DNA of 64,000 nt from the NCBI GenBank assembly GCA_963514005.1, contig OY740821.1, positions 15,128,001-15,192,000 on the forward strand. The letters run 5' to 3'. Source of the DNA: Raja brachyura (Eukaryota). Positions 1 to 64,000 of this stretch are shown piece after piece. The number at the start of each line of letters is the position of its first letter. The first letter of the stretch is position 1. The notes below the pieces were generated by a model. That model was not told the DNA's origin. It saw only the letters and a list, made by a program, of their open reading frames with translations, and did not search any database. The translations under genes were made by a program, and so were the position numbers.

Positions 1-3000
1 TATCCATTAAGAAAAACGTGACATTCCATTCTCTCATTTCTTTCCAACTCTGTCTTCTAACAGGCCTTGATTTACTAGAACAATAAATATTTGATCATAA
101 TGGGTGGTATGTGATATAAACCTGGTGACTTGTTTCCTACAGACTGGCAGGTAGTGTGATGTGATGTAAAACTCCTTGTTTAAGCACCATTTCACATTGA
201 TAAATTTGCAATGTTCATGTTAGATGTATCCACACACGTGAATAGTTTGAATTGTAATTGGTTTAAAGCTTGTTTCCTCATTTGAAGAAAAAACACCCTC
301 CAGTCCCCCAATAAAGTCAACTTTTCAAGTTGCTGGACTACATTTTCTACAAATTCATGTGCCAATATTCTTTGTCGTCTTAAAATGTTCTTTGTATGTG
401 ATCTCTGATACAAGTTCTACAGTCGGACATTTCATTCTGTCCAGCTTCTTCCATATCTGGCAGTATAATATTTGTTTCCTTGTTTACATGATATCATGTC
501 ATACCACGCCTGGTTTTTGTTTTTGCAACAGGATATTGGACTGTAGAGGCATTGTTGCAAGTCTTCTCTTGCCTGACTCCAACATTTAATGGCCTCTATC
601 CAGCATGCTGTCTTTGACTCGCCTGTAACATTTTCTCTCCGTTGTCCATCCGATCACTCGTGCAAACACGATGGTAAATGTTAGTGTAGTTTGCCATGGT
701 TAGCTGAAAGCAGCTGATCAGGATCCTGTGCTTACATTGTGTACACTTGTAGCAGAGGTGACGGAACAGAAGGCCTGTGGATGCCGAGTCCATATGGTGC
801 TGCTGCAAATTCAATACAACGCAGCAAACAAAATTGGGATCTTCGTCGTTGATGCCTCGACCCCACAGAAAGAAAATTGTCACAACATGTTTCCCTATGT
901 CTCAAAGTCTCGAGTGTATTAATCGATGTGGTTATAAAACAAACTGATTTCTCGCATCTTTACTGACGCCAGACAAGTTTGAAATTCTGCTTTGGATTGT
1001 AAGCATCTTGAGAAAAATGAGTTTGGACATTCTCAACTGAGTTATTTGTCGGATATTGGCATACAGCACATAATTGCCTATGGTTTAGCACTAATTAGGT
1101 AACCTTTATCTAAAGATCAGAAGGTGGGTTATAAAGGAAATGGGGGGAATATGCTGGTGCAGGAGGGGTGCTCTTGAGATTGGATGCTTTTTAATTTTAC
1201 TTCTATTTTGTCTGCCTTGGAGCTTTAGAAATTTATGTTATGGAAAGAACCCATTCAGCCCATATTCTCCCTCGCATTTCCAGAACGACCTTGCAGTGTT
1301 GAGCTATCTATCCACTTTCCCATCTGAAGAATGCCTTGGATATTCTTTGCATTTTAAAAGGGTTTTTAAATTCTGCTTCTGTCTTTGAATAGTGGGCAGC
1401 TTAACTACCTGTAATTTTATTTTGGGACAGAGCAACTTTCAAATTAAATTGAAGAACTGTCCTACACTGAATCATTGAAGAAGTGGAAATTACTTGATTG
1501 CACTGGTGACAGTATATTGAAGTTAACATTTTGGCTGCATCTTTCCTTCTTGCTCGGGGAAACTTGCAAACTAGTTTTCTCCATAATGCAGAGATTCTGG
1601 ACAGTTTAAGCCTACAGCAAAGGCATTTCAGATCTTTGAGATTGAAGGGATGCTGAAGAATATTGTCATTTGATTAGAATAAATTAGGATAATCAATTCA
1701 GTGTTTCTACTACAGAGGTGTACTTTAATTTGATTTTATTCTGCTATGTAAGCAATCAGTTTAAAATGAACCCAATGATTCAATAGTACTGGAGGATACA
1801 GCCTAGTTGCAGTGTATTTTTGGATATGTTTGGGTAAAGTAGGAAAAATATATCACTGGTATGTAATTTATCCCTCAAACTAGGTTCTGTGACACATTTG
1901 ACCTTGTGTAAAATACTCAAGGTACTGTTGTAGCAAATTGTGGCATGTGTAGGAATCAATTTGTCATGCATTGTCAAATTACTTGCCCTACCCACCACGT
2001 TCCTCCTGTTAAAGTGTACTCCTTCATTAAGGAAGTGGATAAATAGTAAACAGTGCTAATGTCACCCCTGTCCTCTGTTAAATGTGTATTGTTCTCTTGT
2101 TCCACTGTATCTGCAACAATTTTGCACCTTTTTTGGTCGAGTGTTATACACACAAACGAGTGTTTTTATAAATGTGCTGAGATATATGATTGTAAATATT
2201 CAAACATGAAAGTGGTTTCAGCTGAAGAAAATTTGCCGTACAAAGCATCTTGCTGCTATCCTTTAAAATCAGAGTATAGATTTTACTGTTATCTTGGGAG
2301 AATTGAAGGAAACTGGGATGTGCAGGGTGACTTGTGTTGTCTCTTCACACGTCCCCACTAGTTCCGCTTGCTCTGTTAAATAGCTCCTTGCAGGTAGATG
2401 AGAGAATGAAACCGAGTTTCCTTTCTCACAATTCCCTTTACAACCAAGTGTTTAACTCTTTTGAGGACAACACCAGCTCTTCCAACTGATGTCTTCAAGC
2501 TCAACAGCTCTTTTCATGGCACTAATGGTACTACTTTTGCTTTGTTCCTTGCCCCCCCCCCCCCCTCAATTGCCAGTAAACTTTATTCTATAATTCATTT
2601 TGTGTCAAGAGTTATCTTCAATGCATCTTGCAGAAGTTTCCTAATCACATTGTTCAGTGACATTTCTGATGTTTGGAATTTTGCAATAGCAAGTGGGTAC
2701 ATGTGAGTCTAAAAGCTTTATAAATGTAAAGGCTTGATTCAGAGCAAAAAGTACCAGTTATGTGAATCCAGCAGTATCTACTTAACAAGGTGTCGTCAGT
2801 CTCTCTCCCAGCTCTCTGCTTCCGATGTACAGAAAGTTTTTTTTAAAATCCACCTGGCCTTGCTCTTTTTTGCAATATTTTACCAGTGCTATTCCCTCAG
2901 GAGCTTTTCTATTTGCTCTTTTCTCCCAACCCCCACCCAGCTCTCAGGCTATCAGAGGCAACCTTTCAACCACCGCTTTAGTAACGACTTGCAAATTAGA

Positions 3001-3999
3001 AAGGAGGATCACCGAACAAGCAGCTGATCTATTATCAATCATTTTGCACCTGTCCAAACTGAATTTTCCCCTTTTCTCTCATAAAGGGGTGTGGAGTTTG
3101 ATGGTCTGTGCCCACTTGGGTTGTACAGCACAGAAATAATCCGTTTGGCTCTTCACTTCTGCAGTAACTGTCGGTTGTTTCAAACAGCAGGCTAACTCAC
3201 AAAGGTGATATTGTCTCTAAGCCTTGCTCTAACTGATATGCAACTTCAAACTCTTCTGAACAGCTGCAAAAAGCTGAGGTTTTCCACTATTTAATCATCG
3301 GTCAGAACTACATTGACTAATATTTGGCAGCTCTAAGTTAGCAGCAGGTGATGGTCAGTTTTGCAGTGACGTGGTTCAATGTTTTTCCAACAACTGTCAT
3401 TGTTGAAGTAAAGGTATAGTGAAGAAAGTAAGGGCTTATGAAAAGTTGTAAAGTTTTTAAAAATTCAATGTATCTGTCCTTGGAGCCTGGGTTGGGAAGG
3501 GTTAAACAGTTTATCCCTATTTTGCCACCAGAGCAGAATAAACAGTAATTAGAGTGGAATTCCTAAATGGTGTTGGTGGTTGTTGGTTTATGGAGAACAG
3601 GTAGGGGTCTTCCTCCTCACATCTGTTCCATGTGGGAAAATGCTGGTCTTCAAACAGAGGGAATCTTAAACAATTTGCATCTAAAGGGTGTGGGATCAAA
3701 TCTTATACTGTTCCCATCCCTGGGTTATTTGTGAAGACCTGAGAGTGGTAACAATTAATTTACTTAGTTGAATGTGTTCCAAACTACATTCTTTCAACTT
3801 ATAGGTGGTGATAGCGAATGCTATTATATCTGAGGAGTTCGCGTTTCACATTTGATTATTCATTTTACCGCTCGAACCATCACTCCTGAGGCACCAGTCC
3901 ATGGGCCTTCTCCAGTACCTCACTCAGATGACCCCTCTGTTGTTGATGGAGTATTTGATCATAAGGGTAATCTCACTGCAGGCAGAATAATAGATGTAG

Positions 4000-5400
4000 T
4001 AATAAAAAGGAACTGCAAATGCTGGTTTATACCAAAGAGAGAGAATGCTTGAGTAACTCAGCTGATCGGGCAGCTAGGTGACGTTTTGGGTCGGGACCCA
4101 TCTTCAGACTGATTGTAGTTGCGGGAGTGCACGGGAAAGGAAACGGACCAGGGTGGGGAAAAAACAGGACGAATTGGGGCCAGCAACAGATTACCTCAGG
4201 TAAGGAGGTTCCATGATCGCTGATTGGTGGCTGGAGACGGGTGTGAGGCCAAGAGGAATACATTATTGCAAACTGGAGCTGGTTAATGGACCTTTAGTAG
4301 AGGAAGGACAGGGGAGGGAGGTATTTGTAAAAGCTACGCAAAATGAGAAAATTTAATGTTCATACCGCTGGGTTGCAAGCTACCCAAGTGAGATATGAGG
4401 TGCTGCTCTTCCAATTTGCATGTGGCCTCACTCTGGCAATGCTGGAGACCCACGACAGAAAGGTCAGTGTGGGAATGGTAAGGAGAGTTAAAATGGTTAT
4501 CAACTGGGAGATCCGCTTGGCTGCTTTGGCAGACCGAGCATCAGCTTTCAGCGAAGTAGTCGCTGAGCCTATGCTTCGTCTCGCCGATGTACAGGAAACA
4601 TCAGGAACACTGAATGCAGTAGAACATACGCATGAGAACCTCGGTCCCACCAGGAAGGACTGTCGGGGTCCCTGAATGGAGTTGAGGGTGGACGTGCAAG
4701 GACAGGTGTTGCATCTCCTGCAATTGCTGGGGAAGGTACCTGGGGAGGGGGTGGAAGGGGATGAGTGAACCAAGGAGTTGCAGAGGGAGCGGAAAGGTGT
4801 GGAGATGGGAAGATGTGATTTGTGGTGGGATCGCATTGGAGGTTACGGAAATGTAGGAGGATGGTGTGTTAGATACGGAAACTGGTGAGTTGAAAGATGA
4901 GGACCAGGAGAATTGTCCTTGTGTGGGGAATTGGTAGGTTTGTAGTAGACGTCAGGTAATAGTCTGAAGAAGGGTCTCGACCCGAAACGTTGCCTATCTC
5001 CTTCGCCCCTTCGATACTGCTGTACCCGCTGAGTTTCTACAGCTTTTTGTGTAACCCCAGGTAATAGTCTATCTCTTGTGATGGAAACAGAGATGAAGAA
5101 AGGGGAGAGAGGTGTCAGTGATAGTCCAGGTGAATTTGAGGGCAGGATGGAAGTTAGTGATGAGGTTCATGAATTCTACGCTGATGCAGGAAGCAGTCCT
5201 GATGCAGTCGTCAATGTAACTGAGAAAGTTGAGGGATAGGGCCAGTGTATGCCTGGAACAAGGATTGTTTGACGTACTCAACAAAAAGGCAGGCATAGCT
5301 GGGGCCCATGTGAGTGCCCATGGCTACACCTGTTAACTTGGAGAAAATGGGAGGAGTCAAAAGAGAAGTTGTTGAGAGTGAGGACAAGTTTATAAGAGGA
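4000..5400 (-). mobile_element. Penelope-like retroelement remnant (RT + GIY-YIG endonuclease + 3' terminal repeat with hammerhead motif)
   Basis: Frameshifted RT motifs GVAMGTHMGPSYACLFV and YIDDCI; NFHPALKFTWTI; Cys-rich CNCRRCNTCP-like segment; C-terminal GIY-YIG region; then a terminal repeat with CTGAAGA..AAAACGTC at 4080-4107. Confidence 0.8.
4964..4991 (+). ncRNA. Minimal hammerhead-ribozyme motif in a short PLE-derived insertion nested in the PLE
   Basis: CTGAAGA-A-GGGTC-TC-GACCC-GAAAC-GTT. The insertion is flanked by the direct repeat CAGGTAATAGTCT (4953-4965 and 5058-5070). Confidence 0.6.
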
Positions 5401-6375
5401 TAGATGTAGTCGGCAGCCGCAGTGAGGTTTGGTATATTCAGAGACGCTGTTACGATTATGGTACCACTGTTGTAATTAGTCTTACTGCGGAATATGAGCT
5501 GTTCAACACGAGTCAGCAAACTTGCTGGCAGACCTCAGTTTGAAATTTTCCTTGCCATACAGATCAAGTTGCTACGCTAGTCTCTATTAAGCTGCTTGCT
5601 TTTATTCAGAACCAGAGTTGCACGGAGCAATGGTGAGGGAAGGGAATCAACTAGGTTCCTGCTCATAACCACTGTTCGGCCACCCCTCTTGAAAGTTGTG
5701 CAAGCTTGTCCAGTAGGCTTGCTCATGGAAAATTGGTAGTTGTTTGAGAGCTCCATTGCCACTTTCTGAGCTGTCATAGATAGTGCCTCCTGGGGAGATG
5801 AGCTATTTTACATTGGAAAAGAAAATGAGTCACAAAGTGAAAGGCTGCAGCAGGAACAACCTCGCTGTTGAACCTTGCAGGTGGTGTCCATTGATTTATA
5901 GCCTTCCCTCTTCAACTCTATGAAGCTCGAGTGCTGTTGCGTGACTTTGAGTGCCAATAAAAGTTTGCTTCCTCCTACTTCAATGTCTTTAGATTTCCAG
6001 AAGTATTTGAGGAAGGGATAGAAGGGTAGCAAAAGTTCCAAAATGAGCTCATAAAAACTCCATGCCTGAGGCAGTGAAAGACCAGGTATGCAACGCTGCT
6101 GTATTGTTTCAGTTGAGATTTATAGCGCAGTGAAGGTGGCTTGTCCTGAGGACACTGAGTCGGAAGGATGCGAGAGCTAAACTTTGGCATTTTTGTTAAT
6201 GCAATTTGGGGGATGGGTATTGAATGAAAAACTGCTGCTCTAGTGTCTCCAAATAAAACCAACCTAATTTTCTACTCCTTGTAATGGTTTCTGGAGCGTT
6301 GAGATTGTACTAATACAGAAATAACAGGAAACAACTCAGCCATTGGCTCGCAGGAGATCAATCCTATTCAGAGGG

Positions 6376-6503
6376 GTCTGAAGAAGGGTTTCGGCCCGAA
6401 ATGTTGTCTATCTCCTTCGCTCCATAGATGCTGCTGCACCCGCTGAGTTTCTCCAGCATTTTGTGTACCCTCTATTTTCCAGCATCTGCAGTTCCTTCTT
6501 TAA
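6376..6503 (+). mobile_element. Short PLE 3'-terminal copy with hammerhead-like core
   Basis: gtctgaagaagggtttcggcccgaaatgtt...gatgctgctgcacccgctgagtttctccagc...ccagcatctgcagttccttctt, the same family as the 38076-38220 copy. Confidence 0.8.
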
Positions 6504-6614
6504 CAATCCTATTCCCTTACTGCCTTGATGTATTCCCTCCCCCTCTCTTTCCCCTCCCCTCTCTTTTCCCTCCCCCTCCCTCTTGATTCCTTTTGCCATT
6601 AATCTTGGTTCAGG

Positions 6615-6781
6615 GTAACTGGCCATCGTACATCTTTGGGGATGTGGGAAGAAACTCGAGGATCCAGAAGACACCCACCCAGACATGGAGAGAATGTGCA
6701 GACAGCACCTGAGGTTGGATCAGACCCATGTTCCTGGAGCAGCGAGGCAACAGCACTAACTGCTGTGCCACCATGCTGCCC
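6615..6781 (-). mobile_element. Degenerate V-SINE
   Basis: Minus strand starts gggcagcatggtggcacagcagttag; V-domain ttcccacatccccaaagatgtac. Confidence 0.7.
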
Positions 6782-7271
6782 TTAATTGTATTATTATAAG
6801 CTGTTTTTCTCTGAGATTTTACTTGTTTTCACATTCCTCACAGACTTCAGATTGCTACGTAGCATGTGTTACAGCGCATTGGCTTAAAGTTGCCTTGTCA
6901 ATCATTTAATAGTTTAATTTGCACTACACAAAATTAGATCAGAATTTCCTTATGTGTTAAACGGTTGAATCAAAAAGATGAATCTGCTTGTCACCATGCT
7001 GGAACCAGTACAGGAATGTACGTCAGTTGACCAAGTTACTTGTGGAGAGACATGAGGTGGAGACTGAAAAATGAGAGAAAACCGTCAAAGGGTAAATAAC
7101 AGCATAGGCTGGTCCACTGAAAAGCTTCATTAATGGAAATTTGGTGGAAAGTGAATTTCAATGATGGGTTATAGCTGGTTCTGCACCCACTAAGGAACCG
7201 ATTGAGATTGCCTCAAGTTATTTCACTTGTAGGAAGTAGATTTTGAATACATAAACTGATCCCAGATACAA

Positions 7272-7367
7272 GTCTGAAGAAGGGTCTCAACCCGAAACGT
7301 TACCCATTCCTTCTCTTCAAAGATGCTGCCTGTCCAGCTGGGTTACTCCAGCATTTTGTGTCTATCT
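7272..7367 (+). mobile_element. Short PLE 3'-terminal copy with hammerhead-like core
   Basis: gtctgaagaagggtctcaacccgaaacgttacccattcc..., flanked by ccagata (7262-7268 and 7368-7374). Confidence 0.75.
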
Positions 7368-10189
7368 CCAGATATTCTAATGTTCTGTGATCTCCAGTGA
7401 CATTTTACTTGGTAGGTCTACGTAGGTCTTCTGTGCACATTGACCTTGCATATCACATTGTCTCTAAAAGATCCATGTTTTTGGTTCACCTTTAGAATGC
7501 AAAATCAACACTCTTCAGTATAAATGTTTTTATTGCTCTTGAAAGATGTACTCCAAACAACCACAAACTAAAGGAAAAATCAAAACAACATTTCAACAGT
7601 TGACAGAAAAAACATCTTCTTTCTGCAACACATTTAGGTTTCAAAGATACTTCAACTTATAAAATAAGCCCTAATTTTACCTGTGTAAATATTTATTTGT
7701 ACTGAGAACAAAATTGGACACTTTTAAAGGTAATATTGTACACAATATGAACAGAACTAATTCAAGCAACTATATTAAAACTTCAGGTTATACAATATTG
7801 TATCTGTAATGCTTACACAACAGATTTAGCGCTCATTTAATTTTATCCTCTGAGCAGATTTGTGAAGATTATTGGTGTGCCATTTAATAATGGTTACAAT
7901 GAGTTGCCTCCCCATCAAAAAGTACGTAGCTGTTTGAAATCTGAATAGTGCCTCTCGGCTGCTTTCTGGATACGCAATGCCAATGTTGCTCAACACTCTG
8001 CTGAACCGTTTTGTTCTTTTCTTTATGGTAGTCCTTGGCCGAACAGCCTGCAGGCTAGCTCTGTGATTCTCCCCCCCCCCCCCCCCCCCCCCCCCGTCCT
8101 TAATTCCATTCTATCAACCAAAACATTTATCATCTACAATAACACATTAACTTAACGTGCGCAGTCAAATGGCAATTGAGCATTTGTAAGATTTAACATC
8201 CGTACAATGAACTGTTTTAGCTTGGCCTCGGAGGTTGGCCAACATTGATCTTTAATAGTGATTGTGCTCATGTTGGAAATTTGCCAGATTAGCCATTACG
8301 CTTCAATGTTCCATTTTTTTTGTTTCCATTAACCCGACCCTACATAGCTAAAAGCACTCACCTGGGTTCAACAGCATCCCTACTTGCAAAAGTTGGTTTC
8401 ATAAACCACTGCACACAATAATTTCACAAAACCTCAGTGTGATTATGTATTGTATTATTAAAGTTCCTATTTGAATATACTTACAAAGTTATACTTGTGA
8501 ATGTATAATAAACAAGGCCTTATTAACCCCTTATATTTCAGTTTAGCGTGGTAAAATAACTTTTCCTGAAAAGCTGTGTAATATTAAGACTGTTTTGGTA
8601 CTTTAAACCATATTGCACTGGAGAGCTGAATGGGCATATGATTTTATTTATATCGAACTCTAGGACTCTCAAACAATGGTAGTGAATGTGGTTCACTTCT
8701 GGAAGTGAAGTTCTTGTAGCGTGCCACTTTCCCCACTGATACAACAATACAAAATAGGTAAAAGCTGGTATTAACTCGAATTTGATTTACACAGTGGCAT
8801 CCATAGTCGCACTTTGAACTTGTACCATGAGTTGTGCCCAATGGGGATGTGATGCAGTGTGTAATAAACATCCTCTCATTTCTTTGACTTTCCACAGTGC
8901 AACAGTTACCATTTGCGAAATCGAATCTGAACAAGCTTTCGTGCATTCAGAAATCTTTTCCTGAACCATGTTCAATGGCATGGTACTTCTGTTGCAGCAC
9001 TGCTCTCCCAGGTACTTTCAGGTTACTTTTAGACTGAATTAATAATGATCTGTGTGCAGATGGGGAAGGAAGCAACCAAATGTGCAATAAGGTAGAATTA
9101 GTAGCAAACATGGGAAATACGGTGATGCCAGGTTTATTTCATTAGGTTCCTACAACCTCAAGTAAAGGAGGACATTGTTTCCTTTAAGTCAACGAGGAAG
9201 CCTTAAACTTGAGAAACATTAAGATGCAGGTAATTCTAAAATATTTAACTATAATAACCTTTTGAGCTACTCCCTCTCATACAACGTTCTACATTTGCAT
9301 TAACTGTAACAAAAAAAGATTTGATACATAACCATCAAATCCTATGCACATGACTTGAAAATTAATGTTAATTACGAGTTCTTTATCAGGGCCAGTTAAA
9401 ATTGGACTGCACCCAAGCAAACATACTGCACTTCCCAAAACCCGTCTGTTTGGATCTCGCAGTGCTTTTTACAGAAGGATCCTTCCTTGTACAGCAAGGG
9501 CAGTCTAGATTTTCCACCCTATTGAGATTTATCCTGGGCAGAATCAATTTGTTGTGAATGTTTTAGGCAGATGAGGGGGCAGTTGGTCTTGCTTATATCT
9601 TGAGCACATTGCCTGAGATTTTTATTTTAAACACCACCCCATATCTCACTCCCATCCCCCACCACAGCCAAAGGGAATGATGCACAGAATGGGTTAAAAT
9701 CAGCCGAGACCTGGAAATAGTACTGGTTAGTTTTTTTTTGTGGGGGGAGGGGGAGCACCAGCAGCCATTAAGGGGACATACATTTCCTACCCTCCACCTA
9801 CATTTAAAATTGGGTCCACTGTCTCAGTAGATTGTGCCTGAAAATGTCCATGGTTGCAACAAATGTCCTCACTTTATAATCATTAGAAATGGGTTCTGTT
9901 CATAACCTATGTAAGCATCGTTTTCTTTTAATCTATTTTCAAAGATGAATAAATACACAGTCCTCCTGTGAGGGGAGCAGTCACTGTACAGGGCCGAATC
10001 ATTTGATAGTCATCTAGTATGAGGTGACCTGTAAGTAATTCCTCTGTCGCATTGTATACCTGAGTTTGAATCCACTCAATAAGGCCAGTAATGTCTACAA
10101 TAATAAGTAACTGGTCTCAGTGATATGTTTTAATTAGAATCCCACCAGTCTTCAATGTTTCTCAGTGAAATTAATGCTGATTTATATAT

Positions 10190-10860
10190 TTTTAAATGCA
10201 GGAAATGCCGGGCCAGGCAGCATCTGCAGAAGGAGAAACTGTGTTGCATTTCACATTGTTGATGACCTTTCATCAGAGCTAGGAAGATTTTAAAATTCAA
10301 ACCTATTTTACACGGCAGATGGAGAGACCAAGAGACGCAGGAAGCCACGAGTGGTAGGGGTGCCAACTGAGAGAGGGTTGTGAAGGCTTGTCCATCCATC
10401 CGTAAGGAGGAAGTGGAAATGGGACGGTGAGTGAGGTAGGAGGAGAGAAATACCCAATTCTGGAACAGTGAGATACAGAACACTGCAGGTGCTGGAAATC
10501 TGAAATAAAGGAGAGTGTTGGAGATACTCAGCAAGTTGGTTAGCTTCTGTAAGGAGAGACATGGAGTTGACGTTACAGGTTGATTAGGTTTCATTGGAAC
10601 TGCCCAGCCTTTCCTGCTGTCCAAAATTGTTGTACTCAGTGGAGTTGCGATGGCTGTAATGTGCCCAGATGGGTAATTAAATGCTGGTCCTTGAGCTTAT
10701 ACTGAGCTTTGTTGGAATAGTGTAAGATGCGAAAGACAGAGATCAGAGTGAGAGGGGATGCGGAATTAAAGTGACAGGCAATTGGAAAACCCAGGGCAAT
10801 CCCTGTGAACTCAGAGCTATAGTGCAAAGTGGTCAATCAACCTGGGCCTGGATCCTTAAG
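10190..10860 (-). mobile_element. Old Penelope-like remnant
   Basis: FPIACHFNS...KLKDQHLITHLGTLQP C-terminal motif plus an older tail variant CTGATGAAAGGTC. Confidence 0.6.
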
Positions 10861-13800
10861 CGGGGACAGCATTCTCATAGAGTCAAACAGCACGGAAATA
10901 GGCCCTTCAGCCCAACTCATTCATGCCAACCAGGATGCCCCATCTACGGTAGTCTCATTTGCCTGCGTTTGGCCCACATCCATCTAAACCAATCCTATCC
11001 ATGTACCTGGGTACACAAAAATGCTGGAGAAACTCAGCAGGTGCAGCAGCATCTATGGAGCGAAGGAAATAGGCAACGTTTCGGGCCGAACCCCTTCTTC
11101 TATCCATGTACCTGTCAAGTGTCTTTTAAATACTGTTATAGTAGCTGCTTCAACTACCTCCTCTGGCAACTCATTCCATATACTCATCACCCTCTGTGAA
11201 AAAGTTGTCCCTCAGGCTCTTATTAAACCTTTCCCCTCTCACCTTAAAGTGAGCACTGAATGCAACACACTAATTCTTTTTCCAATCAACTGTAGTGTTT
11301 TGTATTTCACAGCTCCAGAATGTTTTTTGTATTCATCTCCTGTTTATGTTCTGCAGACAGGTCAGCTCTGATATGCCTTTCCCATCCTTGCTCAGGTAAC
11401 ACCACTACCTCTTGATTAACTCAGTCTCTTGGTCCCCATCTGCCCCTTCCCTGCAGCATAAAACACGTTTGATTACAATTTTAACTTTTCCTATTTCTGA
11501 TGCAAGGCCATTGACCTGAAATGTTAGCCCTTTCTTTTCACACATGCTGCCTGACCGACTGGTAACATTTTCTGATTTTATTTTAGATTTGCAGGATCTG
11601 GAGTGGTTTTGGAATAATGCAGCACTGGAAGAAGGGATTCAGCCTGGCACGGCCCGTTAGAAAGAGCTGGTTTCACTCCACTCCTCTTCGCACTATGTTC
11701 GTTTTTTATCCCTTTCGAAATAGGGACCTATTTCCTTTTTGAGACTTCCTATTTAATCTGCTTCCACTGCCCTTTCAGACAATGTGTCCCGGATTATAAT
11801 TCTCCACCTTCTTTCAGCTCTCGTGTCTTCTGATTACTGACCCTCTTGTCTATGTAGTTTCACCAGATCAAATCTACCAAACACTCTTAATTTTTCCCAG
11901 TTGTCTCGATGGCCATTTAAAATAACTGAGGTCACTTAAGGCTTTTTGTAAAAAAAATAAATAAAAGTGGACCTATTATTTTCGCTGCCAACTTTTTTTC
12001 CTGTCCCTCTGTTTGGGTTCCCTCTGCTCCAGCATACAAAGCAGAAAGTGAGCTGGCAAACTCCTCAAATCCCTCTGCCAGTTCTGTTTTTTAGATTGCT
12101 AGGACATAAATGGGTGACAACAATCCAAGTTGGTTCCTCCAGGGTTGTTTGTGTTGTGATAAATGGTTGCTTTTTGCTGTATTGTCCCTTTTACTGACAG
12201 TTTCCATTTGTACAGTGCCTCTTAATCTCGCCAGACGCTCCAAAACTGGAGCAGGTGACCAAATGTTTAGTCAGAGTTGAGTTTTGATGAGTGATTTCAG
12301 GATCGAGAGAGGCAGGGAGTTTAAGTGAGGAATTTCATCGCTTGGGACTTCCAAGTAGCTGAAGGCACGTCGAATAATGGTAGATCGAATAAAATCAGGG
12401 TAGGGCAGAATCGATTCTTAGAGGAATTAAGAAAAATCACAGTAACTATTGATTGAAAAGCAAGCTGATGCTTACAGGCACAATAAGCTGATTTAATATG
12501 TGCAGACTGTTGTGTTTCTCCAAGCTTCTCATTAATATTCCACCATTTGTATCACAGCCCAAAAATGATGGTCATGAAATGTGCCACAATTTACTGCAAT
12601 CTAACTTGCTTAAAGATTCTTTTGATCTTTGCATTTTGGTGATATTGCCTGTGCCTTGACGCAGCTGTTGATTAGGTTGCAATATCTGTCAGCACTTTCT
12701 CCATCCATTCATGCCACTAATCACTGATCAGCAGTTTCATGAAGTGGCTTTTGCAGCATAGTGTGCATATTAAAAAGAGATCCTCATGAATATTGATCAC
12801 CCAAGGAAGCATTCTGCTGCTCAACAAGGAATTCCTGCCTCCACCACCCGGAATGTTTTAAAGTGCCAGTGTTGGCACAAGTTGCAAGAGCCCGATGTAC
12901 CTTCTGCCCACCAGGATGTGGGATGGTGTGGATGACAACCAAAGGCTTGATCTTTTGAGTTCATTGATAATTAGAGTACAGTGATGTGATGGAACTAAAG
13001 GGTGAGGCAACCAATCTTGCTCAGTGCTCTGAATCTTCCCCAATCTCCCACTTGGTACCCCTACATGTTATCTCCCGATTCCACCCCCCTTCCCCCCTCC
13101 CCCCCCCCCCCCCCCCTTTCCCCATTGTGACCAATTCAGGCTTCCCTCCAACCAAGTGCAGGTTGTAAATGATTCGCGTTTGGTGTTTGCAAGGAGTCCC
13201 TTCAGCCCCTCTCCAGTCTGTTACATGGGGACAATACGAGGCCACTTTCAAGGCTATTTCAACAATCTGCTCTCTACGTTTCTGCAGCCTTTGAAACATT
13301 TACTTATCAACCTGTTTTAAAAATATATATTTTTGTTCCAGATTTCCTCTATCTTTAAATTATCTGGATATAATTGTAATATTGTGGTTCCCGCCGGGGG
13401 AATAGTTTTCTATCTACCCAGTCAACTCCCTTCATCTCAGTTGGATCACTCTTAATCTATACTCATGGTAACATGTGCCTTTAGTTTGTTTAAGAAGGAA
13501 CTGCAGATGCTGGAAAATCGAAGGTAGACAAAAGTGCTGGAGAAACTCAGTGGGTGTGACAGCATCTATGGAGCGAAGGAAATAGGCAACATTTCGGGTC
13601 GAAACCCGTCCCTTTTTTTGGACAGATACACTTTGGGAGAACAGTGCATACTTAGTACAGGCTTTGGCAGAATAAAATTTGTCTCTCAAATTTAAATGAA
13701 GGTTTCAGAGTGGGCCAGAATATTTCCATGGCAATAGCGATGTAGCCATCGATTATAACAGCAAGCATGAATCAGCAAATGCACCCGCACTTCCCTCTGT

Positions 13801-15979
13801 GACATTGTGATCTTTCACTGATCATGGTGCAAGCTTATTGATGTTTTTATCATTTGGTCTATGGAACTTTAGGCTTTATAAATAGAAGCAGAGTGTACGG
13901 AAAAAAAGCTAAAATACGAGACACAAAGTGCTGGAGGAACTCAGTGGGCCTGACGGCATCTGTGGAGGGAAATGGGCAGATGGTGTTTTAGATTTGGGCC
14001 CTTCTTCAGACTGATGTAGTGGGAGAAATCTGGAATAGAGAGTTGGAACAAAGCCTGGCAAGTGATCGATGGGAACAGGTGAGAGGGGAATGTTTCTATC
14101 ACAGGTGGATCGAATAAGTGACAAAGGCTCGGTGTGGAATGGATGCAAAAGGTTGTCATATTTGGAGAGAAGAGAAGGACACTCGTGTCTCCTTATCACC
14201 TTTAACTTTTGTCACCTACTCCATCCAGCAGAAATCACCTCCCATCCTCTGTATCCACCTATCACTTGCATGGCAATGTCTCACCCACCTCCCTTTCCAG
14301 CTTTCTCCCCCTACTGCAATCGGTCTGATAAAGGATACCAAACCTAAAATCTCATCTGTCCATTTCACTCCACAGATGTTGCCTGACCTGTTGAAATCTT
14401 ACAACACTTTCAAGATTTCAGCACCTACAGCCTCGCTTAAATACTAAACCTAGCCCAGTCCAGATTTAGGCTGCAGTACTGGCATCGGCTGAGTTCTGAT
14501 TTGGTCGTGGAAGTCTCTAATTTTACTTGCTTTTGTTTTAATAACCCATCGAATTAGGAAGTAGCACACGGCACGGGAGAGGGAGCTTAACTCTGAGCAG
14601 AAGTGCTTTTGGTTGATATTGAGTGCCCAGTGAGAGAGAGTTCTGCCCCAACATCAATCTTTAGCTTGAGTATTGCTCTCCCCCCTCCAACCCCAATCCC
14701 AAACTGCCTCCAGCTCCACGGCTTTTTGTGGGGGACTATTCCAGATTTCCATTGCCATTCGGATAAGGAATCATCATCACGACTGACTGGCTCCAGCTTT
14801 AAGATTCCAATTCCTTGTTCTGGGGTCCCCAAAAGAGGAAATAATTTCTCACTGCCTAACCTACACCCCACTGGTATCATTTACACCAACTCAGTTCATG
14901 CCTTCATCTTCTCCCCCTAAAGTAATACAAGGCCAGCCAGTGCTACCCTTTATCACCCCCCCCCCCCCCAGTGTAATCCTGGTAAATCTTTGCTGGAGCC
15001 CCAATCGTGAAGTGTGGGGCACTGAACTGAATGCAGAACTCCAGCTGTGGTGCTTTAAGCATCCTCCCCCATTGTCGCTCCTCTGCCCTTGTAATCCATC
15101 CCCTTTTGAGTAATACCAGAATGGATTGGCTCGGGCCAGGTCAGATCATAAATCGTACACACACTGTGTGCCAGTTTCCTAAATCAAAGAAGCTAAAGAA
15201 GGCTTTTGGCTTGTCCAGCGCTGACTAGTGAGGCTCCGGAATTCTGCAAGTGATGGCGGGAGGAAACTAAATGTTGATCGTTTGAAATAAAGCAGCAAAA
15301 ATGTTGGAATTGCAAAGCAGTATCAGTCAGGACCAGATGAGAGATAGTAGAAGTTAAACCTTCATGGGAACCAAGCTATCTCTTACCCCAAACCTTCACT
15401 GGCTGATACCCCGTGCCTTCCCACCATTTTATCTGTCAGATGAAAAGGAATTCAGCTTTTGAAACTTTTCGTTTAAACACTGTTGAGGACTTTGCAAAAG
15501 TTAAGAGCATATATCTGGTGTGCTGTTTGACTGTGTTTTCCTCTTTAAGAGACAGTCTCACTGCTAGTGCTCATTTGTCCCCTTCCTGCCTTTCCAAACC
15601 AAATTCATGACTAATATGATCTTTCTCTTTTTTTGTGTTTTTTTGTTTGTTTCACCAGCAACGTTAAACAGGGCAATTACCAAGCCAGGTTGTGGGTTTG
15701 CAAAATCTGTGGAATCAAATCTGACAAGTTGATACCAGTTACCAAGGGTCTGCTGTCTGTGCTTATTGAGAATGTTAATTTATTTTGCAGGTGCTGGTGG
15801 CCTCAGTAACTCCTCCCAGACTATCTGCTCTTCTATTGTGATCAGCAGTTACTGTTTCAATTGTGGGGTTGGGGGGAGGGGAAGAACCCAGAGACCTGGG
15901 ATCAATTAGTCCTAGTTCTTATTAACTGGCTGCTTTTTGTTTGGAAAATATGTTTCTGATGAATGAGGCCCAATTTGCT

Positions 15980-16002
15980 TTCTCTCTCTCTCTCTCTCTC
16001 TC
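15980..16002. repeat. (TC)n microsatellite in GDF11 3' UTR
   Basis: Pure TC run about 100 nt downstream of the stop codon. Confidence 0.9.
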
Positions 16003-16098
16003 TGCTTATTGCACAGTGCATGGCATAGTTTCGACATCACATTCTAGAATAATGATGCTTCAAATGACAGGGGGAAAGACATTTGGCTGATCTTCATT

Positions 16099-16479
16099 TT
16101 AGGAGCAGCCACATCGATCGACCACCATGCCCGGGATTTGCCCGTTGATGATCTCTTGCTTGTCGTTGAAGTAAAGCATGTTGATAGGCGACATTTTGGT
16201 TGGCGTGCAGCACGGGCCTGCGGAGCCTCTGGCATTGGCATGATGTACCAGGTGGGTATGTGGGTATTTCTGCATGAACATGTACTCGCATTGACCAGAG
16301 CAGTAGTTGGCTTTGTATCGTTTGGGGGCAATAATCCAGTCCCAGCCGAAGGCCTCAAAATCAACGGTTAGCGGAAAGCGACAGCAACGTGACTCCGTGG
16401 AGTGCTCATCACAATCCAGCCCCAGGTTTCGGCGGGTACGTTTGTTTGTTTCTGCCACTTTAACTTCCAGAAATGGTTG
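16099..16479 (-). CDS. GDF11: GDF11 coding exon 3 (furin site RTRR + mature TGF-beta domain)
   Basis: Acceptor tttttgacag|CAACCATTT; 381 nt to TAA. Mature peptide NLGLDCDEH...[17 protein letters not shown]...YFNDKQ...[12 protein letters not shown] has GDF11-diagnostic residues (N1, L2, Q46, Y49, M50, M52, D89, Q91, G100). The ORMDL2/DNAJC14 neighbourhood also supports GDF11 over MSTN. Confidence 0.95.
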
Positions 16480-19349
16480 CTGTCAAAAAGAGAGAGAGGT
16501 TTTTTTTTCAATTGAGATGTACCTGTACACTTTCTTTATGTTATTAAAACACTATTATCGTCTCTACTATAGTGGGACCAAGGCCATAAATGCATTCATT
16601 TCTTGTTCTGGACTAATTTGCACCACATTGCAAGAAAAAAATCTTTACAGCTCCTAAGCCTTTTAAAACCATTGCCAGTATTGATATTCAACTAGCAGGT
16701 GCCTGAGCTGTAAATGTATTGAAAAGTTACCACCCCTTTGCAGCCAGTTTAAATGTGGATGAAAATTCACCTCCCACTAGCTGCCATTTTAAGCACATTA
16801 TCGGGATGCAGTTAAATTGCCAGAACTTGGTTGAAATACACTGCGGCTATTAATGGCATCCTAGCAGTAGTTTTAATGTAAATTAATTAGATGCTGGAAA
16901 TTTAAAATAAAGCAGAAAATGACAGAACTGCATAGTAATCCAGATGGGATTGCCTTATTTAGATTTCAATCCTTTTGAATCCACAGGCAGATATCAAAGA
17001 TGTTTAAAATGCACATTTTAATTTCGAAGTATTATTACAATTTGTATAACTCTATTACCCATTATAAATGCACCGCTAAAATATGCCCTCAGTCCATTGT
17101 TAAAATGATGTATGTGAAACAGACATTTTTGATTTTTCAAATTCAAAGTTGCATATTTTAAAATGCATATATTCACATCCAACTTATCGCCTGTTAGAAC
17201 ATAATGCTAAAATGTATGTACTAACAGCAACTTCCATTGCATCTTTTAACCCATTTTTCAGGGTGTGCATAATACTGAAAGGGTTGGCAATTTATTGCTC
17301 ATTCCCAAATGCCCTTGCCACCCCCTCCTTGAACTGCTAGTATGTCATTAAGCACAGGGTTTGTGGGTGAATGGGTCCCATGTGGGGCATTTCTGGATTT
17401 TGAATTGAGGGAGACCGAACAGAGTCCATTGGAGTAGGTAGAGTCCAAAGTTGGTTATGGCATGGAGAAAGATAGGGGGTGGAGGCAGAGGATACTGAGA
17501 TAGGATTGAATGTATGTTTGGGTTTAAATGGTGGAAAAGATTAAAGAGGGATAGGAATGCACCGAGGTTGGATTGACAGAGCATGATGAAGTGAGATGGG
17601 AGATGAAATTACTGAACATGAGCAGTTATTCAACATAGAACCTGAGGAAGGAAAGCAGTGGGAGAATTACTCTGGTATTTGGATGGGTTGGGAGGGGGAG
17701 GGACAGGTGGTGGAGACAATAAATGAGAGGCAAGAGGTTTGGAACGTGGTTAGCTTCTCAGAGGAGTAGAGTATGAAAATAATGCAGTATAGACGGGCCA
17801 GGTATTGGAATGGCATAGTCAGGTGGAAAGACTTGACGTTGGGAAAAGATGTCATTGACCTGAATAACGCTGTTATTGCAACAGTCTACAGTCAGTTTGT
17901 AGATGGTGAGGGCCATTTTTACAAATGAACAGATGTTTTGTAGGGCTGGCAGGTATAGTCAGGACACTGACAGAGTGCACTGGGTGAGGTGAATTGGATA
18001 GGAGGAGTGTAGCGAGATTAGCCCCCAATGGGCCTGTTGGGCAGGGATGTCGATGAAACTAGGTCAGGGCAATGAAGGTGGAAGCAGGACATCGAGAGGG
18101 TAGCGAACCTGAAAGAGGGGTAAGAAGAAAAATTAAAATGTGGCCAGTCCAGCCTAATCCCGACTAAATTAGTTGCAACATGTATTGTTTGGGCTGACTT
18201 CTGCAAAATAGCTGCATGGGTAAGATAACCGTTGTTGGAGATGTGGGGCAAACCCTGGTCCCTGGCCTGAGTCTTACAGGAGCCAAGAATTTTATGCAGG
18301 TTAGGTTAAGGCAGGTATTGTTCTGGTCATACATTCAGGTTCTGATTGGGTCAGGACAGGCAGTCTCAATGCATTGTGAGTAGCGACAGCAAGTTCTTCC
18401 TTCCATTTCTTAGCAAGTGCTTCCCAAAAATGACTTCCAACTTCATGTGGCCAATAGCACGTTGGGAGCTGGGTTGCGTCAGATCAGGCCGAGTATGGTT
18501 TAAACAAATAAAAAGTGACTCCCCAAACCGGGCCAGGTCGTGATCAGGTCAGGTTTTAATTTTTTCTCATGCTAGTCGTTATTATGGAGCTATAGCTCAT
18601 TGTCAATGAAATGCCTTCAGGACCACAAGCCAACAAGCATGCTCCAATGGTGCATGTGGATGTCAGGCACCATTATAAAAAGAAAGTAAAGCAAACAGAT
18701 GAATACTATAAATGTAAGCAAGGAATTTTTAGCCATTATTAACAATAAAAATGATTCTTTATAGCGCCTTTCGCGACCTCGGAGAGCACTTACAAAATGC
18801 AGCAGACAATTTGCGCACAGCGAGCTTCCACATATAGCGTTGAGGTAAATTACTGGCAAATGTTGTTTTGTACTGCTGCTCTTACTTTGGATCCTGAGGT
18901 TAACACCCTGCTGCATTGCCACAACCTTCGATCAGTGTGCTGCCCAACTACTACAGTAGCATTTCTATTTCTCACTCAACCCAACATGCAGAAACTAATG
19001 TTGTCTTTTCCCTTTGCGCTCCATAATTTTCTTTCCAAAAATCAGGGCTAAGGCTCTGAAGCAACTTAATATTCTGAAGCGTCTGTTTTTGGAAGAATCA
19101 TTTATAGTTCCTTACTATCCATTGAGAGAGAGATTGGTGAGAGTGGGAGTGCAGGAAATTGGCCAACTCACTGAACTGGGGATAGTTTGACTGAATCATC
19201 TGGATCTGTGGCAGTTGTCACATTAACTGGGTTGGAGTGCTGATGCTTCCAAGCTTGAACTGTTGTGCACTAGCCAGTGTGCCAATTTCCCGTCAGAACA
19301 AATGAACAGACATTGACTGCTGTAAACTATTAAAAAGCTCAGCTTTGAT

Positions 19350-19945
19350 AAGAACAGAAGAAATAGAAGCAGAAGTTGGCCATTCAAACCCACTTGCCTG
19401 CTCTGTCATATAATCACATTATGGATGACCTTTTTGCCTCAGTTCCAGTTACCCTACAATGCCTTTAATGTCCACAATTCTATCAACTATACTCAGCCAC
19501 TGAGCCTCTACAGCCCTCCCGAGTAGAGAATTCCAAAGACTCTGGGTAAAGACATCTCTCCTCATCTCTGGCCCTCGTTTCAAATAACCAAGGCACAGTA
19601 ACATCTACCTGTCGAGTTGTGAAAATCCCTACGTGTTTCAATGAGATCATCCATCTAAATTCTGGAGAGTATCAGCCAGTCTATTTAATCTCTGCTCATG
19701 TTATAATCCCATCAGGCAGCATCTTTCAGACCATAAGAACATTAGAAATAAAAGCAGGAGTTGGCCTTTGGGTTCCTTGAGCCTACTTTGACATTCTGTT
19801 AGATCAAGAAAATGCAGTTTTATCAAAGGCCTTTCCAATAACCTTACTCTTACACTCCAACCCCTTAGCAATAGAGACCAATACACCATTTGCCTCCTTA
19901 ATTGCTTGCTCCTTTCACCTGTTAACCTTTTGCATCTGATGAGCA
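19350..19945 (-). mobile_element. Old CR1 fragments
   Basis: Degenerate CR1 3' UTR and ORF2 pieces (gagaattccaaaga, gtttcaatgagatc). Confidence 0.6.
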
Positions 19946-20208
19946 ATCACATCCTTTATGGAGTGTCATTCATTTGCCACCTATCATGTTAAAAATATTC
20001 AAACAGTTCACTGCACCAAGATTTTTCTTCTCGTCTATTTCCTTTATCTGTTGAGTTAAATCAATGTCCTTTAGTTACCAATTGGATGCTTGTTTTTAAA
20101 CTATAGATGATGATTAGTGACACTATTGCATCTTCAGCCACCAGTTTCTTGAAACCAGAGATATCTGAGCCTCCTTAACACAGAGGGCTTAATGTGAACC
20201 ATACTCAC

Positions 20209-20582
20209 CAATCCCTTCTCTCCACTTCCCGGAGATGTGATAGCCAAGTCATTCCCATCCATATCAAAGACGTTGATCTCAATGCCCCAGTTGGTGTGCG
20301 GTTGCTTGAACCAGTTCTGCAGAACGTGCTTAAAGTCGATGCTTTGCCAGCGCCCATTGCGGGTGTCCATGTCTATTTTTAAGGATCGGATCCTCGAGTG
20401 CCTGCTGCCTTTTTCCGTCACAGGTTTCAGCCTGAGGATTTGCAGGTACACTGTGGAGGCGTGCAGTACTGGTCGCAGGTATACCCACAGGTGAGCTCGC
20501 ACCACGTTTGTAAATGTGACTTTGGGGCTAAATTTAAAAAAGCAACATTTTGGACTCCCATCCACTTGGACACAGGGGTCAG
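20209..20582 (-). CDS. GDF11: GDF11 coding exon 2 (prodomain)
   Basis: Acceptor ttctttttgtag|, donor TTG|gtgagt. 374 nt, the typical GDF8/11 exon 2 size. PDPCVQVDGSPKCCFFKFSPKV...VYLQILRLKP...WQSIDFKHVLQNWFKQPHTNWGIEIN matches the GDF11 prodomain. Frame is compatible with exons 1 and 3. Confidence 0.95.
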
Positions 20583-20609
20583 CTACAAAAAGAACAAATC
20601 AAAAAAAAC

Positions 20610-22006
20610 AGAATCAAAGCCAACTAATACATATCTGATTGGATAGAAGTGTAGCCATTTAGTACATTTGACTGGATAGAATTATTGACAACTAAATGGT
20701 ATGTGGATGGATAGAATTATAGCAGCTAATACGTGGATGTAGATCATGTGCAGGCTGATAAGATTAGTTCATTTTGGCATCATGTTTGGCACGGCCATTA
20801 TGGGCTGAAAGGCCTGTTCCTGTACTGTACATGTTCTATGATTGGATAGAATCGTAGCTAAAATTACATATATGATTGGATAAAATTGAATCCACTAATA
20901 CATGTGATTGGATTGAATCGTTCCAACTGGTATGCTTGATTAGATATAACCATCTCTGACTAATATGTATCGGATTGGATAAGTACTTAGGCAATTGGTA
21001 GATGTGACTGTTTGAAATAGAGGCTACTGGCACTTTATGTGATATAGAATCATGGCCAGTTAATACATATTTGAGTGGATGAGATTAAACCAACTATTAT
21101 ACAGTCAAAATCTTCTCTCTCCCCCCCCCCCCCCCCACCACCCCAGGATAGAAATATGGAAATATCAAATACTAGAGGACATAGCTTTAAGATGAGAGGG
21201 GTAACGTTTAACGTAAATGTGCAGATCAAGTTTTTTTACACAGAGGGTGGTGAGTACTTGCAGTGCGTTGCTGGGGATGGTGGTGGAGGCAGATCCATAG
21301 TGGCATTTAAGTGACTTTTTGATGGGCACATGGATATGGAGGGATATGGATTATGTTCAAGGATCATTTCCAGCACGGACATTGTGAGCTGAAGGGCCTG
21401 TTCCTGTGCGGTATCTGAATGGTAGTGTAAACCTGAATGGATAGAATTAAAGGCGACTAATACATTTGATTGCACCGAATCATTACGAGCTATCATTACA
21501 TATCTGGATAGGATCAAATACACCAGCACATATTATTGGATGGTATCGCAGCCAACTAATGCACAAATGATTGGATGGATACATTTGGATAGATTTATCA
21601 CCAACAAGCACAAATCTGATTGAATCAAATCATAGCCGTCTAATGCATTTGACTGGATAGAATTATCACCAGCGGCATGGTGGCACAGCGGTAGAGTTTC
21701 TGCCTCGCAGCGCCCGAGACCCGGGTTCGATCCCGACTACGGATGCTGTCTGTACGGAGTTTGTACATTCTCCCCATGTTATTCGGTTTCTCCGAGATAT
21801 TCGGTTTCCTCCCACACTCCAAAGATGTACAGGTCTGTAGGTTAATTGGCTTGGTAAAGTGTAAAAAATGTCCCTATTGTGTGTAGGGTAGTGTTAATGT
21901 GCGGGAATCGCTGGTTGGCATGGACCAGGTGGGCCGAAGGGCCTGTTTCCGCACTGTATCACAAAACTAAACTAAATGCCTATCTTATTGGATAGAATCA
22001 AACTGG
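20610..22006. repeat. Degenerate ~35-bp tandem array (GDF11 intron 1, next to exon 2)
   Basis: Approximate consensus AGCCACTAATACATATNTGATTGGATAGAATNNT. Units at 20637, 20670, 20707 and onward; interrupted by CR1/SINE pieces. Confidence 0.85.
21672..21976 (+). mobile_element. tRNA-derived V-SINE (HE1-like)
   Basis: A box TGGCACAGCGG, B box GGTTCGATCC, V-domain (ggtttcctcccacactccaaaga), CR1-type tail gggccgaagggcctgtttcc and a (ctaaa)n end. Confidence 0.85.
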
Positions 22007-23779
22007 TTATCCATAGAGCCAGAAGGACACAAAGTGCTGCAGTAACTCAGCGGGTTAAGTTGCATCGCTGGAGAACATGGATAGGCAACGTTTCGGTTCG
22101 GGACCCTTCTTCAGACTCAAATGTGACCCAAAACATTGCCTATCCATGTTCTCCAGAGATGCTGCCTGACCCGCTGAGGTACTCCGCACTTTATGTTCTT
22201 CTGGCTCTATGGATAAATTTATGGATAAGTTTGAATAAATTTATGGCAAAATAATACATTTGGTTGGAACTTTGATCTCATCATTGAATTAATTATTGTT
22301 AGAAAAGAGAATAGCTTGAGAATAGAACAACTTGAGAAAAATAACGTCATCTTTAGATGAACAATTAGAATAAACCTTCACAGCCATTTATTAAGAGGAT
22401 AAATTTGTTTTGTAAAAAGGGACAGGCAGTTCAATACTTTGGGTTAATTTACACTGTTCGGCCTCATGGTGAATTAAAGAATACATCTTGAAAGCAGGAA
22501 CATTCAATATTAATTAATGATCCTAAAATTCAAATTCGGTATAAAACGATTATAATACCCACTGTTTTCATTTTATGAAGAGCTGATCGTGTCAAACTCG
22601 CAGCTGTGGAGAATTGCACTGGGATTTGTATGCCCCATTATGTGCTGCTCTATTTAATAGTGTCGTGTGGCCACAGGGCAGTTAGTCAGCTGCAATCCAA
22701 ACCCATTTGCAGTTAAATGGCCCTATCCTAACAGGCAGGGGTCATGACCCCATATCTCTCTCCCTGCATAACATCATCTGCTTCTCAAAGGATTTGGCCA
22801 GAATTGCAAACAAACACTTCACAACGCGGAATGGGCAAGAACCCCTTTATGCAATTCCCGCAGGATATTTGATCCACTGTTTTAAAAATGGAAATCTTGC
22901 TGTTTAAATTCACAATAAATGAGCCTCTAAAGTACATTTCCTCTCACAGTGTTTGGCTTAAACTGCCCATTGACATTCCAGTTGCCCAGCCCTTATGGAA
23001 TGGTTATATATAGATATGCCAAACCAGATAGGAACAACAGCTTGACTTTCTGAAAGAATATCACTGAACTATTTTCGCTATTGCAACAATCCAGCAGTTT
23101 CAGGGTTACTTTTACTGAGATTTCAGTAAAAGTAAATTTTCAGATTTGGTTGGGTAGCTTCCAGCCCAATGATATGGACATTGAATTCACCAATGTTAGG
23201 TAACTAACCAACAAACACCCAATATGTGGGTGAGAGGACAAATCTGGGGAGAATTGATGGGAACATGGGGAGAATAAATGAGTTACGGTAGGATTAGTGA
23301 AAATGGGTGCTTGATGGTTGACTCGGGGCCAACAGCCTGTTTCTGACTTCTATTTCTCTATGGCATGCAAAGAGATTAAGGATGAATTGACCAAAGAACA
23401 GTCCCTTCAGAATGCTGAATAGGGAGGGGAAGATAAGGTGGTGGGAACTTGCTGTAGACAGCAGAAATAGCAAAGGATGATGTGTTGAAGGTGGAAGTTG
23501 GCGGAGTGAAAGGTGAGGACCAGCTTGTTCTGTCCACGAAGAGAGGGCAGAGAAAGCAGAGGCGGGACGTAGATAAGATCTGGTCAAGAGCTCTGCCAAG
23601 TATGGTGCAGGAGAAGCAACAGTTCAGGAACAAGCAAGACATTTCAGAGGCAAATACAATGGAGAAAGAGGAACTGGGAGAATGGAATAGCATCCTTGCA
23701 TGGGACAGAGTGGGTTGCAGTATGATCGAGATCACTGCAAGACTCTGGGCTTCTCTTGGAAATTGCAAGCATCCACATT

Positions 23780-24310
23780 CTTCAGATGATCCTTTCCAAT
23801 TTCCATCACCTTCAATGAGATTCCACCACCAGGCTCATCGTCTCTTCTCCTCTCTTCTCAACGTTTCAAAAGGATTCCTTCCACCACAGCTCCCGGGGTC
23901 TACTCTTCTACTACCCACTACTCACTTTTCCCACGCAACCATAAGGGATGCAACACCTATCCATTTACCTCTTCCTTTCCACCAACCAGGCAACCCATCA
24001 CACCTTTCAGGGAAGCAGTGATTCACTGGCACTGCTTCCAGTCTAGTGCACTGCATTCAGTGCTCACATGTGGTCTCTGCATTGAAGGCACCACGTGCAT
24101 GCTGGTGATCATTTTGAAGAACACCTGCGTTCAGGCCACAGCCGGGCGACTCTGAGCTTCCCATTGCCTGCCACTTTCATTCCTCATCCCACTCCCATTG
24201 TCATTCTGTCACCTCCTGCACTGTTACAACAAAGCCCGATATAAGCTTCATCTTCTGGCTTGAAATGTTGCAACCTTCTGGACTCGCATTCAATTCAACA
24301 ACTTTAGGTA
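23780..24310 (+). mobile_element. Old Penelope-like remnant (GIY-YIG end)
   Basis: Degenerate similarity to 4340-4840 (cactgcattcagtgctc...gaacacctgcgttcag...ccattgcctgccacttt...tgcaaccttctggact). Confidence 0.6.
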
Positions 24311-24917
24311 ACTTGCTCTCTCTGCTTGTATCAGACATGGCCAATGTGTAATGTTGGCTCAGTGGTTTTCTCTCCCTCAGCACCACTGATATTTCCTACG
24401 CTCCACATTTCCTTTCATTGTGTTCTTGCCCTCTAACTGCCCTCGTTAGCTTTTATGTTCCTGTGTTTATGCTTTCTCTCTGTAAGGGTCCTCATCAACA
24501 GGAAGACTGGATCTACAGCCCCCAAACCTGCAGGAAAGGGGAAGGCAGTCATTCATTGATTCGGTTTAAAGTTTTTAGATATTCATAAGTAATTTTCGGT
24601 GTTTCTTGTTTACCTTATTTTTTTTAACTTTTTCAAAGAAAGATGTCATTTCTTACCAGCAAAGAAATCCTATAGCTTACTTTTGTTTTAGGAACAGCTT
24701 ATTTCAAAATAATTTGCCCGTCGGGTCAAGCAAGAAATGGCAGTTTGTTGTAGGTTCATGAACTAAACTCCAATGGTTTATTAAATGGTCAGTAAACGTA
24801 ATATAGGAATTGCTGATGATAGACTAGCATGCAAGTCTACAGTTTAAAAATTGCCAATGGGCACAAATTGCATGAAAAATGACTTTGAATTGACACCAAG
24901 TCTTCAAAGTGATTGAC

Positions 24918-25410
24918 GATAGACAATAGGTGCAGGAGTAGGCCATTCGGCCCTTCGAGCCAGCACCGCCATTCAATGTGATCATGGCTGATCATCCCCA
25001 ATCAGTACCCTGTTCCTTCTTCGAGTCCGTTGCAATCTCAGATGTCGTTCTGCCAGTATCTGGCGCAGGTCACAGCTGGTCGGGTCGGTTCAGCCAGGTC
25101 CTGCCTTCTCCCCATATCCCCTGACTCCACTATTTTTAAGAGCCCTATCTAGCTCACTCCTGAAAGCATCCAGAGAACCTGCCTCCACCGCCCTCTGAGG
25201 CAGAGAATTCCACAGACTCATGACTCTCTGTGAGAAAAAGTGTTTCCCCGTCTCCGTTCTAAATGGCTTATTCCTTATTCTTAAACTGTGGCCTCTGGTT
25301 CTGGACACCCCCAACATCTGGAACATGTTTCCTGCCTCTAGCGTGTCCAAGCCTTTAACAACCTTGTATGTTTCAATGAGATCCCCTCTCATCCTTCTAA
25401 ACTCCAGAGT
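24918..25410 (-). mobile_element. CR1-type LINE 3' fragment (interrupted)
   Basis: LEFRRMRGDLIETYKVVKGLD...RTRGHSLRIR...FFSQRVMSLWNSLP, the CR1 ORF2 C-terminus, plus the 3' UTR hairpin. Confidence 0.9.
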
Positions 25411-25411
25411 A

Positions 25412-26190
25412 TGCAGAAATAATTTGTAATTTACACATGACGTGTATCTTAGATGATAGATTGCAATTACACACTCATACATACAATCTTTGTTTGTTGG
25501 TGTAATTGCAGATTACACATACAAACAGTATTAACTATTTGCGACTTGCGTGCAAACTTTAGCTTGAAGTAATGAATTGCGATTTGCACTTTATTTAAAA
25601 GCAGAAAATGATTTTGCGACTTAAAGTGCAGACTACAGCTTAAAATGATGGATTGCAACAGACATGCTGAGTATATTCTAGAAATTGCTGATGAACATTT
25701 TACAAAATAAAAGCTGACGTGGAAATGAAATCCATAGCTTAGAAATGTCTGGAGCTTAATATGACACTTTGCAACGTACATATTTGGCCAGTAGCTTAAA
25801 ATGACCATTTGTAGTTTGGGACTTGTATGAGGACCCATAAGTGTAAATTGACAATTTATGATTTGCACATACAAGGAAGATCGCTGGAGTTTAAATTGAC
25901 TGTTTTCAATTCGCATATTTAAAGGGATCATTTAGGATTTGCACTTGATCTATAAAAGAAAAACTCTTGTTTTGCAAATGACCGGTTAAGATGACAATTT
26001 GCAATTTACGCAATGCGCAGGAAAATGAAAACTACTATTTGCAATTTAAATGCATGAAAAGCACAATCAGTTAGCTTAGGATGGCTGTTTGCGACTTACA
26101 CTTATGAACTTAAGCTAAAAATAACTATTTGCAGCTTGCATGTACAACCCATAGTTTAAAATAACTTGTAATCTACAGATGCAAATCTAA
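25412..26190. repeat. Degenerate ~40-bp tandem array (GDF11 intron 1)
   Basis: Recurring AGCTTAAAATGACTATTTGCAATTTACA-like core separated by variable linkers of about 10-20 nt. Confidence 0.7.
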
Positions 26191-28009
26191 TTATTCCCCC
26201 AAGATTACTTTGCTCCTTCTGCAGCAAACATTTAACACATTCTTATTTCCTCCTTTACTTTTCTCTTTCTGTACAAGCTATTTAATATTTATGGAACTGC
26301 TGGAATTCAAGCTGGATCTAACCAAGTTGGGGAGGAAAGAAAATTCCTTTGGTTGTTGCTTACGAACTGCGAGGCACCAGTTGTATCTCGGTATTTTTTT
26401 CCTGCTCAGCATGTTAGAATACTTCTGAGGGAATACCCTCTTCACCATGGCCTCTTGTACACCAATATCTGCCTTGAACCGCTGATCTCAGATTACTGGT
26501 TACATAAACCTTCCTCCTGTGATCTTCCTACGCTTGTAACTCGGGAAGGCAGTTTCTTAACTATTTCTCTTAACTGTGAAGAACCAAGAAACAGCAGGAT
26601 TAACTCACTAATGACTAACAGCAGATTAACAATGTTCATAAAACGAACTGACTGTACAGGTTGGTAGATGATGATAATTAGTCCTCTTGCTCGCTTGAAT
26701 AGTTTTATACGAAACTGCTCTAACTTGCAAGACTGAGATATGATTTCCAAAAAAATAATCTCACCAAACGAGATATAGATAAAGCTCCATCACCTCTCCA
26801 GTAAAGACACATCCCTTCTGCACCAAAGTTGCTGGCCAATGTCCTTTCCCCACAGACAAGGAAGATGAGTACAAGGTGATGATGAGGGTTCCCAATGGGC
26901 TCCATCAAGCCTGGTGCAACCATTAGTTGGGAACTACCTCCGCCTCTGAAGTATCAGTTAAAGCATGGGGGTGGGAGATTGCAACCTTCACGTGGTCCAC
27001 CCTGTTTCGACTAATGCAATCAGCCTGGCGTGCACAAACAAGATCAAACAGAACAAGTTGTCTTACAACTTTAGGCTGTGCACGCCACACGCAAGAAGGA
27101 GAAGAAGTTAATGCATGAATGATAATCCTGTAACTTTGATGAAAGTGCATGGCACATTCTGCCTAAAAGGTGGTGATTAAATCCAGAAACACTGAGGATG
27201 CAACTGTTGAGGGCTTTCTCGTTGGCCTCCGCAGCCATGGTTGTAGAGAGTTGACTTGTTGTTCTACAAACCATCCACCTAATATCTCCTTTTCAGGCAC
27301 CAGGAGAGGTTGCACAAGGTGTCAGGCCACGTGTGGGGGTGACACTACTGAGCTGAGATGCTCCTGAGCTGTAATAATTGGTAAATCTACCTATAGAGAA
27401 GTAAGATAGACTTAATATAGAAGTAAGATAGACCAAGATGTAATGTGTCCCTGTTTGCAAGTTCACTGCCAGCCAATAAAAGCTTTGAAGTCTGCATCCA
27501 ACAGGAAAATTGATCGCCCCCAATGCAAGCAGTCAGTCCAATTTGGCAACATTGGCTTTGTATTATTGCGTCAAAATATCAAGTTGCAGTGTTGGTGAGA
27601 GAATGCTGCTCGGCACTTCTCTCAGTTTTGCCAATATGCTGCGAATCTCAACTGAAGGCACCGCTGGCTCCAAGCAACTATGCAATGATTCTGCTCCTAT
27701 GTGAATGGATTGACGCTGCTTGTTTGCTGCAAGTTGCACCAAATGTCCTTTTCAGTCCCAACTGAAGGCAGGCTCAGTAGAAGGTTAGACACAAGAAATT
27801 GCAGATGCTGGAATCTTGCATAGAACACTAAGTGCTGGAGTAACTCAGTTGCTCAGACATGTCTAGGCAACCTTTTGGAGTGGGACCTTTCTTCAGCCTC
27901 CAAAGATGCTGCCTGACCTGCCGAGTTACTCCACCACTTTGTGTTCTCAGTAGAAGGTTAGCTGGGAAATGCCTCATCATGATGTACAGGCAGGCAACCT
28001 CTTACTCCT

Positions 28010-31000
28010 TCCTTTCCTGCCTCGTGTATCCTGAAATTACTGCTTTAGATTTCCCTCTCCACCGAGACTGCCTAACTTGCTGAATATTTCCATCAATATG
28101 TTTGTTTTTGCTTCACATTTTCAGCATCAGTTTTTCCTTTCTGATGTTACAATGGAAATTACTGCTTCTGACAATTTATGGGGTACAGACAAGAAATGGG
28201 TAATGATATCTCCTGGGAATATAAAATGCAAATGACTGCTTATATTTCATGTTCTTAAAGCTGGAAAATAGTGTTCAGATATTATGGAATGTAGACTGAA
28301 AATTACTTTGTTTTTCTGGATGTGCATGGGAAATCAATGCATCTGATAGTTAACGGACTATAATGTGGAAATTAATCTGGTTGATATTTTATAGATGATT
28401 ACCATGAAATTATTGCTTCAGATTCTTTATGAAGCAGACCTGATATTTTATGAATTAGTAACTAGGAATAATTGCTTCTGATACTTTATGGGCTTTAAAA
28501 GGAAAATAAATGCGTCTGAATTTTGTTTGGAATTTTCTGTTTATGATATTTTCTGGACTAAGGAGAAGAAAATACTGCTGCTATATTGTAGAGCAGAAAG
28601 AGGAAATTGCTCCTTCCTACATTGCATATACTGCAGTCTGGAAATGACTACTTCAAATGGTTTTGTACTATTGGCTGGTAGCTTAGGGATCAAAAGTTGG
28701 AAATTACACCTTGTATGTTCATGGTGAATCGACTTCCAATAAATGATTTACTTTAGAATGGAAATATTTCATGGACTAACAACAAGAATTTACCGCTTCT
28801 GATCGAGGAAAGTTGTCCTTTGATTATTTTAGAGATGAGATATGTGAATTTATCGATGACACATTCTTTGTGCAAAATAAAATGCTGATATTTAATAGAC
28901 CAGAAACTCTTCATTCTGATATTTTATGGCAGATACTGTTGATTCTGTTATGTTCTAGATTTTAAAGAGGAAATTTACGATGCGAATCGAAGCACAAAAT
29001 TAATGCCATTTACAGTTTAAAGACTAAAAACAGGACATTAATGCCTGATATTTTATGGACTAAAGCCTTAAAATTATTGCTTTTGGTATTTCCTGGCCTG
29101 CTGCCTGGAAATAGCTGCTTCTGAGGTGTGCAGACTGTATCCAGCAGATTACTGATTCACCATCCATACACTATAGACTGGACATTCCTGCTACTGATCA
29201 TTTATGGAGTAACAATTAGAAACTGCTGCTTCTGATATTTTATGGACTCAAAACTAGAAACGATGGCTTCTGACACTTAATGGATGTTAAATGGGAAATA
29301 ACTGCCTCTGATTTTTTTTTGGACTCTAAAGAAATATTGCTTCTGATATTTTATAGACTAAATTATTTAGTTGTAAAAAAAGACATCTGATCATTTATAA
29401 AGAATGGAAATTGAAGCTGCTGTTTTTTTTAAGTTAATGGATTAATTGGAAATGGCTGCTTTTAATATTTTATGGATTCATTGCATTAAATGACAAGAGA
29501 TTAGAATTTGCTGTGTCTGACATTTCATGGAGTAAACATTGGAAATCTTCCCTCCTGATACTTTATGGACTAAAGATAAGAAATTAATGTACCTGATATT
29601 TTATGGAGTAGAGATTGGAAATTGGCTCTTGTAATAAACAGAGTAAAAAATGTTGAAATACTTTGTGAAATGTTTATGACCAACAATTGGAATATTCTGT
29701 TCTTTCATTGACTAAAAATTGAAAATTGGCGCACCTGACATTTTTTTAAACTAGGCAATGGAACTGACTGCTGCTGATATTATATGGACTGCTGTGTGGA
29801 ATTTGCTGCTTCTGATGCCAAATGGATAATAAGAAGGAATTTGCCCCTTCGGATACTGCAGAGGTTACTGCTTCTGATCTAAGCTTTAACCAGAAATTTC
29901 TGTTCTTAATATGTTATTGACTATAGACTAGTGGAGACTGCTGATGTTTTATGGGCTGAATCACAAGTTCCTGCTGCTCATATTTTATGGATCCCTGACT
30001 GTAAATAACTGCATCTGACATTTTGTGGATGATAGACCGGAATTAACTGCTCCCGGTACGTCCTGGATAATTGACTGCAGTTTACTGTCTCTGATATTTT
30101 ATGCTTCACAGAGAGAACATTACTTCAACTTGTGTTTTACCGACCACAGGACAGAAATTGATGCTTGTAGCATTTCCTGGACAATGCATGGAATGTACTG
30201 CATCCAGCAATTCACAGACAATGGGTGGGAAATAGTTTCTGATGCTATACAGACTATAGATTACCCATTATGTGGTACAGATTGGATGAAACATTGAAAT
30301 ATTTTACCAACTCTCTACTGAAAATAATTGCTTCTGATCATTTATTGATCACAGACCAGAAATGACTGCTGTTAACACTGGATGGATGTTGAATTAGTAC
30401 ACAGGTGCTTCTGATATTGTGTGGACTGTTACTTGGAATTCCAAACTTCAATCCTAGGAATACCCTAAATGTGGAAATGTTTGTATTTTGTGGACTGTCA
30501 TTTGGAAATTGATACTTCAGACATTTCATGGACTATTATTGGACTTACTGTTTCAGGTCTTTTATGAACTTTGGGTTGGGCATTGCTGCTTTTCATACTG
30601 AATGGAAAATTGCTGTTTCTGATATTACACAGAATGCACTCTGTTAATAATTGTTTTTTATATGTTATGTACTGCATACTGGACATTATTTGTTCTGATA
30701 TTTTACTAACTATAGAGTAGAAATTCCAACTTCTGGTGTTCTATCTAGGGATCGTACTTTATCAATTATTTCATGGATTCATGGACAAGAAATCACATCT
30801 TCAATTCTATCATGTTCTACAGAATGAACGTTAAAGACAATTAAATAGTTGATTGTAGATTGGAAATACTACCTCTGATAGCAGAAAGGTTTCTAAAATA
30901 TACTCTGGAAATTACTACTGATTTTTAATGGATGAGAAGCAGGAAATAACTCCTCCTGAAATGTTATGGGCTATAAACTGAAATTCTTGCTTCTGATATT

Positions 31001-32345
31001 TTATAGATGAACGACTCCAAGAAATTACTGGTGTGATATTTTATCAGCTATCGACTGGAAGTTACTGCTTTTGATATTATGTGCTACAGCCTGAACATGC
31101 TGTTTTTGTCAGGTACTTTTAAGGAAAATACTATATTGGATTTTTTTTATGTGCAGAGTAGAAACAGCTTGGGATATTTTATGGACTTTAGATTACAAAT
31201 AACTGCCTGAGATGTTATGGATTACAGACTGTCAATTACTGCTTCAAATGTTTTCTGCACTTGATAAAATATTCTGTTTCTGTTATTTCAGAAAATGTTA
31301 GGCTCCTGAAATGTACTGATCTGATACCTGATGGGCTAATGGCTTGCATATAATTTATTTTTAATGTGCAACAATGAGGTACGTGAGATATATCATGGGG
31401 TTTACACTGGAAACTCCTGCTTGTAATATTTTATGGGCAATCGGCAGAAAACAAATTGCTTGTTTTAATTTGGGTCAACAATGTGGACATTGTTACTTCT
31501 GATATTTTATTTGCAATAATCTGCAAATTACAAATTCTAATAGGCCATTAATTGGATGTTACTGCTCTTGATATTTTCTATATTATTGGCTAGAATTTAC
31601 TGCATGTAAGGTACCTCAAACAGAAACGTACCACAAGGTATTTGATGTAACCCAGATTAGCAATTACATCTGTTATTTTATGGACTATAAGCAAGAAATT
31701 ACCACTTCTTATGCAAAAAGACCTGTAGTTGCCGGAAATGTTCGGATTCCTGCTGCTGCTGACTAAAAATTATCCTGCTGATATTTAAAATGGAAATGGT
31801 TGGTTCTGATTTTTGCATGTTGTAATCTAGTGTGAACTACTTTGTGGACAAATGGCAGGAAATCACAGGCTCTGACAATGGATGGACTATAAGCAGCATC
31901 TGGCTGTTCCTGATATTTTAGTGACTATGAAAATGAATCCTAAGATAGACACAAAAAGCAGGAGTAACTCAGCGGGACAGGCAGCATCTCTGGACAGAAG
32001 GAATGGGTGGCGTTTCAGGTTGAGACCCTCCTTCAGCTTCAAATCAATCTTTCTTGGTCTAATAAGGGAAATTACTCCTTCGGATGTATTTACAGGAATC
32101 TGCAAGTTACATAGAAACATAGAAAATAGGTGCAGGAGTAGGCCATTCGTCCCTTCGAGCCTGCACCACCATTCAATATGATCATGGCTGATCATCCATC
32201 TCAGTATCCTGTTCCTGCCTTCTCTCCATACCCTCTGATCCCTTTAGCCACAAGGGCCACATATATAGCCAACAAACTGGTTTCTGCTTTTTATTTTATT
32301 TTACAGGATGGGAACTGGAAATTACCACTTTTGATATTTTAAAAC
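28010..32345. repeat. Degenerate ~38-bp tandem array (GDF11 intron 1)
   Basis: Approximate consensus GGAAATTACTGCTTCTGATATTTTATGGACTATAGACT. CTGA anchors at 29232, 29270, 29308, 29343. Interrupted by insertions at about 31940-32040 and 32110-32270. Confidence 0.9.
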
Positions 32346-33160
32346 ACTCCTGATAGTTTGTGAATAATTGTCATTGTTATGATCTAGAAATTAGTGGCTC
32401 AATTTTTGTGAAATAACTTCAGGAGCAATTAGATTACTGTTGCATCTTTCAACCACAAGTTGTATTTTAAAGTACTAGGTATAAATAATAATTTAAATGG
32501 GTGATACAATTACATAGGCTAGAAATAGTGATATCAATAGATTAATTCGTTGTCAATCTTCATTTAATGTGGGGCTGAGGCATTAAGATGATTAAATTTG
32601 TTTTTTTTTAAAGATAGTAATATTCAGATGTGGCTTTTAGAACAGGCATCAATGATGACGATATCAGTTCATTATTCTTCTTATTTGTTTTTCAATGTTG
32701 AACTCCAGCCGACACCTTATTTGATGTTGCTTCTTTAAGTTACCGTTTCTGATTTAACTCCATGCACTGTAGCCCAGAGATTATCGCTAGTTTTACTGTC
32801 AATTTGGAAAAGGTGGAATATTACAACTGCCTGGAGACTGGCTGCGTGGTTGTTCACATGAGATCGCCATCAGGTTAAAGTGGTGTTTTGAGGTAGATTC
32901 CCGTGGAAACAGGTAAGGGGTTGGTCCCAAAATCGCCCCGTCGGTGTTACAAAGTGTAGCGCAGTTTGAGCCAACCAGGTGGTTGATGTCACCTGCGAAG
33001 AGACATATCCGACTTTCGACATAACGGCAGACGCAGTTAAAGGCGACCATTTATTGCATGAGGCTTAACCGACCCCACCCCCTCCGCCAGGGTGACATTG
33101 CCCCTTTGAGCCGTCAACATATTTTCGCCCAGAGTTTGAAGATGGGACAGGGGTACTCAC

Positions 33161-33557
33161 GTTCGGCGGCCATGGTAATGACAGTTTCAGTCGTGGCGTG
33201 ATACTCGTCATCTTCCAGAGCTGGCTCTTTGGCTGAGCAGTCATCTCCCTGGATGTCATAGCGGTCGAGTAGTTGCTGCAAGGGGGGAGCTTTCGGCAGG
33301 AGCTGATTGACAATGTCTCGGCTGATGTTGGGGGCTTGCTTGAGACGCAGCTTGCTCAGGATCTGGGACTTAATGGATTCCAACCTCAGTGCTTTGCTGT
33401 GCTCCCTCCATAAACAAGCGGAGCATTCTTGGCTCCCAGGTTCCGCATGGTCTGAGGCGCTCTCTTCTGCCCCCAAATCCTTCTCCAAGGCTGGCTCGTC
33501 GCTGCCTGTCAATCCTAGAGAGATCAGGAGGCAAAGCAAAACGTGTGGTCTGTGCAT
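33161..33557 (-). CDS. GDF11: GDF11 coding exon 1 (signal peptide + N-terminal prodomain)
   Basis: ATG at 33557 (cagaccATG). Encodes [19 protein letters not shown]...[61 protein letters not shown]...[13 protein letters not shown]. Ends GAAC|gtgagt; 397 nt, phase 1. Confidence 0.93.
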
Positions 33558-33568
33558 GGTCTGCTGGC

Positions 33569-33609
33569 GTGTGTGTGTGTTTATGTGTGTGTGTGTGTGT
33601 GCGTGCGCG
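33569..33609. repeat. (GT)n/(CA)n microsatellite in GDF11 5' UTR
   Basis: gtgtgtgtgtgtttatgtgtgtgtgtgtgtgtgcgtgcgcg lies about 12 nt upstream of the ATG. Confidence 0.9.
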
Positions 33610-33721
33610 CCCGCTTGAGAATGGAGAGACGCGCTGGATCCCAGATTGCAGCCGGCAGTGTAGAGAGGGCAGAGGGTGAGACACACGCTGGTGTATGATA
33701 ACTGATCAACTGGGTCGCCCC

Positions 33722-33805
33722 TTTTTATATTATAACTTTGACCAGAACTATTGCGTCGTAAAAATCTGGGATTGGCTGAACAGCCAAAGGGGTTTTTGGC
33801 TGTCA
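33722..33805 (-). promoter_or_regulatory. GDF11 core promoter (TGACAG, CCAAT, TATA)
   Basis: On the minus strand: TGACAG at 33805-33800, AGCCAATC around 33777-33770 and TATAAAAA at 33729-33722, about 165 nt upstream of the ATG. No upstream ATG in the presumed 5' UTR. Confidence 0.75.
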
Positions 33806-34110
33806 GGAGAAGAGATAAAAAAAATTAAGATATTGCCTTGTGTCAATTCTAGTTATTATTTGCACGTTTCCCCTCCCTCTATCTAGACCTGCTCTCGGGA
33901 TACCATTCCCTGTATTTCATTCTTTCCCTCTTCCATTTGCCGGACACAATTTGGACTATTCTATTCATTTAGTCACAGACTACAGTTTCTATTTACCAAA
34001 CGTGTTTAAATTGACAAACTATTTGATCCCTCAGTTTAACATTGTTATATAGAAATCACCGGCTGTGCTTTCGTGTTTAATTTTCATAATTTATTCCAGA
34101 TCTGTTTCCC

Positions 34111-34112
<2 letters not shown>

Positions 34113-34147
<35 letters not shown>
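34113..34147. repeat. (TG)n microsatellite
   Basis: Pure TG run. Confidence 0.95.
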
Positions 34148-34148
<1 letters not shown>

Positions 34149-36489
34149 GTTTTTTTAATTTTGTTTTTGCGTCGCTTTTAACCCAACCAGGATTGACGAC
34201 CATCGTGCGCCTGTGAAACTGACCCGCAATTAACATCATTGAAGTTTATTGCTACTTGCACCAGGCGCTCGGCACTCTTGGACTGTTGTCTGAATGTGTT
34301 TTATTTACATGTTTTAGCGGGGCGTTCTTGTGAAATAATCTATTGGTGGTGGAAAGAGGGATGAAGCAAAGTGCGGTTTTAGTTCGCTTCCTGGAAGCCG
34401 GGAAGGAAGTCTTTAAATAATATCAGCGTTTTTGTTTCTTGTTTAGGTTCCGTTTATTGTTATTTCAAAACCTTTGTTTGTAAACCGTATCCAAGCATCA
34501 ATCTACTATTTCATTAATTTATGCATGCATTGTAATACATTATAAACAGGGCGGGAAGGAAATTCAAGTAATAATTAACTAAATCTGGTGTAAAAAAAAT
34601 GTATTGGTAATGATGAACCTGAAACTACCGGATTGTTGTCAAATAAAACATGTTTCACTGATGTCCTTCTATGTGACTCCCGGCCTGCCGCTGTGCTTAA
34701 CTCTTAACCGCCTCCTCAGCTCAAAGCCAATTAGGATTGATCCACAAATATTGGCACTGGATAAATCCATATTTTTTTAAATGGTCGTTAGGTTGCACTT
34801 GATGCCGTTTTTTCACCGAACCCATTTGAAACGATTTCTGCGCCAGTTACTGGTCAATTTGGCCGACTGATGAGCGGAAATTGTGACGGTTCTTACTCAT
34901 TTTAACGAAAAGAATCAATAGCGAGAGGGCAAAAAAAGTGACGGTATCCATAAACTAGAATAAAATAAAAGGCTAATAATGAATGCACCAGACCCCAGGG
35001 CCATTGCAATCTGCGGCTTCATCGGGCGAAATGACAGATGGACCCTCTGGTTCCTAATGTTACAAATGCAAGGTGTGAAGCCCGTTCCACAATGCGGGGA
35101 TGGGACTTCAATGTGAAAATGGTCACGTTTTCCTAAATTGATAGAAAGGAACATCAATTATTGGCAATCGAAAAGTCAAAGGAAAGAGATTGTTGAGTCC
35201 AGTCTTAAACCAGGCCAGACTGTTGATCATTCGATTTAATTAAAGCGAGGTTTAAAAAAAAATACCAGCTATCTGCATTCTCCGTTTCCATTTAACCTGG
35301 GTTGCAAATGTAACCAGAACTGAAAAGAAAGGGGCTCTGGCTGATTTGCAGGTGCGGTTATAAAATCGCTTCTGGTTGTCGGGGCGAACTGGTGAAAGCC
35401 ATAGATCGGATTTATTAAGTGCCTTCGTTTTTGTGCACAGACCGACGGAAGCAATTTATTGTATGTGAGATGGGGCGAGGGAGCGAAATGAAGAGACATT
35501 TCTGCTCTGATTCGATCAGATCCGCTCTAATATAAAAAAGTCAAAGTCAAACTAATGTAAAAAGTGTTTGCCGACCGTTTGTTTGACATACGACGACATT
35601 GTAGTGGAATGTTTTAGACTGAGCTTTTCCAGCAGCGCTCGGATTTGAGGCAGTTGGATTGTTTCATTATTGCCACGTCTATCAGGTAGAGTGAAGTACA
35701 TTGTTTTAACGTCATTAAAATATAACGTCGAATTCCGCAGAGCATCAGTGAAAAAGAATCTCCGGATTACGGTATCTCAATGCACGGCATTCTGGTTTTA
35801 AACACAATTTGGGGCTAGAGTGACCATTGCCGCCTCCAGTAGTGGGGCTCCGTCATTGAATCACATTATGGCAGTAGATCCAGTGACTGCTCGTCCTACT
35901 GTCTTTCTCCTCGGCAAATACAGAGGAGAAATATTCCTTGCCCATCTCCTGTGGCTCCACACAGAGGTGACCGCTTTGATTCCTGAAAGGCTCCACTCTC
36001 TCTCTCTCGTTACTCTTTTCCCCCCTTATGTATTTGTATTGTATTCAATTTATTGTCATTATCTCATTTTAGAGACAACGAAATGGATTTATAACATCTT
36101 TTGGGATTGTCCTTAATGCTGCCCGCCAGAGCTATCTCCTGGCCCCTTTTGCCCTTCTGATTGCCTTTTTTAGTTTACTCCTTCGTTCCCAAAACTCCTC
36201 CAGGGATGCTCTTGATCCCTGCTGCCTATGCCTGCCTGTACATCCTCTTGTTTTTGACTAATGTCTCAATTTCCTTCGTCAGCCGAGCTGCTTTGTCCTT
36301 CACTCTACCGGAGGAGGGAGACTAGGCAGGTACCATAACAGCATTTAAAAGACATTTGATCAGCTACATGGATATGCAAGGTTTAGAGGGATATGGGCTA
36401 CATGCAGGCAGGTGGGACTAATGTGTGACTCTTCTAAATAAAGGACAGCAACAAGCGAGATTGGAAATGCATCCATAGGATACAAGAGG

Positions 36490-37130
36490 ACCGTTCAAGA
36501 TTCTAATAACAGTAGGAAGAAGCTATCCTTGAATATGGTTGTATTCGCTTTCTTTCAATCCTTGTATCTTCTGCCCAACTGGAGAGAGAAGATGGAATGA
36601 TGCGAGTGGTCTTTGATAATGTTGAGTGCTTTCCCAAGGCAGCATGAAGTGTGGATGGAATCAATGGGAAAAGGGTGTAGGAGTTGGTTTGCACAATAGA
36701 CTGGGCTGCATTCACAACACTGTCATGTCTTGCAGTCTTTGGCAATGCAGTATTGCCATCCCAAGCTGTGATGCATCCCAATAGGATACTTCCTACAGTA
36801 CATCTGTACAAATTGGTCACTGGAGACATGAGACATTTCCTAAACATTCTGAGGAGCTAGAGGCATTGGTGTACTTTCTTGGCCATCTGCCTGAGCCTAT
36901 TACAGCTGTAGGCAAGTTGCAGTGGATCAAGGCTGCCTGGGAAGCTGGAGTTAATGTGCACAGTGCCAAAAAAGTGCAAGGTCCGCAACGATGTAGGTTG
37001 GAAGATTGGGACTACATCCTTAGCGTGTGAGAGGTCCATTCAGTGGACTGGCATCAGTTCCTGAATCTGGTGGTACGTGCTTTCAAGCTGATGTATCTTT
37101 TGCCGAGAGGGGATAAGAGGGAATGATCGC
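36490..37130 (-). mobile_element. Rex1/Babar-type LINE remnant
   Basis: LYRCTVGSILLGCITAWDGN and LDPLQLAY motifs, typical of Rex1/Babar RT. Confidence 0.7.
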
Positions 37131-38176
37131 GGTGTGTGAGTGATCCTTGATTATGTTTTTGTTGTTGGAGGAAAGGGTGAAAGAGAAGGGCAGAAAGTTT
37201 TAAGGAATATGGTTATAGGGCCATGAATGATGTGGAAACAATCCCACCCTGAACTTTCCAAGGATCGTGGGTGAAGGGTTAGTTTTGTTGAGGGGGAAGT
37301 GATGACAGCTGATTTGGAGGGGGCAAAATCTGAGAAATCTGCAGATACTGTGGGTGAAGAAGGGAAGTTGAGTCGTTATCAGGGAAGTCATTCTCTCTTG
37401 TACTTGATCTCTTCCGATCAACTTCAACTCCTCAGAATCCCCCACACCAATCTCATTAAGTGATTTCCCCCCCCCCCTTCCCCCCCTTCATAGTCAGAGA
37501 CCCGAGACCCTCTCCATAAATACTTTTTCAACATTCCCCTCGCCTCTTGTATTTTGTGTTCAATGGTTCTTTGATTGCTGGGACACAGACAGCAGTAACT
37601 GAGTTGTGTCACTCTGTGGATTCAGACTGTGCAGATCCTGCCATCTACTGGCCATTGCTAGTATTTCAGACCAACTATTTTAGATTCTGCAGCAGTAAAG
37701 CAGCATCTCTGGAGAAAGTTGATAGGTGCCCTTTAGGGTCAGGAAGTCTAAAAAAGGGTCCGAACCTGAAATGTCATCCAATCCACGTTCTCCGGAGATA
37801 CTGCCTGACCTACTGAGTGACTCCAGCACTTTGTCATTTTTTTGTAAACCAGCATCTGCAGTCCCTTGTTTATAACCTTGGGTCTGGAGGATTTGTTACT
37901 GCTGGATGTACATGGAACAGTACAGCACAGAAACAGGCCCTTTGGCCCATGATGTCTGTGCTGGCTACAATGCTAATTTAAACTGCACATTTGCTTGCAC
38001 ACGATCCATAGCCTTACAATCCTTGTCTGTTCATGTGAATGCCTAAATACCTCTTAAACATTGCTATCGTATCTGTGTTAAAGAAGGAACTGCAGATGCT
38101 GGAGAATCGAGGGTTACACAAAAAGCTGGAGAAACTCAGCGGGTGCAGCAGCATCTAAGGAGCGAAGGAGATAGGC

Positions 38177-38204
38177 GACGTTTCGGGTCGAGACCCTTCT
38201 TCAG
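38177..38204 (-). ncRNA. Minimal hammerhead-ribozyme motif, intact core with GUC site
   Basis: Minus strand reads CTGAAGA-A-GGGTC-TC-GACCC-GAAAC-GTC. The element (38076-38220) is flanked by TSD GCTATCGTATCTG (38063-38075, 38221-38233). Confidence 0.65.
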
Positions 38205-39489
38205 ACTCCAGACTTCTTCAGCTATCGTATCTGCTTCCACCACCTCACCAGGCAGTGTGTTCCACCTACTAACTTCTTCAAGCCCCTTTAAAATTTCTGC
38301 TTCTCACCTTAAAACTTAGCCCTTTTAATATTTGACTTTTCCTCTCTGGGGGAAAAAAAAGACCCTGACTCCCATCCGGGCCTCCGTAGCTCTGATGTTT
38401 AGGAGACAGCAGTGATTTCCAGGAAAGCCGTTTCCACTTGGCCTTTCCTCTGGAACATGGTAGTAATATTTCAAGATTTAATATTTTAAGTAATACTTTT
38501 CACCGTCCTTTTTTCCAAGCATTGAATCATTTTAATGCCGGAACCGGCTTACCATCTGGAGTTATTCTGTTTTGATTCTATCGTCAAGAATGCAGAAGTA
38601 GTTCTGGATTACACAGTGACAGGATGAACATTTTATTATGCAATTACTTATTCCAAGTGAGTTTTTAAAAGGCCTTTTGCTGCCTTTCTTCTGTACATAA
38701 CTCTACATAGCTGCAGTGTGCTGGCACTCCAAGCACAGACTGCTTGATCTCCTGCCTCTTGATCCTTGATTCATTCCTGAGTTGCTTTTGGGTGCCTTCT
38801 GCAAAATTACCCTTGCACGGACCTGAGGTCAGGTGCTGCAGTCCATCGAAGCCAAGGCGTCCCCCAACAGCCCCTTCCAAACCCACGACCACCGCTGCGC
38901 AGATGGACCAGGAGCAGGCGGATTACGGGACCGTGTGAGGAAGGATGCACTGGAATAGAGTTAACAGGTAGACCAAGGGGTCAAAGTCATTTATGCATCA
39001 GGACATAGGTGATAGCACCACTGTGCTCACTTATCATGCTCTGGTGACAACATTAAACTATTTGGGCAACAGTAAACCAAGCTTGACAGATTTCTCCTCC
39101 CCCGCCACCCTCTGCCCTCACCACAATCCTGTCCAGTTTTTCTCCCCCCCCCTTGCTTCTCCCCCCCCCCCCCCCCACCCCCACTACAATCAGTTTGAGG
39201 AAGGGTCCCAACCTTGAAACGTCACCTATCCACATTCACCAGAGATGCTGCCAGACCCGCTAAGTTACTCCAGCACTTTGTCTCCTCTTGTGCGAACCAG
39301 CGTCTGCAGTTACTTGGGATGATATAGATTTCCAAATATGTATTCAGGAAATCAGGAGCTATGGGGACAGTGCAGGAAATTGGAGCTGAAATGAGATCAG
39401 CCACGATCTGGACGAATGGTTGAGCAGGCTAGAAGTGTTGCATGGTTCCTTCCTGCTACTTTATTTTATTTTCAATGTAAATGTGCACA

Positions 39490-39775
39490 GTAAAATCCCA
39501 GAAATGACATTGACATAAATGAGCAGATAATGTGCTTTAATGATTGAGGGAGTAGCAGCTCTTGGGCAATTCCACTTGCTCTTCAGGTGCCATGGGATTT
39601 TGTACATCCATGACAGGCTGACAATGACTCCTTTCAACATCTCATCTGGAAGACTGAATCCCCGCCTGGGTGTCTCCCCCTCAGTATGGCACTGGGAGCA
39701 TCTGCCTGCATTGGGGGACAATCCAGCGTGGGACCCCAACCCACGACCTCAGTGGCGAGAGGAATCCCTGTGGAA
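39490..39775 (-). mobile_element. Deu-domain-type SINE remnant
   Basis: Minus strand contains cagtgccatactgaggg...cagatgagatgttgaaagg...ggatgtacaaaatcccatggcac...ccctcaatcatt, similar to the 47990-48268 copy. Confidence 0.55.
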
Positions 39776-42700
39776 CCACAGCTGGGTCTGTATTCCATTC
39801 CCCGGTCCCGACATCCTTCACCTTGACAGGCAGGAAATCTTAAAGAAAATGTTATTTATGTACAGAGCGGACTGGGGTGAGTGCTGCTGCATTCCTATCA
39901 CATGTAGTTAGGGGATTTGGCAAATTGTTGCCAATGCCTGGAATACCTGGCAAAGGGACGCGGTTTCCACCTGTCTCGTTTATCCCATCTTCACACCTGC
40001 TAGGGTTGAATTATTGCATTATTTTTCATATTGTTTGCAACTTCAGACAATGTTTTCCACCGACAGCCGAGTGTCTGTCTGGAGCTGTCCGCCTTTGTGG
40101 AGCTACACGGGAACAGGTGGAGGCCATTCAGCCACGGGCTTGTCTATCGTTTGGGTTGATCTGTAACTCATCCTTGTTCATGTGCCTTTCCTCTGTAGCC
40201 CCTGGTGTCTGCAACCAGTTCTGGAATTTCCGTGCTAGCCCAGTAATCACTGCTCTTTGTAGGGGAGAGACTGTCGAATTCTGACACTGCAACAATGTTT
40301 CTTGGTTCTGCGATGAATTTTGCGATGAATTTTCAGTTTTCTCTGGATTCCCACACCAGAGAAATGGTTCCGCTGTTGTTCATTGCTTCAAACACCCTGG
40401 TTCGAACTGTGCAGGGAGGAACTGCAGATGCTGGTTTAAATCGAAGACGGACACAAAAGGCTGGAGTAACTCGGTGGGTCAGGCAGCATCTCTGGAGAAA
40501 AGGAATAGGTGACGTTTCAGTCAGAAGAAGGGTCTTGATCTGAAAGGGTTACACAAAAAGCTGGAGAAACTCAGCGGGTGCAGCAGCATCTAAGGAGCGA
40601 AGGAGGAAATGTCACCTATTCCTTTTCTCCAGAGATGCTGCCTGACCCGTTCAGTTACTCCAGTATTTTGTGTCTGACCCTGGTTAGAACTGCCTTCCAT
40701 CACAGAACCATAGATGTTTATAACATTAAAGAGGGCACACCACCCATCCTGCCCACGACAATCTTCTGCAGTGGATGAGAAGAGCAAAATGCCCTGCCTT
40801 GAGTGGATCTATTAATCACTGTTAATCTATCTGTGAACCTTATCTACCAACTATGTCGCCCACAAAGTTTGTAATGAAATTCTGGCTGTTTCAGTTACCA
40901 ATATTAGCTTTAAATCCATGTTTATTTAAATATACTTGCATGTAAACTCCCAGTTGCTATAATGAGATTCAAACTCGAGTAGCTAGTTCTATAGTGCATT
41001 CTGACTGCTGGTCTGGTCATTTAACCACAGCTACTGTAACCACACTTTCTAGTGGGTGCACAGATGCTGTAGAGAGACCATTTGGATGGCCAATGTGGAC
41101 ACAATGCAGTCATCTTTCCCCTATGAGATGACCAGCTTGTTCACAAGGCGATCCCTTGTGCTGCTGCCAACATCAGTGCAACTGTACCAAGGGGTGGCTT
41201 AACATTGGGGAAGTGGGGTACTGTTGGTATGAGTCAATGTACTGTGGCATTCAGGGTAGCTTGATTAATTTATTTCAAGCACGGAGGGGGAATAAACTGG
41301 AGGAAAATTGCAACAGGCCTTTCTCATGCTCGGTTGAAGAGTGGAGACCCAGGAGCAGAACACCACCCTGCCCTTTTTGTCTGTGAAGTGCCCTGTACAC
41401 GTGAAGAAGAGGCGAGAGGAGGGAAGCGGGGTGCCTATGGAGGGGTATGTGTAATGGTTGCATGTTCCGAATTCCAATCAGGAAAACCTTTTGGTTGTGT
41501 GACTGAGTAGAGTCGGTAGCTGAGTCCCTGGATGGTACTTCATACCAGGGACGTGTGGGCAGGGGAGGCAGAGCCTCATCTGTCATACTCCCAATGAAAA
41601 TAGCTGTTCAGAAAAGTAAAGAAAGATAAAATAAAATAAATATAAAGATTTTTCCACTGATCTGTTATAAATGTAATTCCTATATGAATCTAATTTTTTA
41701 TAGTCAAAATCGCCAAATTTGTGCAGCTCCACTGCAAATACAGGGAGACGTGAGGCAGCCGCCAGCTGAGCCTCCCCTCTGATTACGCAACCCCTCAGAA
41801 ACTGAATGTAGCGCGGGCAATAAGCGTGTGCCTGTTACTATCTCTACATATGTCACCAATGTAATGTTTGTAGACCCCTTCATCATATGTCCTCGCCTTC
41901 CATAGTCCAGGTAGCTTATTTCACGTATAAATATATTAATTTTAGGCTTGCTGGTCTCGTCATAAAACCGCAATGAAAAAGCACCAGGGGAGGCAGCGAT
42001 CACATCTGCCTCGCTGAGGGAGCGTGTCTTGAGCCCAGTGGAGGGAGAGCGAGCGTCGATTACATAGGCTCAGCCCACGTAATTAACGCTGCCTCACTCT
42101 CCCTCCACGTTAGCGAGCTTCAGCAGCAGTGGTGCAGCACTGGATTCCACCGCTGGCGGCGCTGACTGGTAGGTTGATTCGTTGAATTGTAGCAGCCGAT
42201 TCGGAGGCTCTGGGCCGCTGAGAGCTCCCAATTGGGCCCCGCGCCTAAGGGGGCCCTGCGCTGGAGTAATGGACTCTCAGTTCGGATAGAAATAGATCTA
42301 CCCCGGGTGGAGGGAGGAGAGAGAGTAGAGGGCTGGAGGGGGAAGCAAGGGGGAGATGGTGAGGGGGGTGTGAGGGGGAGTGGGAGGTGGGTCGTTCCCT
42401 CACGGTTCCCGGGGCAACGCTCCTGCCCCTCCAGTTGCTGTGCTTCACGCACACAGCCCCGGCTCCACCCGGCTCTCTCCCTGGGGAGATGCGGTGATCA
42501 ATACAGGGAAGGCCGGGCCACTGATACTAGTCAGTGTCTCCCCAGCCATTGACCTCACCGCACGTCACTGCTTCATACCTGGCCATTGCAATAGGTCTGG
42601 GTCTATTTGCCCTTTGATTCTCCTCCTGTGTGCAGTGGCTGGGGTGGGGCCTGGGAGGGAGGGAGGGGGGGAAGAGAGGCTCAGCACCTCCTCTTGATGC

Positions 42701-43584
42701 CAAATCTTAAATGGAATTCCATCTTGCTACCATCTGAGGCTTGTGGGGATCTGGGCACCTTTTCTGGGAGCCCATCTGTTTACACGAAATAAATGGAAGG
42801 AAATTCCTCATGCAGACTGCTTCTGCTGGAGTTTTTCCAAAAGGACATCTCTGGAAAGATCAAGGTTGAGAGGAGGAATCCCTTGTTTAAAAGGAGAACT
42901 ACATTCTCTTAATGCACGGCCAAATATAATGGAACACCCAGGGAGTCCAAGAGTTGCATCTGCACTGTCGACACTATTATTTAAGTACATCGAAAAAATG
43001 TCGAACATTTCAGCATCAAAGCAGATGCTAAAATATTTTTACCATGTTTCCTTAAACAATGCCAAAATATGTTTTCAGACACTATGTGATATCGGCTCAA
43101 GCCGGGCATTTGAAGAATTGTTTCCTACTGACCATAAGCAATTGTTGGCTACCTGCGTCCCAGCTCATACCAAGGGCTTGACCTGAATGGAGTGGTTGCA
43201 ACAGCAGGAAGGATTCTTTATCCCAGTAAGGAAGTTTCCCCAGTAGATGTCTTTGAAGCCATGGTAGGGTTTGTGCGGGCTCACTGTAGACAAGATGCTT
43301 TCACCTGTGGGGAAGACCAGAATTCAAGGTTGTAAAGATATGGTCAGTGATGATGGTAACATGGCATTCTGGACAGCAGAGAGAATGTGAGGGTGGCTCC
43401 CATGTGGAAGAGTTTAGGTAAACAGCAGAGAAAGGTGTATGAGGAAGCTAGATAAAGACACAAATGGTAGAAGGATGTGGCGGTGAGGTAGATGGAGAGA
43501 GATGGGTGGAGCCTTTGTGGAGCCTTTGTATCTATTCTGAATACCAGGATAGATAAATTGGGCCAAATGGCCTCTTCTGTGCCA

Positions 43585-43837
43585 TTGACGTCGGTAGTCG
43601 CCAATGGAAATTACCAAAGTCAGCACCGGAGTCAACCTATGTCATCCTTGCGACAGCACCTACGTCAGGCTACGATTGTTGGTGTCAAGCCCATGTGCGC
43701 CGACTGTTGCCGAAAAGATTTGAACATTTCAAAATCCAGCGGCGACCAGAAAAAAGGTATGGCTCTTGGGCGACGTAGGAGACCATACAGGCGACAGCCT
43801 AGTCGCCTAAAAAATCGCCTAAGTGGGACAGGGGCAT
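43585..43837. mobile_element. One end of a CpG-rich non-autonomous DNA transposon
   Basis: Abrupt CpG-rich block with repeated gtcgcc/ggcgac motifs, ending in TIR-like cgcctaagtgggacagggg. No matching opposite end was seen. Confidence 0.45.
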
Positions 43838-43973
43838 TCACCTGATCCCCTAACGTGTCGCAAAGACACCTCAGTAAGAAGGAACTGCAGATGCTGGTTT
43901 AAACTGAAGATAGACACAAAAAGCTGGAGTAACTCAGCGGGACAGGCAGCATCTTTGGTGAGAAGGAATGGGT

Positions 43974-44001
43974 GACGTTTCGGGTCGAGACCCTTCTTCA
44001 G
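43974..44001 (-). ncRNA. Minimal hammerhead-ribozyme motif, intact core with GUC site
   Basis: Minus strand reads CTGAAGA-A-GGGTC-TC-GACCC-GAAAC-GTC-ACCC at the 5' end of a short PLE-tail copy (about 43875-44001). Confidence 0.6.
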
Positions 44002-44003
44002 GG

Positions 44004-44370
44004 TTACATATAAAATCATAAAAGGACTGGACAAGCTAGATGAAGGAAAATGTTCCCAATGTTGGGCGAGTCCAGAACCAGGAGCCACAGTCTTAGAATA
44101 AAGGGGAGGTCATTTAAGACTGAGATGAGGAGAAACTTTTTCACCCAGAGAGTTGTGAATTTATGGAATTCCCCGCCACAGAGAGCAGTGGAGGCCAAGT
44201 CACTGGATGGATTTAAGAGAGAGTTGGATAGAGCTCTAGGGGCTAGTGGAGTCAAGGGATATGGGGAGAAGGCAGGCACGGGTTATTGATTGGGGACGAT
44301 CAGCCATGATGACATTGAATGGCGGTGCTGGCTCGAAGGGCCGAATTCCCTACTCCTGCATCTGTTGTCT
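44004..44370 (+). mobile_element. CR1-type LINE 3' fragment
   Basis: SRTRSHSLRIKGRSFKTEMRRNFFTQRVVNLWNS plus 3' UTR. Confidence 0.9.
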
Positions 44371-44739
44371 ATAAACCAGCATCTGCAGTTCTTTGTTTCT
44401 ACAGGAAAGCGTGTGCTTGAGAGGCTAAGGTGAGCAACATGGCTGAGATGTGGGGGCGCAGGGGCCGAATGGCCTACAATAGTCTATTGTCTATTATCCC
44501 ACTACCAGAACCAAAACAGATGATCACTTAACACACCTACTGCACCTATAGTCTATGTTTCAGACTCTCTTCATAGACATCACACTCCCTTTCTCCAGAG
44601 ATGCTGCCTGACCCGCTGAGTTACTCCAGCATTTTGTGTCTATCTTACATGGAAGTTCATTTTGAGGGCGTAACTTAAAAATAAAAAGCATTGTTGTTCA
44701 GGGTAAACGTATCCCGGTTGGTTCTCCATTGTTTTCCCA

Positions 44740-44975
44740 GGCACGATCGTCCCCTCTTGTCGTCAACGGAATCGTTGACGCTCGCCGCCGCCGCGCAACC
44801 TACCCTGATAGTCCACGGCCGACTGCTGATTGACGTGCGAGCAAACCAATTGCAGGGTGTCTGAGGGCGAGCGCGAACCGTTCCACCAAACAGCAGCGAG
44901 TGGGGGCGGTGCTTCCCCTCTCCCGTGACAGGTTAGGTTGAGCGGTGGAGGACTTGCTGGTCGCAGTTAAAGGTG
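44740..44975 (+). promoter_or_regulatory. ORMDL2: CpG-rich promoter and probable non-coding exon 1 of ORMDL2
   Basis: Local CpG enrichment. TGACGTG at 44831, CCAAT at 44846, GC box GGGGGCGGT at 44902, strong donor GTG|gtgagt at 44975/44976. ORMDL genes typically have a non-coding first exon. Confidence 0.65.
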
Positions 44976-45736
44976 GTGAGTGGAGGGGCTGTTATCTCGG
45001 ATGGTTTCGTGCTTTTGAATGTCTAATACCCGTTTCTTGTGAATTAAGCAGATTAATTAAACGGCTTACCCCCCCCGTAAAATGTCCGTGCTCGTTAAGG
45101 GAAGGCCTTCTGAGCCTGCCTTTTGACATCTGCTCAACAGTTTCAATATTGTCGTTTTCACCTCGCCCTGCCGCATCATTCCTGTTTAAAAAAAACAAAA
45201 ATCACTTCGTGTTGAGGAAATAAGTGGTCCTAAGATGGGTTTTTATCAGTTCTGGTGGGAATTTTACTGGGAGATGATACACCGTGTTTTAAAGTTCGTA
45301 CTTTTAAAAGGATTATTTTCCTTTAAAAAGAAATCAATTGTTCTTGTTGCTTTGTTATCATTATGCCACTCTGTTTGTCTGGTTTGAGTACCTGGGCCAT
45401 TATAACAGTGAACTGAACCAATCCAATACACATAGGTAGAGTTTCTCATTGCCTGATTTAGAATATGCAGACAACTCTACTTGAGGGCCCAGAAAACTTA
45501 GGTAAGAGGAAATGATTTGGAACCTAGGGAGAACTTAACCAGCCAAAAGCCCAAAGTCTGATAAATTAGAGTCTGTCTGTCTGTCCAATTAGGTATTTGT
45601 ATCGATTGGGACATTGTCTTGCAGGGTTATCTGTGGCTGAGCTCCCACCTAGTTATAGTAGCTCCATGTCCAGGTTGGCAAGTCAATTTTCAACTGCCCC
45701 CTGGATTACAGTCAACTTGACTGGTACAGGCACCAG

Positions 45737-46157
45737 TTTATACTCTCTAGAATTTAGGAGACTGAGGGGGGATCTTATAGAAACTTACAAAATTCTTAAG
45801 GGGTTGGACAGGCTAGATGCAGGAAGATTGTTCCCGATGTTGGGTAGGTCCAGGACAAGGGGTCACAGCTTAAGGATAAGGGGGAAATCCTTTAGGACCG
45901 AGATGAGAAGGACTTTTTTCATACAGAGAGTGGTGGGTCTCTGAAACTCTCTGCCACAGAGGGTAGTTGAGGCCAGTTCATTGGCTATATTTAAGAGGGA
46001 GTTAGATGTGGCCCTTGTGGCTAAGGGGATCAGAGGGTATGGAGAGAAGGCAGGTACGGGATACTGAGTTGGATGATCAGCCATGATCATATTAAATGGC
46101 GGTGCAGGCTCGAAGGGCCGAATGGCCTACTCCTGTACCTATTTTCTATGTTTCTAT
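45737..46157 (+). mobile_element. CR1-type LINE 3' fragment
   Basis: YSLEFRRLRGDLIETYKILKGLDRLD...TRGHSLRIRG plus a 3' tail ending ttctatgtttctat. Confidence 0.9.
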
Positions 46158-47989
46158 TTGAGTGAGATTGCTGTCAAGGTCCCAGATTCCAGTGCGGGTG
46201 GTGTTTTCCTGGAGCTATTCCTAACTTCAATGAACCCCGACTGTCCCTCCCCAAAGAGGATACATTTTACCTTATATACATTATAAAGAAATGAAAAAAT
46301 CTTGTCGGACAGTTTTTCAAAAAGATTCCCTGTAAAGTATGTTTGTTTGTTCTTAGTTTGTGCACACCAAAAAAAATAAAATGGATCACCCCGCCGTTGA
46401 TAGGCCTTTTCTCAGTGTGTATAAGGTCAGGTGCCTAAACTAGTTAATAAAATTATATTATCCTGGCCTATTTGTGGATTCTGGTATGTGATCTTTGGAT
46501 TTTATGGTGAACAATGATGTAGTAATGCATTTAATGTAGTTAAACATCTTCATAGAAGCATCATATGAGAAGAATTGACTGAGGGAGAACTGGTTGATCA
46601 GAAGCACGGTCACTAAGAGGCTTCAATAAGTATAGTGAAGATGGAGAGGCAGAGCATGTTCCTACTCTCTAAAAGCCTGTCCACCATCTCCAGGCCATGA
46701 GAGAAGGGTGCGATGGATTAAGTCCAGCATGAGCTGATAACACAGGCCCCAGTGGTGGGGCAATATAAGTTGATGATGGTCAAAAGGCTAGAAATGGAGG
46801 GACAAATAGATCTAGGAAAGTGGAGGGGTTCGAGGTTACAGGGATATGAAAGGGTAAAGACTAAAATGATTTGAACATGACAGTGAGAATGATTAAGATG
46901 GCATTGTTAAACCAGGCGCCAGACAGATCAGCAAACAGGGAGGGTTAATGGGAGTTGGTGCAGGTTAGGACTAAGGGGCAAGAGATTTCTGGATGGACTG
47001 AAGATTGGAAGAAAGCTCTGCTGAAGTTATATTGGACAAGTTTTATAGTTCCTACATTGCCTGATGCAGTCTGTTCTGCTCTGATTCCTGCACTGATTGA
47101 AAGCACAGCTACCACCTTATGCAACTGAATCAACTTATTTCTACTGCGTTGCACGCAAACTGTAGCAGAAGCACGCAGCCTGTATTTAAATGAGGGGGCA
47201 ACAGCAACTGTGGAGCAGCGCAAATGGGCTGGGCAAAATGCGCAAGCAGCACCAGTGCATCTAGAGCGCAATTTCACCCCCATGCATGGCGATTTGGCAC
47301 TGTCTCGCTATCTCCACTGAGCAGGAGCTCAAACCCATTGCAGACACGTTTCTTTCTGGCATCTCCTTGCCTCAGCACGAGCTGTGTTCATGAGGCCGGT
47401 GCCTGCTCCACTACTTTTCTTCCTCACTTAGCCCTGGAGAGGTGGTTGGCGTGAGGCAAGAGAGGCTGTGCTTTCAAAATGGGAACTTTGACTTTCCAAT
47501 TTTACATTCTGGCAAATGCGCCAAGATCTTTTACCAAATGGTCTCAAGTGCATGCAGTAAAAGCTAATACAGTGCAAGCCTCCCATAACAGAGCCTGTTA
47601 ACCTATTCATCTTGTGTTGATAACTGATGGCCATTTTAACCAGCAAAGGGAATGTCTTTGTCATTAGCAGCTGTTTTGAATTTTTTTTGAATTACAAGCA
47701 GGATTGTCTGATGAATCTCATGGTGAAAATCTCATTGTGAATTGTGAGCAGTCATTCCGTAGGTTACGGATTTCAAATCAGATCACAAACTCCAAGGTAA
47801 GTCATAGGCTGCAGATAACAGAATGACATAAAACGCAATAAAATCCTAGTGAATTTACTGGTAATGCCTTTAATTCCAATGTACAGACAAATCACTGCTC
47901 CTACCTCTGGGTTAGAATCCTGTTTCAGTGACACATCGTGTGAATTTTCACAGGGACTCTGCGAGGCAAGTGCTGAACTGGTCCCGTTT

Positions 47990-48268
47990 TTGCGTGAGTT
48001 CAAAGTTATGGGTTCAAACTCCGCTCCGGGGATTGGAGCACAAAATTCGGGCCAGCGCAGAACTGGGGATGTGCTGAACTGTCAAGAGGCAGACGTGACA
48101 TTAAACCAGGGCCCTGTCTGCTCTCTTGGGTGGATGTGTAAGATCTCACAAGTACTATTTGGAGAAACAGCAGAGGAGATCCCCTTAGTGTTCTGGTCAA
48201 AGATTATCCCTCAGCCATCATCACTAAACTTGTGTTAAGTGATCATCTGTTTTGGTTCTGGTAGTGGG
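47990..48268 (+). mobile_element. Deu-domain-type SINE remnant (SacSINE1-like)
   Basis: B-box gggttcaaactcc and core ttaaaccagggccctgtctgctctcttgggtggatgtgtaagatc...tatccctcagccatcatcac. Identified from memory of the family. Confidence 0.6.
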
Positions 48269-48269
48269 A

Positions 48270-48998
48270 TAATAGACAATAGACTATTGTAGGCCATTCG
48301 GCCCCTGAGCCCCCACATCGCAGCCATGTTGCTCACCTTAGCCTCTCAAGCAGACGCAGGAGTAGGGAATTCGGCCCTTCGAGCCAGCACCGCCATTCAA
48401 TGTCATCATGGCTGATCATCCCCAATCCGTATCCCGTTCCTGCCTTCTCCCCATATCCCCTGACTCCGCTATCTTTAAGAGCCCTATCTAGCTCTCTCTT
48501 GAAAGCATCCAGAGACCCACCACTCTGTGTGAAAAAAGTCCTTCTCATCTCGGTCCTAAAGGATTTCCCCCCTTATCCTTAAGCTGTGACCCCTTGTCCT
48601 CTTTCTTACAGTTTGGCTTTCTTCCCAACCCATTGTTCAAGCGCTTTTGATTGCAACATGCGCCTTAATTTAGTTCAACAAAGAAACTGACAAGTTACTA
48701 AAGAACCTCCACCGCCCTCTGAGGCAGAGAATTCCACAGTCTCACCACTCTCTGTGAGAAAAAGCGTTTCCTCGTCTCCGTTCTAAATGGCTTACTTCAT
48801 ATTCTTAAACTGTGGCCTCTGGTTCTGGATTCCCCAAACATCGGGAACATGTTTCCTGCCTCTAGCGTGTCCAAACCCGTAACAATCTTATATGTTTCAA
48901 TGAGATATCCTCTCATCCTTCTAAACTCCAGTGTGTACAAGCCCAGCTGCTCCATTCTCTCACCAGATGACAGTCCTGCATTGCCAGGAATTAACCTT
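48270..48998 (-). mobile_element. Chimeric CR1 3' fragments
   Basis: Two CR1 pieces (48270-48600 and 48703-48998); LGLYTLEFRRMRGYLIETYKI. Confidence 0.85.
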
Positions 48999-49420
48999 GT
49001 CGCTGCTCTGTACACATTGGCAAGCCAGGAGTTACAAAGAACTGCAGATGTTTGTTTAAACAACAAGACACAAATGCTGGAGTAATTTAGCGACTAGGCA
49101 GCATCTCTGGAGAACATGGATAGGGTGTTTCGGGTCACCTCACCTATCCATGTTCTCCAGAGATGCTGCCTGACCCGCTGAATTTCTCCAGCACTTTGTG
49201 TCCTATTTTTACAAAAAGCTGTGAGTGCTGCTTTGTTGCTCGTGTGTGTGTCAACATTGCGTCTGAGAAAACACTGCCTTTGGTAGGATCTTATTAATGA
49301 AATCACTTCTTTCTGCATGACAGCTGCAGAAGCCATTGGCAGACTGTAAGTGGAGTGCACACAAAGAGGAGCATGTTCTTTTTTGTTTGAGCTTTGCCCT
49401 TCTTTAAAGTAGGAGACAGG

Positions 49421-49594
49421 ATGAACGTTGGTGTCGCTCACAGTGAGGTTAATCCCAACACTCGGATAATGAACAGCCGGGGGATCTGGCTAGCTTACCT
49501 CATTTTAGTTGGAATTCTCCACGTCGTCCTGCTGAGTATTCCATTCTTCAGCATTCCGGTGGTGTGGACGCTCACTCATATCATCCACAACTCG
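49421..49594 (+). CDS. ORMDL2: ORMDL2 first coding exon
   Basis: [58 protein letters not shown]; 174 nt; donor TCG|gtgagt. IWLAY and PFFSIPVV resemble ORMDL2 specifically. Confidence 0.93.
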
Positions 49595-49992
49595 GTGAGT
49601 GTAGGAGACTGGGCAGGGGTGGGGCGGGAAGGGTTAGGTATTGGAATGGATGCTCTATAAGGCTGCTGCCATTCTGGCCACCTTTTAGGAATAACATCAA
49701 AACAGCTGACAGCAAGTTTGTGATACAAGTGTGTTCAGCTGTTCTGAACCTATGAACTGCTGCTATGATCAGTCATTGGAACTCCCTGCTATCTTTGGTT
49801 ATAGGTGAACAAAGGACTAACCAAGTCCTCTTCTGATAGCGTGGGACATAGAATCAGTCCACTGTTCCTGCTTCCTCCCCATATCCCTTGATTCTGTTAG
49901 CCCCAAGAGCTATATCTAACTCTCTTGAATACATCCAGTGAATTAGCCTCCACTGCCTTCTGTGGCAGAGAATTCCACAGATTATAGAAGAT

Positions 49993-50013
49993 TGTGTGTG
50001 TGTGTGTGTGTGT
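49993..50013. repeat. (TG)n microsatellite
   Basis: Pure TG run in an ORMDL2 intron. Confidence 0.9.
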
Positions 50014-50221
50014 ACATATTGGATCAAGCTTCTCTGTAATGTCCACCACCTCCCCTTCCCTCACATGTCAGAGATGGCGAAGGTTTCTTAACCGTGTTTT
50101 ATTGCTCAAGGGTGTTGAGATTGTGCCCACTCCATAAATATATACCTAGGTTGTTTCAAGATGTCTGTTCTACCCACCACAAAACTGTCACCATCGTGTT
50201 GTAACGAGTGTCTGTTTGTAG

Positions 50222-50373
50222 GCAATGTATTGGTTTCTGCACACTGTCAAAGGAACACCCTTTGAGACTCCAGACCAAGGCAAGGCACGATTACTGACGC
50301 ACTGGGAGCAAATGGATTATGGGATCCAATTTACGTCATCGCGCAAGTTTCTCACCATCACACCAATAATTCT
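50222..50373 (+). CDS. ORMDL2: ORMDL2 second coding exon
   Basis: tttgtag|GCA...[50 protein letters not shown]...CT|gtaagt; 152 nt. Confidence 0.95.
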
Positions 50374-51815
50374 GTAAGTCTTTGTTTTGCCTTTGTGGTA
50401 GCTGCTTCAATTGTTTTAAACTGGTAGAAAATCTGGGACATTATTGTGAGAGAGAAGAGGGAGCCAGAAACCAACCAGTGAAATTCAGATTAAGTAAGTT
50501 TTAACCAGATTTCAAAGCTGTTCAAGCTATCCATAAACCAGCATTACTTAAAACAGATAATCTGTTCCTTATCAAATTGTTTTGCGGGGAAATCTTTTAC
50601 ATTGTTATAATGCCCATGTGCCAAAAAATATCTGCTTGATTGTAAAGTGCATTTTAGAAGGGCTGAGGGTAACACAAAATGCTGGAGAAACTCAGCGGGA
50701 CTTAACAGTGCATTTTAGAAGAGCTGAGGTGAAAATCTCTGTAGAAATGCAAGTGTGCCCTTTTCACATATCATGACAGGCGACGGTCTCATGCAGTGAG
50801 GATCCGCAACTCATACGGTGTCCCTGTGAATGAGAGTCCGCCTATTGGTCATCAGTCAGGCCTTGCATGTTTCACAGAAAAACACCCTTTCAACATACTC
50901 GCACCTCAAGTGTTCTCACGATGAAGGGACAGCAATACATTTCCAAAGCAGGGTGGTGTAACTTGGGAAGGAACCTGCAGATAGAGCTGCTCGCGTGTGC
51001 CCACCACTCTCAACTCCCAGGGGCTGGAGGCCAGACTCACTGTCAGAATAGCCTAGGTGACGATACACACTGCAGCCACTGTTGCCTGGTGGAGGGAGAG
51101 AATCGAGCATGCACTTCACTCTGGGTGATGTTGAGCTTCTTGAGACGTATTACACTTCATTCATCATACCCTTTTCTTTTATCTTGGAGATGATGGAAAG
51201 GCTTTTAGCGAGGAGGGAGAGTTCAGCTGCTGGTTGCTTTAAATGACCAATGGAAACAAACTTTTAACAAAGTCAATTATCAAAGTAATCAAGAACTATA
51301 AAGATGATTTTGTGGCATGGTATGAAGTGGGTGGACATTGGAGAAACTGAAATTGCTTCCTGTACAGGGGAAAGGGAGAATTAATGGTGACCTTCAAAAC
51401 CATGAAGGAATTTTGATGGAGAAGTATTTAAGCTGGAGGTAGGTACATTTTTTAAAAATCAGGGAAGAGGGCAGTGGTGAAGTGGTGCAGGCAAGAGGGG
51501 CCTGGTGCCAACATTCTGCTCCTATATTCTGATGTGGAGGCAGAGAAACTTTCCAGAGGCTGGAGGGGCAGCAAACAAAATTAATTTTTGTTTAAGATTC
51601 ATTTAAGATTTAAGATGACTGACAACATTACACAAAGTGGTTAAACATTTAGAGGCCATTCGGGAATGAGCAGGGGAGTGGAACTACTTGGAGTGATTGT
51701 TTCTAAGGCTAGCACACAAATTGTGGGCTGAATGGCACTTTTCTACAATATGATATGATGAATTAACTTTTACAGATTGTGTGTCATTTAATAAATGGTT
51801 ATGTTTTCTTTCCAG

Positions 51816-51951
51816 GTATATGCTAGCAAGTTTCTACACTAAATATAACGTTGTTCATTTCCTGGTGAACACGACATCTTTGCTTACTGCCCTCATTCCC
51901 AAACTCCCCCAGCTGCACGGGGTCCGCCTTTTTGGCATCAATAAGTATTGA
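51816..51951 (+). CDS. ORMDL2: ORMDL2 last coding exon
   Basis: ttctttccag|G TAT...[47 protein letters not shown]; 136 nt. Total CDS is 462 nt = 153 aa, the canonical ORMDL length. Confidence 0.95.
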
Positions 51952-53934
51952 GCGGGTGGTTGGCAGCTGAGTGAATGCTGCCAGTGGCTCCAGCCAGCCT
52001 CAGACGGGGGTCCGTATGAGTGATGGGCACAATGTACTGAGACAATGAACCAAGAAGAGCCTGCTGACACAACCATCCAAATTAGTGACAATTTACTTAC
52101 AGCCAAGATCTTCCACTTGGCCAAGTAGGAATTGTGCTCTTGTGTATAATTTTATATTGTTTCTCTCCTTTTGCATCATTTGTATACATAAAAAAAGGTT
52201 TGTCACTGAGGGCGTGGTAGTGTTTGTGCACGTAAGAACATGAATGCATACATCAAGCAGTATTCTGCTCCTGCCTCCTGTCTACACTTCCTCTCGGATC
52301 AAGTCCACAACAATTATATACATTTCTTCATTGTTCCTACTCCCGTCCAGAAAGCACTCGGTGTAATTCCTCTTGTATATTAGAACAATTACTTGATTTT
52401 GGCTGACCGTGGTTTACTAAACTAAAACACCTATGAGGCACAGTCACTGCATGAGGTATTATAGATCTAAACCTTGAACATGGGGGATGGTTATAGCCCT
52501 TGCAGTAAATAGTAACTTGGCAGAAAGATTAAACTGAGAGGTAAACCACATCACCTACCATACCTTGCCCAATAAGACACCCTTCAGAGGTGACACTGCC
52601 AAAGCCAAACTTAAAACTTCAAGAAACTTGGTTGATTTTTAGTTTTTACAAAGCATCTACTTAAAACTAAATGAATTTATCATTGCAATTGATTATACAA
52701 TTTACTGTTTGCTGCAGCCATCATTTAACATTCATATACACAATCAACTTGGTTAAGAGAGCTGTGCTCTATCAACTCTGAATCAGAGTGTTTGCTGCTG
52801 AAACTGGAGCACAAAAATGCAAGTTAACATTCCCAGTGAATGCACTAGTGTTTGACTGTTCATTGATTTCAAGGTTCTATTCTCTTGCCCAAGGCACTGT
52901 TTTGAAGAACAGGTTAGTTTACCCCAAATCTATCACTTAACCAATATCACTCAAACATAATAAAAACTGCAGATGCTGGGAATCTGAAATAACAGAAAAT
53001 GCTGAAAAAACTCAGCAGCTCAGGCAGCATCTGTGAAAAGAGGAACCTGAAGAAGGTTGCGAATGCAGAGATGCTGCCAGACCAGCTGAGTGTCCAACAC
53101 ATTTTAGTGGAATCCCATTGTACACGCGATTAAATTTAAAAAAAAGACTTGATTGGATCAAAAGCCATCAAGGCTCGTAAGGATGCTATAAAACATGGAA
53201 ATCTTTCAAATCAATGACTGGTTCATAATATCTTTAACTAACTTTTCATTTCCCAAACCTTCGAACACAAACTATGACACAAGTTGTGCTCAGTGGGCAG
53301 TTCACAAAGATCTAAGCATTCAAGTGTATATTTTAAAGTGCTTTTTACCCCCCTTCAAATGGGAGCCACTCCAGGTATTGAACCCAGCAATGTGAGCATC
53401 GTTCCTGTACCTCCATTGTACTGGTCAATATGTTATTCAGACTGTAGTTCTGGCCTCCTGCTCTGATGGAGTAATGGAATATGAGCATTTCTTCCCGTCA
53501 CATTTTTTTTTAACTCGACTAACACAACCAAACAGATTAACTAGACACTGCTGTGTATGAGATCCAGCTATGCACAATGTGGACATCACATAATTAAAGC
53601 CATGAGCTGGATTGTGCACAGCCCGGGACACCTTGTTGCATCTCCAGGCTTTCAGTTTCAAAAATCAGCAATGCCAAACGTTGTCTCGAGTGCAAGAATC
53701 CCAAGTGAAACAAGAACTGTAAGCCTGTAACAAAGTTCCAGCCCCTGCACAACAAAACTACATTGTGACGACAACATTTGAAATCCTAGCAAACTAGAAT
53801 AAAAAGATAATGCAGATTCACTAGCAACAAAGCTAATTTCAGCAGTGATCCTTCCACATTTTGCATTTATCCAAACAGGGCTAGTTATCAAATAGTGACA
53901 CGCACAAATATTGTATGACTTTTAAATATTATTG

Positions 53935-54600
53935 CACCTTCCTCAAGTCCTCCTTCTGGCAACTTGCTCCATATATCTATTGTGTGAAAATATTGCCCCT
54001 CTCACCTTAAACTTATACCCCTTTAGTTCCTGGTTCCCCTACCCTGTGCATTCACTATCTATTCCCTGTATAATTTTATACACCTCTACAAGATCACCCC
54101 TCAGCCTCTTCCACTCCAAGGAATAAAGTCCCCTCTCCCTATAGCCCAGCCCCTCATGGTTGGGCAACATCTTCATACATCTTCTCTGTACCCTTTCCAT
54201 TTGAATGGCATATTTCCAATAGCAGGGTGGCCAAAACTGAACACAATACTCCAAGTGCAGCCTCACCAACATTTGTACAACTGTAACTGAACATTGCGAC
54301 TTCTGCATTCAATTCCCCGATTAAGGCCAGCATGGCAAAAGCCTTCTGCATCACCCTATCAATCTGTGATGCCACATTCAGGAAACTGCACTCACTAGAT
54401 CCCTGTGCTTTCCCCAGGGCCCTCCTGTTTACTGTGAAGGTTCTGCCCTGGTTTGGCTTCCAAAAATGCAACACTTTGCACTTATCCTAATTAAACTCAA
54501 TTTGCCATTCTTCGACGAACTTGCCCAACTGATCAAGATCACACTGAAATTCTTAATAACCATTTGTAAAAAAACCCACCAATTTTAACGTCACCTTACT
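53935..54600 (-). mobile_element. Old CR1 LINE fragment
   Basis: LVRLHLEYCVQFWPP...ERVQRR...LYSLEWKRLRGDLVEVYKI. Confidence 0.85.
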
Positions 54601-54856
54601 GATCATAAATATATGGTAGAAATCTTTTCTTAAAAGGGGACCTCCTGAGAGCAATATTTAATGTTCAAACAACATCCAAAGCAAATGTATTTCATTGTTA
54701 CCTGTACAAGCTAGCTGTGCGCAAATGGGTGCTGCTATTCTTACATTACACCTTAAAAGTACTTCATTGGCTAATAGTACTTTGGGATATCCTGAAGTTA
54801 TGAATGGTAAATGCAAGCAAAGCAATAGAAGTTATGATTGAGATTCAGCAAAGCTA

Positions 54857-55181
54857 CAGTGCTCTCCATAATGTTTGGGACAAAGACCCATCATTTATTT
54901 ATTTGTCTCTGTGCTCCACAATTTGAGATTTGTAATAGAAAAAAAATCACATGTGGTTAAAGTGCATATTGTCAGATTTTATTAAAGGCCATTTTTATAC
55001 ATTTTGGTTTCACCAAACTAAACATGACTACTTTCATTTACATTACATTGCTGTGTCCCAAACATTATGGTGCCCTGAAATGGGGGGGACTATGTATCAA
55101 CACAGCTGTAATTTCTACATGGTGAAACCAAAATGTATAAAAATACCCCTTAATAAAATCTGACCATTATGGAAGGCACTG
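54857..55181. mobile_element. Non-autonomous Tc1-type element (internally deleted)
   Basis: ta|CAGTGCTCTCCATAATG ... CATTATGGAAGGCACTG|ta, with an internal repeat TGTCCCAAACATTATGG. Confidence 0.8.
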
Positions 55182-57224
55182 TATATGGTTGCTGAGTGTA
55201 TCATATTTAAAAAACAAATCCCTTTCTTTACAAAGAAAAATACACTTTGGTAATGCAATATGCATTTATTTTTACTCCCCCAAAAGTTCTGGCTAACAAG
55301 AAATTGTGTTGGGATCTGCAAGCCTTTTTACAATCAAAAGACTGGAGGTGTATTAACAAGATAGAACTATAATTTACGAGGTTATTTAATTTAAAACTTC
55401 ATCAAATGGAAAATAAAATGAGAAAATGTTGTTGAACAAATCAGCAAATCAGAACCTCAGTGGATTCCCCCACAGTGTGCCTCTTCCAAGCAGAACCACC
55501 CACCAAGTTTACTGTTTAAGAAAGAATTGGAGATGCTGGAAAAATCGAAGGTAGACAAAAATGCTGGAGAAACTCAGCGGGTGAGGCAGCATCTATGGAG
55601 TGAAGGAATAGGTGTCTGAGGAAGGGTCTCGACCCAAAAAGTCACCTATTCCTTAGCTCCCCAGATGCTGCCTCACACGCTGAGTTGCTCCACCAAGTTT
55701 ACTGTTGGCGGCTAGCAAGGTTTCTGGTACCTTGAATGCATGATAGGGGCACTTGTTTGAGGCATCTTTTGAAATCCAGGATTTCAGGCATACATTCAAC
55801 TAACTACATTGACCTAGTTTTCCTGAACAATCTCAAGGTAGTGCGTCAGCATCTCTGGTGATTTAGATCTTGTCAAGTTGAAAACAGCAGATCATCCTGG
55901 AGTGTACACTATCCTCTTTGAGTATACAATGCTCTCTTGCTAAATTCTAAGCCCGTACCATGCACACAGAAGGGCATGGAATAGTCAACATGTATTCAAA
56001 TTCAATTCCCTACTGTCCGAGAATTGATTTTATGCATGGGCCACAGATTTTGCAATTTTTTGGGTTGAGTCAGTAGTAGACTTATAGGGTAGCACTCTAT
56101 ACATGTATACACAATATAGTAAGCATTTATTAAGTGGACATGTTTTGGCCAAGTTCCCAGAGAAAGCGGGTTAAGTTGCCAACAAAGTATACATACTGAA
56201 TCTATCAATAAATACACTTCCCATTCCCACCCTATGGAGCAGTGAACACATGATGCAAAGGTTGGACTGTGTACATTCCAGTGTTAACCCCTGGGTACCT
56301 TATTTGGGTTGCAAGGCACTTCATAGTTGTGTTCAACTTTATGGTGAATTCTGCAGACGTCAATGTAACATATTTACTTGCGCCATTACTATGAAATAAA
56401 TGTTCAACTTTGTTGAGGAATTTTGTTAAAGCCAATTAAGGAGCTGAAGGAGAGGGGGACAGAGAGAGAGGAGTAGACATTACAACAATAAGAGACAGCA
56501 GAATAAAACGAGTACAACTCCATTTTTCTATTTATGGTAGAGCTATCAAAGGTTCATATTTTTTATAAGATTTGTGTACGATTTCTGCAGCACAATAATT
56601 TTCCAATAAATATTTAATTTTTTTAAAGTTACAAAAAGAAATTGTATCCCATCTCTAAATCACAATAAGTGTGGCGATTTTACACAGTTAACTCAAATTA
56701 TTTTCTGGTTCCTTTCTAAAAAAAAAGTGCTTTCTTTTAAAAAGAAAATACCTACCATACGGTGGAAATCAGGCCAGCAGCCAAGCACAATGTTTAGTCT
56801 GTTCCTTTTGCATTGCAAACTTTTCCCCATTAAAAATGGTCAGGAGGATGTATGACCTTGGGGAAAGGAAGAGCCGAGAAACGGAACATTTCAGGAGGAG
56901 GTAGCCGAGCATGGAAGAATAATAAAGCATTTAAAAAAGTCACCTACCGGGTAATTTTTCATCTACCTGTGGAAACCAGAAATTAATTTGTCTTTACCTA
57001 ACAAATTATAAAGTAAAGCCCTCTTAAGATCACTTTAGTTGCTACTGTACATCCAAATTAAAATGTTAAAAACAAGGTACAGTTAAAGTCTATTCATTCA
57101 ATTCAATCAAGGAGGACTTTTATTTGTCTTTGTTCTAATCTAGAATCAGGATTTGACCTTCTCAGTCAGGCTGCTATCTAGCTGACTGAGGTGATCGCTG
57201 AGGTTTGTTTTAGCGCTTTAAGGC

Positions 57225-57432
57225 TCAGCGCGGGAATGTCCGTCGCACCTTCTTCCTTCTCTTTTGCTTTGTATCAGTTCTCTGTGTGGACTCTCCTTTT
57301 GCCTGACCATTGGACCCCATTTGTGATGGGTTGAAGAAGCTCCCGTTGGCCTGCGGTGGCACTCCCTGGAAAATCTTGCTGAAAAACTCTTGGAGGTCAG
57401 CAGGAGAACTTGGGCCATTCTCCGAGCCAGCT
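57225..57432 (-). CDS. DNAJC14: DNAJC14 last coding exon
   Basis: ctctttgtag|A GCT...AGSENGPSSPADLQEFFSKIFQGVPPQANGSFF...KQKRRKKVRRTFPR-TGA. Matches the DNAJC14 C-terminus (PADLQDFLSRIFQ...KRRKKVRRPFQR). Confidence 0.92.
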
Positions 57433-58127
57433 CTACAAAGAGAAAATAAAGATGTTATGGAACATTTTTAGAACCATTTCTTCAAATGACAATATCCTCA
57501 TACAGTAGGCTGTCAAAACCCTTAACCAAGCAGACCGTTGAATTCAAGACTGCTGCATTCCCAAAGCAGAGGTACAACAACACAACTGTGGAAAAAGTCG
57601 CACAAGAGGACCTTGAGCTTGCTGTTAATGCCCTTTCCATTGGACAGCACTTATCCTTTCATCAACTTCTCCAAAAGCAGACAAGACAGAATAGACAGAA
57701 ACCAGATTGAGGTATATTTTCCTCCATTTAGTGAAAGACAATATGGCGTTTTACTAACAAATTATATTCCACTACACTTATGGGCGTGAGACACCATCTG
57801 TTCAAACTGCTATCAGAGCAACATGATGAGCATTCTATTTTGAAAACCATAAACAAACACTCAAATGATAGATTTCCCAAACTATTTTAAATGTTTCTCA
57901 TTCTCCCATGGGCATAATTGTCCTCAGGAAGATGACGGCAATCTCCTTAAATCACTTCAGTCCATTGGTGAATGCACTCCCACAGTGCTGTGAGATAATA
58001 ACCTCCCATGAACTGCAATTCAGCTTGAAAAATAACATTAGAATTGCAAATTTCCAGCTGTAGTTTACAGTTAACTTTTTATCAATCAACAAGAAACACC
58101 CACCAACACCAGGCACAATAACCATGT

Positions 58128-58250
58128 TTAGTTTAATTTAGTTTAGAGATACAGTGCGGAAATATGCCCTTCGGCCCACACAGACAGCACGGAACCCGGG
58201 TCTATGGTGCTGTAAGGCAGCAACTCTATCGCTGCAGCACTGTGTTGCCC
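58128..58250 (-). mobile_element. Internally deleted V-SINE
   Basis: Head (gggcaacacagtgctgcagcgatagagttgctgcc...gacccgggttcc) joined directly to the tail (gggccgaagggc...ctctaaactaaa). Confidence 0.7.
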
Positions 58251-58595
58251 TTTGAAAACATTTCTGGCAACCACTATTTTCTATGCATACGCTACATAGG
58301 TAAACGCTACATAGCGTCAATATGCAAATTGTGCTCATTAAAAATCTACACAAAGTGTGAGTTGGTCACTCCACTCCAATAGCTATTGTAATTTTCACAA
58401 GACCAACACTGGTCACTGCTTCTGATAAAAACAAATTACACAGGCATTTTATTTGGCTGCCTCGTATCAAATCTCAAATCTGCACTTGGACTGTTATCAT
58501 GTAAAATGTACTGTTTGGTGCCATAAAAATTACATTTAGTCAAAACAGTTGGAAAATGATGATGAAGATGCCAAGCTCTCTGCATTTTTACCCAC

Positions 58596-58698
58596 CTATG
58601 CCGACCACTGCTTCCAGACGTTCTTGTAGCAAATGATATATGGTAAGGAACAAGATGTATGTCAGGAGATATTCCTACCTTCTGACACCCAGCCCATT
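58596..58698 (-). CDS. DNAJC14: DNAJC14 exon
   Basis: [35 protein letters not shown]; cttttcag| ... AG|gtgggt; 103 nt. Confidence 0.93.
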
Positions 58699-59776
58699 CT
58701 GAAAAGAAAGGAATAACATAAGTTACCAAAGATTGTGACTGAGAAAGATGCAAGCTCTCCTAATCCTCCTTCTAACAGATTGATAGACAATATCACAATG
58801 GCTAACGTAACAAAAGAAATGCAAGTACTTTGTATCCTTCCTCCCAATCTGAACCCACTTGCTTCCCAATTAACTATTTGAAAGTGAATTTTAAAACTGA
58901 AAAAGCATGAAGAAGGTGCAATCTTCAGGTAAACAGGGATGATCAAACTGAATATCAGGAACGTGTTCACAGGACTGAATGATCTCCTGGTCCAATGAAC
59001 CATTCTAACTTTCCTTCCCACTATCGCCAAGCCACCACTTTCTATCTGGTGGCCAAACGCCATTCAAGCAATCAGTATATGCCAAACCCATGGCACTCCA
59101 CACCACTTCAAACAAAACTAACGACTTTAAAACCTTTGAAGGTTGACTTTCATCTGCAAAAATTTAAACGCAGACCTGGCTTCCCCCTTATTTTTCCTTT
59201 GATTACTTCCACTGCCGTTGACAGGATTTTGGACCACTGCAAGAATATTTTGAAATGCCCTGGAGTAGAATTTTAGCCATATTCTCCGGAAGAACACTCC
59301 AGGGAGTACTTTGAGACATATTCAAGCATTTGCTGTCATTTGGGAGAGCTGTGGCAACAGCTGCTGCAATAAAATAAATGTTTTCCATCAACATCCCCTA
59401 TCATTCAGCAGGAAACAAGGGTTGTAGTCTTGTTCAGATGGTAGCAACATTTCTGTTCCGACCAACAGCAGGTTGCTTTGTAGGTTCGAATATCGACTAC
59501 TTTTTGCAAAAACATAGGAAGCTTTTCTTCAGTATCAGTCAAGCCTGGGGTTTTCATGTTAAGTTGTAGAGACAACACATTCAGTCCCAGTGAGTTGGTG
59601 TCACTGCTCCATAAAACCACAGTGCTGGAGTAACCAGGCAACTAGTTTCATGCAGCACACTAATTCCAAATTCTCATCACACGCAAAGGTCACTGAAAGC
59701 TAAAAGTGTTTGTTTTTTTCTTAATACAACACGCTGAGAATGTATCGAGATAACTTCAAGTTTCTCATAGTCGTAC

Positions 59777-59937
59777 CTGTGATATCATAGACTTTGCCAT
59801 CCATCATAGCAAAGTAGGTGATTTTCAATCCCAGCATGCTTGATTCTGCCCAGAAGTCTCCAGCCTCCACAGGGTGCCTCTTGTTACATTCGGCACAGTA
59901 CCGAGCGGCCTGAGGGTCACGATCCATCTCAAACCTC
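59777..59937 (-). CDS. DNAJC14: DNAJC14 exon (Jiv90 zinc-binding region)
   Basis: [53 protein letters not shown]; tatttgcag| ... G|gtacga; 161 nt. Confidence 0.95.
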
Positions 59938-60214
59938 CTGCAAATAACCGTCACACCTCATTGTGACACACAAGTAGATAAGGAAGCATAGTTCCAAAAA
60001 GACGATTTGAGATTAGACCCCGATGTGGACTTGTCTGGGAATTATTCCTTAAACGGTCATGCATGAATCTTCTGCAGCTTTCAGAGTGTTGCGGATAGCA
60101 AGGAAATAGGAATTACATTGTGCAGACTCGATGGGAGCAAAGCTATTTTGGGAATGGAGAGGGGCAGGAAAACAGGCCGGAACAGAGTTACAAGCGGGTG
60201 CACTAGAGCAGCTA

Positions 60215-61817
60215 CAGTGGCTTGCAAAAGTTTTCATACTCCTTGAACATTTCTACATTTTGTCACGTTACAACCACAAACGTAAATGTATTTTATTGGG
60301 ATTTTATGTGATAGACTAACACAAAGTGGTGCATAATTGTGAAGTGGAAGGAAAATGATACATGGTTTCCAGATTTTATTACAAATAAAAAACTGAAAAA
60401 TGTGGCGTGCAAAAGTATTCTGCCCCCCCCCCTGAGTCAATACTTTGTAGAACCACCTCTCGGTGCAATTACAGCTGCAAGTCTTTCGCGGTATGTCTCT
60501 ACCAGCTTTGCACAGCTAGAGACTGAAATTTTTGCCCATTCTTCTTTGCAAAATAGCTCAAGCTCAGTCAGATTGGATGGAGAGCGTCTGTGAACAGCAA
60601 TTTTCAAGTCTTGCCAGAGATTCTCAATTGGATTTAGGTCTGGACTTTGACTGGGCCATTCTAACACATGAATATGCTTTGATCTAAACCATTCCATTGT
60701 AGCTCTGGCTGTATGTTTAGGGTCGTTGTCCTGATGGAAGGTGAACCTCCGCCCCAGTCTCAAGTCTTTTGCAGACTCTAACAGGTTTTCTTCCAAGATT
60801 GCCCTGTATTTGGCTCCATCCATCTTCCCATCAACTCTGACCAGCTTCCCTGTCCCTGCTGAAGAAAAGCATCCCCACAGTATGATGCTGCCACCACCAT
60901 GTTTTACAGTGGGGATAGTGTGTTCAGGGTGATGTGCAGTGTTAGTTTTCTGCCACACATAGCGTTTTGCATTTAGGCCAAAAACTTCACTTTTGGTCTC
61001 ATCAGACCAGAGCATCTTCCTCCACATGTTTGCTGTGTCCCCCAGATGGCTTGTGGCAAACTGCAAACGGGACTTCTTATGGCTTTCTTCTTGCCACTCT
61101 TCCATAAAGGCCCGATTTGTGGAGTGCACGACTAATAGTTGTCCTGTGGACAGATTCTCCCACCTGAGCTGTGGATCTCTGCAGCTCCTCCAGAGTTACC
61201 ATGGGCCTCTTGGCTGCTTCTCTGATCAATGCTCTCCTTGCCCGGCCTGTCAGTTTAGGTGGACGGCCATGTCTTGGTAGGTTTGCAGTTGTGCCATACT
61301 CTTTCCATTTTCGGATGATGGATTGAACAGTGCTCCGTGAGATGTTCAAAGCTTGGGATATTTTTTTATAACCTAACCCTGCTTTAAACTTCTCCACAAC
61401 TTTATCCCTGACCTGTCTGGTGTGTTCCTTGGGCTTCGTGATGCTGTTTGTTCACAAATGTTCTCTAACAAACCTCTGAGGCCTTCACAGAACAGCTGTA
61501 TTTATACTGAGATTAGAATACACACAAGAGGACTCTATTGACTAATTAGGTGACTTCTGAAGGCAATTGGTTGCACTGGATTTTATTTAGGGGTATCAGA
61601 GTAAAGGGGGCTGAATATTTTTGCTGCCACACTTTTCAGTTTTTTATTTGTAAAAAAATTTGAAAACCATGTATCATTTTCCTTCCACTTCACAATTATG
61701 CGCCACTTTATGTTGGTCTATCACATAAAATCCTAATAAAATACATTTACGTTTGTGGTTGTAACGTGACAAAATGTGGAAAAGTTCAAGGGGTATGAAA
61801 ACTTTTGCAAGCCACTG
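60215..61817 (-). mobile_element. Tc1/mariner DNA transposon, Passport-like, ~1.6 kb, long (~210 bp) TIRs, TA target duplication
   Basis: ta|CAGTGGCTTGCAAAAGTTTTCATAC ... GTATGAAAACTTTTGCAAGCCACTG|ta. The inverted repeats extend to about 60430 and 61605 and enclose a transposase. Confidence 0.96.
60437..61439 (-). pseudogene. Disrupted DD34E Tc1 transposase
   Basis: ACG in place of ATG at 61439 (xKPKEHTRQVRDKVVEKFKAGLGYKKIS...). HTH and GRPPK motifs present; frameshift near 61080; catalytic WSDE...QDNDPKH...(34)...NPIE intact. Confidence 0.9.
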
Positions 61818-62318
61818 TAATGGTATCCAGAGGAATGACAAGGAACTGCAAATGCAGACTTACCAAAAAGACACAAAGTGCTGGAGCAACTGAACAGGTC
61901 AGGCAGCAACTGTGGAGAATAGGGATAGGCGATGTATCGGGTCTGAAGAAGGGTCCCGACACAAAACATTGCCCATCCATGTTCTCCAGAGATGGTGCCT
62001 AACCGCTGAGTTACTCCAGCATTTTGTCTCTTTTTTTTCTCCCTCTTCTCTCTAAACTAAACTTGGATGGATACATTTGACTGAGCAGTTAAATCATTCC
62101 TATGTTGGAAAGATGTTCCATTGTAATTGAATGAAGAACCCAAGGGTACCTGACAACTGTTAAATTCTATTCTAAGAGTTGGCTCCAGGGAGAAGGGGTG
62201 GGGGTGAGCGGGGAGTGGTGAAGGAGAGGGAAAACCCGATCAGGGAGACTAAAAACAAAACAAAAACCACGCAGCTATACACTTATAACAGATTCGCAAA
62301 AGATAAATGAGCACAAAC

Positions 62319-62438
62319 TTGTGTTTTCCTTCACATTTACTGCACATCATCGTGTTCATGGCCTCCTTCAGGTCATCCTGGAGCTTGGTAAGAAAATCAT
62401 TCATGGATCGGTGTAACTCGCTCTCTGCAGCCCGTTTG
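62319..62438 (-). CDS. DNAJC14: DNAJC14 internal exon (upstream exons not identified, presumably beyond the window end)
   Basis: KRAAESELHRSMNDFLTKLQDDLKEAMNTMMCSKCEGKHK; acceptor ttttgtttttag|, donor AA|gtttgt; 120 nt. Confidence 0.92.
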
Positions 62439-64000
62439 CTAAAAACAAAAGAAATATAATTGGTATTATCTGGCAAGAAATCAAGAGCAGAAAGTGGTTG
62501 AGAAACGTAAACTTGGATTCTGCAATTACTCAGAAATGAAAGACAATACAAACCTCTCACAACAAGATTCGAATATCCATCCACAGGGAAATTCAGCCAC
62601 GATAAAATGAAAAAAATATACAAAAGCCTTTGCATTTACGCAGCACCTCTTTACATTTGGAGGTGTGCAGACACTGTCCCAGAGGCAAACGCGGCAGCAA
62701 GTTTGCGCATAGCAAGATCCTGCAAAGAGCAGGTGACTAGGATAGTCAGCTTGGCTGAAGGACCAGTGGTAGCCACAACACGGGAGAATTCCCCAGCTCT
62801 TCAAATTGTGCCATGAGATCTCTTCTGCCCATTTGAGCAGGAAATCAAAGTCTCAGTGTAGAGACCAAGTAAACAAAGCAACCAATCATCTCAAGGTTGT
62901 TCTTGCACAGCACCAACAGCAAAGTATAGAACACAAATAACATCTCATGCTTTCTCCATTTCACACTCTCCCTATGTTAAAACTATCTACATCATTGTCT
63001 CTTTTAACTAGAATCAATCAAAAATACTTTTAAAGTCTGGAAAGGTGATCTGCCACAAAAAAAGATTAAAACACATTAGAGAAAGGTAAACCTAGAGTTA
63101 ATTAGTATTAGAGCTAATATTATTCGGAGTTTAAAAATAATACTTTACCTTTCAAGTCGTAAGAAAGAGGGAAATTACTAACGTGCATGTTTTGATGGAT
63201 TTTTGTGCTGAGCAATAGTGTATTGTCAGTGCCAAGTAACAGGAAACTTGCTTTGCATCCAGTTTCAACATCAAGTAGTTCTGAAGCAACTTTATAGCTT
63301 ATCTCTGTGAGACTGACATGTCACTATTAATTGATGTGAATTTTACAGGCAGTTTTGCGATGTAGGATTAGGAACTCAATCAAACCTGCCAAGACTCAGT
63401 ACACTTGGGAATTCTGTAGCCAACAGAGAGGAGAATTTCATTCCATTGGCCAGGACCGTACACTCAAAACCAATCCCGTGTTGAAATAGCAATATTCTTA
63501 AAAGTTAGCTGCAGGGAGCTTTGTTAAACATTAAACTGGCTGACATGTTTAAGCAGAGTTTCACTCCCCAACTCAAAACGGCAATCTTTGAAATGGAAAA
63601 TTAGAAAGAGTAATCAAATTTAAGCAGCTCAAAACATGCTAAAATGCTTTTGATATCACAAATAGAAGTTAAACTAACATATTCAAAACAATGGAGCCTG
63701 CAAAGATAAAGATCACAGGTCACATGGATGTATCTGGAATGCAGCACTGAATTTTGCTTACATTTCATATTCCTTCCTCCTCTCAGGATTGCTCACAATA
63801 TCCCACGCTGCTCGCACCACCTTAAAAGCTTCCTCCGATCGGGGGTGTTGGTTTTTATCAGGGTGAACCTGCAATCACAATGGGGCGATTACTTTAAAAG
63901 AGAAAGGCTTTGAATTGATGTGTTTTGTTCAACTACTGCTGGTGATAGTTCACATGAAGATATATCAGTCTTCATTTTTAAAAAATGTTTAACTAAGAGC

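Follow-up and report, generated by a model that had tools for sequence, protein, structure and literature searches.

Minimal hammerhead ribozymes (min-HHRs) of type I were described in 2014 in the pLTRs of metazoan Penelope-like elements (PLEs) (PMC4209133), and they were also treated by Lunse et al. 2017, as cited in PMC6765202. Such motifs show the boxes CUGANGA and GAAA, one additional base between A9 and G10.1, a G10.1-C11.1 pair, and a palindromic helix 15.2-16.2 without loop 3; most copies in a genome are solo, and opposite-strand pairs occur. A search of one supplementary file of that study (Cervera & De la Pena 2014, PMC4209133) gave no cartilaginous fish name, and the role of the hammerhead in PLEs has been called unclear (PMC8557442). 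Typical EN+ PLE units contain a pLTR, an inverted 5'-truncated arm, and a 30-40 bp tail (PMC8557442, PMC3846280). In the Poseidon element PAc of Anolis, the pLTR has the HHR at its head; about 110-130 nt further downstream lie two internal sites of RT initiation, which give rise to an optional tail, and insertion proceeds without HHR cleavage (Frangieh et al. 2024, PMC11167929). Non-LTR retrozymes, which derive from PLE pLTRs and carry a type I HHR, form tandem arrays of HHR-bearing units and many monomers; one chondrichthyan genome is among those reported, with a mean unit of 363 bp (bioRxiv 10.64898/2026.07.22.740005).

Here, a family of short repeats was analysed in a 64-kb stretch of DNA (the window) and in the whole genome. 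All the min-HHR features listed above, including the pLTR location, are shared by this family. The differences are that helix II has 4 bp and a YYCG loop, as against 7-8 bp in the Schistosoma families; that helix I has 2 bp, as against 4-5 bp, although D. virilis also has 2 bp; that a single motif family prevails, in place of many that covary; and that one exact 27-nt core occurs 53,803 times in the genome, compared with about 4,000-9,000 motifs in coelacanth and Xenopus (PMC4209133). Partial tandems, head-to-head arms, junction palindromes, target duplications, solo pLTRs and an Inr-like pLTR motif are common to this family and known EN+ PLEs; solo stubs with their own target duplications and a sharp 5' boundary are the majority here, whereas rotifer solo pLTRs without duplications were ascribed to recombination or deletion (PMC8557442, PMC3846280). 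As in PAc, the HHR stands at the pLTR head and two end points follow, at +94 and +129 (the core being 0 to +27); in contrast to PAc, the ORF starts at +163, after the tail and not inside stem II, and the protein has a Neptune-type Zn linker (PMC11167929). The available text of the PAc paper gives no genomic 5' ends mapped to a start site at the core. Unlike retrozyme arrays, the stubs are dispersed, measure 95-135 bp, and carry target duplications and PLE ends; no tandem array of at least two HHR-bearing units, the mark of a retrozyme, was found in the window, where copies lie scattered or head-to-head. Elsewhere in the genome, a few short local tandems were seen.

Identity of the short repeats

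These repeats derive from a young PLE that encodes an RT/GIY-YIG protein; they are dead insertions of its pLTR, and their hammerhead motif is the minimal type I form of animal PLEs described in 2014 (PMC4209133). The earlier note had read the apparent SINE as a PLE terminus, and this reading was borne out by the join to an RT/GIY-YIG remnant and by unbroken elements. At the remnant, the pLTR (4007..4111) comes after the stop codon of the ORF and a 3' UTR rich in pyrimidines; the motif at 4080-4107, as had been noted, adjoins the 3' end in the same sense, and itself lacks G12. Thus, a very abundant SINE-looking repeat is the end of a PLE, which is relevant to annotators.

An unbroken ORF of 1,192 aa was found in three genomic copies (L033, L034 and L035), each followed by a hammerhead core. 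It carries DKG and YIDD motifs and, as in EN+ PLEs, a single frame with RT followed by a C-terminal GIY-YIG endonuclease (RVT_1 E 2e-4 and GIY-YIG E 2e-3, both below the Pfam cut-offs). A C-x4-C-x2-C linker directly precedes the GIY-YIG domain, and a Zn-finger-like CX2-5CxxC linker between RT and EN is a feature of the Neptune clade (PMC8557442). Linkers of this type are also common to Nematis. The unit runs in the order ORF, stop, pyrimidine-rich 3' UTR, YCAGT, hammerhead core, conserved stem module, end point 1 (+94), an optional 35-nt tail, and end point 2 (+129). Tandem copies run on past +129 into the 5' UTR and the ATG at +163, and partial tandem pLTRs, the layout of EN+ PLEs, were observed in L035 and L045.

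BLAST of the window gave 25 merged loci, or 33 fragments (Table 1). The earlier count of about 20 copies therefore holds for loci and not for intact motifs, since CUGANGA...GAAA.NUH is kept in only six of the 33 fragments (4964+, 6378+, 7274+, 22114-, 38204- and 44001-). Among the examples listed earlier, 4964+, 6378+ and 7274+ are intact, and 22087-, 38177- and 43974- have intact boxes, although a G.A breaks stem II of the first (22114-); 32009-, 39196+, 55616+ and 61943+ are damaged in the core, and 11075- lacks CUGA. The motif as first written matched 10 places in the window with up to three mismatches, compared with a shuffle mean of 0.01. A general minimal-hammerhead descriptor gave 127 matches, all of one family, in 807 kb of loci that had been chosen for this family. 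In the motif search of the window and the genomic loci, the intact core read CUGAAGA and no intact CUGAUGA copy was seen.

Table 1 Members of the repeat family in the window. Numbers in brackets are positions relative to the core.
Positions	Strand	Feature	Remarks
4007..4111	-	pLTR of PLE remnant	YCAGT, core 4080-4107 (G12 lost), downstream module, tail
4341..4908	-	PLE remnant, Zn-linker and GIY-YIG endonuclease part, frameshifted	tblastn E 1e-44 vs unbroken ORF
4961..5057	+	Young short copy (-3 to +93), intact core	Inside older PLE remnant; 13-bp target duplication
5090..5385	-	PLE remnant, RT part (GVAMGT..GPSYACLF..YIDD region), frameshifted	blastn 74%; tblastn to unbroken L033 ORF
6376..6506	+	Tailed copy (-2 to +129) of the UUCG-loop subfamily	11-bp target duplication
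7271..7371	+	Short copy (-3 to +97), core intact	7-bp target duplication
11009..11100	-	Short copy from about +2, without CUGA	15-bp target duplication
13487..13607	-	Copy with tail, start at +8	
13919..14013	-	Old decayed copy (-4 to +89)	
22027..22185		Head-to-head pair	Minus arm from -3, stem II mismatch; within intron 1 of host gene
27793..27944		Decayed head-to-head pair	16-bp target duplication
31942..32036	-	Short copy (0 to +94), core damaged	
37690..37862		Old head-to-head pair	Plus arm from -3
38076..38207	-	Very young tailed copy (-3 to +128)	13-bp target duplication; G before AGT start
39191..39313	+	Old tailed copy with damaged core	
40408..40675		Nested or composite head-to-head insertion	9-bp target duplication
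43874..44001	-	Tailed copy (0 to +128), core intact	
44583..44646	+	Fragment +31 to +94	
49040..49202		Head-to-head pair without core	
50665..50699	-	Small 3' fragment	
52965..53099		Head-to-head fragments without core	
55513..55695		Fold-back insertion	Plus arm from -2, G12 lost; 17-bp target duplication
61869..62031		Fold-back insertion	Plus arm from -2, core damaged

We also considered whether the stubs could be an independent, SINE-like non-autonomous family with its own master copies. Young 3' anchors (38,580 in the genome) far outnumber ORF-start motifs (685), and a stub might in principle recopy itself because both the putative start site and the RT site lie within it. However, subfamily-diagnostic bases are common to stubs and long copies, the copy at 38076..38207 matches the pLTR of an unbroken element at 100% identity, and flanks and junction scraps differ from copy to copy. 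The head of the stub is the PLE's own sequence, and no tRNA-like head or poly-A tail was noticed by eye in the stubs. An independent family is accordingly improbable.

Structure and conservation of the hammerhead

The core boxes CUGANGA, GAAA and NUH, the A bulge after A9, the G10.1-C11.1 pair, and the loop-less palindromic helix III (ACGU) of the minimal type I hammerhead are all present. Stem II had been drawn with 5 bp and a 2-nt loop; 4 bp (GGGU/ACCC or GGGU/GCCC) closed by a CUCG, CCCG or UUCG loop fits better. In an alignment of 20 rows, 92.5% of the stem II cells are paired, and a U-A to U.G change marks a subfamily of 5,585 copies. The stem II variants, which had been said earlier to keep pairing, show one-sided changes only; the covariation check gave no two-sided change in these rows. 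In 15 upstream-distinct long copies, picked by core similarity, the core columns except loop II are 0.87-1.0 identical.

Stem I is short, as had been stated: 2 bp (G-C, and U-A or U.G), then a mismatch, and not the 4-5 bp of known forms. In 14 of 30 natural copies, however, GGGU precedes the core and extends stem I to 4 bp. Its pair probability was about 0 in the folding calculation, and the hammerhead fold was not favoured in such calculations. The search with hammerhead models that the earlier note had proposed for the copies gave no Rfam hammerhead match at E<=1 in the 64-kb window, which is expected because the form is minimal and loop-less; five sub-threshold Rfam miRNA/lncRNA matches were taken as chance or fold-back arms. 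The GAAA to AAAA change that had been read as decay is ordinary CpG mutation.

Two candidate structures were rejected. A long-range rod of AGAUGCUG with CAGCAUCU has 95% of cells paired, but its covariation was unconvincing (the score was reached by 30 of 500 shuffles) and folding of single sequences gave z-scores between -1.6 and +0.9. The CAG ahead of the core resembles a 3' splice site, and a donor-like site lies at +161, an arrangement also known from D. virilis; the spliced junction predicted for a rescue of stem I was present in none of the genomic loci examined, and stem I would not have been lengthened anyway.

Ends of the copies

Copy ends were mapped in 92 young copies chosen by a 3' anchor from the first 4.1 Mb of one contig, a few duplicated loci included. 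The 5' ends lay at -7..0 in 44 of the 92 copies (24 solo, 20 inverted arms), spread over this interval and not confined to one base. Of the 34 solo copies whose starts lie at -99..+66 (166 positions), 24 began within the 8 positions -7..0 and not one at +26..31. The second arm of composites likewise begins at -7..+2 in 14 of 27 rows. Over 15 upstream-distinct long copies, column identity stays near 0.33 at -14..-7 and climbs from about -4. The 3' ends fell at +94..97 in 54 copies and at +127..132 in 35; shorter 3' ends cannot appear because the anchor itself ends at +94. Apparent extra RT start sites in the ORF start (+185..+284) were discarded, as these ends are template jumps to a second pLTR arm. 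Many window and genomic copies are flanked by target duplications, and microhomology is frequent at the junctions, as are short templated scraps with a high content of G and A.

The start of copies a few nt from CUGA, as first noticed in the window, holds genome-wide. The further suggestion that the ribozyme structure defines this boundary did not hold: the pile-up sits some 30 nt before the cut site and the full core is retained in the copies, so the ribozyme cut does not set it. The 92 sampled copies show that copying is not preceded by a cut of the template at the ribozyme site. Self-cleavage has been proposed for PLE hammerheads (PMC4209133) and would make template ends as retrozyme-like monomers or circles; full-length L033 indeed begins 6 nt past the cut site, and starts at +20..+34 are seen in 4 of 30 ORF-start rows. 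Nevertheless, the cut falls 3' of the core (+27/+28), which the copies retain, and only one of the 92, an inverted arm, starts at +26..31. Likewise, in PAc the cut site was not where RNA reads ended, and insertion persisted in HHR mutants (PMC11167929). A self-cleavage origin of the stubs is already largely refuted, and we regard it as highly improbable.

RNA start as the probable origin of the 5' boundary

We infer that an RNA start at YCAGTCT, which we take to match the initiator consensus, explains the 5' boundary better than the ribozyme structure does: copies start before the motif rather than at the cut site likely because the element RNA begins there. On balance, we favour the view that the stubs are run-off cDNAs of the 5' end of the element's own RNA, which would start at this initiator-like sequence touching the core. 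Transcription would begin with the A at -3; RT, by analogy with PAc (PMC11167929), would bind the stem module and copy internally from +94 or +129. If the RNA starts at -3, RT on the 5'-end module would therefore run off after about 97 or 132 nt. The cap may sometimes be copied as an extra G before integration. The cDNA would then integrate, fold back to give head-to-head pairs, or jump template to give composites, and RT on the 3' module would yield the long copies with truncated 5' ends that are usual for PLEs. On this view the hammerhead would cut weakly, as a dimer or with protein, and would be dispensable for these insertions. If confirmed, this reading would widen the internal-initiation model to account for the dominance of pLTR-only stubs.

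Alternatively, the RNA could extend upstream, with RT stopping or self-priming immediately beyond the core, either at the ribozyme, folded or bound by protein, or at the small YCAG-T-CTGA palindrome; the stubs would then be ordinary 5'-truncated copies of the 3' pLTR, which would contain a strong stop site. This fits the 1,237 exact head-to-head palindromes in the genome, centred on the T of YCAG-T-CTGA, the 20 inverted arms among the 44 pile-up copies, the common microhomology and templated scraps, and the 26 of 92 copies that read through the core boundary by more than 300 nt; junction palindromes and self-priming are known in rotifer Penelopes (PMC3846280). On the other hand, 24 solo copies without an inverted arm start at the same place, a single-G excess is not predicted, and RT should, as a rule, stall ahead of a structure instead of first copying through it. 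We consider this alternative rather unlikely.

The RNA-start reading is supported by the internal Inr+DPE promoter that Penelope has in its pLTR (PMC2377424) and by the insertion of PAc without HHR cleavage (PMC11167929); against it, the D. virilis hammerhead lies after a 46-nt leader and an intron, away from the start site (PMC2377424, PMC4209133). A tentative extension, to which we give less than an even chance, is that the hammerhead core doubles as a core promoter, with the initiator at -3 and a DPE-like ACGU over the cleavage triplet. The 97- and 132-bp stubs, tens of thousands in number, would be 'strong-stop' cDNAs of capped mRNA 5' ends, and the ribozyme might decap or switch off the RNA rather than release a template. 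If true, both the start of the RNA and the sites of RT initiation are recorded in the genome with base-level precision. Insertion junctions number tens of thousands in this genome, and those of the 92 copies sampled suggest that the RNA ends shortly before the core.

Extra 5' G and public RNA data

An extra 5' G marks capped full-length L1/SVA insertions (PMC4859970). Genome-wide, the base before AGT and the core is G in 3,371 cases and A or T in 3,505 (49% G, compared with 32% from base composition). A target duplication, one extra G, and AGT were found in 6 of 10 resolvable non-inverted G-class copies, whereas a single extra base occurred in 1 of 23 A/T-class copies (p=0.001); in the full sets the figures were 6/52 and 1/48 (p=0.11). 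All six cases fell among the first 30 G-class loci, with none in the 20 that followed, and 1 of 17 upstream-truncated copies had a single G. A G excess can also arise without a cap because junction scraps are rich in G and A. The excess supports the RNA start weakly. RNA-side material consisted of Logan contigs whose RNA status was guessed, one run being probably DNA. No GT..AG joint was present among the contig matches listed. Loose contig ends, which by their nature show neither starts nor cuts, lay at -3/-4 in four public runs from at most three studies.

Motif copies and the parent element

The earlier note had described a dispersed hammerhead motif joined to a Penelope-like element (PLE). 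In the window, 10 sites matched this motif with three or fewer mismatches (shuffle mean, 0.01), and BLAST gave 25 merged loci, or 33 fragments. Hence the family stood, but all core boxes were kept in only 6 of the 33 fragments, and the covariance-model check proposed at that time found no match to any Rfam hammerhead model in the window. In the 2.7-Gb genome, there were 53,803 occurrences of the exact 27-nt core, against none for the same 27-mer read backwards, and a further 5,585 copies of its UUCG-loop variant. Clear target duplications of 7-17 bp were observed at 8 of the 16 window insertions examined (four others with 6-bp matches were left uncounted). Among 70 copies, changes were most frequent at the variable loop base and at the three CpGs; accordingly, the GAAA to AAAA change reported previously is present, but as ordinary CpG decay.

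The proposed join was confirmed, since the 3' UTR of the RT/GIY-YIG remnant continues into the motif. This older remnant is split by a younger stub, a short copy of the pseudo-LTR (pLTR) only. By tblastn, the PLE protein also gave two weak matches in the window, probably older PLE remnants. Of the 150 matches scored in a genome search for the RT, eight contained an open frame longer than 1,000 aa; the whole frame was present in three of the 20 loci examined, one of which, the unbroken copy L033, encodes 1,192 aa counted from its first Met. Pfam matches to the protein were weak (RVT_1, E 2e-4; GIY-YIG, E 2e-3), and its sequence clearly shows the DKG, YIDD, C-x4-C-x2-C linker and GIY-YIG boxes. 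This type of linker is given as a mark of Neptune/Nematis in the accessible text of PMC8557442, the likeness here being one of linker sequence. A proline-rich low-complexity stretch of about 300 aa lies between the conserved-looking N-terminus and the RT.

Features of the window and of two unbroken PLE copies outside it (L033, L035)
Feature	Position	Strand	Remark
Broken RT/GIY-YIG ORF	4341-5385	minus	3' UTR leads into motif at 4107
Stub within the remnant	4961-5057		
tblastn match to PLE protein	~10651-10788	minus	E 2e-4
tblastn match to PLE protein	23401-23700	minus	E 4e-6
Three-exon myostatin/GDF11-type gene	~16102-33420	minus	exons near 33150-33420, 20200-20580, 16102-16480
Tc1/mariner-type DDE_3 transposase fragment	60440-61195	minus	similar fragment in another locus, L029
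Proline-rich stretch	L033:4374-5800		
132-nt unit	L035:5585-5717	minus	

Ends of the copies

Position 0 was set at the C in CUGA (hammerhead C3), and the cut is predicted between +27 and +28. From 70 regions in the initial 4.1 Mb of contig 1, we selected 92 young copies with a core-independent anchor (+67..+94); a few of these come from duplicated loci, and the number of events is therefore slightly smaller. The 5' ends lay at -7..0 in 44 of the 92 (24 solo copies and 20 inverted arms; 42 with other reference sequences). A further 26 copies began more than 300 nt upstream, and one began by the cut site, at +26..31. This mapping, which the earlier note had proposed, bears out its statement that copies begin within a few nucleotides of CUGA. 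Furthermore, of the 34 solo copies with a start in the range -99 to +66, 24 fell inside the 8-nt pile-up. When the ORF start served as the anchor, nine of 30 rows began at -13..+3 and four at +20..+34; most were composites, and the second arm restarted at -7..+2 in 14 of 27 rows. Loose ends at -3/-4 were also found in contigs from four public runs, which are silent on RNA starts; the boundary is thus not peculiar to the sample. One head-to-head insertion with an identical downstream flank was found at several distant places (L144, L176, L182, L233 and L234) and probably rides inside another multiplying repeat.

The 3' ends lay at +94..97 in 54 of the 92 copies and at +127..132 in 35, paralleling the pair of internal RT start sites from which the tail arises in PAc, the Anolis Poseidon element (PMC11167929, accessible text). 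In tandem copies the unit runs beyond +129 into the 5' UTR, with an ATG at +163.

The initiator consensus is YYANWYY, and the boundary sequence, YCAGTCT, agrees with it (A at -3). An internal Inr+DPE promoter within the pLTR of D. virilis Penelope (PMC2377424) and an Inr-like motif in a rotifer pLTR (PMC3846280) have been described. We propose that the element RNA would start at this initiator-like sequence beside the core; a capped 5' end, which predicts an additional G (PMC4859970), would then leave an extra G in the copies. Of 6,876 non-native cases, 3,371 had G in front of AGT+core (49%, vs 32% expected from base composition). A clean target duplication plus one G plus AGT was seen in 6 of 10 resolvable copies of this G-class; of the 23 copies in the A/T-class, one carried a single extra base (p=0.001). 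On the whole sets, the single-extra-base signal was 6/52 vs 1/48 (p=0.11); a second batch of 20 copies contained no duplication with one G and AGT, upstream-truncated control copies had a single G in 1 of 17, and the 5,692 copies of the G+GT class were mostly templated scraps. Hence, the cap signal for an RNA start at the boundary is suggestive only. The main rival explanation, that the boundary is a pause or fold-back site, is favoured by 1,237 exact palindromes in the genome centred on the boundary point.

Earlier publications already cover hammerheads in PLE pLTRs, their spread in large numbers as solo motifs, inverted arms and tails, and a 2026 preprint (bioRxiv 10.64898/2026.07.22.740005) describes, in its accessible text, PLE-linked HHR repeats in one chondrichthyan. 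The host of the present family is probably a cartilaginous fish. The family is real and its kind already known. An RNA start at the core as the reason why stubs would begin there is one testable mechanistic twist; the accessible text of the surveyed literature held no report of it, and Lunse et al. 2017 and Repbase may bear on this point.

Predicted fold of the hammerhead

The core agrees with the minimal type I hammerhead (min-HHR) described in PMC4209133 in its core boxes, the bulged base after A9, G10.1-C11.1 and the palindromic ACGU without loop 3. Among 15 long copies with differing 3' UTRs, chosen by core similarity and including a few junction cases rather than lineages, column identity was about 0.33 at -14..-7, climbed from about -4 and was 0.87-1.0 in the core, falling in loop II and at +28, where A or G was found, either of which pairs with U2.1. 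Stem I, previously called short or uncertain, has only 2 bp, and the suggested check for covariation in stems I and II gave only one-sided changes in 20 aligned rows. In folding calculations, the stem II pair probability was 0-0.15 in five copies, a competing hairpin being favoured, and the hammerhead was absent from all dimer folds. The alignment consensus fold also favoured pairing of GGGU with the bases directly after the cut site. These features would count against activity of the putative ribozyme, but are compatible with cleavage as well as with its absence. This weak predicted fold agrees with the low activity reported for min-HHRs (PMC4209133) and with the protein-dependent cleavage of the PAc hammerhead (PMC11167929).

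GGGT from junction scraps stood directly before the core in 14 of 30 sampled copies of the G+GT+core class (L243-L272), allowing it to form a stem I of 4 bp together with the bases that follow the cut site. Extrapolated from this sample, a few thousand genomic GGGT copies may have a better-formed hammerhead than the parent has. In the 132-nt unit of L035, the first and last ten bases are able to pair, and AGAUGCUG can pair with CAGCAUCU in the tail (+94 to +129). The rod from both pairings, which had no covariation support, would close the unit and mask the CUGAAGA box, and is a candidate RT-binding or off-state fold.

Other features of the window

The myostatin/GDF11-type gene showed TGF-beta propeptide matches, GDF8 as the best PDB match and a mature domain with an RTRR site. 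Three loci of the repeat family lie within its first intron.

Follow-up and report, generated by a model that had tools for sequence, protein, structure and literature searches.

Why does the first intron of GDF11 at this locus carry a dense, same-strand cluster of TTTATGG words? In the window, by which we mean the whole 64-kb stretch of DNA that was analyzed, this word is found 14 times in the 4.25 kb of a degenerate 38-bp tandem array (array I) and 20 times in the other 60 kb, an approximately tenfold local density. We take TTTATGG to be a site of the Cdx/posterior Hox type. The first-pass annotation had suggested that the array might be a homotypic enhancer born from a repeat or, equally, a neutral minisatellite in decay. 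We now favor the second of these proposals, and at a probability of roughly 55% we consider array I to be an old, frozen, near-neutral minisatellite restricted to a single locus. We infer that it lacks a function.

The host gene, GDF11, is intact and lies on the minus strand, with three exons and an open reading frame of 383 amino acids. The mature domain was found to score 247.8 bits against GDF11 and 236.7 bits against GDF8, and the likeness of the exon-1 peptide is 80% to a teleost gdf11-like contig versus 70% to a mstn-like contig. The product is a TGF-beta precursor encoded by three exons and is nearer to GDF11 than to myostatin. The parts of the gene are as follows.

33720..33800, minus strand: proximal promoter, aligned with upstream sequence from two teleost contigs, one gdf11-like (L001) and one mstn-like (L002)
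33161..33557, minus strand: GDF11 coding exon 1, from the open reading frame and comparison with teleost contigs
20209..20582, minus strand: GDF11 exon 2, from the open reading frame
16099..16479, minus strand: GDF11 exon 3, encoding the mature ligand, from the open reading frame and the match to GDF11

Intron 1 extends from 33160 to 20583 and, with a length of 12.6 kb, occupies 20% of the window. The promoter contains a word at approximately 33766 that we take to be posterior-Hox-like. Positions 16102-16428 encode the mature GDF11 with 8 changes in 109 residues relative to the human chain. The mature domain is regarded as nearly invariant among vertebrates, and the eight changes may fit a loosened, rearranged GDF11 locus. 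The minus-strand exon at 62249-62635, for which no match was found in Pfam, is presumably DNAJC14-like, DNAJC14 being a human neighbor of GDF11; if so, GDF11 would be inverted relative to DNAJC14 when compared with human. A Tc1/mariner transposase in two reading frames is located at 60437-61451. In the available text of a recent preprint, Gdf11 is reported to be X-linked in five elasmobranchs (bioRxiv 10.1101/2025.03.13.642935). The X chromosome that bears it is described, in the accessible parts of the sources, as having a raised Ka/Ks and a HoxC region invaded by repeats (bioRxiv 10.1101/2025.03.13.642935; PMC10620051; 10.1101/2025.06.08.657570), and small shark chromosomes as rich in tandem repeats (PMC10620051; 10.1101/2025.06.08.657570). 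A separate GDF11 enhancer has been placed 22 kb downstream (PMC3526296, available text).

Roughly 100 highly diverged 38-bp units starting about 0.8 kb into intron 1 had been described previously, and this description was borne out. The lag identity over 28010-32345 is highest at 38 (0.362) and next highest at 76 (0.327), over a background of approximately 0.275, and the units lie in register within the 10-100 bp range of minisatellites. Of the 123 unit rows produced by wrap-around alignment, 66 contain at least 30 aligned bases, and the units are 73.1% identical, over 3328 aligned bases, to a stable 38-bp consensus (corrected distance of 0.33 substitutions per site). With lenient gaps, 107 passes through the unit were obtained in 28141-31931. 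The array begins approximately 0.76 kb into the intron, and its units restart after two dispersed-repeat insertions and continue up to about 32400. Only 2.6 copies were reported by Tandem Repeats Finder.

28148..~32400, plus strand: array I, a decayed 38-bp minisatellite of approximately 107 units, from lag identity and wrap-around alignment
29187..29623, plus strand: the clearest units of array I, with 5 of the 14 intact TTTATGG words; the unit at 29225-29262 matches the consensus at 32 of 38 positions
31930..32044, no strand assigned: short dispersed-repeat insertion within array I, presumably SINE-like, with many copies in the window and a depth of 1e6-1e7
32089..32265, no strand assigned: second dispersed-repeat insertion within array I, which we take to be like the end of a LINE, from window copies and depth
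32737..32788 (52 bp), plus strand: detached remnant of array I of about 1.5 units, with 35 matches in 49 positions

The TTTATGG words of array I read on the plus strand and are thus antisense to GDF11. The unit contains a 7-bp internal duplication, the two copies of which agree at 6 of 7 positions. The array is noncoding, with a longest stop-free stretch of 118 amino acids and a period that is not a multiple of 3. No match to Rfam was obtained for array I at E values up to 1, and the five weak matches in 20500-36000 all fell below the gathering threshold, with none in the array. The 15-mer that had been singled out as the best-kept part of the unit does recur, with 26 occurrences at up to 2 mismatches in 28010-32345 and none in the rest of the 64 kb, whichever strand is read. 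The best-kept part itself is a block of 28 positions, and its best-kept 7-mers lie just 5' of TTTATGG.

Decay across the positions of the unit was found to be nonuniform (chi2 152, df 37). Uniform decay had been named in advance as an outcome that would speak against a function of the motif, and this first test was therefore passed. The profile consists of the well-kept block of 28 positions, at about 0.77, and a contiguous hypervariable block at positions 23-32 (0.616), with no peak on TTTATGG. Within the array, the TTTATGG core is kept at 0.781 versus 0.767 for the other 21 well-kept positions (p 0.43); the motif is clustered but is no better kept than its neighbors. Intact cores number 14 of 77, where 12.1 are expected from the binomial distribution, and the mismatches per core are also binomial. 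Within the conserved block, few positions are kept as poorly as the third T of TTTAT, which is C in 20 of 92 cases, and the commonest change in the core breaks TTTAT. The identities of the units have a standard deviation of 0.071 versus a binomial value of 0.073, and therefore no subset of units has been preserved.

The contiguity of the hypervariable block was not equaled in any of 20000 permutations. Neutral evolution of the array was simulated under three models with shared ancestry (55 runs each; identities of 0.739, 0.725, and 0.709). The overall heterogeneity was reached in up to 19 of 55 runs and the hypervariable block in 0 of 55 for each model. The simulated arrays attained the core excess in 0, 1, and 3 of 55 runs, and the count of intact cores in 3, 6, and 2 of 55. 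Three causes of the block at positions 23-32 were considered and set aside. Context-dependent mutation rates taken from the dispersed repeats of the window, a noisy control with overlapping families, do not predict it (rho -0.25, p 0.13); the dinucleotide counts do not fit an ancestral CpG; and no indel hot spot was seen. Neighboring units share more variants (1.73 versus 1.15-1.48), and the A/G state at unit position 28 is clustered along the array (z -2.3); both are weak traces of past local duplication.

The array stretch was present in 20 of the 21 listed sequencing runs, which come from seven organisms and ten studies; none of the runs listed as containing it was an RNA run. Four runs (X7, X11, X14, and X20) were compared at 80% likeness, and among the contigs listed, long pieces over array I were provided by X14 and X20; the denominators of the divergences are contig or window lengths. 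For array I, 184 differences in 3853 positions (4.8%) were counted in X14 and 193 in 3770 (5.1%) in X20. The flanking intron gave 43/1148 (3.7%) and 38/708 (5.4%), respectively, with p values of 0.15 and 0.78 against the array. The intron piece adjoining exon 1 differs by 7.2% in X14 and 10.2% in X20, and array I is the slower of the two (p 0.097 and 0.009). In both of the two runs with listed spanning contigs, the array has thus changed at the rate of the flanking intron and below that of the exon-proximal piece, although contig totals are blind to selection on the approximately 100 bp of intact sites. One contig of 3853 bp from X14 spans the array with 184 substitutions and only 73 gap letters, and therefore the number of units has not turned over since that split.

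The distance of the units to their consensus (0.33) exceeds the per-lineage distance to two of the seven organisms, F and G, by a factor of about 13. Mutation rates in sharks are reported to be as low as 7e-10 per generation (PMC10587355, available text). At such rates a purely star-like decay would be impossibly long, and therefore either the lineage was faster or much of the divergence arose during turnover. The split between sharks and skates is dated to approximately 286 million years in the accessible text of PMC10115646. Array I may be of an age near this split, which predicts remnants in distant relatives.

The same intron is known for an enhancer in mouse. According to the available text of PMC10978735, intron 1 of mouse Gdf11 contains a tail-bud enhancer, HCR, with the conserved elements a, b, and c. 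Loss of HCR reduces expression to 30-40% and shifts the sacrum, and the printed oligos of elements a and b carry TTTATGG-type sites. Our literature search, which reached a minority of the subscription journals, found no publication on array I or on HCR in cartilaginous fishes. Comparison of the three elements with the window identified the following sites.

35320..35366, plus strand: homologue of element b, upstream of exon 1, with a score of 40 that was reached by 0 of 150 shuffled oligos (maximum 35)
35487..35510, plus strand: probable homologue of element c, approximately 120 bp after b (p 0.004 within the 500 bp after b; window-wide p 0.25)
34746..34770, plus strand: weak similarity to element a, confined to its 3' half and lacking the TTTATGG core (p 0.017 within the 1.5 kb before b; window-wide p 0.18)

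The homologues of b and c are located 1.8 kb upstream of the GDF11 start codon, and the a-like site, b, and c are collinear. In the b homologue, two of the three TTTAT-type sites are not kept and the third is altered. No remnants of b or c were found in intron 1, and none of the three elements was matched in the teleost contigs L001-L003, of which L001 covers about the first 0.5 kb of the intron. The dispersed-repeat families of the window are presumably those of a cartilaginous fish, as the first-pass annotation had also supposed. The presence of b, and probably of c, in this locus suggests that the enhancer is older than the tetrapods.

The unit of array I resembles element a. Among nine pairings of a unit with an oligo this is the only significant one (p 0.0005), and given the shared 8-bp core, the likeness has a post hoc p value of 0.02-0.03 for the 38-mer and of 0.002-0.004 when the omission of any one 7-bp block is allowed. 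Element a scores 39 against the unit versus at most 28 at any of the 20 TTTATGG sites that occur naturally in the rest of the window (shuffle p 0.0007), and the block dropped in the alignment is one copy of the internal duplication of the unit. The unit positions that match a are no better kept than the others (0.735 versus 0.718, p 0.28). Array I lies in the same intron as mouse element a and on the same strand as the matches to b and c; the upstream a-like site at 34746 is a rival candidate and is unlike the unit (p 0.44-0.53). Because the likeness was first seen by eye and only then tested, we rate descent of the seed unit from element a at somewhat below even odds. With mouse oligos that are antisense to the gene, the present order would follow from a single duplication and reciprocal loss, with a staying intronic in its old orientation; with sense oligos, two or three inversions would be needed.

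Two further arrays with unrelated units are found in intron 1.

20608..21673, possibly reaching ~22260, plus strand: array II, a decayed 35-bp minisatellite (77%)
25421..26185, plus strand: array III, a decayed 40-bp minisatellite (76%), within a slow stretch at 25500-26414

Array II starts approximately 25 bp from the exon 2 acceptor, and its core, presumably CCAAT-box-like, is kept at about 0.9. The recurring word of array III is one that we take to be octamer-like. The stretch at 25421-26414, with one TTTATGG at 26288, shows 1.2-2.2% divergence versus 3.7-5.4% in its flanks and is 2-4 times slower in three organisms, comparisons that share a lineage and are not independent. For 25500-26414, the differences are 12/915 (1.3%) in X14 and 18/833 (2.2%) in X20, with p values of 1.5e-7 and 1e-4 against array I. 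It would thus be array III, and not array I, that bears the signature of constraint, as the better enhancer candidate of the two and the best candidate in the window for a constrained intronic element. At 26372, runs X11, X14, and X20 have 16 extra bases that are absent from the window and from X7. A common origin of the three arrays was not supported (p 0.26-0.66), nor was derivation of arrays II and III from b, c, or the promoter, for which one gappy match (p 0.012 in one of two scorings) was discounted. An inverted repeat of approximately 210 bp at 22007-22216 of the intron consists of two head-to-head short dispersed repeats (80%). The three arrays cover about 6 of the 12.6 kb of intron 1, which holds all tiles with a recurrent-word z of at least 7.8; the rest of the window yielded no array of this kind.

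The near-neutral minisatellite accounts for the period and extent of array I, its single locus in the window, the even decay across its units, and its neutral-like rate relative to two related organisms, and the two other unrelated decayed arrays in the same intron count in its favor. Against it stand the unexplained hypervariable block, the slower change of the array relative to the intron next to exon 1, the likeness to element a, and the location of all three arrays of the window in one intron. The array would have grown by local tandem duplication, after which turnover would have stopped and point mutations and small indels would have eroded the units at about the ordinary rate of an intron. 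The dense same-strand TTTATGG cluster would then persist only because the seed unit had such a word. That seed could have originated as a copy of element a of the ancient Gdf11 enhancer, which is compatible with a relic.

Less likely in our estimate, but a serious rival, is that array I is instead a redundant enhancer in which element a was amplified about 100-fold with a 7-bp internal duplication, taking Cdx/posterior-Hox input from full and low-affinity sites, with b and c left upstream with eroded sites. Such redundancy would hide constraint on single sites. The pairing of the unit with a, its score relative to other TTTATGG sites, the dropped block, and the presence of b and probably c in the locus all argue for this possibility, as do two points in the available text of PMC10978735: tandem copies of b are active in chick reporters whereas a single copy is not (7/7 versus 0/11), and its authors expect Gdf11 to have further enhancers that are specific to particular species. 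The same text reports that three tandem copies of a are silent in chick (0/6). The likeness to a was tested after its discovery by eye, the positions shared with a show no better retention, the separate a-like site that is collinear with b and c is unlike the unit, and no constraint was seen at the level of either motif or rate. The proposal of a homotypic enhancer has held up in its motif density, its nonuniform decay, its single locus, and its host intron, the site of the mouse enhancer, but not in any protection of the motif, whereas the neutral alternative is at present the better fit, with a core kept like its neighbors and a rate like that of the flanking intron. A broader scheme appears doubtful to us. 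Here, element a of an enhancer common to jawed vertebrates would have been amplified 100-fold in a rearranged locus, b and c would have lost their Cdx/Hox-type sites upstream, and posterior input would arrive through intronic minisatellites, redundantly in array I and under visible constraint in array III. If this were true, the control of GDF11, and with it the trunk-tail transition and the pelvic position, would have been rebuilt from tandem repeats in this lineage.

The concentration of high-scoring tiles and arrays in intron 1 and the freedom of 27948-31930 from dispersed-repeat insertions are what might be expected if the three arrays served a structural or spacing role, either in chromatin organization or by lengthening intron 1 and delaying the transcript, while their sequence drifted. 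The gap in insertions is not significant (p 0.06) and is exceeded by others in the window; the units are unrelated, and we consider such a role quite improbable. Least credible is that array I is a piece of a satellite, transposon, or viral repeat dispersed at many loci. The summed depth over 28294-31595 is 46-80 in X14 (spanning contig 44) and 27-86 in X20 (contigs 26-28), versus 1e5-1e7 on dispersed repeats at 80% likeness, where depth is not copy number. No second copy of array I was found in the 64-kb window, and a 21-mer had 0 exact matches in viral contigs. Equally old paralogous arrays would be about 56% alike pairwise, below the 80% likeness used. The scattering of the repeat over many loci, which the first-pass annotation had listed as contrary evidence, was thus not seen, either as a high-copy family at 80% likeness or elsewhere in the window.

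The level of Gdf11 sets the position of the hindlimb and sacrum, and the characterized enhancer explains only a part of its expression (PMC10978735, available text). The locus described here provides three named enhancer candidates, namely arrays I and III and the b/c homologue displaced upstream. Should array I prove to be an amplified element a, it would provide an uncommon instance in which part of a developmental enhancer became a minisatellite. Should it prove inert, it would usefully illustrate that motifs can be densely clustered at a suggestive location without being under selection.

Like homotypic site clusters and repeat-derived enhancers, array I has an approximately tenfold motif density on one strand; unlike them, it conserves the motif no more than its neighbors. 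With decayed minisatellites it shares the head-to-tail arrangement of its 38-bp units at a single locus, the signs of earlier local duplication, and interruption by dispersed repeats, but it is very old for its size, is nearly invisible to Tandem Repeats Finder, and has a contiguous hypervariable block. The mouse HCR is found in the same intron of the same gene, its a and b oligos carry TTTATGG-type sites, and its element a resembles the unit (PMC10978735, available text). In the same source, HCR is single-copy, nonrepetitive, and conserved among six amniote genomes, with a function established by reporter and knockout, whereas in the present locus the matches to b and c sit ahead of exon 1, their sites eroded, and the a-like sequence is repeated about 100-fold. 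In rumpless chickens, the accessible text of PMC13696352 describes the tandem duplication of a conserved enhancer that affects expression in the tail bud. To judge from its title, that duplication is recent and has a phenotype, whereas array I is ancient, short in its unit, decayed, and of no known phenotype; tandem amplification of an enhancer would be common to both if array I is an enhancer. The array itself is of a familiar kind; it is the setting that is unusual.
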